DNA of 64,000 nt, taken from Mobula birostris. Its lineage: Eukaryota. The stretch lies in assembly GCF_030028105.1 (NCBI RefSeq), contig NC_092374.1, positions 66,474,948 to 66,538,947 of the forward strand, written 5' to 3'. Below are positions 1 through 64,000 of the stretch, in pieces. Within the stretch, counting starts at the first letter, position 1, and each line of letters begins with the position of its first letter. Both the position numbers and the translations under genes were made by a program. A model generated the notes under the pieces. It was not told the origin of the DNA. It was given only the letters and a program-made list of their open reading frames with translations, and did not search any database.

Positions 1-262
1 CCTCTGGGCCACTCTCCTCTCCTATCAGATTCCTTCTTCTTCAGCCCTTGACCTTTCCCACCCAACTGGCGTCACCTATTGCCTTCCAGCTAGCCACCGT
101 CCCCTCCCCCTACCTTTTTATTCTAGCATCTTTCCCCCTTCCTTCTCAGTCCTGAAGAAGAGTCTCAGCACAAAATGTTGACTACTTGCTGCCTGACCTG
201 CTGAGTTCATCCAGCCATTTTGTGTGTGTTGCTTTGATTTCCAGCATCTGCAGACTTCCTCT
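1..262 (+). mobile_element. Penelope-like element 3' tail fragment with decayed hammerhead motif (147-184)
   Basis: Pyrimidine-rich tract, then cagtcctgaagaagagtctcagcacaaaatgttgac...gcctgacctgctgagttc...tgtgtgtgttgc, homologous to the tail of the PLE at 9822-11536. Confidence 0.75.
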
Positions 263-1104
263 TTAGCTGAGAACCCCGTTCCTTTTGAAGATTCTATCAG
301 CATGTTTCAATTGATTAAGACTGTGAGTGGACAGAAATAACCTTACTTAGATTGCTCATGGAAATGATTAGACCATAGAATGCAAAGCCTTGTAATTCAG
401 TCTCCTCTTATTCCTGTAACCAGATTATTAGCTTAGGGTATCATCTATTTTCACACTTCTGGCAATTTGCATTGAGTGAGGGGTTTCGAGTGTAAACTCC
501 ATCTAACATGGTGACTCTATACAGAAATAATACCATTCAGTATGTCACCCATTGGAAAGAGAAAAAGAGAGAAAAAAAAGAGAGTTGGTGATAATTAAAA
601 AAAAGTTGAGTATGGAATTCACTGAATTGCGGCATTGTTATGGCACAAGGCGAGGGCATTTGACTCATTGTCTCTGCTGGCTTCCTGCAAATTATTCCAG
701 TGACACCCACTATCATATTCTCTGCACTTATTCCTGAAAATAATTTACCCTTAGTGTCTCTTCGATTTAATTCCGAAAGCCCAGCCTAACTCTACTTTCA
801 CATCATGGAGAGGGAAAATCACCAATTGGTGGAAAAGCTTTTTCCCTCACATTCACTCCCTATTGATGGCCTATAACTTCAATCTTGAGTTGCCTGGTCA
901 TCAAAGTATCTGAAAATGATCAAACTTTCTCTGCTTACCCTATCTAAAAATTAGATTAGGTTAGCTTATTTGTCACATGTATATCAAAACATACAGTGAA
1001 ATGCACTGTTTGTGTCAACGACCAGCCCAGTCTGAGGATGTGCTGGAGGCAGTCCACAAGTGTCACCAGGTTTCCAGGTGACAACATAACATACCCTCAG
1101 CTTA

Positions 1105-1270
1105 TTAGTCCTTACTAACCCATATGTCTTTGTAATGTGGGAGGAAACCAGAGCACCTGGAGGAGACCTGCATGGTCATGGGGAGAACATACAAACTCTT
1201 TACAGATAATGGCAGAGGTTGGAACCTAGTCACTGATGCTGTAAGGAGTTACGCTGGCTGCTACATTACC
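1105..1270 (-). mobile_element. V-SINE-like tRNA-derived SINE, degenerate
   Basis: Reverse complement of the V-domain core (tgtgggaggaaaccagagcacctggagga...ggggagaacatacaaact); similar to other copies in the window. Confidence 0.6.
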
Positions 1271-1703
1271 TTAACTACACTCATCATAATCTGCATTAAT
1301 CTAACAAATTTTCTATCAATCTTTCTTTACACTAAAAAGAACTTGCCCAGCTTCTCCAGTCTAACATTAGAATTGAAATCCCACACCCCTGAAATAATTC
1401 TAGTAAAATCATCTCTAAGACCTTTACATCCTTCCTAAATAGACACTGAATGTGGTGTAACGAGTGTTTTATAAAATGTTTTTGTACTGTGGACCTCTTT
1501 TACTCATGACTATGTTTTGCAAAGATATATGCACATTTCTTCAAAGGTTTCTGCACACCTTTAACATGGTGAAATATAGTCTGAATCATTTTCTTCCCCA
1601 AGGGTAAAGTTTGTGCAATTATAATTTGTAAAAATCCTATATGAATCTTCCATTATAAACACGGTGACTAGAACATATAATGACTGGCAAAGAGGCTGAG
1701 CAA

Positions 1704-1883
1704 GCAGCAGTGCCACAGTAGTGTAGCAGTCACCGCGCTGCTGATACAACTCAGGGCCCTCCGGAGTTCGGAGTTTAATTCCAGCACTGCCTGGAAGCAG
1801 TTTGTATGTTCTCCCCGTGAACCACATGGGTGCTCTGGATTTCTCCCACAGTCTAAGGACGTACATGTTATTAGGTTAATGTA
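1704..1883 (+). mobile_element. V-SINE-like tRNA-derived SINE, interrupted by the PLE insertion at 1884
   Basis: tRNA-like head followed by gtttgtatgttctccccgtg...tttctcccacagtctaaggacgtac...taggttaat. Confidence 0.65.
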
Positions 1884-1975
1884 AACACAAAGTAATCTGC
1901 AGATGCTGGGGTCAAAACAACACTCACAACACGCTGGAGGAACTCAGCGGGTCGGGCAGCATCTGTGGAAATGAA

Positions 1976-2013
1976 CAGTCAACATTTCGGGCCGGAACCC
2001 TTCGTCAGGACTG
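1976..2013 (-). ncRNA. Putative minimal type-I hammerhead ribozyme, sense to the grin3a pre-mRNA
   Basis: Minus strand reads CAGTC CTGACGA A GGGT-TCCG-GCCC GAAA TG TT GACTG: helix I CAGTC/GACTG, CUGANGA and GAAA core boxes, helix II, UH site. Confidence 0.75.
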
Positions 2014-2494
2014 AAGAGGGAGGGGGCAGAGGCCCTATAAAGAAGGTGGGGGGAGGGTGGGAAGGAGAAGGCTGGTAGGTTCCAGGTGAAAAACCAGTAA
2101 GGGGAAAGATAAAGGGCGGGGGAGGGGAAGCAGGGAGGTAATAGGCAGGAAAGGTGAAGAAGAAATAAGGGAAAGCACAATGGGTAGTAGAAAGAGCAAC
2201 ACCTCATATACCATCTGGGTAGTCTCCAGCCCCTTGGTATGAACACTGAATTCTCCATCTTCCGGTAATTCCCTCCCCCTCCCTTCCCCCATCCCAGTGT
2301 CACTTTGCCCCCTCCCCCAGCTGCCTATCACTTTCCTCATGGTTCCGCTTCCTTCTACTACCCATTGTGCTTTCCCTTATTTCTTCTTCACCTTTCCTAC
2401 CTATTACCTCCCTGCTTCCCCTCCCCCACCCTTTATCTTTCCCCTTACTGGTTTTTCACCTGGAACCTTCCCACCCTCCTCCCACCTTCTTTAT

Positions 2495-2532
2495 CAGTCC
2501 TGACGAAGGGTTCCGGCCCGAAACGTTGTCTG
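2495..2532 (+). ncRNA. Putative minimal type-I hammerhead ribozyme
   Basis: CAGTC CTGACGA A GGGT-TCCG-GCCC GAAA CG TT GTCTG; core intact, palindromic ACGT helix III, one mismatch in helix I. Confidence 0.75.
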
Positions 2533-2610
2533 ATCATTTCCACGGATGCTGCCGACCTGCTGAGTTCCTCCAGCGTGTAGTAGGTTAATGTAGCGGTTAG
2601 CTGAAAACAA

Positions 2611-2920
2611 GGCACGTGGCCAAGTGGTTAAGGCATTTGACTAGCGATCTGAAGGTCGTGAGTTCGAGCCCCAGTCGAGGCAACGTGTTGTGTCCTTAAG
2701 CAAGGCACTTAATCACACAGTGCTCTGTGACGACACTGGTGCCAAGGTGTATGGCTCCTAATGCCCTTCCCTTGGACAACATTGGTGTCATGGAGAGGAG
2801 AGACTTGCAGCATGGGCAGCTGCTGGTCTTCCATACAACCCTGCCCAGGCCTGTGCCCTGGAGAGTGAAGACTTTCCAGGCGCAGATCCATGGTCTCGCA
2901 AGACTAACGGATGCCTTTAA
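2611..2920 (+). mobile_element. Full-length tRNA-derived SINE with RTE-type 3' tail
   Basis: Pol III A box TGGCCAAGTGG and B box GTTCGAGCC. 14-bp TSD TTAGCTGAAAACAA (2597-2610, 2921-2934). Tail shared with the RTE fragment at 31723-31926. Confidence 0.9.
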
Positions 2921-3499
2921 TTAGCTGAAAACAAACCAAAGCTGCTGAGAGACTATGGGAATTGACACTGTAATAACTCTAAATAACTGAGCTCCAAGTC
3001 AAAAAAGTGCATTCAATTCTTTAATAGGAAACCAGCAAACTACCTTATAGCGATAAAAAAACGAACAAAACTAAAATTAGTGATATAGTGGAATAAGAGT
3101 AATTGGTGTTCAAATTAGCATATTTAGCATAATTAGTGAAGGGTAAATAAATGAAATAACAAAATAATTGTAACTACGTTCAACAACAAAATAAAGTTCC
3201 CCAGTTGCCTCTAACTCTCAACAGACTCAATGACTAAGGCAAAGTGAGAAACATAACTATACTCATTTGCTTCGACCATGCCACAACCCATGTGACAAAT
3301 TACCCATAATAAATGTGCAACTCAAGATACATTACAGACAGGCAAAGGATAGATATGTGGCTCCTACAGATCACTGTAAATTGTCCTGTGATTAGACTAG
3401 AGATAAATAGGTGGGTTTGTGGGCAAAGCGTTTCATTGGGCTGGAAGGGCCTGTTCTCTAAATCTCTAAATAAATAATAAAATAAAATAAAATAAGTTG

Positions 3500-3670
3500 C
3501 TATCTCACAGGTCCAGTGATTAGAATTCAATTCTGATATCTTGTACTGTTTGTGGGAGTTTGTATGTTCTTTGTCTGCATGGATTTCCTCAGAGTACTTC
3601 AGTTTCTCCCCACAACTCAAACACATGCAGATGCTAGATTATTTGGCTATTATTAATTGCCCAATGTAAT
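3500..3670 (+). mobile_element. V-SINE-like element, degenerate
   Basis: gtttgtgggagtttgtatgttct...tggatttcctc...agtttctccccacaactcaaacacatgcag. Confidence 0.55.
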
Positions 3671-3821
3671 AGGTGAGTGGAAGAACCTGGAGAAGGAGTA
3701 GCTGATGAAGTATGGAGGGAATAAAGAATAGTATGGGGTTAGCATAAATGGGAGCTTGAAAATTAGCACAGACTGTGCTGAATGGGCACTTTCTATGACT
3801 CCAAAAACACGCACATTTGTG

Positions 3822-4012
3822 AACAACACACACGTAATGTTGGATGAACTCAGCAGGCCAGGTACCATGTATGGAGGCCAGTTCTGATGAAGGGTCTTGG
3901 CCTGATATGTCAACTGGTTATTTTGCTCCATAGGTGCTGCCTGACCTGCTGAGTTCCTCTAGCATTTGTGTGTGTTGCTCAAGATTTCCAGCATTAGCAG
4001 AAACTCATGTCT
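3822..4012 (+). mobile_element. Miniature fold-back PLE derivative with central hammerhead-like motif (3879-3916)
   Basis: Arms ~3822-3876 and ~3926-3977 are imperfect inverted repeats of the PLE tail. Centre reads CAGTT CTGATGA A GGGT-CTTG-GCCT GATA TG TC AACTG. Confidence 0.75.
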
Positions 4013-4212
4013 CACAGATGTTTCTGAAAATGGTGATGCCATGAACTATCATTTTGTAAAGAAATTGCATGCATGCCTGGTTCAGATTTTCGATATATTA
4101 AGGATACATGCTTTTACCTTTTAAGGAAAACAATGATTAAGTTTATTTTGAGAAACCAGTTGTAAATTAAACTTAATTCATTATCTGTTGAGAGATTTAT
4201 GAACTATTTTCA

Positions 4213-4548
<336 letters not shown>

Positions 4549-4554
4549 TCAACA

Positions 4555-4952
4555 TGAGGCACTGCTTCAAGAAGGCAATATCTATTATCAAATACCCTCA
4601 TTACATGGATCTTGTCATCTTCTCATGGCTACTACTGGACAGAATCCTGAAGTTCCACACCGCCAAGGTCAAAAACAGCTACTTCCTTTCAGCCATTTGG
4701 TCCTTGAACCAACCTGCATAACCATAATTACCACTTCAGTGTAGCAGCACTTTGACCACTTTACACTATAATGGACCTCGTATTTGTGTTCATCCTTGTA
4801 TAATTTATGTTTGTCTCATGAATGTTGTATCTCTGATGCTATGAGTTTGTGATTCCACTGCAAGTACAGTAATTATTTTACAGCACCTATGCATACATGT
4901 ACTTGTGCACATGAGAATAACCCTGACTTTGTTTTTTGACTTTGACTTTGAC
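4555..4952 (+). mobile_element. Rex1/Babar-like LINE 3' end
   Basis: Degenerate ORF2 C-terminus (C.KKA.SIIK.P...) with (TTTGAC)n tail; homologous to 54500-55038. Confidence 0.55.
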
Positions 4953-5559
4953 ATTCCATCCTGGATACGAACTGAACAATCCTACTGTCTCAGTCCTCCT
5001 CTCAATGTTTATCCTTAGCTTTGCAGCCTATTCTCTCTCCCTTGTTCATTTATTGCCCTTTGATTATTTTAATACTTAGCCACACTAGAGAATAACGCAT
5101 GTTGGCCAATTAACTTATCGGCACATCTCGCGGATGTAGGAGGAAAACAGAGAGTCTTGGGGAAACTCATGTAGTTAACTTGCAAACTTCACACAGAAAG
5201 TGCTCAAAGTCAGGATGAAACCCGGATTGCTGGAGCCATGAAACAGAAGCACCAACTCCCATTTCACCATGCATTTGCCACAGCTGTCACTGCACTCATG
5301 AAAGTGACAGAACTCCCAACAAATAAAACAAAATAATGGCCTTAGCTAAAATTTGTTTTAATTTCAACACATTCCATATTAATGTACGATGTGGGTCAAT
5401 AAATTGAAGTCTTTGAAAAATTTTGTTTCTTAACAGGAATAAGTAATTGACCTACAGCACTTGCATAAGTAGTAAATTGTCATGGAGAGGTGCCGATCTT
5501 TTTTCAGCTACAGATTTACTCCATTTAAGGCATCTGATTTATCTGGTTTAAGAAATTCA

Positions 5560-6750
5560 GGACTTGAGAAACAGAAGGAACAGTAGGCCTTCAACTTTTC
5601 ATCCTGGTCAATCATTCATTAAGATTTTGTCTAATCTACCTCAGCTCCATTTTTCTGCACTATCCCTCAACCTGTACTTCCCTGAATGTTCAGGAATCCA
5701 TTAACCTACATGTTGAATGAACAAGATTACTCAGTCTCCACAGCTCCCTCAGCTGAAAATTTGAACAGCTCAGCACCATCTGAATGTAGAATTTTCTCAA
5801 CCCAGACCTAAATATTCTGCCCTCAGCTAGGTAAACAGTTTATTAAAATTTTGTAAGTTGTGATGAGATCTCTTTCCCTTTTTCTAAACTATGGAGAATG
5901 CAGTACCAAATCCTGCTCAAGTGGCAAACTTATAATCCATGGGACCAGTCCCTTGTTGCACTCTCTTGACAACATGCACAATCTCTTTTAAGGAGACCAA
6001 TAACCTAGGTGCAGTTTTACCATCACTCTAAACAATAACAATGCAACATTCTTATTTTCTAAAGGCTAACAGAACATTTGACCTTTTAATTTCTCACTGC
6101 TTCTGCATGTTGGCTTCCATTGACTTGTGGAAAGCACACCTACTTCTCTTTGAAGGTGACCGTCACCCAATCTCTTACCATTTAACAAACATTCCAGGTT
6201 TTTCTGAACCAAAGTGGATAACCTCACATCTTTCCACATTACCAAGTTCTCACTCCTTCACTCACCTCTTCCAAAATCTCTCATTCCATTGTCCTGCAGA
6301 TTTACAATCCCACTTGTTTTTGTATCATCACCAAACTAGAAATTTGGACCCTTGGCAAATTGTTGAGATAGGTTGTGAAAAGTTGGAGTCCAAGCACAGT
6401 TAGTAGAGAACCACTAACCACAGTAAAACCATAGAACACAGAGCCTAACCAATATGAGATTAATCCATTTATTCCCACTTTCCTCACTGTCTAATAATAA
6501 ATTCTTAATCCATGCCAGTATATTATCCCTAATCTTGTTGGCCAACTTACTATGCTAAAACGTATTGAACACCTTCAGAAATAAATAAATACATTACGTA
6601 CTTAGGTACCCCTGCCTATTCTATTAATCATGCAATCAAAGAACTACAGCAATTTTTCCTTTCATAAACCGATGTAGTTTCTGTACAGTGTATTATTCTT
6701 CCCAGAGATGCTGCAATTACATCCTTAATTACAGATTTCATTATTTTCCC
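5560..6750 (-). mobile_element. Old CR1 LINE ORF2/3' relic
   Basis: Segments such as ccaaagtggataacctcacat and ccatttattcccacttt align with the young CR1 at 13009-15453. Confidence 0.6.
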
Positions 6751-7183
6751 TTCTGCTCCCTAGACAGACACATAAACAGGCAGACAAAAGAGGGCTATGA
6801 ACCATGTGCAGGCAGATGGGATTAGTTTAGATTGGCCTCATGGTTGGCATAGATATTGTGAGCTGAAGACCTAGTTCTGTTCCTGTACTTTATGTGCTAT
6901 GTTCTACTAGAATTAGGCTAACAGGTCAGTAAGTCTTTGTTTTCTTTTTCCTTTCTTTCTCAAATGGCGGGTTCACATTTGCTGGAATTTTCTGGAATTG
7001 TCCGAGGAAACAATTCCAGAATCTGTAGATTAGTGTTGGTATTGACTTATTATTGTCACGTGTACCAAGAATTAGTGAAAAACATGGTTTTGTAAGCCAT
7101 TCATCCAGATCATTTTGAAATATCATTAGTTTGAGGTAGTGCCTACAAGAACAGAATACAGTATATTGTGTTACAGTTTCAGA

Positions 7184-7977
7184 TGCAACCCTCTCACCAG
7201 GACTTGTATACAAACTTAGCTCATTGGCTAACCCTGCTAACAGCCACGTGACCCCATAAACAGCATACTTCTAGAGTCGGTATGGTCTGGGCTCAGATGA
7301 ACAGGAAAGTTAGCATGGTCTGATTAAGGAACATTGATTATAGTGAATTCTGTGTAAGTACTACCCCATACATAGTTACTGGAGGCCAAGAAATGACAGA
7401 TTGTACACCAGCATAATGTTACAAAGAAAGTTTATTTATCAATTTTCAACTTTAACAAACAGTTAACAGGAAAAGAGAAGAAAACTAAAAGGCCACATTA
7501 CAGTTAAACCAGTCTAAATGTGCACATAAGTGTTGGAGCTTGTTTCTGTAGTAGTTGGGCCTATCTCTTTACTCAAGGCACTGAATTACTATCACCAATC
7601 AGAGGTAGAACTTCCCTCCTTGGGATCATTCACTTTGCCAAACACTCTTTGCAATAGTGTCTCCCCTTCAGGTGGGATCCTCCAAGCATCTTCCCTTGTG
7701 CTCTTCTCTCCGCACCTCCTGACTAAAAGACCCCAAACCAGATCACCATCCTTCAGAAATCTGATCCCACCCAGCACTCTTAAACCTTCCATTGCATCTC
7801 ACTGGGCAGAAAGGCAAACCCAACTGACTGACACCACATTCCTAAGTTAGACAAAATTGCTCCTTATCTTTAACTGTAGCTAAACTAATCTTACTAACAG
7901 GACATACTGCTTTTGCAGAAACTGCTAAAAAAAAACCTCACAGCATGACAAAAGAAATTCTAACCAAGGGCATGACA
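7184..7977 (-). mobile_element. Solo LTR inserted into a Rex1/Babar-type 3' fragment (~7030-8390)
   Basis: TG...CA ends (TGCAACCC...GGGCATGACA), 4-bp TSD CAGA (7180-7183, 7978-7981), minus-strand AATAAA near 7431. The host repeat reads through when the insert is removed. Confidence 0.7.
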
Positions 7978-8849
7978 CAGAGAAAAACACAATGCAGTTA
8001 GACAATAAGGTGCAAGAGCCATGACGGGGTTAACTGTGAGACGAAGAGTTCATCTTCGATGTACAAGGCCCCTGTTTAAGAATCTTATAACAGCGGGAAA
8101 GAAGCCTGGTGATTTGTGTTTTCAAGCTTCTGTATATGCTTTCCAATCTACAGGACAGAAGAGAAATTATTTGTGCTGGGAAGAGTCTTTGGTTATGATG
8201 GCTGCTTTGCTGAGGCACTGAGAAGTGTGGCCAGATCCATGGAGGGAAGGCTGCTTTACTGTGATGCACTGAGCTGAATCCACAACTCTCTGCAATTTCT
8301 TCTATCTTGTTGCCATACAATGCTGAGATGCATCCAGACAGGATGTTTCAGGATGCTTTTAATGATGCTTTCATAAACAGAACTATGGAAGTGTACACTA
8401 TCTCTAAAATCACCCCTTCAAAACAGGATTCCTGCACAAAGAGTAATTAATTACTTTTAGTCAATACATAATCTACTTATGTTGAACGATAAGTTATGAA
8501 GAGTGAATGTTTCCTCTCATTTATTTTTAAAACTGTTGGCTGCAGCAGAAAATGTCAAAATGCACAGCATGTTCCATCTATAGTAAGCCTTAGGGCTACA
8601 AAGCACTTCTGGCTGAGTCTAACCACGTCATCAGATATTCTTACATCTTATTCATCAAATCCGGAAAACTGTCACATAATTAATATTTCTTTTGCAGAGA
8701 AATTAAACTCAGAATGCAATTAAGTGATTCAAATTATGTCAGCTACAGGTTAAAAGAAGCATTTTCACTTCTACATGACAAGCTTATGTGAACAAATCCC
8801 ATTGCAGAATCTTAGTACAAAATATTGACTTGTGCTATCGCAAATCATC

Positions 8850-9030
8850 CTTTCCAATGAGGTGCTAAACCCTGGCCTTTCTGCTATCTCAAGTGGGGGT
8901 AAAAGATCAGATGGCATTAGCTCGATGAACTGAAAATTAACATTTCAATCAACATCACACAAAATAATGATCATAATCCATTGTGGGATTTCTCACATTA
9001 TGATTATAGTTAATTTTCACTTCATAATAA
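8850..9030 (+). mobile_element. Deu-domain SINE relic (SacSINE1/AmnSINE-like)
   Basis: gaggtgctaaaccctggcc...tctcaagtgggggtaaaagatcagatggcatta resembles the Deu core from recall. Confidence 0.5.
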
Positions 9031-9847
9031 CATATGAGGAGGCATTCAGACCATCTGGTCTACGTTGTTTCCCAGGTGAGCCATCCCATTAATTAGGTCC
9101 TAAGACCATAAGGTGTAGGAGCAGAATCAGGCCAGGGCCCATCATGTCTGCTCCATCATTTGATCAGGGCTGATTATTTTTTTGCAACGCCATTATTCTA
9201 CCTTCTCCCTGTTACCAAGAATCTATCAATCTCTATCTTAAGTGCACACTGTGACGTGACCTCCACAGCCCTTCTTGGCATCAAATTCCACAGATCTACC
9301 ACCCTCTGGTGGAAGAAATTCCTTCTCATCTCAGTTCTAAAGGAATGCCCCTTTATTCTGGGACAGTGGCCTCAGATTCTAGGCTCTCCTGCTAATGGAA
9401 ACACCCTCTGAGCTTTCGCTCTCTCCAGGCCTTTCAGTTTCCTTCCTCCGTTACTTCCTTGTACCTTTGCAACATATTCTCTCCCACTGAGTTATAGATC
9501 AATACAGCGCTCTTCAGCTCTTCAGCTCAGCCTGTCTCCCTGACCAGGGTGCCCACTGAACAGGTCACAATTTCCTGCGTTCAGCCATATCTCAGTGAGC
9601 TCTGCCCCTCCATGTACTTCTCCAAGCCCTCCTTAAAGGATACTGCTGTGTCTGTCTCATTCACTTCCTTTGGCATCTTGTTTCACCATCTGCATGATAA
9701 AGTTGTCCCTCAGGTCCCTTTTAAATCTTTCCCCTCTCAACTAAAACCAATGCTCCATTGTTTTGGACTCTTCAGCCATGAAAAGACTGTTAGTGTCCAC
9801 CGTATCTAAGCCTCTCATAATAAGATCTTAAAGCTCTACGCTTCTTT

Positions 9848-11143
9848 TTGGATTCCAGACCTAATCAGTTCCCCTCTACCACCACGCTGCTCCGTCTAGC
9901 GGAATTAGTCCTTACTCTTAATAATTTCTCCTTTGGCTCCTCCCACTTCCTCCAAACTAAAGGTGTAGCTATGGGCACCCGTATGGGTCCTAGCTATGCC
10001 TGCCTTTTTGTTGGGTTTGTGGAACAATCTATGTTCCGTGCCTATTCTGGTATCTGTCCCCCACTTTTCCTTCGCTACATCGATGACTACATTGGCGCTG
10101 CTTCCTGCACGCATGCAGAACTCGTTGACTTTATTAACTTTGCCTCCAACTTTCACTCTGCCCTCAAGTTTACCTGGTCCATTTCCGACACCTCCCTCCC
10201 CTTTCTAGATCTTTCTGTCTCTGTCTCTGGAGACAGCTTATCCACTGACGTCTACTATAAGCCTACTGACTCTCACAGCTATCTGGACTATTCCTCTTCT
10301 CACCCTGGCTCTTGCAAAAACGCCATCCCCTTCTCGCAATTCCTCCATCTCCGCCGCATCTGCTCTCAGGATGAGGCTTTTCATTCTAGGACGAGGGAGA
10401 TGTCTTCCTTTTTTAAAGAAAGGGGCTTCCCTTCCTCCACTATCAACTCTGCTCTTAAACGCATCTCCACCATTTCACGTACATCTGCTCTCACTCCATC
10501 CTCTCGCCACCCCACTAGGAATAGGGCTCCCCTGGTCCTCACCTACCACCCCACCAGCCTCCGGGTCCAACAAATTATTCTCCGTAACTTCTACCACCTC
10601 CAACGGGATCCCACCACTAAACACATCTTTCCCTCCCCCCCTCTCTCTGCATTCCGCAGGGATCGCTCCCTACGCAATTCCCTTGTCCATTCGTCCCCCC
10701 CATCCCTCCCTACTGATCTCCCTCCTGGCACTTATCCGTGTAAGCGGAACAAGTGCTACACATGCCCTTACACTTCCTCCCTTACCACCATTCAGGGCCC
10801 CAAACAGTCCTTCCAGGTGAGGCGACACTTCACCTGTGAGTCGACTGGGGAGATATACTGCGTCCGGTGCTCCCGATGTGGCCTTTTATATATTGGCGAG
10901 ACCCGACGCAGACTGGGAGACCGCTTTGCTGAACATCTACGCTCTGTCCGCCAGAGAAAGCAGGATCTCCCAGTGGCCACACATTTTAATTCCACATCCC
11001 ATTCCCATTCTGACATGTCCATCCACGGCCTCCTCTACTGTAAAGATGAAGCCACACTCAGGTTGGAGGAACAACACCTTATATTCCGTCTGGGTAGCCT
11101 CCAACCTGATGGCATGAACATCGACTTCTCTAACTTCCGCTAA
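9848..11143 (+). CDS. Penelope-like reverse transcriptase + GIY-YIG endonuclease, N-terminally truncated, uninterrupted 431 codons
   Basis: GVAMGTRMGPSYA, RYIDD, FLDL and YKPT RT motifs; CKRNKCYTC cysteine cluster in the linker; EIYCVRCSRCGLLYIGETRRRLGDRFAEH nuclease motif. Confidence 0.9.
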   Translation: MDSRPNQFPSTTTLLRLAELVLTLNNFSFGSSHFLQTKGVAMGTRMGPSYACLFVGFVEQSMFRAYSGICPPLFLRYIDDYIGAASCTHAELVDFINFASNFHSALKFTWSISDTSLPFLDLSVSVSGDSLSTDVYYKPTDSHSYLDYSSSHPGSCKNAIPFSQFLHLRRICSQDEAFHSRTREMSSFFKERGFPSSTINSALKRISTISRTSALTPSSRHPTRNRAPLVLTYHPTSLRVQQIILRNFYHLQRDPTTKHIFPSPPLSAFRRDRSLRNSLVHSSPPSLPTDLPPGTYPCKRNKCYTCPYTSSLTTIQGPKQSFQVRRHFTCESTGEIYCVRCSRCGLLYIGETRRRLGDRFAEHLRSVRQRKQDLPVATHFNSTSHSHSDMSIHGLLYCKDEATLRLEEQHLIFRLGSLQPDGMNIDFSNFR

Positions 11144-11437
11144 GGCCCCACCTCCCCCTCGTACCCCATCTGTTACTCATTTTTATGCACACATTCTTTC
11201 TCTCACTCTCCTTTTTCTCCCTCTGTCCCTCTGAATATACCTCTTGCCCATCCTCTGGGTTCCCCCCGCCCCTTGTCTTTCTTCCCGGACCTCCTGTCCC
11301 ATGATCCTCTCGTATCCCTTTTGCCTATCACCTGCCCAGCTCTTGGCTCCATCCCTCCCCCTCCTGTCTTCTCCTTTCATTTTGGATCTCCCCCTCCCCC
11401 TCCAACTTTCAAATCCCTTACTCACTCTTCCTTCAGT

Positions 11438-11475
11438 TAGTCCTGACGAAGGGTCTCGGCCTGAAGCATCGACTG
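11438..11475 (+). ncRNA. Hammerhead ribozyme motif of the PLE tail, mutated (GAAA>GAAG, CG>CA)
   Basis: TAGTC CTGACGA A GGGT-CTCG-GCCT GAAG CA TC GACTG. Confidence 0.6.
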
Positions 11476-13008
11476 CACCTCTTCCTACAGATGCTGCCTG
11501 GCCTGCTGCGTTCACCAGCAACTTTGATGTGTGTTGCTCTCATAATTTTAAACACTTCCATAATGTAACCCTTCATTCTCCTATGGTCCAAGCAATAAAG
11601 AACCTATGCTGGCCAACTAGGTCCCTCTTAAGAGATAATGGTGTTCTATAACTCAGGCTCTCTAGTCCTGGCAACATCCTTGTAAATCTTTTCTGCTCTC
11701 TTTCCAGTTTAACCACATCAATTGCTGACCTTGGCTTATTTTATCATGTGCCTCCAAGTTCCTCGAAACCTCTTCCTTAATAATGGATTCTAACATCTTC
11801 CCAATCACTGAAGTCAGACTAACTGGCCTGTAATTTCCTATCTTCTGATCCCTCCTTTCTCACAGAATGCAGTGACATTTGCAATTTTCGCATCTCTGGA
11901 ATCATTCCAGAATCTGATGATTGTTGAAAGATCATTACTCATGCCCCTACAATCTCTTCAGCTACCTCTATCAGAACTCGGGGGTGTAGTCCTGAATGGT
12001 CATGCAGCATGCTCGGAAAGACAGCAAGGAAAGTATTTAACACAACCCTGGAACTGTGAAGCAATTTCTTCTGTAGTCCTGTAAGTCAGGAAACTTCACT
12101 TTTGGCTACATTTACAGGAAATTCACCCAACTGTAGCTCTGGGTCAAGGAATTGGTGCTAGATCTGGAATTACTCAGGATCACTCTGGAATGCGAGGACT
12201 TTGTAGATGAGGCTTTTACTGGGGTGCTCACACCCAAGGTAATACATTCAGACAGGTGTATGGTTACCAGGAAAAGTAAGGGGAATAGGCAGTCAGTGCA
12301 GGGTTCTCCTGTGGTTATTCCACTCAGGAACAATTATACCTCTTTGGATACCACTGGGGTGGATGTCCGATCAGGACACAGCAACAGCAGCCAGGTCAGT
12401 GACATTATGGGCAGCCCTGAGGCTCAGCAGGGAAAGGTAAAAGTAAAAGGGAGAGGAACAGTGATAGGGGACTCCATAGTTAGGGAACAGGCAGGAGCTT
12501 CTTCAGCCATGAAAGAGACAGCTGGATGATGTGTTGTCTTCTAGGTGCCGGGGTCGAGGATGTCTCAGAGTGGCTGCAGAGATGGTTCAAGGTGAGGATG
12601 GGCAGCCAGATATCATGGTTCACATTGGCACCAACGACATAGGCAGAAAGGGAGAAAGCCTGTGCAGTGAGCATAGGGAGTTAGGAAAGAGGCTGAAAAA
12701 CTGGTCTTTGAAGCTAGTAATCTCTGGATTACTCCCATTGCACATGTTAATCAGGGTAGGAATACAAGTATAGAACAGATGATTGAATGACTGAGAAAAT
12801 GGTTTCAGGTTCTTGGATCACTGGAACTTATACTGGAGCAGGGTGGCCTGTACAAGAGAGATGGGTTGCACTTTAACTGGAGGGCGAGTCAGTATCTTGG
12901 CCAGGAGGTTCACTATGGCTACTCGGAAGAGTTTCAACTAGCTTAGTAAGGTGATGGGACCCAGAGCACCAGATCAGAAAGTGGAGGGACTGAGGGGAAA
13001 ATATATAT

Positions 13009-15453
13009 CATAGAAACATAGACATAGAAAATAGGTGCAGGAGTAGGCCATTCGGCCCTTCGAGCCTGCACCGCCATTTATTATGATCATGGCTGATCAT
13101 CCAACTCAGAACCCTGCACCAGCCTTCCCTCCATACCCTCTGATCCGCCCAGCCACAAGGGCCATATCTAGCTCCCTCTTAAATATAGCCAATGAACTGG
13201 CCTCAACTGTTTCCTGTGGCAGAGAATTCCACAGATTCACCACTCTCTGTGTGAAGAAGTTTTTCCTAATCTCAGTCCTAAAAGGCTTCGCCTTTATCCT
13301 CAAACTGTGACGCCTCGTTCTGGACTTCCCCAACATCTGGAACAATCTTCCTGTATCTAGCCTGTCCAATCCCTTTAGGATTTTATACGTTTCAATCAGA
13401 TCCTCCCTCAATCTTCTAAATTCCAACAAGTACAAGCCTAGTTCATCCAGTCTTTCTTCATATGAAAGTCCTGCCATCCCAGGAATCAATCTGGTGAACC
13501 TTCTTTGTACTCCCTCTGTGGCAAGGATGTCTTTCCTCAGATTAGGGGACCAAAACCGCACACAATATTCCAGGTGTGGTCTCACCAAGGCCTTGTACAA
13601 CTGCAGTAGTACCTCCCTGCTCCTGTACTCGAATCCTCTTGCTATAAGTGCCAGCATACCATTTGCCTTTTTCACCACCTGCTGTACCTGCATGCCCACT
13701 TTCAATGACTGGTGTATAATGACACCCAGGTCTCGTTGCACCTCCCCTTTTCCTAATCGGCCACCATTCAGATAATAATCTGTTTTCCTATTTTTGCCAC
13801 CAAAGTGGATAACTTCACATTTATCCACATTAAATTGCATCTGCCATGAATTTGCCCACTCATCCAACCTATCCAAGTCACCCTGCATCCTCTTAGCAGC
13901 CTCCTCACAGCTAACACTGCCGCCTAGCTTCGTGTCATCCACAAACTTGGAGATGCTGCATTTAATTCCCTCATCCAAGTCATTAATATATATTGTAAAC
14001 AACTAGGGTCCCAGCACTGAGCCTTGCGGTACCCCACTAGTCACTGCCTGCCATTCTGAAAAGGTCCCATTTATTCCCACTCTTTGCTTCCTGTCTGCTA
14101 ACCAATTCTCTATCCACATCAATACCTTACCCCCCATACCATGTGCTTTAAGTTTGCACACTAATCTCCTGTGTGGGACCTTGTCAAAAGCTTTTTGAAA
14201 ATCCAAATATACCACATCCACTGGTTCTCCCCTATCCACTCTACTAGTTACACCCTCAAAAAATTCTATGAGATTCGTCAGACATGATTTTCCTTTCACA
14301 AATCCATGCTGACTTTGTCCGATCATTTCACCGCTTTCCAAATGTGCTGTGATCACATCTTTGATAACTGACTCCAGCAGTTTCCCCACCACCGACGTTA
14401 GGCTAACCGGTTTATAATTCCCCGGTTTCTCTCTCCCTCCTTTTTTAAAAAGTGGGGTTACATTAGCCACCCTCCAATCCTCAGGAACTAGTCCAGAATC
14501 TAACGAGTTTTGAAAAATTATCACTAATGCATCCACTATTTCTTGGGCTACTTCCTTAAGCACTCTGGGATGCAGACCATCTGGCCCTGGGAATTTATCT
14601 GCCTTTAATCCCTTCAACTTACCTAACACCACTTCCCTACTAACATGTATTTCGCTCAGTTCCTCCATCTCACTGGACCCTCTGTCCCCTACTATTTCTG
14701 GAAGATTATTTATGTCCTCCTTAGTGAAGACAGAACCAAAGTAATTATTCAATTGGTCTGCCATGTCCTTGCTCCCCATAATCAATTCACATGTTTCTGT
14801 CTGTAGGGGACCTATATTTGTCTTTACCAGTCTTTTCCTTTTTACATATCTATAAAAGCTTTTACAGTCAGTTTTTATGTTCCCTGCCAGTTTTCTCTCA
14901 TAATCTTTTTTCCCCTTCCTAATTAAGCCCTTTGTCCTCCTCTGCTGAACTCTGAATTTCTCCCAGTCCTCAGGTGAGCCACTTTTTCTGGCTAATTTGT
15001 ATGTTTTTTCTTTGGAATTGATACTATTCCTAATTTCTCTTGTCAGCCACGGGTGCACTACCTTCCTTGATTTATTCTTTTGCCAAACTGGGATGAACAA
15101 TTGTTGTAGTTCATCCATGCAATCTTTAAATGCTTGCCATTGCATATCCACTGCCAATCCTTTAAGTGTCATTTGCCAGTCTATCTTAGCTAATTCACGT
15201 CTCATACCTTCAAAGTTGCCCCTCTTTAAGTTCAGAACCTTTTTTCTGAATTAACTATGTCACTCTCCATCTTAATGAGGAATTCCACCATATTATGGTC
15301 ACTCTTACCCAAGGGGCCTCTCATGACAAGATTGCTAATGAACTCTTCCTCATTGCTCAAAACCCAGCCTAGAATAGTCTGCTCTCTAGTTGGTTCCTCG
15401 ACATGTTGGTTCAAAAAACCATCCCGCATACATTCCAAGAAATCCTCTTCCTC
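13009..15453 (-). mobile_element. Young 5'-truncated CR1 LINE (ORF2: end of APE, RT, 3' UTR)
   Basis: ORFs 15232-15453, 14003-15205 and 13106-14002 carry SDHN, PGPDG, YLDFQKAFDKV, GVPQGSVLGP, FVDDTK and RPHLEYC. 3' tail is (TTTCTATG)n-like. One stop and one 1-bp frameshift. Confidence 0.95.
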
Positions 15454-16119
15454 ATGACCAACAGGAACAGAAAGGAGCAAGGTAATAGACATAATGAGAT
15501 GGATGTGTTGATGTGCATATATTTTAATTCTCAGAGTCTAAAGGGTACTTAGAGCAGGTATCAGAATGGAACTATGATTTTGAGGCAATAAAAAAAGACT
15601 TGGTTGAGAGAAGAAAAGGAATGGATACCTTATTTTCCAGGGTTTCGATGGAAAAGTCAGAGGAAGTAAAAGGGGTGGGTGAACAGCTACGCTATTAATC
15701 AGGAAAAATATCACAGCTGCATTCAGAGAGGACATAATGGAGTGCTCATCCGCTGAATCTAGATGGGTAAAACTTAAAAATAAGAAGAGTGCAATCATCC
15801 TGATGGGATTGTACTTAAGAACCCCCTCCTCATTAGCCACTGGGACATTAATGAACAGATATACAGGCAGGTTAGGGAAGGGTATATTGTAGTGAGTGAC
15901 TTCAATTGCCCTGATATAGACTGGTTTAGACAAGGCAAAATTTGATAGGTGCATCAAAGAGGTTTTCTTAAACTGGTATGTAGATAGTCAAACAAGAGGA
16001 AGAATAATGTTGTTGGGTAATGAGTCTAGTCTGGTGACTGACCCTTCAGTGGGACAACACTTAGGGAACAGTGATCTCAACTCTTTAAGTTTCAAGATAG
16101 CTATAGTAAAGCTATATCT

Positions 16120-16695
16120 GGTTCCTTAATGCTGTTATGGCTGGAGATGGTAATGGGGACAAATTCCCACTAACTATTAAATGTTCCCAATGATGTGTGC
16201 TTCAAATAGCCTCTGACAACTAAGTCCAGCTCCTGGCCTTCACGTGTGGCTTAGCTACTAAGCCCGGCGGAACTGTTTTTACTGACAGGAGAAGGGGCAA
16301 AGGCACTTTCCTGGCGTCGCTTTATGCAGATGTGGCTCACCAACTGTGGTTGGCAGCTCATCAAGAAGCAAAACTCTGATCTCAAACCTCTGCTGCTTTG
16401 TGGCTATACTCACTCATGGGGAATGCTTTGGGAGTAAAGTCCAAGGAAAAAATCCAGAGCTGGAGTCCCTAAGGCAGTCCTACATTGAGTTCAGTGCTGA
16501 TTGGCAACTCCTGTGATGTTACGGGTGCTAAACTGTATCTGTCTCTGCCATTCCTTTAGGTTCATCAGATGCATGGAGAGGGGAAGTTTGCTACATGGGC
16601 AACAGCTTACTCTCCATATCATACTGCTCTGGTTTGTGTACCTGGGCAGCTAGGATGCAACATCCGTGGTCGACCCTGACCGGTGGAGGCCTCAG
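16120..16695 (+). mobile_element. Non-coding interspersed repeat inserted in the old CR1, possibly RTE-related and non-autonomous
   Basis: Abrupt interruption of CR1 homology by a GC-richer ~575-bp block; family not firmly identified. Confidence 0.4.
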
Positions 16696-17499
16696 CTCAA
16701 TAGTTAAGGCTAAATGCAAACCTTGCAGGAGAGTATTAAATTGCAGCAAAGCAAATTATGCAAGTATTTGGCATGAAATTTGTAGAGTTTACAGGCAAGT
16801 CCATATCTGACATGCTGAAGGTGTTTAAAGACCAACTGAGCAGAATACAGGATAGGAAGAGAGAAAGTCAAGGATGGCAAAGCAAGGGAACTTTGGATGT
16901 CGAGAGAGGTAGTGAACTTAGTCAAGAAGTAAACAGAAATGTACATAAGGTTTAGGAAGCTAAAATCAAATAGAGCCCTTAAAGCCAAAAAAGGACTCAT
17001 GAAGGGAATCAGGAGGGTCAGGTGGGGTCATGAAAAGTCCTTCACAAGGAAGATTAAAGAGATTTTAGAGCAAGAGGATAACTAGGGAATGGGTAGGGCC
17101 ACTCAAGAATACAGGAAGGAACATTTCCTTGGTTGCAGAGGATGTGGGTGAGGTCATAAATGAGTACTTTGAATCAGTATTTACCAAGGAGAAGCAAGTG
17201 GAGGATAGGGAGATGGGTGTGGATCATGTTAGTTTGCTAGGGTTTTTCAAAATAAGGAAGGAGTTAGTGTTGGTAGTGTTTTCCTGTTGAAAATTGGGTT
17301 GTATAATACAATCCTATAATACAAATGATGCAAAGCCTATAATTCAATAACTTTAATCCACAACATGTATTCAAGGTGCTGTGTATCAATATCACTCCAT
17401 TAGTCAGCAAGATAAAGCAGTGAATTCAAAGGCCCTTCTTTTAAATGTGAAGTGATGCTCTGCAATAAGGAAAAACACGGTAATGGATTTTAGTGTTCT

Positions 17500-17882
17500 T
17501 AGACTAAGGTGAAACACTGTTGTAAACAGCTGCAAAACGAGGAGGGTTGGGCATGGGGCCAGCAAACCCATCTGTGAAAAAAGAGCGCTACGGGAAAAAC
17601 AATAGAAACTCTAAAGATCCCATCCTTGGGAGAGGAAGGATCTTCGTCCTGCGGATGTATGAAGTTGTGTGCTGAAAGCCTCAAGTCCATGGAAGCCACA
17701 GGGCCAATAACGTTCAGGCCAGCCAAAGAACACCTGGCGACGTGACCTTGAAGGTGACACCAAGAAGATGGGCTACATCTGGGGTCAACTTGAAAGACGG
17801 ATCAAGGACAGAGGACACTGGTAAGCTAACGTTGGCTGCCTATGCCCAAGTAGCTGTGAAGGGTTTAGCTAACTAAGTAACT
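17500..17882 (+). mobile_element. Internally deleted RTE LINE derivative (5' UTR piece + ORF C-terminus + TAA-rich tail)
   Basis: ggagggttgggcatggggccagcaaacccat 5' motif; C-terminus DTKKMGYIWGQLERRIKDRG; ends ctaactaagtaa. Confidence 0.6.
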
Positions 17883-17896
17883 GGACTGGCGAGAGA

Positions 17897-18036
17897 CAGC
17901 AACACACACAAAAAGATGGTCTCAGCCCAAAAAGTCAACTGTACTTTTTTCCATAGATACTGCCGGGCCTGCTGAGTTCCTCCAGCATTTTGTGTGTGTT
18001 GCTTGGATTTCCAGCATCTGCAGATTTTCTCTTGTT
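17897..18036 (+). mobile_element. Short PLE-tail derivative with small inverted end
   Basis: gcaacacacacaaaa is inverted against ttttgtgtgtgttgc; contains the 3' half of the hammerhead motif. Confidence 0.65.
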
Positions 18037-18571
18037 TGAGGAGAGGGAGGGATATTTTATAGCTTTGTCTATTTGCTGATAATCCTCGGCACCCTAATGA
18101 TATAAGTAATCAGATTTCACTTTAGAAGAATAAGCACTGGTACTTAAAGGGAAAGCAGCAAAACTCAGACATAAACCTTTGCGTTGCAATAAGGAGGAGG
18201 GCGAGACCGTTGTGTATGAAATTAAAAGGAAAAGCATTTGAATGATGGAGAAACACATCAATAAGAAAAGCTTCTTAAAGTCATACATTTCTGCACACCA
18301 CTGTTGTAATGTGTGGTTATTTGAGTTACTGTCACTTTCTTGTCAGCTTGAACTAGTCTGGTCATTCTCCTCTGACCTTTCTCATTAACAAAACATTTTA
18401 GCCCACAGAACTGCCTCTCACTTGATGTTATTTTGTTTTTTGCAACTTTCTCTGTAAACTCTAGAGACTGCTGTGTGTGAAAATCCCAGGAGATCAGCAG
18501 TTACTGAAATACTCAAACCAGCCCAACAGGCAGCAAAGACCATTCTGCGAATAAAATCACCAAGATTATAT

Positions 18572-21500
18572 TGTGGCGAGTACTTGGTCCATAATGACAG
18601 ACGAAGAAGCTCTTTAACTCAACAACAGTTTTACTGTGATAGACACAAAACACAGACCGCGCACCATGACCCAGACAGACAACCCAACCAGTCTCAAACT
18701 GACGGGGGAGGTGACCATCACACACCCTGGTTACAGTCTGGGTGACCCACAAATACACAAGCAAATAACGGTATAACCCAAGCTAAAATGAAACAATAAA
18801 CAAACTGGAACTTCCCACCATAATCCCACAAAAGCATTTCAACACAAGAGCAATAAACAGAACTGGTTATTAGAAATGCAGGTGTAGGTTGTGACCACGC
18901 CCCCACCCAGAGCGTCACACTGCCCCCACCCAAGGGGTCAGCCATCCCCGGCAACCCCAGAGTCCATAGCAAGGTCCAGAGTTCCGGTGGGCGTTGACAC
19001 TGCCACCTGTTTGTGTGATGCAAGAGGCAGGGCTCTCAGCGTGTCACTTCCTTCCTTCAGTCTCGCTGGGGTAGTGGTGGCCAAGGGCCAACCCAGTGCC
19101 AGCTGGTCCCGGTACAGCATGACTGCCTTCCGCCACTCAGGCAACCACACCCGATATACCACATCGGAGATGTGGTCGAGCACCTCTCCCGGCCCCTTCC
19201 ATTGGCTTCCACAGCTGGGGGATAGTCCCTTCCTTCAGGGAGGGGCAGTAGACCCACAATGGGGCCCCCACCATGTACTGCTGCATTGGCACCCCAGACT
19301 GTCGGCCCAGCCCCTTCTGGTGCATGCAAGCATTGCTGCAGTGCACGAACAGCTCCACATCCTGCCTGTACCCAGGCCAATAGGAGCGTTCACGCAGCCT
19401 GCCCAACGTCTTTGCAACTCCGCAATGACCAGCCCGTGTACCGACCGCAGCACGGAGCCCCCACGGACCACCAGCTGCAGGAGTCTGTCACCATTGGACA
19501 ACTTCCACCGCCAGAACAGCAAACCGTCGTGGACCTCCAGCATTCCCCACTGCGAGTACAGGGCCTTGGTCTCTGGCCCAGGACGGAGACCTCTGCCCAC
19601 TCCAGCCGTCATCCCACACTCAGCCATTGCCTCACCAGGGCCAACACGGGGTCACTCACCTGTTCGCTGCGCAGCCGCTGGTCCATGGCAGGGAGGTGGT
19701 CGCTGGTTGTCACCTGAAGGGTCGTCACTGTTGCTTGCCCATGGTTCAGCTGTGTTGCGTTGGGCTGCTGCGAGTTGTGCTGCACTGTCACAGACCGCTG
19801 TGAAACCGGCGGTGGTTGCTGCCCCCCGCTGGGACCGCTTCCTGGAGCTGCCCTGCCAGACGGCCATTGCCTCAGCACAGAGGCAGAGTGTTGCCCCTGA
19901 CACATCCACACGGACCATCCAGCGGGACAGCAGGTCCGGGCCAAGGATACAGGACTCTTGGATGTTGGCGAGCCACACCTCGTGCTCCGCTGCATTTCTC
20001 CCCACTGCGATGGGCAGCCTCCTCTTCCCTCGCATCATCGCATAGAGACTGTGACCGTCGACAGTTGGACTGCCGTCATTGTCTGCCCAGGCAGGGATGG
20101 CTGGTCCGTGTTGGGGAGAACACCGGGACGGATGATAGTTATGGTCGACCCCGTATCCACCAACGCACGGCATCTGATGCCCTCCACCACGCAGTCCACG
20201 TATTCGCCTTGCTCTTCCCCAAAACGGCCCACCCAGAGGGGCGACAATGGAGGGGTTCTGCTAGAGGACTAGGGTGACACTGCCCACTCGGCGTTTCCTG
20301 ATGGCTGTGCTGGGCTCTGGCATGGTGCCGGTGTGGGGCTGTCTTGGGCCAAATGACCTGCCTCACCGCACCGATAACAGAGGTGATTTCGTGGCTGGCG
20401 GCGAGGCCGTCACAGGCTCCTCCTCATCAGTTTCCTCCTCACCTTCAGTGACACAAGCCCGGACTCGCTGCATGCTGGAATACTTTGGAGGCTAAGATTG
20501 CTTCTGCTCTCTCGGCCTCGGCCAGCATCTCATCCAGCGATGATGGCAACGTCAGGCGAACATGCTGCCAAAGGCGCTCTGGAGTCAGTGCCTTTACAAA
20601 AGCGTGGAGGGCACGCTCTTCCTGGGAGGGAACTTGGGGTAGCTACGCCGAGCAGAGTGGCGGAGATCTGCTGCAAGCATCCCCAAGTTTTCTCCCATAC
20701 GGCACCGTCTGCTGCACAGTTCTTCCCTCATTGCTTCCACCCACGGCCTCTGCTCAAAATGCCACTCGAGCGCCCTGTAGTCACACTGCTCCGCCGGCGT
20801 TAGGTCGAGGAGGGCCTGGAGGGCATCTCCTTCCAGTGCCAGGGCAAGGTGGCAACGCCGTCTCAGTGGGGCTCCACCCGGGAGCTTCAGGGTAAACCTT
20901 GAGGCGCAACTGGTCGAGGCCCTTTGATCTTCCTGCTGCTCCGGCGGCGTCTGCCATGGTGCACATCCTTCCATGGTTACGACGTCTTGGGTTCTCCGGT
21001 GTGGGTCACTACGGAGGCGAGTGGTGCGCTCCGCTCTGTCCCCAGGGTTGGGGAGCCTGGGTACGCTCGCTCCATCGGGGCTGCCTGGGAAGGCACAATG
21101 CTCGGTTCCCAGGTCCTCCCTCCGGGTCCTGTCTTCACGAGCCCCGCCCGTGGGTGTGGGGAAGGCATCCTGCTCAGTTCCTCGTGTTATTCCCCGGGTC
21201 TTAAGGCACTCTATTCGCCATCGTAGCTCTTCAAGCTCCTCTTCGATCTCGCATCCCACTCCTGACACCATTGTGGCGAGCTTTTGGTTTGGTCCATAAT
21301 GACAGACGAGGAAGATCTTTAACTCAACAACGGTTTTTATTGTAGTAAACACAAAACAGCCCAGGTACCATGACCCGGAGAGACAACCCAATCAGTCTCA
21401 GACCGACGGGGGATGTGACCATCACACACCCTGGTTACAGTTACAGTGACCCACAAATACACAAGCAAATAACTATATAACTGGAGCTAAAATGTAACAA

Positions 21501-21624
21501 TAAATGAACTGGAACTTCCCACCATAATCCCACAAAAGCATTTTAATACAAGAACAGTAAACAGTACTGGTCATTAGAAATGCAGGGGCAGGCTGTCGTC
21601 CACACCCCTGCCCAGAACGTCACA
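18572..21624 (-). mobile_element. Internally deleted Ty3/gypsy LTR retrotransposon
   Basis: LTRs at 18572-18919 and 21272-21624 (TG...CA), 4-bp TSD ATAT, PBS and PPT present. Protease ALVDTGST, integrase Zn-finger region (RLRERSYWPGYRQDV..C..C) and C-terminal DVVYR. No RT/RNase H recognisable. Confidence 0.93.
21253..21270 (-). promoter_or_regulatory. Primer binding site complementary to the tRNA-Leu 3' end
   Basis: TGGTGTCAGGAGTGGGAT one base inside the 5' LTR. Confidence 0.9.
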
Positions 21625-21949
21625 ATATTTTCCTCATCCTCCATTCTGAACAAATGAAACTCTTGACCATGCCTGCATGCTTTTATACCTTGAGTTACTG
21701 CCACATAATTGGCTGATTAGATATCTGTATTAACGAGCAGGCGTACCTAATAAAATGCCCACTGAGTGTATAAGTACTGTGAAGTACAAGCAAAGACTAA
21801 GTGACACAATAATGACATTGAGAGTCACAACAACCTTAGCTACTTCTATCTGCCCAGCTGTGTATCTTGCATCTTGTTGAACATTACAAGGGGAAGCTTC
21901 CCAAACTAGTGTGGTGCCATTGCCTCACCCCCATCAATGTCACAAACCC

Positions 21950-22510
21950 TGCAGGTATAACCACCCTCCAGGTATAATCCACCTTTTCTCTGCAAGTCCA
22001 AAGCCCCAGCTCCCACCAATTGTGACCCACCCTACTGTTGTAATCTCCCACTTTCCCAAACCACCCACTGGCTGTAATCCTTTCTCTTACTGTGATCAAC
22101 CTCTCTCCTTAGAATCTACCCAACTTCTGCAACCCACCCTCTCACTGTAACCCACCCTGCCCCCTAACACATTCTTCCGCTTTAATCCATTCTTTCCTTA
22201 TAACCCACTCACCTTTCCTCCCCCGTAATACATCTCCCCATCGCAACCCACCTACCAGCTGTAACCCATACTCCCTCAGTAGTTAGAACGAACCCTCACC
22301 CCATAACTCACCTTCCTGCTGGAATCCAAGATCCTCACGGAACCCAGTCTACCCCAATAACTGCCTTACCCACAGTAATTCATCCATCTCCTATCGCTCA
22401 ACCTTTCACTTTAATCCACACTCCAAGTATAATGTACCCCTTGCTAATAATCCAACACCTACTTGGAACCCAGCACCAGACTCTGAGCTACCTTCTGGTT
22501 GTAACCTTCC
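21950..22510. repeat. Degenerate C-rich minisatellite (core ~CTGTAACCCACCCT)
   Basis: Recurrent TAACCCAC/TAATCCAC/TGTAAC motifs at roughly 18-25 bp spacing; strong C/G strand skew. Confidence 0.6.
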
Positions 22511-22564
22511 CCAGCATCTCATCTTCTGCTCACTTCATCTTAGCAAGTCAACCAATACAAATTT

Positions 22565-22856
22565 ATTTTTTTATTTGATTTTATTTATTGAGACAGTGCA
22601 GAATAGGCCCTCTGGCCTATTCAGCCGTGCCACCTAGCAATCCCCCAATTTAATTGAAGCCTAATTACAGGACAACTTACAGTGACCGATTAACCTATTG
22701 ACCGGTACATCTTTGGACTGTGGGAGGAAACCAGAGCACTCGGAGGAAACCCACGCAGTCATGGGGAGAATGTACAAACTCCTTACGGGCAGTGATGGGA
22801 ATTGAACCTGGAGTGCTTGTACTGTCAAGTGCTAACCACCATGCTACGGTGCCGCG
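22565..22856 (-). mobile_element. V-SINE-like element
   Basis: ggactgtgggaggaaaccagagcactcggaggaaacccacgcagtcatggggagaatgtacaaactcc...attgaacc...gctaaccaccatgctac. Confidence 0.7.
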
Positions 22857-23072
22857 CTCAACCAAGTTCATAAACTGTACATCAAGTATCTTTGGAAGTC
22901 ATGTATGAATTTGCTTCCTTTACCTTTTCTTACGCTTCACTGTGGTCTTATCCCTTGTGGTCAGGTCCGCAGAGCATTTCTTTGACTCAGCAACCTGCTC
23001 TTCTATTGAGGCACAACTAATACACTAATGGGCCAACAAATGATAAATATTACACAAATGATAAACTACTTA

Positions 23073-23246
<174 letters not shown>

Positions 23247-23859
23247 TCATTTTTACAAACTTGCACACGTATTTCTAATGTTAGCCTAATTATACTGCAG
23301 GTGTCCAGAAAGAGTATTATATTTTTCAGTTAACAGAAATAGTGTATGAACCATGCAGTTTTAAGAGCAGCACAGCTAGGCCAATTGCCACATCTGACAA
23401 AGAGCACGAACATCCTAAACTGAAGCGCTAGGTGCACTTTGTAACATGACCTCCTTCTGGAGAACAGGTCTGCCAATCTTAGCTGCAAGGATGCTTTTAA
23501 TCTTAATGTTATTCACTTTTTTAAAACATGAATTACTGTTGTTCTAATTTGTTGATTACTCAATTGAACTGTCTTTCAGTGACAGTTAAAAAGAGTTCAT
23601 AGGACTTTGATAGCTGTGTGCTGTCTGAAGTTGTCAGACTGTTCTGCTTTGGGGGTGGGATCTCAGGATCCACACCTGAGGCTCAGGCACTGCTCACCAA
23701 TAGACAACTCGATCGACTACAAAAATATGCAAGCATGGCTTTGGGAAAAATGCATGTAATAAGCTTGGGTGATAGGTTAGTTTAAGCACTATCTGGAGGT
23801 GAAACATTCCATTCTGTATCAAGATGCTGACAAAACTGCAATGTGAACTATTCTCTATT

Positions 23860-24795
23860 GCAATATTTGTTTTTGAAATGGCCACAATGCCAGCGCAGAA
23901 CTCAGGAAAGGAATTAGGAAAGCTAGGAGTGGCCAGGATATGTCTTTGGCATGTAAGGTTAAAATGAATCCCAAGGCATTCCGCCTTGAGAGCAAGAGGA
24001 TAACTGGTGAGACAGTAGGACCACACAAGAATAAAGGGGGAACATTTGCTTGGATGTAGAGAATATGTGTGAGGTCTTTAATGAGTATTTTACTTCAGTA
24101 TTTACCAAAGAAAAGGACATGGAGGACCAGGAGGTCGGTACTGTGTGCATAAATATGTTAGGGTGTTTAGGGGTCGAGGAGGAGATAATGTTGGGTCTCC
24201 TAATGAGCATTAAGGTGGATAAGTCCCCAGGGCCTGATGGGATTTACCCCAGGTTATTGAGGGAGGCAAGAGATGAGATTGCTAGGCCCTTGACCAGTAC
24301 CTCCATATCCTCTCTAGGCATAGGCAAGTTCCTGGATGACTAATGAGTGGCCAATGTTGTACCTCTATTTAAGATTGGAACAAGGGAAAATCCTGGGAAC
24401 TATAGACTGGTGAGCCTCATGTCAGTTGCAGGGAAATTGCTGGAGAAAACTCTTAGGGATAGGATACATGAGCATTTGGAAACCCATGGCCTAATTAGGG
24501 AGAGCAAGCATGGCTTTCTGTGAGCAGGTCATGTCTTACTAACTTGATTAAGTTTTTTGACAAGGTGATGACAGAGATTGATGAAGATAAAGTAGTGGAT
24601 GTTGTTTACATGGATTTTAGTAAGGTTTTTGACAAATCCCTCATGGGAGGCTAATCCAGAAGATTAGGAGGATGCTTGGGATCCACGGCGAATTGGCTGC
24701 TTGGATTCAGAACTGGCTTGTGCATAGAAGATAGAGGGTCGTGATCAAAGGGACTTATTTGAGCTGGAGGTGTTCTGCAGGGATTTGTGCTGCCT
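23860..24795 (+). mobile_element. CR1 ORF2 relic
   Basis: NEYFTSVFTKE, KSPGPDGIYPRLLRE, YMDFSKVFDK; several stops. Confidence 0.85.
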
Positions 24796-25584
24796 TCTAT
24801 ATCTAAGGAAATTAGAAACTTCTTGTTAGAATTTTCCACCTTAGAACACTGAGGTTGCAAAGAAAATGAAGGAATGAGGGAATAGTGTAGGAAGCTGGAG
24901 TGGGGGAGCAGGTAAATTGTGATCTTTCTCAGCAAGCTTGAAGGGCTGAATACCCTTCCATTGCTTCTATTTCTCATGCTTTTAAAATGCAACAGTTGCC
25001 TTCATGATCCTACATCCCAGTAGAAAGACCTTGCTGTTTGTTTCTGCGAAACATCCAATGTCACTTAACTTTACTTACACCCCTATACACTCTGTTGATC
25101 AATAGTGCAGCTCCTTTTCTCTTAATTAGTCAACTTTCTGAATCAGTAAACTATTGGCAAGAACAATTTTTTATCCTAGTCTGATTTCTTCTAGAAAGGA
25201 GCTGATGAACTTTCTTCTTCAATGACTATAGTGCTTCCATTGAAGATACTTCCGCACTGTTGTTAGAAAGAGAACTCTTAGTAAGGATGAAGGAACGGCA
25301 ACATATCTCCAAGGCAGTCTGTCCTGTTATTATTCCCACATGCTTGGTCCACTTGTCCTTCTTGGTGGTAGAAGTGGAGGGCTTGAGATGTCATACTGGA
25401 GTAGGTTTGGCAAGAAACAGTTGCATGTTTTACATGGTGAATTTAACGTGCCATATATCAAACTTTTGCCTGAATATTGTCTAGGTATTCTCTGGAGAAA
25501 GGTGAAGCTTCATTTGCTGAATGGAATTGACAATGTGTGATGATTAGTAAACTTTTGACTTAATGATGGAACCTCCAAGAGGAC

Positions 25585-25952
25585 CACAACATTGTCATAG
25601 GGTTTGGAGGCTTGCATCCCTCAATGACTCAGAGAGCTATTTTTGGCTAGAGTCAGGGCCCTGTGCTTTGGCTTTTGGTAGGGTCACACATCTCGAACAG
25701 GTCTAATGGTAGAGGCCGGTCTAAGAGTGAACCATCCTGCTTTCCAGGTTCAGGGGTTCAGCTCAGGACTAACAATGCTGACTGGTCAAAAAATGCTACA
25801 GAAACAGCAATGAAGAATCCTTCTATATCTGTGTTCAACTGAAGACACTGAACCACAGCTGAGGCACAATGGAGAAGATGGTCAAGGATAGGCAGAGATA
25901 GAGGACCTTCATTGCTGCCCTAAGTTCCAGTGTTGTAACAGGCAGCAAATTA
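25585..25952 (+). mobile_element. Bipartite non-autonomous RTE (Expander-like 5' UTR + 3' end)
   Basis: tcaatgactcagagagctat...ggtagggtcac...ctaagagtg 5' UTR-like block joined to C-terminal (EKMVKDRQR.RTFIAAL) remnant. Confidence 0.55.
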
Positions 25953-26214
25953 ATGATAAAAGATGGTAATTGATTAGGCTATGAGACTCAAATTACCACA
26001 TTTCCCTGAGGATCACCTGCAGTTAAACTTGGGCTGGAATAAATGAATACCAGCAACAACTATCTTCCTTTGTGCAATGTATGATTCAGACCACTGGAGT
26101 GATGTCCACTGACTTAAGTTTTCAGATACTCCTTGACACTACACTTGGTCAAATGATGCTTTCACTGGAAGAGTATTCAGTTTTGCCTCATCCTTGAAAT
26201 TAAGGTGGGAGGAG

Positions 26215-26826
26215 AAGATAGTGGTGCGTCTGCGTGAGGACAGCCCTCCAGTGAAAAATGATATCGTATCTGTTAAATAGGGGTCGTGGACAATTCTGAT
26301 TTGATGGAGAATGGACGTGAAAGCACAGAGGAACATCTGGAGAAATTTCTGAACGCCTGTTCGCTGCTGTCGTTACTGTGTGGTCGGGAATCTTTCGGAG
26401 GGTAGGCCTCAAAATCCCCGGTCTTGCCTGCTTTTGGCGACTGAGAAGGAGGTCGAATCGTTCAGACAGAGATGGCGCTCAGTACTCAGTGTTGGAGAGC
26501 TGATCAGAGCTCGAAGCTTTCGGATGACTCAGAGTTGGATTGTGGTCGGCATGGCTGAGCGAGTTTTTCTTCCTTCTCCCGTCTGCGTGAGATGTGGGAC
26601 ATTTGAGAAACTTTGAACTTTACTGTGCTCATGGACTTCTTCATCAAGTTATGGTACTGTTGCACTGTTGTAACTATATGTTATAATTATGTGGTTTTGT
26701 CCGTTTTTTCAGTCTTGGTCTGTCCTGTGTTTAGTGATATCACACCGGAGGAAATAATGCATCATTGCTTAATGCATGCATTACTAAATGACAATAAAAG
26801 AGGACTACGTGTCTTCATAATCTAAA
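26215..26826 (+). mobile_element. Non-coding LINE-derived non-autonomous element
   Basis: Shares ~170-bp 3' end (ttgcactgttgtaactatatgttataattatgtgg...gacaataaa.gaggact...cataatctaa) with 35867-36517. Confidence 0.7.
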
Positions 26827-29798
26827 ATTCAGCTCTTTATCACTGGAATAAGGGGGTTTGGAGCCAAACGGTACAAGTGCAGCCTTGACATGAGTAAGCA
26901 GGGCAGGATTGGCAACAACACATTCTATTGCTCTGGTGATTGACAAACCAGGAAAGAGGTAATTAGTGAGATTGAAATTGTTTTGCACTTTGGCAGAAGA
27001 ACATTCCCAGGTATTGTTCCAGATCAGATGAAGGGTCATGACCCAAAACATTGACTGTCCATATCCCTCAATAGATGCTCTCTATTCCTTCAATATTTTG
27101 TTTGTTACTTTTGGATATTGTTGGTTAGATGCTAGTGTTGCAACTGTATCCAAATAGCTTGGCGAGAGATGCAACAAGTCCTGGAACATATCTTCTATAG
27201 CACAGCTGAGGTGTTGTCTGGCCCCATCGCTTTGATTGTATTTGATGCTCTCAGCCATTTCTGGATATCACATGGAATGAATCAAATTGGTCTATGGCTG
27301 GCTTCTCTCACTGTAGGGATCCCAGAAGGAATGTGAACAGGATCATCCACTTGGTTTTTCTAGTGGAATGCGGCTACGAAGGTGCCAGCCTTGCTTTTGG
27401 CACTCGCATGTTGGGCCCCATCCTTGATAATGAAGGGGATGCTCCTGAATCCTCATGCAGTTAACTATTCAATTATTCATCACCTTCACAATGGTAGCAC
27501 TGCAGAACTGATTTATCTCTGTGAGATTGTTTATCTTTGTCTACTGCATACTGTTTTCTCAGTTTGGCATACACACAGTACTTTATTGCAGCTTCACTAG
27601 ATAGGCACTTTAATTTGGGTACACATGGTGTTGCTCCCAGTATACCCTTCTGCATTCTTCACTGAACCATGGTTAATGCTCTAGCTTGATAGTAATGGTC
27701 GAGGAATGTGACAGCATATGAAGAAATAGGATGGATTCTTCTAAGATAAATTATGATCTTTCTTACAGCTTTCCACTGCACTGCACTGAAAGTACTCGAT
27801 GCATTTAACAATGTACAGACACAAAATTGAGCGGGTTTTGAAAATACAAAGCAGCAGGTTGTCAGCAATGTGACAGCTCCCAGTGACTTTATCTTGATGT
27901 GCTGTATTAACATCTCACTAATTTTTAGGACAAAGCATAGGTTATTTTATCTTTCATGTGTACAGAGTCTGAGATTAATGTGCATTCACTAACTACCTGA
28001 TCTCCTAGGTTGCACAGGAAAATTAAGCAAAATAGATGTTGCTCTGAGCTCAGCAGTCATATTAGATTAATAAGCATCTTCATCAATCTTCGACCTTGAA
28101 CCATCTGCTGTTAATAATTTTAGTCTCGATGCTTTGGGGGAATTGACGACACCACACTGCAGACATAACTTAGGAGTAATGCACACAAACAACTATTAAC
28201 CATGGGATTCTTAAAGGTATTAGGGCATATTTTGGAGTTATAGTATATAACAAATACTAAGTTCAACAGCAGCCAGTCTTCAGACCTGGATATGGATTGT
28301 AGATGTAATTTAAAATGCAGCTCTGAACAATGGTCTTCCTGGAATTGCATTTTAGGGTTGATTACAAACAAAGAAACACTCTATTTGACCTCAGGTGCCT
28401 GCATATGTGTGAATGTAGCCCAAAGTAAGTGGGAATTAGCATTTATTTTGTGTGTCTTCTGAAGTGTGGGTGTAAAGATGGAGCTTTTTGAAAATTATAT
28501 GTAATTCAAAGGAAGCATTGTAAATACATTGTAACTATAGAATTGTCCTGCTGTTTCCTTTAATTTTTAGCATATAAAGAATGTCATGCAATATTGAGTT
28601 AGGCAGGTGGCTTCTTCTAAGAGTGTCTCAAACATGATGCTTGCTGCTCATTTTGCTAAATAAAGATTTCCATATCCACTAGCTTTAGTGCCTCTGCAGT
28701 GACTTTGTTCACAGTCACAACAAAGGAATCAGTGGGAATAATATTTTCTATATTTCGACCAGCAGATATGTCATTATAATACTTTCAAGTGGCCTTGTTG
28801 TAGCTACAGGATTCAGTAGAAGCTCAATTGACAGCACCAAATGAGAATCTGTGGAGGAAGGTAAAAATTGTTCCCATGACAGGGTTTCTAAGACAAGAAG
28901 GTATAGATTTTATATCTAGAAGGTTTGGAGGGTATTTGAGTGGGGGATTTATTTACATATTAAGAGTGATTGGAATCTGGAATGCATAGCCTGAGGAAGT
29001 AGAAACTTTCACAGCTGACCTCTAGTTTAGTCTATGTGAAGTTGCTCCTGAGTACTCCTAGATATAATTTATCTAGATAAGCACTTGAATTGTCAAGGCA
29101 CAGAAGGCTGTGGTCAAATAATGTGGATAAATGGGATTGATTATATGGATGAAACAGCTGGCATATACTGTATATGTAGTAGGTAAAAGGGCCTATTTTT
29201 GTGGAGTGTGACAATAATTCTATTACTCTATGACCCCTTATGGAGGTAGAGAATGCAGCTGGGATCTGAGGGAAGAGCAGACATTCCTGATGGAACTTTA
29301 TAATAAGCTATTTCTATCCCATTCATCATCAGCCATCGACTCATGACTCACTCATGCTGAAGAGCCTGTTCCTGTGCTGTACTGTTCCCTCTTCACCTTA
29401 GTTTCTAGTTCAATATTGCACTTGATGTAAAAAATCTCAACAATGCCTTCCATGGCCTTCATTCCCATCTCTACCACCCCCAGGATATCTGACCTTTCCA
29501 CCTCTGCTCTCTTCTACATGCTCCTACAGGATCCATTGCTCCATCATTCCTGCCTGTGCTCCAGTTGCCAGACTTGCAGACTCTGAAATTCCCTTTCCCA
29601 CGTACGATTCTCTCCCTCTTCAAGACATCTCTTAAATTCTGCCAAGCCTTCAATCTTGTTTGAGATCTATTAATATATTTTTCCAATTCAGGATCAGCTT
29701 TTTCAGGTATTACTATTGTAAAGCATCTTGAAAATGTTCTATGAGATTATAGGCACTTTATTAATGCAAGATGTTATGTTTATTCATTGAGTTCCATT

Positions 29799-30658
29799 TG
29801 TTACATGCTCAAGGAGATCTGTTTTTTTTGTGAGAATGATGTAATGGCCTTTTGGAGGTCACCTGATGTGATTTTCCCGCCGATGTGAGGTCACGTGATG
29901 ACATGTGCCCTGTGACTATATAAGGGTCGACTCAGGTGACGCAGTGGGTTTTTGAGTTTGTAGATTTCCAGGTAGAACGTGTTGTGCCTCTGTTTCTGTT
30001 GCGTGTTTGTTTTTGTGACACAGTTTCATTTTTAAAACGGACGGTGCGTTCCCTTACAAGATTTGTATTATTGAACTGGAAATTTGTGGCTGGAAGTGCC
30101 AATTTACTCAATTCCGACAGTTTTGAAGGGAGAGTGAAGAATTCATCGAAGTGAAGGATCGAGAGAAGTCGGCATCGTTTGGCAGTTTAATAAAGAATCC
30201 ACCTTATTGAGTCTTCATTGGAGAGAACCTTGCAATAGGGCAATGAGTTCATGCAAAAAGGTGCTCTCTTTCTCTAAAAGGAATTTAAGGTCAGTCGATT
30301 TAAACTGTTTGTTTTCGGCATCGGGAATCCTGTGGACAGAACCAGCAGTAAAGGTGCGTCTGTGAAGAAATCTTTCTCCAGAGAAGTCTCTCCCAATTCA
30401 ATGTGTAAAACTGTTGGACTTTCGAAGTTATCACTTTAAGAACTATATCTGACTATCACTTTAAGAACTGTTTTCGCATTTAACGCTTTAAGAACCAGAG
30501 CCGAGTGGCGAGTTGGTGAACGGCTGCATACCTGTTAACCTCCGGTTAAAGTTTTGCTTTGTTTTATTTTCCTTATCGTTTATATGTGTTTAATAAATAT
30601 CCGGTTGTTTTTATATAACCTATCTCGATTAATATTCATTGTTGCCGGTTACGTAACA
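29799..30658 (+). mobile_element. Solo LTR (gypsy-like)
   Basis: Terminal inverted TGTTAC...GTAACA, 4-bp TSD CATT (29795-29798, 30659-30662), TATA-like TATATAA near 29917, AATAAA near 30592. Confidence 0.85.
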
Positions 30659-31722
30659 CATTGTATTACTAAAACAATTTCCAGGCACTATTTAAAATTG
30701 TCGGTATTACGATGCATTTACAATGTTCTTCAGAATATTCAATAAATCCCGACATGAGCCATATAAAACGTCAATTTTCCAAAGGCCCTGCCTAGTATTA
30801 ATTGGGCAATGCCAAATTGTACTCACTCTCATATAAACGGAATTCCAATTAGAAGCCAGCACTGGAGAGAAATAAATGATATTTATCCAATCAACACACC
30901 AACAGTTTTCATGACCTTAGAATTTTCCCAAAATATCTGCATCTTTCTGTTACTAAGCCATGAGAATAATACCTGACAGATGTTATTCTCTGTAGAATTT
31001 AGTAGGTTTAATTTGCTGTCAATTTGAATAATGTATGCTCAATATTGCAGATTCACTCTGGGAATTGTAGGCCTTCAAGGTCCATAAGTACAGTATATTG
31101 AGGAAAAACAGCAGAACGCAGGATCCATGACCCAGAGAGAGTAGCAGATAGGTGGCCAATCTTTGCCACTGATCATAGTATGCAATTGCTGATTTTATAA
31201 ACATGTCATTCTTCAGATCTACCTTATTGTTGCATTAATAGTAAATACAAATTTTAATGGAATAGATTTTTTTGTGGAAAAGCAATTTTACAACTTAATT
31301 CAGCTGAAGGTAATATTTTTCAGCTAGTTTATTGTTTGGCTTGGTGAATGAAGTTGGTTTGGATTGGCAGTACTTTAAAAGAAAATAAAACAAATGATTT
31401 GATTGGTTAGTATGTGGCCAGTGTTGAAGCGAAAGAAAAAAATATGGGCAACCTAACTGGTTTGGTCTAAATAGCTCTATTTGTAATTGGTAGCTTTTCT
31501 CTCGAGTCTAGTGTTGAATGTATCAAACTTACAGCATTACTTATTTGAGCCAACCAGAAAATGAGAGGGACAATTCATGCATTAGATTACTTTAAGTGTT
31601 AAAAGTACATTTAAAGGAGGAAAACACAATTTCAAAGCATCTGCATTGAATACTATTAATTAAACTAAATTGAATAGTTGCACTGAAGTGGTCTCAGTAT
31701 CACTGAGGTACCATCATTTTGT

Positions 31723-31926
31723 GGCATCCGTTAGTCTCGTGAGACCATGGATCTGCGCCTGGAAAGTCTTGCTTCAGTCTGTGTTGGTAGAGCAGTGTCT
31801 GTTGTGGCTGTAGAGGCCCACATGGGAGTGACAGTCTCGGCTGCAGCGACTGCACTTGAAGGCACTGTCCTCCAGTGTGTCTTGGTGCTGTTTTTTCCGA
31901 CGAGTGTGCATTCTTCAGCAGCAAGC
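31723..31926 (-). mobile_element. RTE (BovB-like) LINE 3' end
   Basis: Encodes FKCSRCSRDCHSHVGLYSHNRHC...* followed by a 3' UTR agactttccaggcgcagatccatggtctcacgagactaacggatgcc. Confidence 0.85.
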
Positions 31927-32671
31927 TTGTGGTAGCATAATGACTGTTATTAAACAAAGTTGAAGTGGACATCATGATACGAATAGTACATTTACAAATA
32001 TATGTTGTCAAATTGCTGAGGTTCCTTTGATAGGAACTTCCAAAATTCATAGTCTCTAACATTCAGAAAATCAAGAACAGCCAAGTGCAAGTTTCCCTAA
32101 AAGATATACATCATTCTTGCTTGGACATATATCATTACTTGATCATTTGTCACCAGCTCAAAATATTGGTTAGGGATAGGTCTAAATGTTGTTTTTCCCA
32201 GCAATCTACACATCTGTAAGCCTATTTTAGAAACTCATCACTGACAAAGGAAAAGGCATAGATTTCATTGTGTGCTCACTAAGTCAAGTACCACACTAAT
32301 GTGATACTTGTAATGTAGAGTGATACTTTTACTGTGCACTCCTCTGTGAACCTCTCTGTGCTCTCTCCCTGTGTGTAATGACAAGTCATATCTTATGCTG
32401 CAATGAAACCTGCCAGTTCCTATGAGTGAATTTTGAGCTTCTATTCCATTTACGTCTGTCACCATTCTTCATCTAGTCACAAAGAAGAATAACATTCTCT
32501 GTCCTTTGTGGTCCACCTCATCATAAAACTTCTCAATCAGTATTATTACATTTCCCTGCAAACACAGTGCCATTAAAAGCTGAAGATTTATTTTCTGTGA
32601 TACCAACAGCGAGCAAGTGAAACCCTGAAAGGCTCCTATAATTTTGTGGACCTCAATCACAGAGAAGAAGG

Positions 32672-33060
32672 TCACAAGCATGAGAAAATCTGTCGATGCT
32701 GGAAATCCAAAACAACACACACAAAATGCTGGAGGAACTCATCAGGTCTGGCAGCATCCATGGAAAGAAGTAAACAGTTGACATTTCAGGCTGAGACCCT
32801 TCTTCAGGACTGAGAGGGAAGTGGGGGAGATACCTAAATTAAAAGGAAAGAGGCTAGCTAGAAGGTGATAGGTGAAGCTAGGTGGGTGGGAAAGGGCTGG
32901 AAAATAAATAATAAAATAGGAGAGGAGAAAGGGAAGGAGGAGGGATCCTAGGGGTAAGTAATGGGCAGATGAGAAGAAGTAAAAGGTCAAAGAGGGGAAT
33001 AGAGGGCAGGATGTATACATGGGGAGAGTATAGGGGAGCAGAGAAGAAGGTAGCAAGATA
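32672..33060 (-). mobile_element. PLE 3' tail with hammerhead motif (32775-32812), sense to grin3a
   Basis: Minus strand reads CAGTC CTGAAGA A GGGT-CTCA-GCCT GAAA TG TC AACTG, plus the conserved downstream tail. Confidence 0.8.
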
Positions 33061-33864
33061 CATGGAGTGAACTGATAAAATATTTTACCTGATCATTCAG
33101 TGAATCAGCGAGCCCTGTTGCTATCTTTCAAAGGGTAATACTTAACTGATCACAGACCACACGTTCCCAAAGTGATTCCTCCCTGCTGACAGGCTCAGGC
33201 ACGCAGTAAGGATCTTGAGATGGAATAAAACTGGTTCTGTGGCTTTCCCAGCTTCTGCTGTCACCACTGATCCAGACAGGTTGCCCAATCCTACACATCA
33301 ATGGCGGGCTGTCTTTCTTGCCCTGTTTAACCCTTGGTTAAGTCCTGGAAAGAGTATGAGACTGTTGTAGCATGGACAGAGGCATTGGACTACAATGTCT
33401 ATGAAATCAAGGGAGTTTCTATTCCCATTGGCTCTGCTGAGAGTGAGTTTACAAACAATCCTTTCTGAACAAACATGTTGAGTTCAATCATGTAGTAGTT
33501 GCTGAGCAAGATTGGGTGAAGTTATTATTGACCTGCAAGTCAAAGAGATCGTTCCAAAAAGCATTAAGTGCATAACTTACACCAGAAGGGTGCCATGTTG
33601 TGAATGACATCTGATGTCATCAGGCTATTGTGATTTTAACAATGGGACCAATACCCACACTTATTGAGTTATGTTCATGAAAATATTATGCATATCATTT
33701 CCTCACTCCTCATAAATGATTGACTTACTATTATGGTTCAATACTTCCTGCTACTGAACTAAAAACTAGCTCACAAGATTTCCTGATATTGAAGATGTGC
33801 TACTGTAGCAGACCAGATCATTTGCAGTTTTGTGTAAATAAAAGATGTAACAAGTGCATGATGT

Positions 33865-34840
33865 CAGAATCAGATTCCAGTTTAATATCATCAGCATATG
33901 TCATGAAATTTGTTAACTTTATGGTAGCACTGCAATGAAATACATGATAAAAGAAATGAGTTACATTAAGTATATATATATAAAATCTTTAAGTTAAATA
34001 AGTAGAGAAAAGAAAAACATAAATAATATAGTAGTGAGGTAGCATTCTTCAGGTTCAATGTCCATTTAGAAACTGGATGGCAGAAGGGAAGAAGCTGTTC
34101 CTGTAGACTAGTACTCATGATAGAGCTGAGTAATTTTACAACTTTCTGCAACGTACATCGATCTTGTGCAGTAGCATCCCACCCCCACACCAGACAGTGA
34201 AGCAGACAATTAGAATGCTTTCCATGGTACATTTGTAGAAGTTTTCGAGTGTTTTAGTTGACAAGTGAAATCTCCTCAAAATGAAATTTAACCGCTGTCT
34301 TGGCTTCTTTATTGGTGCATCAGTATGTTGTGCCCAGGTTAGGTCCTCAGAGATATTGACACCCAGGAACGTGAAATTGTTCAGTCCCTCAACTTCTAAT
34401 CCCTCGATGAGAATTGGTTTGGTTTCCTTCGCCTTACCTTTCCTGAAGTCCACAATCATGTTTTTTGTCTTGCTGATGTTGAGTGCAAGGTTGTTGCTGT
34501 GACATCACTCAACTAACTGGTATATTTCACTCCTCTACAGCCCTTCGTTAGCATCTGAAATTCTGCCAACAATAATTATATCATCAGCAAATTTATAGGT
34601 GGCATTTGAGTTATGCCTAGCCACACAGTCACAGATGAGGAGAGGAGTGGGCTAAGCACACATCCCTGTGGTGCGCCAACGTTGATTGTCAGCAAAGTGG
34701 AGATTTTATTTCCAGTCCGCACAGATTGTTGTCTTCTAGTTATGAAATCTAGAATCCAGTTGCAGAGGGAGGTACAGAGGCCTAGATTATGTAGCTGTTC
34801 GATCAGGACTGGAAGAATGATGGTGTTAAATGATGGAAAC
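33865..34840 (-). mobile_element. Rex1/Babar-like LINE ORF2 relic
   Basis: MIVDFRK, FLGVNISEDLTW, YKCTMESIL; [11 protein letters not shown]-type block near 34640. Confidence 0.8.
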
Positions 34841-35866
34841 TAGAGTTAATTACAAGCAAAAGAAACTTGACTTATGAAGTAGATTTTCACTTCAAGTCAA
34901 ATTCACTCCATCCAATTTTTCATTTTTCTTATATAGGATTTTGTCCAGGGGCCAGCTCTGATACTTTCAGCTTCAGGATCTCATTGACGTATATATATCT
35001 CCACCCGCTCTCTCCCAACACTGGCTGAACAGATAGCAATTAGAATCTTTGGCTCAAAAGCCCTGGGTTTGAGTCTGCAAGTTCAAAATAAATGGATTTT
35101 TAAAAAGATTGCTGGCTAGCTGTCATTTTCAATAGTTATACTGGTAGTTGCCAAGCTTGTATCATTACCAACATGACTCAGTAAAAATGTTTAAACATAC
35201 TATTCCATTGTAGTTCTTTCCCTGTGTGTATGTCAACAAATACTCTGGGTCAAGGTAGCCTAACTAAGCAGATTAGGACAAAAAAGCAGAGGTTAGAAGA
35301 ATGGGATGTAATCTGTTTGAAATATACAATGTTTTTATGGGCTGCACAGGGTAAATGCAGGGATGTTTCTAGTGGCTGCAGCACCTCAAACCAAGGGGTG
35401 CTGTTTAAAATAAGAGGCTGGCCACTTAGGACAGAGACAAGAAGCAGTCTCTTCACCAAGAGCTTTAGTTGAGAGAAATTCTCTTGGAAATTTGCACTGG
35501 AGCACTCTGTGGAGAATCTATTACTGAGTATGTTGAAGACAGACCAATATGTAGTGGCCCAGCTGGAAGAACAGTGAGGATGATCCAGGTTCATTTCGGA
35601 CCTCTGTTACTGTCTGCATGGACAGGGCACGTTCTCGCTGTAACCAGAATAAAGCTGGAGTAAACAAGCTAATTAATTAGGTGCCACCCAGGGTGATTTG
35701 ACTATCTCAGGAACAGCAGATCTCCGGGGATTTTTACGCACAACAGACTCTGGAGTTTACAAAGAATGGTGCCAACAGAACAGCCACTTGCTGGATTTTT
35801 TTTTGTTTTTGGCTCCATTCTGTGTAGGTAGAGTAGGTAGAGAGAAATTATTCCTACTGATAGAAG

Positions 35867-36517
35867 AAGATGGCACTAGTGAACAACGCTACCAAGGGCA
35901 ACATTCTCAGGACCGTTCATGAAGCCAATCCTTTCACTAGTTTGCTGTCTTTCTTTTATTTCAAACGTGGTTCTGCTACTGTTGCAACCTGTGACTTACA
36001 TTCCGGCCACGTGTTTTCAGGCCAATCACGCGATCTGGCATTTTGCGGCGTCTGAGAGGGATCGATGGGGTTGCAAGTGAAATAGAGGCCAGGGGGCCTG
36101 GAGACCGGGCACAGGCTCATGCTCGACTCCATTTAGGAGGAGAAGGTGGCAGCATGATGCAGCTCGCAGCGGCCACTCCGGTGGTGAGGTCTGTTATCTG
36201 TCAAGTAGGGTGCTGTGCACAATCCTGATTTGACGGAGTTTCTCCCTTCTACCGTCTGCTTGAGATGATGAGGTTATCGGGACTTTGAGACTTTTTTTTT
36301 ACCGTGCCCATGGTCTGCTCTTTATCAAATTACCATATTGCTTTGCACTGTTGTAACTATATGTTATAATTATGTGGTTTTGTCAGTTTTATTCTTGGTT
36401 TGTCCTGTGTTTCTTGTGATATCATTCTGGTGGAACATTGTATCATTTTTTAATGCATGCATTTCTAAATGACAATAAACGAGGACTGAGTGTCCTCATA
36501 ATCTAATCTAATCTAAT
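35867..36517 (+). mobile_element. Non-coding LINE-derived non-autonomous element
   Basis: Starts AAGATGGC, ends (AATCT)n; 3' end shared with 26215-26826. Confidence 0.7.
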
Positions 36518-37114
36518 TTCTCACCAAATGAAGTGCCGAGGAAGACTGAAATCATTGAGGCAGGTGCCAAGGATGAGCGAGTGTTCAGTGCCACCTACCG
36601 GCCTTTCACGGGCTGCTGGAGGAGGGTGTCTGCGTGTAATGGCTTCTCTCACCTTCTCGCTCACTGCTCCCAAGGGAAGGTCTCATATTCAAATGACCTC
36701 TCTCGCTCTCCCCCTCAGTGATGTTGGACGATGGTGCTGGAGTAAGGTTTAATCAATGCATTTTGTGGATTGGACTCAGTACTATGTGTTTCTAGGTTTT
36801 CTAGTTGCTTCTGTTTTTGTTGCTAGTTTGAGCGATTTTGAATTGGGGTGGCCTGAGATAAGGAACTCTTAGCTGAACTGAAACATGCCTTTTGATTTTG
36901 TGTCTTATAAACTGTGTTTTTGCTTGTGTTTTTTTATTGCTAATTGCAGATTTGTTTTTTACTCATGCAGTGGGGAGAGATGTTGTTGGTTTGATGCTTT
37001 TTTCTCTTTAAACAAGTTTCTTTGTTTCGTGGTTGTCTGTGGGGAAGGCGAAGCTCAGGGTTGTATGCTGCACACATACTTTAGTAATAGATGTACTTTG
37101 AATCCTTTGAAGAA

Positions 37115-37863
37115 CTGGAGAACGTTAGCATTAATGGTAAGGCTCTTGACATTGTGGAGGATCAGAGGGATCTTGGGGTCCGAGTCCATAGGACACTCAA
37201 AGCTGCTATGCAGATTGACTCTATTGTTAAGAAGGCATACGGTGCATTGGCCTTCGTCAATTGCAGGATTGACTTTAAGAGCCGAGAGGTAATGTTGCAG
37301 CTATCTAGAACCCTGGTCATACCCCACTTGGAGTACTGTGCTCAATTCTGGTTGCCTCACTACAGGAAGGATGGGGAAACCATAGGAAGGGTGCAGAGGA
37401 GATTTACAAGGATGTTTCCTGGATTGGGGAGCATACCTTATGAGAATAGGTTGAGTGAACTCGGCCTTTTCTCCTTGGAGTGACAGAGGCTGAGAGGTGA
37501 TCTAATAGAGGTATACAAGACAATGAGGGGCATTGATTGTGCAAATAGCCAGAGGCTTTCCCCCAGGACTGAAATGGCTAGCATGAGAGGGCATAGTTTT
37601 AAGGTGCTTGGAAGTAGGTACAGAGGAGATGTCGGGGTAAGTTCTTTTACGCAGAGAGTGGTGAGTGCGTGGAATGGGCTGCCGGTGGTGGCGGCGGAGG
37701 CAGAAACGATAGGGTCTTATAAGAGACTCCTAGATGGCTACATGGAGCTTAGAAAAATAGAGGGTTATGGGTAAAGCCTAGGTAGCTCTAAAGTAGGGAC
37801 ATGTTTGGCACAGCTTTGTGGGCCGAAGGGCCTGTATTGTGCTGAAGATTTTCTATGTTTCTA
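37115..37863 (+). mobile_element. CR1 3' fragment
   Basis: RDLGVRVH, PHLEYCAQFWLPHYRKD, FTQRVVSAWN; tail ttctatgtttcta. Confidence 0.9.
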
Positions 37864-39361
37864 ACGTAGAATGCAGGAGATTGACAAAAGAGCCAGAAGT
37901 GATGTGCAGATAAAACTTACGCGGTATGTGGTTCAGCTCTGGAATACAATGTCAGGGATAATAGTAAAGTCGGTTCTGGAATTCAAAGGATACAGATCTG
38001 AAAAGAAAGGAATTGCTGGGTTCTGGGGAGAAACAGGGGAGTGAGACTCCCATAGTGCTCTCTCATAGACCCAGTGCAGGCTGAATGGCCTCCTGCTGTA
38101 CTGTATTCTATGATTCTATCTGTTCAACCAGATTCCTGCAATATCCACTTTTAAGAGCACAGAAAAGAAATGCTCAGTTTCTAACTCACAGATCTAAAAC
38201 AAAAAAGATCATTTGTAGCAATCACTTAAGTGGCTGGGCACATGGAATACTCACTTTCAGCTACCTACTGACTTATGTTAGCTTCTGTTTCTTGGTGAAA
38301 TTCGGTGGAAAGTATTGTTGGAATGAAGATTATTTGTGGCATTATTCTAAGCATGTCCATTCAAAGGTATTTAACAGCAATAAATGTGAAATAGTTGCAC
38401 CTAATTATGCCTCAAGGTGCTTACTTTTTATGGAATGCTTGATCCTGTCTTGATTAATGCTGGTAGTAAATTAGATCATCCATGGACTGTTAAATACAAC
38501 CTTTCAAACTGATTGATTTTTTCAGCAAAAAATAAGGCATCTCATGTTATTGACGATCACTAAATTTGGATAATGGCAATAAAGGAAGTCAGACAGGCTT
38601 GGGCAATGTTTTGCAGGACAAAATCGTAAAATTTCAGAATGTCGTGGATTGAATTTTGCTGGAAAATTAGTGCAAGTGTTAATAAATAAATTAGCAAGCA
38701 ATTTCAGGAAAGAGATAAAAGCAAAATGTAGCAGGTGCTGGAAATGAGCTTACAAAAAGGAATGCTGGAAATACTCAGAATTTTAAGCAGTATCTGTGGA
38801 CAGAGAAACAGTTAATATTTCAGGTTGATGGTCAGTGATCAGAACTGGCTGTTCTCAGATGCAGGAAGAAATGAGAAAGAAAAGAATGCAGAGGCTCTAT
38901 CTAAGAAAGTGTGTAAAGCAGGAAAGATGAAATGGGAAAGGGTTGATGGTACACAGCCAGAAAGTGAGTCATAATGGGGCAAGTACAGAAGACAATGGTA
39001 GTAAAGGGCAGAAATAAGGCAAGTATGGACAAACAGGTCCAAATCGTAAAATTAGTCCAGAAGAGGTGTGGATGCAAAAAGCAAAGTCGGTCTTTGTTGT
39101 TCTCCTCAGTTGTTCTTCGAAGACTGTAACATTCCTGTTGGAAAGATGACAACTTGTTCCTGTGCTTGGGAGTATTGAGGGATAGACAAAGCAATGTTGT
39201 TTGCTGATATTCCAAACTGCCTGACCAATATATGATGACCCCCCACTTCATGCTTTGCATAAACAGCATCTTGCCTTAAACTTCAAGATCATTTTAAGAA
39301 GTTGCTGGATTTTGTGCTTTTAAAGCCCATTATATTTGTTTTGGAAATTTGTGTCCAATAT

Positions 39362-40790
39362 TAGACCATAAGAGATTGGAGCAGAATTACACCATTCAGT
39401 CCATTGAGTCTGTTCTGTCATTTCATCATGGCTGACCTATTTCCCTCTCAGCCCCATTCTCCTGCCTTCTCCGTTTAGCATTTGGCACCCTTACTACTAA
39501 TGAAACTATCACCTATGCTTTGAATATACTTGACTTCCACCACTTTCTGTGGCAATGAACTCCACAATTTCACAACCCTCTGGCTGAAGCAACTTCTCTT
39601 CATCTCTGTTCTAAATGCATATCCCTGCATTCTGAGGCTATGCTTTCTGGTCCTCGACTCCCCCACCAAAGGAAACATCTTCTTTACATCCACTCTATCT
39701 GGGCCTTTCAATATTCGATGGATTTCAATGAGATATCCCTTATTTTTCTAAATTATAGTGAGTACAGGCCCGCAGACTTCAATCACGGCTCATACAATAA
39801 CCCCTTCATTTGCGGAATCATTCTTGTGAACCTCTTCTGAATACACTCCAATGTCAGCAAATTCTTCCTTAAATAAGGTCCCCAAACTGCTCTATGAGCC
39901 TCACTACAATAAATCTTGCTTTTATATTTTAGTCCTCCTGAAATGAATGCTGACATTGCATTCCACTTCCTCACCACTGATTCCACCTGCAAATTAACTT
40001 TTAGGGAATCCTGCACAAGGACTTCCAGATCCCTTAGCAGCTTAGATTTTTGAATTTTCTCCTCTTTTCGAAAATAGTCTATGCTTTTATTCCTTCTACC
40101 AAAGTGCATGATCATACATTTTCTGATACTGTATTCCATCTGCCATCTCTTTGCGGGTTCTCCCAAATCTGTCTAAGTTCTTCTACAGCCTCTCCACTTC
40201 CTCAACACTACCTGCCCTTCTAGCTGTCTTCGTACTTTCCAAAAACTTGGCCACAAAGCTATTAATTTCATTATCCATATCAATGACATACAACCTAAAA
40301 AGCGGTCCCAACACAAACCGCTCTGGAACACAACTGGTCACTTGCAGCCAACCTGAAAAGGATCCTTTATTCCCACACTTTGCCTCTTGCCAATCATTCA
40401 ATCCTCTATCCATGCCAGTAACTTTTCTGTGATACTTTAGGCTCTTATATTTAGCAACCTCATGTATCAAAAGCCTTCCGAAAATCCAAGTATACAGCAT
40501 CAACCAATTCTCCTTTTTCTATCCTGCTTGTGATTAATTCAAAGAATTCCAACAGACTTGTCAAGCAAGATTTGCCTTTAAGGAAATCATGCTGACTTTG
40601 GCCAATTCTGTCATGTGCCTACAAGCATCTTAAATTCAACAATTAACAATTGATTCCAACATCTTCCCAACCACTGAGGTCAGGCTAACTGGCCTATAAT
40701 TTCCTTTTATCTGCCTCCCTTCTTCTTGAAGAGTGGAGTGACATTTGCAATTTTCCTGTCCTTCAGAACCATGCCAAAATCTACCGATTC
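39362..40790 (-). mobile_element. CR1 RT/3' relic
   Basis: WQMEYSIRKCMIMHFG, FSQRVVKLWSSLP; 3' end near 39362. Confidence 0.85.
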
Positions 40791-40821
40791 TTTATATATC
40801 TGTAAAGAAAACCTTTGGTGT

Positions 40822-41585
40822 CATTATCTAAATGGAGAGAAGATTCAAACATCAGAGGTGTAGAGGGACTTAGGAGTCCTGATGCAAGTCTTCCAGAAGG
40901 TTAATCTACAGGTTGAGTCTGTGGTAAAGAAGGCAAATGCAATGTTGGCATTTATTTCAAGGGGAATAGAATATAAAAGCAATGAGATAATGCTGAGCCT
41001 TTATAATACACTAGTCAGGCTGCAGTTGGAGTATTGTCAACAGTTTTGGGTCTCATATCTCAGAAATGATGTGTTGTCATTGGAGAGAATCCAGAGGAGC
41101 TTCATGAGGATGGTTCTGGGAATTAAGGGGTTAACATATGAGGACCATTTGGCAGCTTCGGGCCTGTACTCACTGGAATTTGGAAGAATGCTTGGGAATC
41201 TCATTGAAACCTACTGAATGTTGAAAAGACGAGATAGGGTGGACGTGGAGAGGATGTTTCCTACGTTGGGGGTATCCAGAACAAGAGGGCACAGCCTCAA
41301 AATTGAGGGATGACCTTTTAGAACAGAGGTAAGGAGGAATGCTTTTAGACAGAGAGTAGTCAATCTGTGGAATGCTCTGCCACAGCCTACAGTGGAGGTC
41401 AAGTCCATGTGTATATTTAGAGCAGAAATTGATTGTTTCCTAATTAGTCAGGGTATCAAAGGATCTGGCGAAAAGGCAGGTATGTGGGGTTGAGTGGGAT
41501 CCAGGATCAGCCATGATGGCATAGCTTAGCCAACTCAATGGGCTGAATGGCCTAATTCTGCTCCTATGTCTTATGGATATATGAT
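40822..41585 (+). mobile_element. CR1 3' fragment
   Basis: VVKKANAMLAFISRG, LEYCQQFW; 3' UTR ending ctgctcctatgtcttatg. Confidence 0.88.
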
Positions 41586-44500
41586 CTAATTCCTATCTAC
41601 CATCTTCTCAGTTTCCCTTTCCCTTATGAGCCAAAGGTCCACTGGTTGCAGCTCCACTTCTTTAGCACATTCTCTGAGAAGCTGCAGTTTGGTGAACCTG
41701 GTGCAGAGGCTGGAAGTCTCCCAGATATTTCACATCTTACACAAAAATCAAAACTCAGCCCCGGAGCCATTTTAACTGCCATAAGTATACATTTACAGAT
41801 GAAGAATGAGCAAGAAAAAGCTTACTAGATACTTAACGTCATCCACGCCTGTTATTACCTTAGCCGAAACCAAAAGTCATCCCACTCTATCCCTGCCCTA
41901 CTCCATCAATGGTTGCTCTCTTTGCCCCTGCCTTATTTTTAATTTGACCATGCTAACGAAACCCACCCTCTGACTGGCCACTGTTCAAACCCTGAAATAA
42001 CAGCTACAAAGCGCTGATCTTTAAAGGTCTCTCCTAGACATGGGTGAAAACAACATTACTTTTTGCTTTTGAACTCCAGTTGGCTGCTATTCATGCTCCC
42101 CAAAAAAAAAGGCTACAAAGTACTTATTTTTAAAGCTCTCTCCCCAATAGAAAGAGTGTAATTATTCTTCTAAAAGGTGAAATAATAGTTAATACAATTA
42201 GTATCTCAAAGAGAAATAAAAAAATTAATGCTGGTACTCAGCTCTAAAATTTAAGAGTGGTTGGGACAGGTCATGCCAATATGTGTGGTATTTAGCTTTA
42301 GACCTTCCCAGAGAGTTTAATCTCATGATAATGGTTTTCTGTGCTGTGTGTTTTTGTTTTCAGAATGCCATAGACTCATTGTGCCACTCAGTGAGTTGTT
42401 GGGAATGAGGGTGTATAACTGAGCTCACAGCTGTCACTTATCCTGCAAATGTGGATGAGTTAGTCAGAAATCAATGAATGAAACAGACTGTATGAACAGA
42501 ACTGCGGCAACTTCACCCAGTAAAATCAAGGTAATTTCTCCATTGAAATGCAGCATGTGCAGGTTAATAGCCTACAAATTATCAAGAGATATCAAGTTCA
42601 ATCACTGAAAATATGCTTGACTGTAAAGGAATAACTTCATCAACCTCAATATAGCAGGCACAGCCCAGTGAACTGGTGTAGCATTCTTCCCTGAGGAGCT
42701 CCATGCAGTGGTGTTCTGGGGTAGGATGATCGACCTTTACCAAATATAACCTTGTTGTGCAAGGTACAAGACCAACCATAGGAATTTTGTCCCCTTGATG
42801 CCCATTGGCTTGATTTTAAACAGGCTCCTCGCTGCTATGCTTTGTCAAAAGCTACCTTAATAATTGTGCTGTCACTCATAGCTAATCACTAGAATTTAGT
42901 TCTTTGAACCATGTTGAGCTGTGATGAGGTCTGTTGCTGGCAGCATCCAAACTTTCACTGGGGAATAAATGTTGCCTGGCATTATTGTCACTAACAGCCT
43001 TCTGAGGGTAGACAGACAATGCAGTAATCAGTTCCATGGGATTGGTCCTGTTTTGTGTAGATGGGCACGCTGGACAATTGTCTATGTTGTCATCTAGACT
43101 GCCAAATGTTTCTTCTGTAAAATCCCCTTCTTTGTATTCTAGCAAAGCGAAAAAAAAAAGCCAGGCTTAGTGGAACACCACAACCAGCCATTTCCCCTTA
43201 ATGAAATGCCACCTGATTAGGAATTATATCACTGATTCTTCATTGTAGGAGAAAACCCCCTACAACATCTTCACAGTAGTGGTTCAAGATGGAGGCACAC
43301 TACCACCTTCTTAAGGGAATCTAGGATGAGTAATAACTGTTAGTCTTACCATTGGCATCTGCATCCCGTAAGCGAATAAAGAAAAAAACGACATTATGTT
43401 TCAACACTATCCCAAGCCACAGTGCAGATGATTGCATCATTTCCATGTTAATCGATTAATCTTTCTGACTATACTGCTGTAAGTACATCATTCGTAAGCA
43501 CCTATCCTTCAGTAACTGCATTTTTCTGCAGATATTACCCTACTTTTATTGGTGAATTCACCGTAAATATTGTCACAAATTCTGTTCCTTCAGTAATTTA
43601 GATAGACTTCACTTCATGAATAAAATAACTAATACTGTAAAATTGACTAGTTACTATGAGGACAAATACATCCCGTGTAGCCTCATCACTGGTTGTGTTG
43701 TTAAAGAAAGTCCTGAATAAAATAAATACGACAAGTTGTCCTTCAGAATTCTTGATGCATCTTTCAATAATTTTTTCATCAGTTATATATCTGAAATAAG
43801 CTGTCAGTAATTAAAATCTTTGCATGTATAGTCAGAGGAATAGAAATTTGTCCTGAATCACTTACTCTAAATATGCAACAGCGACAAATGCATGATATTC
43901 TCCACTTCTGAAATCTGGTCTCATTGGTGGAATTGAAATCAAATCTTGCATATTATAAAACAATACAGTAATACTGGACATATAAATGTTGAAAGCCATT
44001 AAGCAAATGTGTGAAAGTGTGTATTTTCTGGAGTAATTGACTGCAGACATGACACCTTTGGCTAATTTGTGTGGAGAGCAGGAAACATTAGCATAATATT
44101 TAATGCAATACCATCACTTTATTCACTCCAACCCCTGCAAAACCTTCATGTTTACTGATAAGTAAATCAACTAAAAGCTGAAGTTTCAAATTCCCAGTTG
44201 TTTTCTGATGTTTACAGGATGGAATTAAAAAGGTGGTTAAATGCATAACAGCTTTTTCCTGAGTAAAGATGTCATGGTTTCAAGTATCACTACAGAAACA
44301 TGAAACTAAATGTTCAGTTGTTATTTCAGTATAAAACAAGTGCTGCATTGTTAACTAAGTTGACTTTCAGATGAGACATTAAATTAACACCCCAAGTAAA
44401 TGCAAAAGATCACCTGGTACTATTTTGAAGAAGTAATAGCTCATCTGTCCGAGATACTTCTATTATAGGAATAATTTGACAACAGAACTTGGGATGTTTC

Positions 44501-44924
44501 TTGTCTGACACAGCTCAAATACACAACAGATATTATTCTGAGTTCATGAAGGAAGGCATCTCCTGAATATAACCAAGCAAACTTGCACCTCTTCAACCCC
44601 AATGACAGATCATGCACACATCAAAAGAACAGTAAGTCTATTTGTGTATTAAGTCTTAGTTTCTGTGACAGATTGAGTTTTCCAGTCAGTATTACATTGT
44701 TACAAAACAGGCACACCACTTGATTCTCTTGTTCTACATGATTACACTATCGCCAGTATGCATGGAGTATATTATGTCCAAGTATATAGATATACATGAA
44801 TGCTCTCCATGTTTAAAAGTATTCTTCTATATATCTCTTCTGTATTTTTAACAGTGAGGTAGTAGTAACTTTTTTAAAAATATGCACTTTACATGGTTGT
44901 AATTAGATTTCTTTCTAAATTTGA

Positions 44925-46030
44925 AATGAAAATAGAAAATGCTAGAAATACTCAATGAATCAGTCAGCCTCTGTGGAGATAGAATCAGAGCATGTTTCGT
45001 GTCAATTTCCTTTCATCCAAACTCATACGCACTGGAAAGACTGCTATCTGAAATGATTGAATTCAGTGTGACATACATACAGCAACCAAAGGGCTAAACT
45101 TCAAAGCCAAGCTCCCCAGTAACATGATAGGGAAAAAAAGTCTGTCTTACATCTTAAGGATTTATTTTGAATGAAGGAAATGGAAGCAGATGGTTGAGTT
45201 AACAAACACCCAGTGTTCAGTTAATTGGCATTCATGAGAGGAAAGATGGGTAAATTAATGGTAGATATGGTACAATGGAATAGATGGGTCCTCTTAACCA
45301 GTCCTTTGAAAGGATGATTTCAGAATCATAAGACAGGGCTTCTGGAAGGCGAGAAGAGAGCATATAAAAGGACTCTCAAAGGTGTCAAAAGTGAAAGCCC
45401 AGAAGCAGCCATCACAGAAACTCAGACTTTGACCCAAGTCATTTCACATAGGTAGTCTCTAAGTCCAAGCTGTGAGTCTTATGATTGAGTGAAATAAATT
45501 ACTAAGCACTAATACAGAATTAGCAGAATCAGCTCCACTAGACTTCAGTTGAACTGCCTTTTGTCTAAAACTTCAATTGCCAGCCAATAGAAGTAAGAGA
45601 TGCAATAATCCTGAGGGCCTCAATGTGCAAAACAGTGAAAACTGTTCCCTGAGCATTCACTGAAACAGTGAGAGAGACCAAACAAACAGTGGAAGCAGGA
45701 TGGAAAATTAACACAACAGACAGTTGGATACTAAGGAACACCCTTGCAGAGTTGGCAGAGATGTTCTTCAAAGCAGGCACCCCATCTTCAAAGGTTTCTC
45801 CAATATTGAGGTGTCCATATGGTGAATACTCAAAATATTACATGGATTGGAAAAAAAACATAAGTGAATTGCTGCTTCACCTGGAAAGGGTGTTAGGTCT
45901 CTAGAAAGTAAGAAGGGAAGAAGTAAAAGAGCAGGTATTGCAACTCCTATGGTTGCGGAGGAAGTAGCCATAATAAATTGACTGGGTGTTGATGGAAACA
46001 GAAAAGTCATGAAGGGAATGGTCCCATTTA
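44925..46030 (-). mobile_element. Ancient Penelope-like relic (GIY-YIG remnant + decayed tail)
   Basis: Minus strand aatattggagaaacc...tgctttgaagaacatctc (IGET...FEEHL) near 45760-45810; tail similarity at 44930-45020. Confidence 0.55.
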
Positions 46031-48418
46031 ATTAACTGAACCTAGTATAGTAATAGGCTTTTTCAATCCTGCTAACATCCTGGCAGACTTCAATGTTGAC
46101 TCAATATTTGGACTGTTTGGTTTGGATTTAAAATCAAATTAGGTTTGTTTCTTTTTGGCAGACTTGTATGAATTTGTTCCTTCACTTTCTCAAGTCCGCA
46201 TTTGGACCAAATCAAACATACCTTCAGACTTAAGTGAGAGATGTATGAAGTGAACATTTCGATTTTATCTCTCACAGACATTGTTTAACCAACAATGACA
46301 TATATTTTGTCACTGATTTCAATCTTTTGATTGAGTAATCTTCAATAGTGGCTCCTTTCTTCTACTTGCATTAACTCTACTCTCGTTGGGTGGACTAAGA
46401 ATATGAATGAGTTCATTTTGTTTGCAAATACATCGTGTTTAATAAATGTCTTAAAATGATTTTTGCTCAATTGCACTTATAGAAACCGAGACACCAACTT
46501 TGAACTAGAATCGGGTGTGATCTCGATTTCTCTTTATCAACTCTAAGGCTGGACAAGGACTGCCTCTATACTGCAGCAGGAGAACACTCAAGGAATATTT
46601 CATTCTGGTTTTTATGCTGCAACTCTTGTTCCCTTACAGCTTCCTTAACTACCTTGACTGATTGTCCAAACACTCTGTTTGAAGCTGCATGATATGAAGG
46701 TGTGGGGACATGTCATTCTGTTTCATAAAATTTTGGAACCAACCACATATCAATCACAACTCCTCTATAAAATGATCTATAACAGTAAATGTTTGACTTC
46801 ATTTTACGTTGAATGAATACTAAGCATAAAGGGAAAAGTATCCTATTCACCGAGAAGGACTAGTAGGTCATGAAAATGACTGTAAAATGGATTTTTGATT
46901 GATTGTACTGAACAGCTTTGGTAAATATTGTATCTGCTTTCGAGTAATTCCAGACCACTGCCCAAGTAGTGTCAATAAACAAAGCATTTTACTATCAATT
47001 GCATACTATTTATTCCTGTGAGTTTGTTGTAAAGCTTGGTCAAATTCCTTTCTCTCAAACCAAAATGTCTCACTTCCTTGTGAGAACACTTACTATGATG
47101 GTAATGAAGTGTTTTCAATTCCTCAGTAATACACCAGTAAAATTTAGTCCATTCTTTCATCAACTATTCAGAGAGTCTTTTCAACACTAGTTGTTTCTGC
47201 ATTTTAGAAGCTGTCATTTTAAATTCTCATCGTGTGACTTAAACGTGTCAATTGTACTTTCACTTACAACTTCAGAATTCCTTTTCTGTAACTACAACAG
47301 TGCATTTGCAAGGATGTTTGGTTTGAAATTTCTGCACCTGATGGTGACAATATATGATAACAGGACGATTGCTCATTATTGCTCCGAGAAGATATTGCTA
47401 AAGTGGTGGATGGCTAGTCACTAATGCAAAGGAACTGTCCAGTAAAATGAGAAGGAATTTGTTGATTTCAAACATTGTTCTCAGTGTTTCTTGGGAGTGC
47501 TAGAAATTAAAGCAACAGATGTTTTGTGCCAATATTCGATCACCTGACTTTGTGTGGGACCAACATCATACATCATGTATCAATTGCAAATTGTGCATAG
47601 CATTATAATCAACAGGGAGAGTCTCACTTGTTAATCCTTTATGTTTAACCAATCCTTTAACCAATTTTCCCTGGGATTAATAAAATATGACTATGACTAT
47701 GGCTATTATCCTATCCACTTTTCGGTGTATGGACTCCGAGTCAATGAATTGGACTTTGCCATGGCTCTCTCACAAGGGACTATTAACACACTAACTTTTT
47801 GTAATGAACAAAATGTTCTAGCCTGCTTGAATACCACTTCTATCAATATGGTAATTTTGAATGTCAGATATTATGTATTCAACAGCTTTGACTGAATTTG
47901 TTCATCTATTCGTCCACACACTAATTCATTGCTCAAGCGTCAGTCTGAAAAGGCCCATAATTGCAATGGGAAGATAACTGTTTTTAATGAACTAATGTCT
48001 TTGCTAATTGTCTCACTCTGTTTCTGGCTCCTTGTCCCAAAGGTATAGCTCTATCTAACAATTTCTGCACAGCATTGCTAAAGAAGGATGTCCTCTGATT
48101 TGCATAGGACAAAAGGATTCAGTGTGCCTTTGCTTTGAAGTGTCTGGTCCAATCTCTATAAGTATACTGCTTTTTATGTTTGCATATCATTTTGTTTTGT
48201 TCTCTCATAATAAATATCATCTTTTTCATTAATTTCTATGACAGGGAAGTAAATTGCATGGTTGCATAGTGTTTATATCACCATATTAATAGTACAGAAT
48301 CAATGGTTGAAAACCCTTATGAGCACACAGTGCCAGCAACATTGATCATGAACTACGACAATATTGTAGAAGCCCCAGCTGGTTCACTTATGTTCTTGAA
48401 ATGCACATTTGATCCAGT

Positions 48419-49225
48419 AAGATGGTGGCGTGTTCAGACACAGTGACATCTCAGGGGCCAACCAAAGGTGGCTTTGTCCTTTTTGAGACTGCAGACAATG
48501 TTGGATATTAAGAGCTTCAGGTATTGCAGATCTACCCCATCAGTGAGCTGCTCTTTGGTGGAGGAACCGGACTTGGTGCAGATCGCATTACTGCATGCTG
48601 CAGAAAGGCATTGGAGTCGATGTGCAAAGTCAGCGTGCAGTCTAAAAGCAAGTAATTGTTTTGGATGTTTCTCTTGCAATCACAAGATCCTGCTGGACAT
48701 TGATCATGTAAAATGCTGCAAGTGCATTTCCCTTGTTTATTGGTGAGACAGAAGGTTGGGGGGCATGTGTGGCCTTGGTTGTAGTGAGGACTAGACCTTA
48801 AGCCAAGGGCTGGCCTGTTGCAGCAGTTCAGGAGTGGAGACACCGGAGGCGGTGTAACATGGTGTCCATGTTGGAAGCTGGCCCCTCCTGTTAGTGCTGC
48901 CCTTCAGTGCTCGATCAGTGGAATGACAAGCTGGGTTGCGTGCGTGCGTCCATGCATTCATCTGTGGGGAACTGAGAATTGCTTGTCTTGCAGACAACAC
49001 CCTTGCACCATCAATTTACAGGACATGTCGCTCAAGAACTTATACCATATATATGTATTGTTTTTTTTTGTGTGACTGCATGTTTACTTGCTATCTTATA
49101 TGTGCCTTGATCTGTGTATGACTGTTACTGTATTTTCCACTTCGGCTCCAGTGGAACGCTGTTTCGTTTGGCTTTATTCGCGGTTAGTCGTGTTATGGTT
49201 GAATGCTAATTAAACTTGAACTTGA
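48419..49225 (+). mobile_element. Bipartite non-autonomous Rex1/Babar-type element
   Basis: Starts AAGATGGTGGCG; 3' end (gaacgctgtttcgtttggc...aaacttgaacttga) matches the 3' end of the LINE at 62652-64000. Confidence 0.6.
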
Positions 49226-50129
49226 TCTGCTGTAAGTAATTCCAAAGAGACAGCAATGGGCTTGACCCTTAACTGCTTTGTGGAAATGCCCACTTAATAC
49301 AGGGATGTGCACTAACTGCTGGTACTGCATGCAAGGACCACATCTCCAGAATGCACTGAAATTATAACCATCCTAACTATTTATGAATGAAAATTCAATG
49401 CTAAAGAGGAACTATTTTTAATGTAGCACATCCATTTCCAAATCTTGAGCCTTTTCAAGCGGGGGATCTGCATAGGGTATTTATGTTATATGAGCAGCAA
49501 TGTCCGATTTAATTTGTATGATGGATCATTTTAGTGACCTTTCTTATAGTGTCAAAATTTGTAATATAGTGAAGCTGTAGTGATGCAGAAACTAAACGAA
49601 TGAATGTCTGACCCCTGACTGTCATTTCAATAAAGGTTCTATCATTCAAATGATGCAGAGTATCCGTAACATGGGAATGTGAAAATCAGTACAATGATAA
49701 TCCAAGGCATCTATTTACACAGTATATGCAGCCAATGTTCTATATTCAAAAACAAAGCATTTTAGTGTTATTATTTTACAGGTGCATTATAAAACAGAAA
49801 TTAAACTACACCACATTAGGAGAAATGATCAAAAGCCCATCAAGCAGATTGTTTTTGGGGAGCAGCTTAAAAGAGGAGACAAAAAGATTCAGGAAGGAAA
49901 AGCTCAGCTGCCAAAGGCAGTGTACTCAAATTCAGGGATGATAAAGACATCAGGGTCAGATATCTCAAAAGATCTGTGAGGCAGGAGGAAATAGAAAGAG
50001 ACAAGCTGATGGAGGGGTGTGAAAAGACTGGAGGAGGATTTTCAAATTAAGGCTTTCTAATGGAAATCCAAAAGGACCTTCTTTGTTATGCATTCTACTT
50101 AACAGAGGAGAAAAGCATGATTTGTATTC

Positions 50130-51583
<1,454 letters not shown>

Positions 51584-54499
51584 CTACTTTTTGAAAATAG
51601 GACTGCAAAATCTTCTGAATCCAATCACAAAATAAATTGAATAGACCTCAGTAATAACTACTGCTGAACAAGTAATGTCAGTTGCTATTGAATCATATAC
51701 ATCTGACTATGTTGGGGGGTGGGGGTGCAAATTGAGATATGTACTGTGACTAGTTAATGATTTTCTTTAAAGTTTTATTTATAGACTTTGGCCCATAAGC
51801 TATGGAAACATTTAAATAGAAGCACACGGTCAAAACATTTTCTTGGAGAATAAAAGAAATACAATATTTACACCCAGTAACTGTTTGGCAGAAGAAAGAT
51901 GGAAGGTTGTGAAGTTAGGAGGTGTAGCCATCAATCTACTTCCTGTCATATTCCACTCTTTGTCTCTGCCTCTCTCTCAAAATGGGCCATGTGCTGTGTT
52001 TAATTCCAGTGTCAATATTGTGCATTGATTTCATTCGGAGAAAGAACAATTAGAATGCAAGATTATCTGACCCTCCATGGCATGAATGAAATCACTCCAT
52101 TAATATTGCCATCTGATTATAATTAATAACAATGTTTTAAGTACACTATTGAAGGTCATAGTGGAATTGGCTCCTTAATTGATTCAATGCATTCTTCCAG
52201 TAAGAAACATCAGAACACAGTCAGTGCAAACTGAGAATGGCATTCAGCCATGCAGTGGAAATGTGAAAGCAATAAAAAGTTAGTCAATCAGATTTGGGGA
52301 AGTGGGAAAAGTTTACAGAAAAAACTGATTCACTAGAACAGCATCAAGACTTCAGCTACTTAAACATACTACAGCTATAATAGAGCTGTTTAAAATCTTG
52401 CAGGCCTTGAAGGGACTAAGCAAGGAGAAATAGTCTCCAGCTGCAGAACAGCTGGTAACAAGCACTAGAACCACAGGGAAAATAAGGAGAATCTATTTCG
52501 TGCTGTGAATTGTTTGGATATACTGGGAGGCTTGATGGGGAGCATATTCAATGCTGCCTTTCAAAGGGGAACTAGTACATTGCTTTAAACTGAGAAAACC
52601 TGCTGGGTCATTGCAGGCAACATGGAAACACCACCACCTGAAGATTCCCCTTCAAATTGTGCACTATCTTGAAGTGAAAATACATTATTGGTCCTTCATT
52701 GTCACTCAGTCACCCTGGAATTCCCTAATAAACAGCACTGAAGGAGGTACTTTAGCAAATGGACTGTGGCATTTCTAGAAGGTGACTCACTACTAACTTC
52801 TAAAGGGAAATTAGGGATGGGCAATAGATGCTGGTCTTGTGGTAATTCTCATATCCTGAGAAATGATTGAAGAAAGGAACAAAGCTGTTGTATTGATGGA
52901 AGAGTGTTTGCTTTAGCCATAAACAGGCATGATGGAGTCCTTCTGTGGTGCACCATGCTATGAAAATGCACTTTCTATTTATGGCCCGATGATAATTATT
53001 GGCACTGTTTTAAATATATTCTCCAAGGTTATTATCTAATTGTCTAGATGATTTCCACACCTCCCATGTCTTCCTTCTGCTATGGACCACACACAGGGAG
53101 CCTTCAAACAGACAAACAGAAGCTACAGGGTATACTGCAAGTCTTGAATAATGGAATAAATCCTGAAACATGCAGATGCAATTACTCCTGGAGGTAGAGA
53201 ACTTTGTGAATGCTCAATTGTAAGATGACAACGAAAATCGTTACTGGATTGTCACATCATTTGAACTGTTCCAACAATTCAGGTTCATTTCATATCTTTT
53301 AACAATTTCAGGTTTTAAATTACTACAACTTATCAAACTGTCATTTGAGAGACACAAGGTAATATTTTCTCCCTATGGATTTCCTATTTACTGCACCCTG
53401 CATTGGTACAAGTAAGTTTTCATGCTGAATGAAGTATTTACCTTAGGCAGAAGAACACTAACATTGACAGTTGCTCCTTACATCTCCTATAATTCTATTC
53501 ACACTGTCTGCACTACTTTCACATATTACAGGCATTTTTGAACACTGCACAAATGGATACAGAGGAATTTATAGCAGACCGTCTGATACTGACTCCTTTT
53601 CAGCTTATCTTTGAACTGATAACTAGCATATTTCCTTCTGTTCAGTTGTGCTCAATCAAAATCATAATCTGCTTACACAAAGGAAGTTAAACAGTTCAGC
53701 TGCTCTTGTACAGAAATGGACATTTTTGAAATCTTAAGGAAATATAGATTATGCTAATTTCATCTATCTCTTAGGAATTCACAATGACCTTTTCTTTAAA
53801 TATATAACATGATTTTTATCGCATTATGCCTTATGCAAAGTGGAATACGGTAACAGTTATTACATGAATATGCCACATGTATTATCCAGCATCCTAGTAA
53901 TTATATGTAAATTTTAAATCTAAAGAAATAAGCCTACTAATTTCTAAATATTGGAAGTTATCACTGAGAAACTGGAAGTATGTTCCTGTGCTGAAACTCA
54001 AAACATCAATGTCCAAAACTCAAAGGTGATAAAATTGTAGAAATAGATGTTTAGTTTGATCAACTGTCCCCTTAAGGCAAGGCTCTTATTAAAGATATTT
54101 CTGAAGGTTAAACTCTCAATGAATTCCTCAGCTCATGTTGTAATCTAAGAGACTTTTATCTTAATTTGTATTGAATGGTCAAAATGTGTAGATGTTTATC
54201 TTTAGATGGATTACTGTCACTCAGTCAGCTGTCCTGGTGAGATATTTTACTTCAGTATCGAGTAACTGCAAGCAAACAGATTTCAGAGGCAATACCAAGG
54301 TGTGGCTTATGTCATCATTTCAACAAAATGAGATCCTGAAAGCCTATTGAAAGACAAACATCATTAGTGTTTGCATTACACATCACTTTTTGCTCCTCTT
54401 CCACATTATATAAATTTGAGTTGGAGAAAGCTGATGAAAAAAGAAAATAAATAGGGAGGAAATTACAAGGAATGGGTGGGCGGGGGAAGTAGATTTAAT

Positions 54500-55038
54500 A
54501 TTTCAAAGTTGAAATCTTCAAAGTAAATTTGCTATCAAAATACATATATTTCACCTTATACAACCCTGAGATTCAATCACAGTAAATATTAGAAACACAG
54601 TAGAATCAATGAAAGACCACATTTAACAGGACAGCCAAATAACCAATGTGCAAAAGACAACAAGCTGTGCAAATAGGAAAAAAATAGTGAGAATGATGAA
54701 TAACCAATAAATATCAAGAACATGATACGAAGAGTCCTTCAAAGTGAGTCCATAGATTGTGGGAACAGTTTCATGATGGGGTGTATGTAGTTGAGTCCCC
54801 TGTGGTTCAAGTCTCTGATGGCTGAAGGGTAATGCCTGTTTCTGAACCTGACTGTGTGTGTCCTGAAGATCCTGTACCTTCTTTCTGATGGCAGCAGCGA
54901 GAAGGGAGCATGGCTTGGATAGTGGGGGTTCTTGATGATGGATGCTGCTTTCCTGTGACAACGCTCTGTGTAGATGTGCTCAATGATGGGAAGGTCTTTA
55001 CGCCTCATGGACTGGGCTGTATCCATTATTTTTTTCAA
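54500..55038 (-). mobile_element. Rex1/Babar-like LINE 3' end
   Basis: DLPIIEHIYTERCHRKAASIIKNPHYPSHAPFSLLPSERRYR. Confidence 0.8.
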
Positions 55039-55307
55039 GTTAATATAAGTAACCCGTAATTACTGAAGGAAATTAACTAGCTTAGAATTAGGGTCAACGA
55101 CGAATGATCAGAGGTTATCTTCAATTACATATCCACTTGCTTGCAACTTGCAGGATTTTTGCACAACCCGTGGTAATGAGGAAGCTACCATCACCAGGGG
55201 GAACATGAATGTGAATATGAAGAGGACAAGCTGCAGAAGGGCTCCTCAACCAATCAAATTGGAAAATTCTTGAGACATAAACCAGGTAATGTAACTTGGA
55301 ATATTTA

Positions 55308-55559
55308 TATAGGCATCCGTTAGTCTCGTGAGACCATGGATTTGCACCTTGGAAGGTTTCCAGGGTGCAGGCTTGAGCAAGCTTGCAAGTTTCCTATTGC
55401 CCATGCTGCAAATCTCCCCTCTCCACGCCACTGACTTTGTCCAAGGGAAGGGCACTAGGGCCGATACAGCTTGGTACCGGTGTCATCGCAGAGCAATGTG
55501 TGGTTAAGTGCCTTGCTCAAGGACACAACACGCTGCCTCAGCTGAGGCTCGAACTAGCG
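55308..55559 (-). mobile_element. 5'-truncated copy of the tRNA-RTE SINE
   Basis: Homologous to 2611-2920; imperfect TSD ACTT(G/A)GAATATTTA; B box retained. Confidence 0.85.
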
Positions 55560-55799
55560 ACTTAGAATATTTAATGCATAGAAAATAAGAGATTTGAAGT
55601 AACCAAAAGAATTGACTTAGCATTTCCAAGAATAATAAAAACATGCTGAAATTAAGTTTTATATCAATGAACATAAGTTTTTAAATCCAAAGATGCTGTT
55701 TGGCAGTAAACCTTATCAATCTATTATAATTGAATGCATTGGGTCTAAATTTCTTCCAGCACATTTTGTTGGTATTTAATGGATAAGTAAAGTCAGAGA

Positions 55800-56142
55800 T
55801 TCAAACAGCATGGAAATGGGCCTTTTGCCCAATTGGTCAGTGCTGACTATGATTCCATCTAAGCTTGTCCCAGTTGCCTGTGTTTGGCCCATATCCATTT
55901 AAAGTTTTCCTATCCATGTACTTTTGAATGTTGTTAATATACTTGCCTCGACCATTTCCTTTGGCAGCTCATTCCATACACTGGCCACCCTCTGAGTGAA
56001 AAAGTTATCCCTCAGGTTCCTATTAAATCTCTGCCCCCTCACCTTCAACCTATGCCCTCTAGTTTTTGATTTCTCAACACTGGGGAAAAGGTTGTGTGCA
56101 TTTACATGATCTATGCCTCTCCTGAACTTGCACACCTCTATG
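55800..56142 (-). mobile_element. CR1 3' fragment
   Basis: TRGHRLKVRG...FFTQRVASVWNELP. Confidence 0.85.
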
Positions 56143-56319
56143 TACTACAATTCCGCAGAGTAGAATATCTTGTAATATTGAATATTCTGGTGATAAAGCT
56201 GTGCACTGAAGTTCAGTAAGTACCAGGGTAACTCAGCAAGCATTTTTCCTGAGTTCTATACTTAATTCTGATTGGTTCCTTAAGGTTGTCATAGCCAGGG
56301 GAGGTAAACTACCTATAAA

Positions 56320-57224
56320 ATGCTCCCAATGGCTTTGACTTCCCTTGTCAGCCATGGTTGTACTATTTTACCATTTGGGTATTTCTTCATTTTTGTTTTA
56401 CATATGTCCTGCATCTTCCTCATTTTTCCTAGAAATGCATGCCATTGCTGCTCTGCTGACATTCCTGCCAGCAGGTCCTGCTATTTATTTTGCCCAACTC
56501 CTCTCTGATGCCACTGTAATTTCTCTTACTCCACTGAAATACTGCTACATCAGACTTTTCTTTCTCTCTATCAAATTTCAAGTTCAACTCAGTCATATTG
56601 TGATCACTGGTTCCTAAGGGTTAAGCTCCTTAATCATCTCTGGTTCATTACATAACACCCAATCCAGTACAGCTGATCCCCTAGTAGGCTCAATGACAAA
56701 CTGCTCTAAAAAGCTATCTCTTAGGCATTCAACAAACTCACTCTCTTGAGATCCATTACCAACCTGATTTTCCCAATTGACCTGCATGTTAAAATTTCCC
56801 ATAACTGCCATAATATTGCCCTTTTGACTCACCTTTTCTATTGCCTGTTGTAACCTGGGGTCCACCTTCGAGCCACTGTTGGGAGGCCTGTGTATAACTG
56901 CCATCAACGTCCTTTTACCCTTGCAGTTTCCTAACTCAACCCACAAGGATTCAACATCTTCTGATCCTACGTCACATCTTTCTACTGATTTGATGCCACT
57001 CTTTACCAGTAGAGCCACACCACCCATTCTGCCTACCTTCCTATCCCTCCTATATAACGTGTAACCTTGGACATTCAGCTCCCAACTACAACCATCCTTC
57101 AGCCACGATTCAGTGATGGCCACAACATCATACCTGGCAATTTGTAATAATGCAACAAGATCATCCATTTTATTTCTTATACTCCACGAATTTAGATACA
57201 ACACCTTGAGTACCGTATTTGCTA
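56320..57224 (-). mobile_element. CR1 ORF2 APE endonuclease relic
   Basis: LKVLYLNSWSIRNK, YDVVAITESWL, RRDR...GGVALLVK, HRPPNS, MGNFN. Confidence 0.88.
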
Positions 57225-57317
57225 TCGTCAGGACCCGGCCCGAAACGTCGACTGTACCTCTTCCCATAGATGCTGCCTGGCCTGCTGCGTTCACCAGCAT
57301 TTTTTGTGTGTGTTGCT
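57225..57317 (+). mobile_element. Very short PLE-tail insertion, broken and inverted inside the hammerhead
   Basis: tcgtcaggac (reverse complement of gtcctgacga) joined to ccggcccgaaacgtcgactg...tgtgtgttgc. Confidence 0.7.
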
Positions 57318-57418
57318 TTCCCATAAAACCTTACCACTGCTTGTTATCTCTATATTTTATGAAAACATTCAACACCCAGTTTATGGTGTTGAAGTGGGTA
57401 GGGACAGTGTGGTATCTA

Positions 57419-57905
57419 TGAGGGGTGATTGATAAGTTTGTGGCCTAAGGTAGAAGGAGTCGATTTTAGAAAACCTAGCACATTTATTTTTCAATATAGT
57501 CCCCTCCTACATTTACACACTTAGTCCAGCGGTCGTGGAGCATATGGATCCCTTCTTTGTCGAAGTGGTCCACAGCAGGGGTGATTGATAAGTTCGTGGC
57601 CTATGGTAGAAGGAAATGAGTTATACAGCTTTCGGTACAAGCACGTGCATTTCAACTCTTTGAGTGAAAATGCAGAAAGTTTGAAGTTAATAACTCATAA
57701 CCTTCTACCTTAGGCGACAAACTTATCAATCACCCCTGCTGTGGACCAACTCTGGAGATCCAAGATGCCGACTTCTACAAAGAAGGGCTCCATATGCTTC
57801 ACGACCACTGGACTAAGTGTGTAAATGTAGCAAAAAAAAAATGAGCTAGGTTTTCTAAAATTGACTCCTTCTACCGTTGGCCACGGACTTATCAATCACC
57901 CGTCA
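57419..57905. mobile_element. Palindromic mariner-type MITE
   Basis: TA-flanked; TIR TGAGGGGTGATTGATAAGTT..TGGCC; long inverted arms, each with a second internal TIR copy. Confidence 0.88.
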
Positions 57906-58984
57906 TATATAACTCATGCAGAATTTGTCCCTGCAGTATGTTTTCAAATCAGGAAGTATGTTTCTTTCACTGTCATATTTGCAGAGGATGAATCTATTAA
58001 CACATGACCCAGGAAAAACAACAGGTCCTCTGGTCCTTTGAGCCTCCTCTGTCATTTAATAAGATATGGCCAAAATGATTGCAACCTTAATCCACACTCT
58101 TGATTATCACAATAGCTGTCCACCCCCTCATTTTTGAGGAACCAATCTGCTTCACCTTTAAAATGGTTCAGATTCTGCTTTCAGCACTATTCCATGAAAT
58201 AAGTTCCAGAATCACGGTGATCTGCAAAAATCTTTCTTAAGTGAGTGACTCTTTATTGTTAGTCAATGAGTCCTTGTCCTAGATTCTCCCACAATGGAAA
58301 GATCCTCTCCTCATCCACCCAATTGAGAACCCTTAGGATCAAAAATGTTTCAACCAAGTCACCTCTCACTCTTCCAAATTCCAGCCTGCTAAACTTCCTC
58401 ATAATACAAATGATCTACAAGGGTTTATTTCTTTTTCTCTTACAAAATTAGTTTAGAGTTGCTGATAAGCTCAAATAAACGTATGACATCAATAAATATG
58501 TATTGTGGGAAGTTTCAGAGCCTTCTTATTTTTCATTCTGTTAAGCACCAATGTTGAAAAAGTCATCTAAGTTTTACAACTGCTTACTCCTATTTTCAAT
58601 AGCTTATCCTGAATCTTGTCTAGGTAAATTTTTTTGATCAGCAATGTCCAATTATCTGAAATTCCCCCTTGTTTGTCTCCAGGATTAGTTTCAGTATTTT
58701 CAGTGGGCATTATGCCTCAATGTTTATGCATATATGTACAATACATAAAACATAATATGTGTCTTCACCTGACTAAGAAGATGTATCTGAGCTTTTCAAA
58801 TAAGCAGCACCATGTGTGTTTGATCTACACTGACAGCAAAAAAAATTCTTGAATCTTTAGTTGCATTGCTAGTTACCCAGTGAGTTTCTTCATAGTAATT
58901 TGAAGATAATGTCATGGCTTGTGATCACAAACAGAAAAGGTTTTCACAGCTTTTTCAACTCAATGGTTTTTTTTTGCAATAGTA

Positions 58985-60013
58985 CAGGAGTCCCCAACCT
59001 TTTTTGCACTGCGGGCCGGTTTATTATTGACAATATCCTTGTGGACCGGCTGACCCGGGGGGGGGGGGGGGGGGTGGTGGTAGGGTTGCCAACGGACAAG
59101 AGGAGCAGTCAAATACGTTGTGTTTACCCCGAGAAAGACTTCCATGACCATGAAGCCTTGCGCGGGCACCAGTGCACATGCGTGTACGTGCCGATATTTT
59201 TCTACAAATCGTTTTTGACGATTCTGTTCGGTGGGGGGGGGGGGAGTGTTAATCATGACCGGAATATAGGTGATAAGTGGCTAATACACTCAATTTCATT
59301 TCTAAAAGGGTTTATCTAACGAATTTAATATTAAACACACAGCGCATGTTTTCCTCGCATGAATATAGTGATAAGTCAATTATCAGGGGAGGACAGGGGA
59401 GCTTGAAGTAAGTGTTGAACAAACTTCCAGTAGAAGTGGTAGAGGCAGGTTCGATATTATAATTTAAAGAAAAATTGGATAGCTATATGGACAGGAAAGG
59501 AATGGAGGGTTATGGGCTGAGTGCAAGTCGGTGGAACTAGGTAAGAGTAGCGTTCGGCATGGACTAGAAGGGCCGAGAACGCCTGTTTCCATGCTGTAAT
59601 TGTTATATGGTTATACAAGTCACTTATAAGTCAATAGCATCATAACATTTTAAGTAACATTTGGACATTAAACACACAGCACATATTTTCCCCGTATGAA
59701 CATATAAAATCATTGCAACACACCAATATCGCTGAATCAGTGGGAACCCTGGGCTTGTTTCCCTGCAACAAGACGGTGCCATCGAGGGGTGATGGGAGAC
59801 AGCGGTACTCGAAAGGGGTTCCCTATGTCCAGTATATTCTGCAATTTAGTTTTTGTTGCATTCGTTGCAGAGATATGTTGGAAATGGAAGCAACGTTTTC
59901 AGTGCTTTCATGGCTATCTCAGGATATTTAGCCTTGACTCATATTGCCAAATCATATCGTTTCCTCACGGCCCGGTAGCACATGCTTTGCGGCCCGGTGG
60001 TTAGGGACCGCTG
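58985..60013 (-). mobile_element. Non-autonomous hAT (Charlie/Buster) element with an internal CR1 3' fragment
   Basis: TIRs CAGGAGTCCCCAACC / GGTTAGGGACCGCTG, 8-bp TSD CAATAGTA. Minus-strand transposase C-terminus ...YPEIAMKALKTLLPFPT...PITPRWHRLVAGKQAQGSH*. Confidence 0.92.
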
Positions 60014-61047
60014 CAATAGTAGCATGCACTTATATAGTGCTTTAACAATCTCAGATATGCTCCAGGGCACTTGGTGCATACAACTCTGGAATCAATGGCC
60101 ATCCCTTCCTTCAATGCTGTGTTGTACGTGTCAAGGCCAAACACAACTCTAATCAAAGATGAAGGGGCAATTTATTTTCTGGTTCATCCACATTTCTTTA
60201 ATCCACAGTGCTAAAAATACAGTTTTCTGAAGACATTGTATGGTGATCTTTGAACCTACATGTTATGTGTCCTTGGCAGGTAAGAGGGGCTTTTTTAAGT
60301 TTAGTGACTCGCTTAATAGTATGAAGTATTTGCAGCAAAGGAAAAGACCATTCAGCTTATGATGCCTCCTGTTGCTTATGCTGTATTTACTGTACTTCTC
60401 ACCCACCACTGCATTCTTCAATTCTTTCCACCCTTGTGTTTAGACTGTGTTAACTTAAATGTGTCACTTTACCTGCTACTTCTAGTGTGTTTAAAATTCG
60501 TAACATTCTTTGATTAAAAAGTTCCTCTTGAATTCACAAGTTGATTTATTAGTAACAATTTGTATGGGAAACCTGTTTTTGATGCTTCCATAGGTGGAAC
60601 AACTTGCTCTGCATTGATTCCATCCATTCTGTTGTAGATCAGAGCAATTAACAGTTGTCATGGCCACTTGTATAGCTTTCATGTGTTCCTTTTCCCTTGT
60701 TTAAACGTTCCCTCCAACCTTAGTTTCTCAGTTCTTTCTAAATTTAGTCAAGCCAGGAGTCTGGAATGAGAGTTTACAATGATATTCCTACAACTAAGTT
60801 CTCTCCTATCTTTAATGGCACCCAAAGAGTAATGCAGAGAGTTCAAGATCAGCATTCTGGGGTTCAAGCCCATCTTGTCTCATTCTCCATCTCCACGATT
60901 CCCATCATTCCATAAATTACCACTGCTTCCATCTTTGATGGAAGCTAAATGCCAGAAGCATCAAACCCTCCTCCTTTATCTTTGCAACCACTGTGCTCTT
61001 ATTATGTGAGTGTTTTGTTTTTGTTGTGTGACTGAGCACTTTCGTTG

Positions 61048-61432
61048 TCCTGTCAGCTTGAACCAGTCTGGCTATTCTCCTCTGAACTCTCTCATTAACA
61101 AGGCATTTTAGCCCACAGAACCACCACGCACTGGATGTTTCTTTGTTTTTTGCACCATTCTATGTAAACTCCACAGACTGTTGTGTGTGAAAATCTCAAT
61201 AAATCAACAGTTTCTGAGATACTCAAACCATCCCATCTGCCACTAACAATCAATCCACAGACAAAGTCACTTAGATCATATTTCTTCCCCATTCTGATGT
61301 TTGGTCTGAACAACAACTGAACCACTTGATCGTGTCTGCATGCTTATATGCACTGAGCTGCTGTCACGTAATTGGCTGATGAGTTAATGAGCAGATGTAC
61401 AGGTGCACCTAATAAAGTAGCCACTAAGTGTA
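61048..61432 (-). mobile_element. Tc1-like relic (TIR + transposase HTH N-terminus)
   Basis: MGKKYDLSDFVCGLIVSGRWDGLSISETVDLLRFSHTTVCGVYIEW; ends cacctaataaagtagccactaagtg-TA. Confidence 0.85.
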
Positions 61433-61659
61433 AACCACAGTACTGGACATCAGAAGGTACTCATCCTCTTGCAAAAGGGCCTTAGCTGGGACGTTCTTGG
61501 GTACTTGGTGAGGTTGTTCCTGAGTGGCTGTATAAAACAGAACACTGTGAAGTATGGACTGTTTCCAAGGATATGGAATGAGGAAAATATCGCTAATGAG
61601 ACAAGATCATCACCTTGATGAAAGACACATTCTGCTCTGCCTAAAACTCTTCCACAACA

Positions 61660-62630
61660 TGGACAATGGCAAAGTCCTGAAAATTGGCAGGGAAAATATA
61701 GGACTGAAGGTGTTGTGTTTGAATGCACACAGTATGCAAAATAAAGTAGGTGACTTTGCAGAAAGCTTAGAAATTGATATGTACGATGTTGTCAGCATTA
61801 CTGAGTCGTGGCTGAAAGAAAGTCACAATTGGTAGCTAGATATCCAATGATACACATTGTGTTGAAAGTACAGGCAGGTGGGCAGGAGGATGGGAGTGGG
61901 TGATTTCAATATGAGGGTAAATTGAGGAAAATCAGTTTGCTACTCTATCCCATGGAAAAAAAAAATCTGTCAAATGCCTACAAGGCGGCTGTATGGAACT
62001 GCTTGTGGTCAAGCCGACTAGAGAAAAGACAATTCTGGATTGGGTGTTGTGTAATGAACCAGATTTGCTTAGGGACTTAAGATAAAGGAACACTTAAGAG
62101 GCAGTGATCATACGGTAAAATTCATTCTCCAGTTTAAGCAGGAGAAGCTAAAATCAGATGTATTGGTATTACAGTGGGGCAAAGGGAAATACAGAGGCCT
62201 GAGAGAGGAGATGTCCGGTGTTGATTGGAAGGGGACACTAGCAGGGATGACAGCAGGGAAGCAGTGGCTGGAGTTTCTGTGGGCATCTCGGAAGGCATAA
62301 TATAGATCCATCCAAAGAAAAGGAAGTAGTCTAAAGGGAGGATGAGGCAACCATGGCAACAGGGGAAGTCATAGGCAGCATAAAAGCAAAAGAGAGAGGA
62401 GTATACTTCTCTCTGTAGAATATATCAAAAAATAGTTGGAAGCTGGAGGTTTGGGTGGCTTTTAAAACCAATGGAAGGCAACTAAAAAAACTGTAAAAAG
62501 AGCAAAAAAGTTGAAATATAAAGGTAAGTTAGCCAATAATATAAAGGAGGTTACCAAAATTTCTCTTTTGTAGATATTTTGTGTTAACAAAAAAGTGGCA
62601 AGGTGGATATTGGACTGCTGGAAAATCACA
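61660..62630 (+). mobile_element. CR1 APE/linker relic
   Basis: LKVLCLNAHSMQNK, YDVVSITESWL; multiple stops. Confidence 0.8.
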
Positions 62631-62651
62631 AATATCATTCCACTGTTTAAA

Positions 62652-64000
62652 TTCAAGTTCAGTTTATTCTCATACAACTGTGCAGTTGTATACCGCCAAA
62701 CGAAACAACGTTCCTCCTGAGCAAGGTGCACAACACAGTACCTGTACAAATAAAGTCATATTATCAGAAGGAAATTGACAAATAAAAAGATCCATTGATG
62801 ACACAAGCTAAAGAAATAAACAGTATAATGCCACTGGTGCTTCATAGACCTTAGTGGTGGCAGGGAGTTCAGTAACTTACAGCCTGGTGGAAGAAGCTGT
62901 TTCACATCCTGACAATTCTTTTCCTGATGCTAAGGTACCTCCTGCCTGATGGTAAGGGATCAAGAACATTGTTGGACAGATGGGGAGGGGGCCAAGGGCA
63001 CTGTATTAACAGGGCCCTGATGAGTATCTCTGATGGGTGGAAGAGGGACCCTGATGATCCTCTTTGCAGTCCTCATAACCCTTTGTAGGGACTTGTGGTC
63101 AGATGGCTTGCAACCCCTGTACCAGGCAGCAATGCATCTGGTCAGGACACTTTCGATGGTGCACCTGTAAAAATTGGTTAGAATGGAGGGGTGAGCGGGA
63201 ATCTCACTTGCCTCTATATCCTGAGGAAGTGGAGACGTTGCTGTGCTTTCTTGACTTCTTGACCAAAGAGGTGGTGTTAAGGGACCAGGTGAGATCGTCC
63301 TTTATGTGCACTCCAGATACTTGGTGCTCTAAACTCTCTCCACAGAAGAGCTGTGTATGGACAATGAGGAGTGCTCAGCCTGCCTTCCTGAAGTCCACAA
63401 CCATCTCTTTGGGCTCTTTGAGACTCAAGTTGTTGTGCTCACATCATTCTACCAGCTGTTTTACCTCCTCTCTGTATACCATCTCATCATCATTGTTGAT
63501 GAGGGCAGCCACTTTTGTGTCATCAGCGAACTTGATGATTCACTTTGAACGGGATCTAACAGCGCAGTCATGCATCAGCAGTGTGAACAGCAGCGGGCTG
63601 AGCACGGAGCCCTGGGGGACACCGGTGCTCAGCGTGATAGAGCTAAAGATGCTTCTGCCAACACAGTCTGACTGTGGCCTTTCTGTCAGGACGTCTAGGA
63701 TCCAGTTTCGGTGAGAGGTGTTGACATTCAACAAGGACAGTTTACCCACCAGCTTCTGAAGGATAATCACATTAAACGTCAAGCTAATGTCTATAAACAG
63801 CATCGTGGCATATGAGACACCATTTTCCAGGTGGGACAGGATGTAACAGAGTACTGAGGCTGTGGGAGCATCAGTGGATTGACTTGAACAATAAATGAAC
63901 GGGAAAAGGTCAAATGTAACAGGAAGATGGTATTTAATGTGATCCATAACCAGATGCTCAAAGCACTTCCTTGCTGTGGGGGTCAGTGCCACTTGACAGT
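62652..64000 (-). mobile_element. Rex1/Babar-like LINE RT and 3' end; runs off the window
   Basis: ALTPTARKCFEHLV, STGVPQGSVLSPLLFTLLMHDC; tail (CTTGAA)n. Confidence 0.85.

What the first reader, a model, noticed from the sequence alone, without database searches (positions are those of the whole stretch)
147..57255. Dispersed family of minimal hammerhead ribozymes carried by Penelope tails inside an NMDA-receptor gene
Seen: a 38-nt motif recurs at 147-184(+), 1976-2013(-), 2495-2532(+), 3879-3916(+), 11438-11475(+), 27020-27057(+) and 32775-32812(-), with partial copies at ~17915-17941 and 57225-57254. The consensus CAGTC-CTGANGA-A-GGGT-N4-GCCC-GAAA-CG-TC-GACTG folds as a type-I hammerhead: a 5-bp helix I, both core boxes, a 4-bp helix II with a variable loop (TCCG/CTCG/CTTG/CATG), and a helix III reduced to the palindrome ACGT. 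Pairing-compatible variants exist (CAGTT/AACTG; GGGT/ACCC). Established: PLE terminal repeats carry minimal hammerheads, and palindromic helix III allows dimeric double-hammerhead cleavage. Inference: about 9 copies in 64 kb would imply a very large genome-wide ribozyme-bearing repeat family, mostly non-autonomous.
Basis: partly seen in the sequence, partly recalled or inferred. Interest (0 to 1): 0.8.

Follow-up and report, generated by a model that had tools for sequence, protein, structure and literature searches.

The report
Penelope hammerhead relics, a million copies
These repeats are worn-out end pieces of a hugely abundant Penelope-type jumping gene that carries a small hammerhead ribozyme motif of a kind already described, and its copies pile up starting at the motif's front edge rather than at its cutting site, which likely means the element is copied from uncut RNA that begins there.

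Summary
The motif is at all nine places, but only 3 of 9 keep the catalytic core and 1 passes a strict minimal-hammerhead descriptor. It lies 295 nt behind a Penelope-like RT/GIY-YIG frame with a Neptune-type Cys linker (9824-11143) and also heads the next 3.5-kb unit. Genome-wide: 50,201 intact motifs, 133,647 exact tail matches, about 0.97 million recognisable relics. This is the PLE minimal hammerhead of Cervera & De la Pena 2014; the scan met the same kind in other genomes. One detail I did not find in print: 5' ends of insertions cluster at the ribozyme's 5' edge (17 of 68 copies at risk end within 10 nt, 1.0-3.7 expected; genome counts agree) with no peak at the cut site. Best reading: the template RNA starts there and is reverse-transcribed uncut, short copies arising from initiation near its 5' end. 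Cleavage and the transcription start are untested.

The parts
9824..11143 (+). 5'-truncated Penelope-like ORF (439 aa open): RT motifs GVAMG and YIDD, Cys linker CX4CX2C (Neptune type), GIY-YIG endonuclease
   Evidence: (Pfam GIY-YIG E 8e-4, below the curated cut-off)
11144..11437 (+). pyrimidine-rich 3' UTR / pLTR between stop codon and ribozyme
   Evidence: same spacing in genome copies
11438..11475 (+). minimal hammerhead, subfamily A, A15.1 mutated
11476..11538 (+). tail ending at the first of two 3'-end clusters (about +65 from the cut site)
13..263 (+). old pLTR relic with motif at 147-184 (G12>A) and a deletion in the linker
1894..2195 (-). left arm of a head-to-head insertion, subfamily B; motif 1976-2013 is the only window copy passing the strict descriptor; sense to GRIN3A
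2194..2581 (+). right arm: ORF end, 3' UTR, motif 2495-2532 (core intact, one helix I mismatch), tail
3820..3876 (-). tail-only inverted arm
3879..4001 (+). short copy starting at the ribozyme's 5' edge (-33), A14 mutated
17918..18033 (+). short copy truncated inside helix II (about -19) plus tail
27020..27080 (+). old decayed motif, two core mutations
32675..32928 (-). pLTR relic, subfamily C; motif 32775-32812 has an intact core but the helix I pair next to the cut site is broken; sense to GRIN3A
   Evidence: E 0.007
57225..57320 (+). short subfamily A copy truncated at about -14, preceded by a 10-nt inverted piece of the motif's 5' end
50468..51583 (-). large exon of the host gene, GluN3A (GRIN3A); further exons near 23200 and 4430, same strand
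   Evidence: (best match GluN3A, E 2e-202)

Best explanation
The motif is a minimal type-I hammerhead at the junction of tandem units of a Neptune-type Penelope-like retrotransposon, and the window copies are truncated, mostly core-mutated insertions that were likely reverse-transcribed from uncut RNA beginning at the ribozyme's 5' edge. Shown: the 3.5-kb unit reads ribozyme - tail - 5' region - ORF - 3' UTR - ribozyme - tail; insertions end at two tail sites about 35 nt apart, carry 9-15 nt target duplications and often an inverted partner; their 5' ends cluster 25-34 nt upstream of the cut site (peak -32) and not at it. Inferred: the element's RNA starts at about A(-32) in an initiator-like context; the RT primes at nicked DNA and starts inside the tail; starting at the tail near the RNA's 5' end gives the 95-140 nt copies, starting at the downstream tail gives longer 5'-truncated ones; two cDNAs primed from both DNA strands give head-to-head pairs. 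The ribozyme is predicted to be silent as a monomer and to cut only as a dimer or with the element's protein (as in Anolis Poseidon), most likely trimming or resolving tandem transcripts and not making the template; after insertion five CpGs in 38 nt inactivate it quickly.
For: Position 295 nt behind the ORF stop in the window and 249-332 nt (stop to cut site) in 11 listed copies; tail runs on into the ORF's 5' region in near-full-length copies; two ribozymes 3,502 nt apart in one natural tandem. 3' ends of 71 young A copies: 31 at +64..+71, 26 at +95..+106, the PLE tail signature of PMC11167929 and PMC8557442. Target duplications of 8 nt or more in 19 of 30 loci against 0 of 30 controls, inverted partner in 16 of 30. 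5' ends: 17 of 68 copies at risk end in -34..-25; 1.04 expected from the upstream rate, 3.69 from the downstream rate; 3 at the cut site +/-2 against 2.44 expected. Genome-wide junction patterns: 1,789 at -32/-33 (about 70 of the 100 listed rows are subfamily A type, counted by eye), 135 at -39/-40 (A only), 383 at the cut site (A only, many explained by GAC microhomology). Nine of 20 near-full-length copies begin between -32 and +41, none between -33 and -52 (printed values 5 too high). CpG decay is lopsided where G is catalytic (N7-G8: TG 57, CA 2; 11.1-G12: TG 48, CA 18) and even elsewhere (15.2-16.2: TG 33, CA 30). PMC11167929 found uncut RNA to be the dominant substrate and cleavage to need the protein.
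Against: No cleavage or RNA 5'-end data. No clear cap-derived G before A(-32): first 100 rows C 33, T 28, G 23, A 16, by eye. No two-sided covariation in this genome; subfamily changes avoid the 11 core positions (0 of 11 against 5 of 27 elsewhere in the motif) but P = 0.29, the CpG asymmetry rests on two lineage events, one B sub-lineage breaks an outer helix I pair and most young A copies have G-U at 10.1-11.1 (32 of 43). The tail stem is as conserved as the core. In the energy model the double hammerhead (-16.7 kcal/mol) lies far above the best cofold (-34.1) and the monomer pairs the core with the cleavage triplet. Junctions are blurred by microhomology, some are clean fold-backs through helix I (L158, L159), arms of one insertion are not independent, and the pattern counts differ in flank letters and subfamily scope.
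Confidence: 0.6

Rival explanations
1. The 5'-edge cluster is made by the ribozyme's own structure: once the cDNA has copied both strands of helix I it folds back or the RT dissociates, so the RNA may start anywhere upstream.
For: Perfect fold-backs through helix I in L158 and L159; many cut-site rows are helix I or GAC microhomology joins; 21 of 39 short copies have an inverted partner; symmetrical joins around the palindrome at the cut site (L185).
Against: Most partners end elsewhere and both arms often stop at -26..-35 with filler letters between; non-inverted copies with target duplications also start at -32; the rate falls about tenfold just upstream of -33.
Confidence: 0.25
2. The short ribozyme-plus-tail copies are a self-propagating non-autonomous (SINE- or retrozyme-like) family with an internal promoter.
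For: Precise 5' start, two length classes (about 97-106 and 127-146 nt), target duplications, very high number.
Against: They carry the same subfamily letters as the autonomous element's own 5' end; among 223 near-intact copies held, 3 same-strand neighbours lie under 500 nt apart, so there are no retrozyme-like arrays; no shared foreign flank among 30 junction loci. Re-mobilisation of some short copies is not excluded.
Confidence: 0.15
3. The polypyrimidine tract and AG at -32/-31 are a 3' splice site (as in D. virilis Penelope, whose intron ends at helix I) and spliced RNA or a bound spliceosome sets the junction.
For: Sequence context; a donor-like GTAATT overlaps the stop codon in subfamilies B and C; PMC4209133 and PMC2377424 describe such an intron.
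Against: Only 15 genome-wide joins of ORF end to ribozyme, most explicable by CAG microhomology; subfamily A lacks that donor yet shows the cluster; no cluster where a branch point would lie (3 ends in -69..-45).
Confidence: 0.1
4. The copies are host-adopted ribozymes that regulate GRIN3A pre-mRNA.
For: The two listed copies that are sense to the gene both have intact cores, and one passes the descriptor.
Against: Window density is no higher than the genome's (11 in 64 kb against 179 in 730 kb); 7 of 9 listed copies are antisense; the intact sense copy has no same-strand partner and would pair with its inverted arm 450 nt away.
Confidence: 0.03

Closest known systems
Minimal hammerheads (min-HHR) in pLTRs of metazoan Penelope-like elements (Cervera & De la Pena 2014, PMC4209133; includes fish Xena, Poseidon, Neptune)
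   Same: Type I, 4-5 bp helix I, extra unpaired base before helix II, G10.1-C11.1, palindromic 15.2-16.2 with no helix III loop, place in the flanking repeat, mostly single dispersed copies from truncated elements, opposite-strand pairs 100-700 bp apart.
   Different: Helix II of 4 bp (7-8 in Schistosoma); low heterogeneity and no covariation within this genome; about 50,000-100,000 intact motifs against about 4,000 (coelacanth) and 9,000 (Xenopus) in that paper; most young copies have G-U at 10.1-11.1.
Poseidon of Anolis carolinensis (PAc; PMC11167929)
   Same: Tandem units, ribozyme at the pLTR-ORF junction, two tail end sites, insertions in both orientations, no sign that cut RNA is the template.
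   Different: Neptune-type Cys linker; the first in-frame ATG seen in natural copies lies roughly 145 nt behind the cut site (read), not inside helix II; the tail is GU-rich on the sense strand where PAc's is called AC-rich; the 5'-edge cluster is not in the passages read.
Non-LTR retrozymes of metazoans (PMC7229834; bioRxiv 10.64898/2026.07.22.740005)
   Same: Type I hammerhead, weak helix III, link to PLE pLTRs, copy numbers of the same order (126,247 motifs in axolotl).
   Different: Not in short tandem arrays; copies are collinear with an autonomous PLE; minimal, not canonical, motif.

Membership tests
PLE minimal hammerhead (Cervera 2014) | Core boxes CUGANGA and GAAA..UH joined by helices I and II, type I topology | tested here: met
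   50,201 exact genome matches, control 0; 19 descriptor hits in 730 kb, control 0; met in full by 1 of 9 window copies
PLE minimal hammerhead (Cervera 2014) | Unpaired base between A9 and 10.1; G10.1-C11.1; palindromic 15.2-16.2 | tested here: met
   A at the bulge in 101 of 105, G10.1 in 95 of 105; 11.1 is C or U (G-U in 32 of 43 young A copies); ACGT palindrome, CpG-decayed in old copies
PLE minimal hammerhead (Cervera 2014) | Located in the flanking repeats of an RT/GIY-YIG element | tested here: met
PLE minimal hammerhead (Cervera 2014) | Covariation among consensus families | tested here: not met
   within this one genome only; the family is young and nearly invariant, other species could not be compared
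PLE minimal hammerhead (Cervera 2014) | Self-cleavage as dimer or with protein | not testable with these tools
   bench assay needed; energy model disfavours the active fold
EN+ Penelope-like element | Single ORF with RT and C-terminal GIY-YIG endonuclease | tested here: met
   motifs at aa 47, 85, 343-358 of the window ORF; Pfam GIY-YIG weak
EN+ Penelope-like element | Partial tandems, inverted 5'-truncated partner, optional 30-40 nt tail | tested here: met
Neptune clade | CX2-5CxxC linker between RT and EN (PMC8557442, PMC3846280) | tested here: met
   CX4CX2C at aa 306-314
Neptune clade | Placement in an RT phylogeny (Neptune against Nematis) | not tested
   no reference RTs fetched
Non-LTR retrozyme | Short head-to-tail arrays each with a hammerhead | tested here: not met
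   3 same-strand neighbours under 500 nt among 223 near-intact copies held
Non-LTR retrozyme | Abundant circular RNA monomers | not testable with these tools
   only assembled contigs were on offer

The most novel reading that the evidence does not exclude
The million insertions record the element's template RNA: it starts at A(-32), so the hammerhead is the very 5' end of the mRNA; cut RNA is never copied; and internal initiation in the 5'-proximal tail turns one autonomous PLE into a factory for SINE-sized ribozyme copies, about 1% or more of them per kilobase class outnumbering the long ones, without any non-autonomous master. This would be in-genome evidence on what PLE hammerheads do not do and on where PLE transcripts begin.
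Probability: 0.4. Interest if true: 0.55.

Novelty: new member of a known kind. Interest (0 to 1): 0.33.

Why it matters
The motif kind is known, so the catch itself is ordinary. The role of PLE hammerheads is still open (PMC8557442 calls it unknown; PMC11167929 found cleavage dispensable in vitro). A family with about a million insertions gives base-level statistics on template ends: the cluster at the ribozyme's 5' edge and the lack of one at the cut site give a cheap, testable prediction of the transcript start and argue that cut RNA is not retrotransposed in vivo. The count of intact motifs is 5-10 times the vertebrate PLE counts in the 2014 paper.

Tried and rejected
Rfam scan: no hammerhead family hit at E<=5. 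Cap-derived G before -32: not seen clearly. Compensated subfamilies: 319 and 297 double changes, tallies of 30 stored loci each look random (helix I: AG 8, CG 6, GG 4, CT 4, others 8; helix II: AT 14, AA 7, others 9, AT being the double transition). An apparent shared pLTR boundary at -375 was an alignment artefact: 5 of the 6 copies re-examined there run on into the ORF. Spliced ORF-end/ribozyme joins: 15 only. The control at -21/-22 (1,457 hits) is confounded: about three quarters of the listed rows are G8 point mutants of untruncated copies, so it is not used as a count. First junction map was confounded for old subfamily C (no good upstream reference) and redone on A and B only. Sequencing runs: no RNA holder listed; four runs laid were contigs, which cannot show RNA ends. 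L082, with a doubly swapped helix I, is a single old copy, not shown to be a family. Protein homologue searches and structure prediction were not run. Literature searches gave no paper on this family or on 5' junction clustering at PLE ribozymes; subscription journals and Repbase are not covered.
Full report
OBSERVATION. All nine places hold the motif or its 3' part on the stated strand. A profile built from 27 natural genome copies finds 11 hits in the window and none in reversed controls. Scored position by position, the catalytic core is intact in 3 of 9 copies; four are core mutants and two are truncated inside the motif. A family-independent descriptor (CUGANGA, optional bulge, helix II of 3-8 bp, GAAA, UH, helix I of 4 bp or more) accepts only 1976-2013(-). 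The seven full copies fold no better than shuffles and Rfam reports no hammerhead.

THE CARRIER. An open frame at 9824-11143(+) has RT motifs, a CX4CX2C linker and a GIY-YIG domain; the motif at 11438 follows 295 nt after its stop. PMC8557442 and PMC3846280 (passages) give the Cys linker as the mark of Neptune (and Nematis) PLEs; no tree was built. Walking upstream with natural copies shows the tail running on into the element's 5' region and ORF, so the motif heads each unit as well as closing the previous one; a natural tandem has two motifs 3,502 nt apart. At least three subfamilies (A, B, C) differ in the loop, linker and UTR. The host gene is GRIN3A on the minus strand; 7 of 9 listed copies are antisense to it. 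The genome is 4.0 Gb; its repeats remind me of cartilaginous fishes (recall, not tested).

NUMBERS. Exact genome matches: 18,307 for a narrow motif, 50,201 for an intact motif with three helix I pairs, G-C or G-U at 10.1-11.1 and the ACGT palindrome, 133,647 for a 24-nt tail pattern; all controls 0. In 74 evenly spaced 10-kb stretches of large chromosomes (729,800 bases; 6 further requests fell on short contigs and failed) the profile gave 179 hits, 118 covering the core, control 0: about 0.97 million relics (bootstrap 0.80-1.14 million; both arms of inverted insertions count). The strict descriptor gave 19 hits, about 100,000 per genome. The window (1.7 per 10 kb) is not above the sample mean (2.4).

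CONSTRAINT. Double changes at one helix I pair and one helix II pair are rare (319, 297) and look random in the 30 stored loci of each. Subfamily-level changes fall on 5 of 27 non-core and 0 of 11 core positions (P = 0.29); three keep or do not need pairing (position 1, N7, loop 2), one turns G10.1-C11.1 into G-U, one breaks an outer helix I pair. At the two CpGs that include a catalytic G the lineages fixed C>T and not G>A, which fits selection but is two events. So identity as a hammerhead rests on the exact fit to the published min-HHR anatomy and its place in the pLTR, not on covariation here. The energy model puts the double hammerhead at -16.7 kcal/mol against -34.1 for the best cofold, and the monomer in an inactive fold, in line with the low activity in PMC4209133 and the need for protein in PMC11167929.

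ENDS OF THE INSERTIONS. 3' ends of 71 young A copies cluster at +64..+71 (31) and +95..+106 (26) from the cut site: the optional 30-40 nt PLE tail, which PMC11167929 ties to two internal RT start sites. For 5' ends I took 155 copies chosen by the tail alone (random stretches, the 30 loci, 40 stretches around further places of that list, and the window), dropped 66 of subfamily C for want of a reliable upstream reference, and mapped 89. Seventeen of 68 at risk end in -34..-25 (12 at -33..-31), against 1.04 expected from the upstream and 3.69 from the downstream rate; 3 end within 2 nt of the cut site, 2.44 expected, two of them one duplicated event. Arms of one insertion are not independent and microhomology blurs junctions by a few bases. 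Genome patterns that exclude the templated flank agree: 1,789 at -32/-33 (about 70% subfamily A by eye), 135 at -39/-40, 383 at the cut site; flank letters and scope differ between patterns, so the ratios (about 9 and 3) are rough. The control at -21/-22 was confounded. Of 30 loci, 19 have target duplications of 8-15 nt (control 0 of 30), 16 an inverted partner, 1 is not truncated, and none share a foreign flank. Of 20 copies that reach into the ORF start, 9 begin between -32 and +41, 3 stop at the anchor, 8 are partial tandems, none begins between -33 and -52 (values printed 5 too high).

MECHANISM. A rate that rises towards -32 and drops tenfold just beyond, in short and near-full-length copies alike, is what a template with a 5' end there would give. 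A(-32) lies in a YYANWYY initiator-like context (consensus recalled); PMC2377424 (passages) describes an internal, LINE-like promoter for D. virilis Penelope. I infer an RNA that starts at the ribozyme, RT initiation in the tail either near that 5' end (95-140 nt copies) or at the downstream tail (long copies), and priming from both DNA strands (head-to-head pairs), with cut RNA not used. Against: no clear cap G, some clean helix I fold-backs, no RNA data. Rivals: a structure-caused stop (0.25), a self-propagating short family (0.15), a splice-site effect (0.1; only 15 spliced-like joins), host regulation (0.03).

KNOWN AND NEW. PMC4209133 (parts 1-2 of 4 read; two supplementary files searched, file 1 could not be) describes this ribozyme kind in fish Neptune, Poseidon and Xena elements and as dispersed singles and opposite-strand pairs. 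PMC11167929 (passages and second half of the main text), PMC8557442, PMC3846280, PMC2377424, PMC7229834 (passages) and bioRxiv 10.64898/2026.07.22.740005 (first of five parts and passages; it sampled one chondrichthyan; its supplements were not seen and may list related repeats) cover architecture, tail, promoter and retrozymes. Six searches found no account of this family or of 5' ends clustering at a PLE ribozyme; the library lacks most subscription journals and Repbase. Earlier notes of this scan report the same kind in other genomes (unchecked AI notes, no support); none matched my junction words and none concern this genome.

VERDICT. A real, very abundant new member of a known kind; interest 0.33, carried by the copy number and the junction statistics.

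Noticed in passing
window 2615-2818 (+) and 55398-55561 (-): tRNA-like head (Rfam tRNA 24 bits, below threshold) and 84% similar second copy: probably a tRNA-derived SINE inserted just behind the PLE tail at 2581.
   Followed up: no
window 18584-21596: 248-nt direct repeats (87%) around decayed gag/protease/integrase-like frames on the minus strand: looks like an LTR retrotransposon relic (labels from recall).
   Followed up: no
window 13106-15537 (-), 37091-37483, 39366-41576, 56614-57330: RT and endonuclease fragments of LINE type (Pfam RVT_1, Exo_endo_phos); the short PLE copy at 57225 sits inside one of them; two LINE pieces at 39366-41576 are inverted.
   Followed up: partly
window 57408-57916: About 500-nt element with long inverted arms (84, 60 and 59 nt, 87-93%), MITE-like.
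   Followed up: no
tail, +19 to +100 behind the cut site (e.g. window 17942-18033): The tail is as conserved across subfamilies as the ribozyme core and can form a long hairpin closed by GAUGCUG/CAGCAUC; its two end clusters flank the 3' strand of that hairpin. Likely the protein-binding and RT-initiation element; it also holds a 16-codon upstream ORF in subfamily A.
   Followed up: partly
L003, L007, L021 (subfamily B): A sub-lineage carries an A-C mismatch in outer helix I, leaving 3 pairs next to the core.
   Followed up: partly
L007 and G000:C1:39626199-39626321: Rare 40-47 nt tandem repeats of the ribozyme motif itself, possible seeds of retrozyme-like arrays.
   Followed up: no
L286: A natural copy keeps a long open frame through RT into the linker; copies are 92-98% alike, so the family is young.
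   Followed up: no
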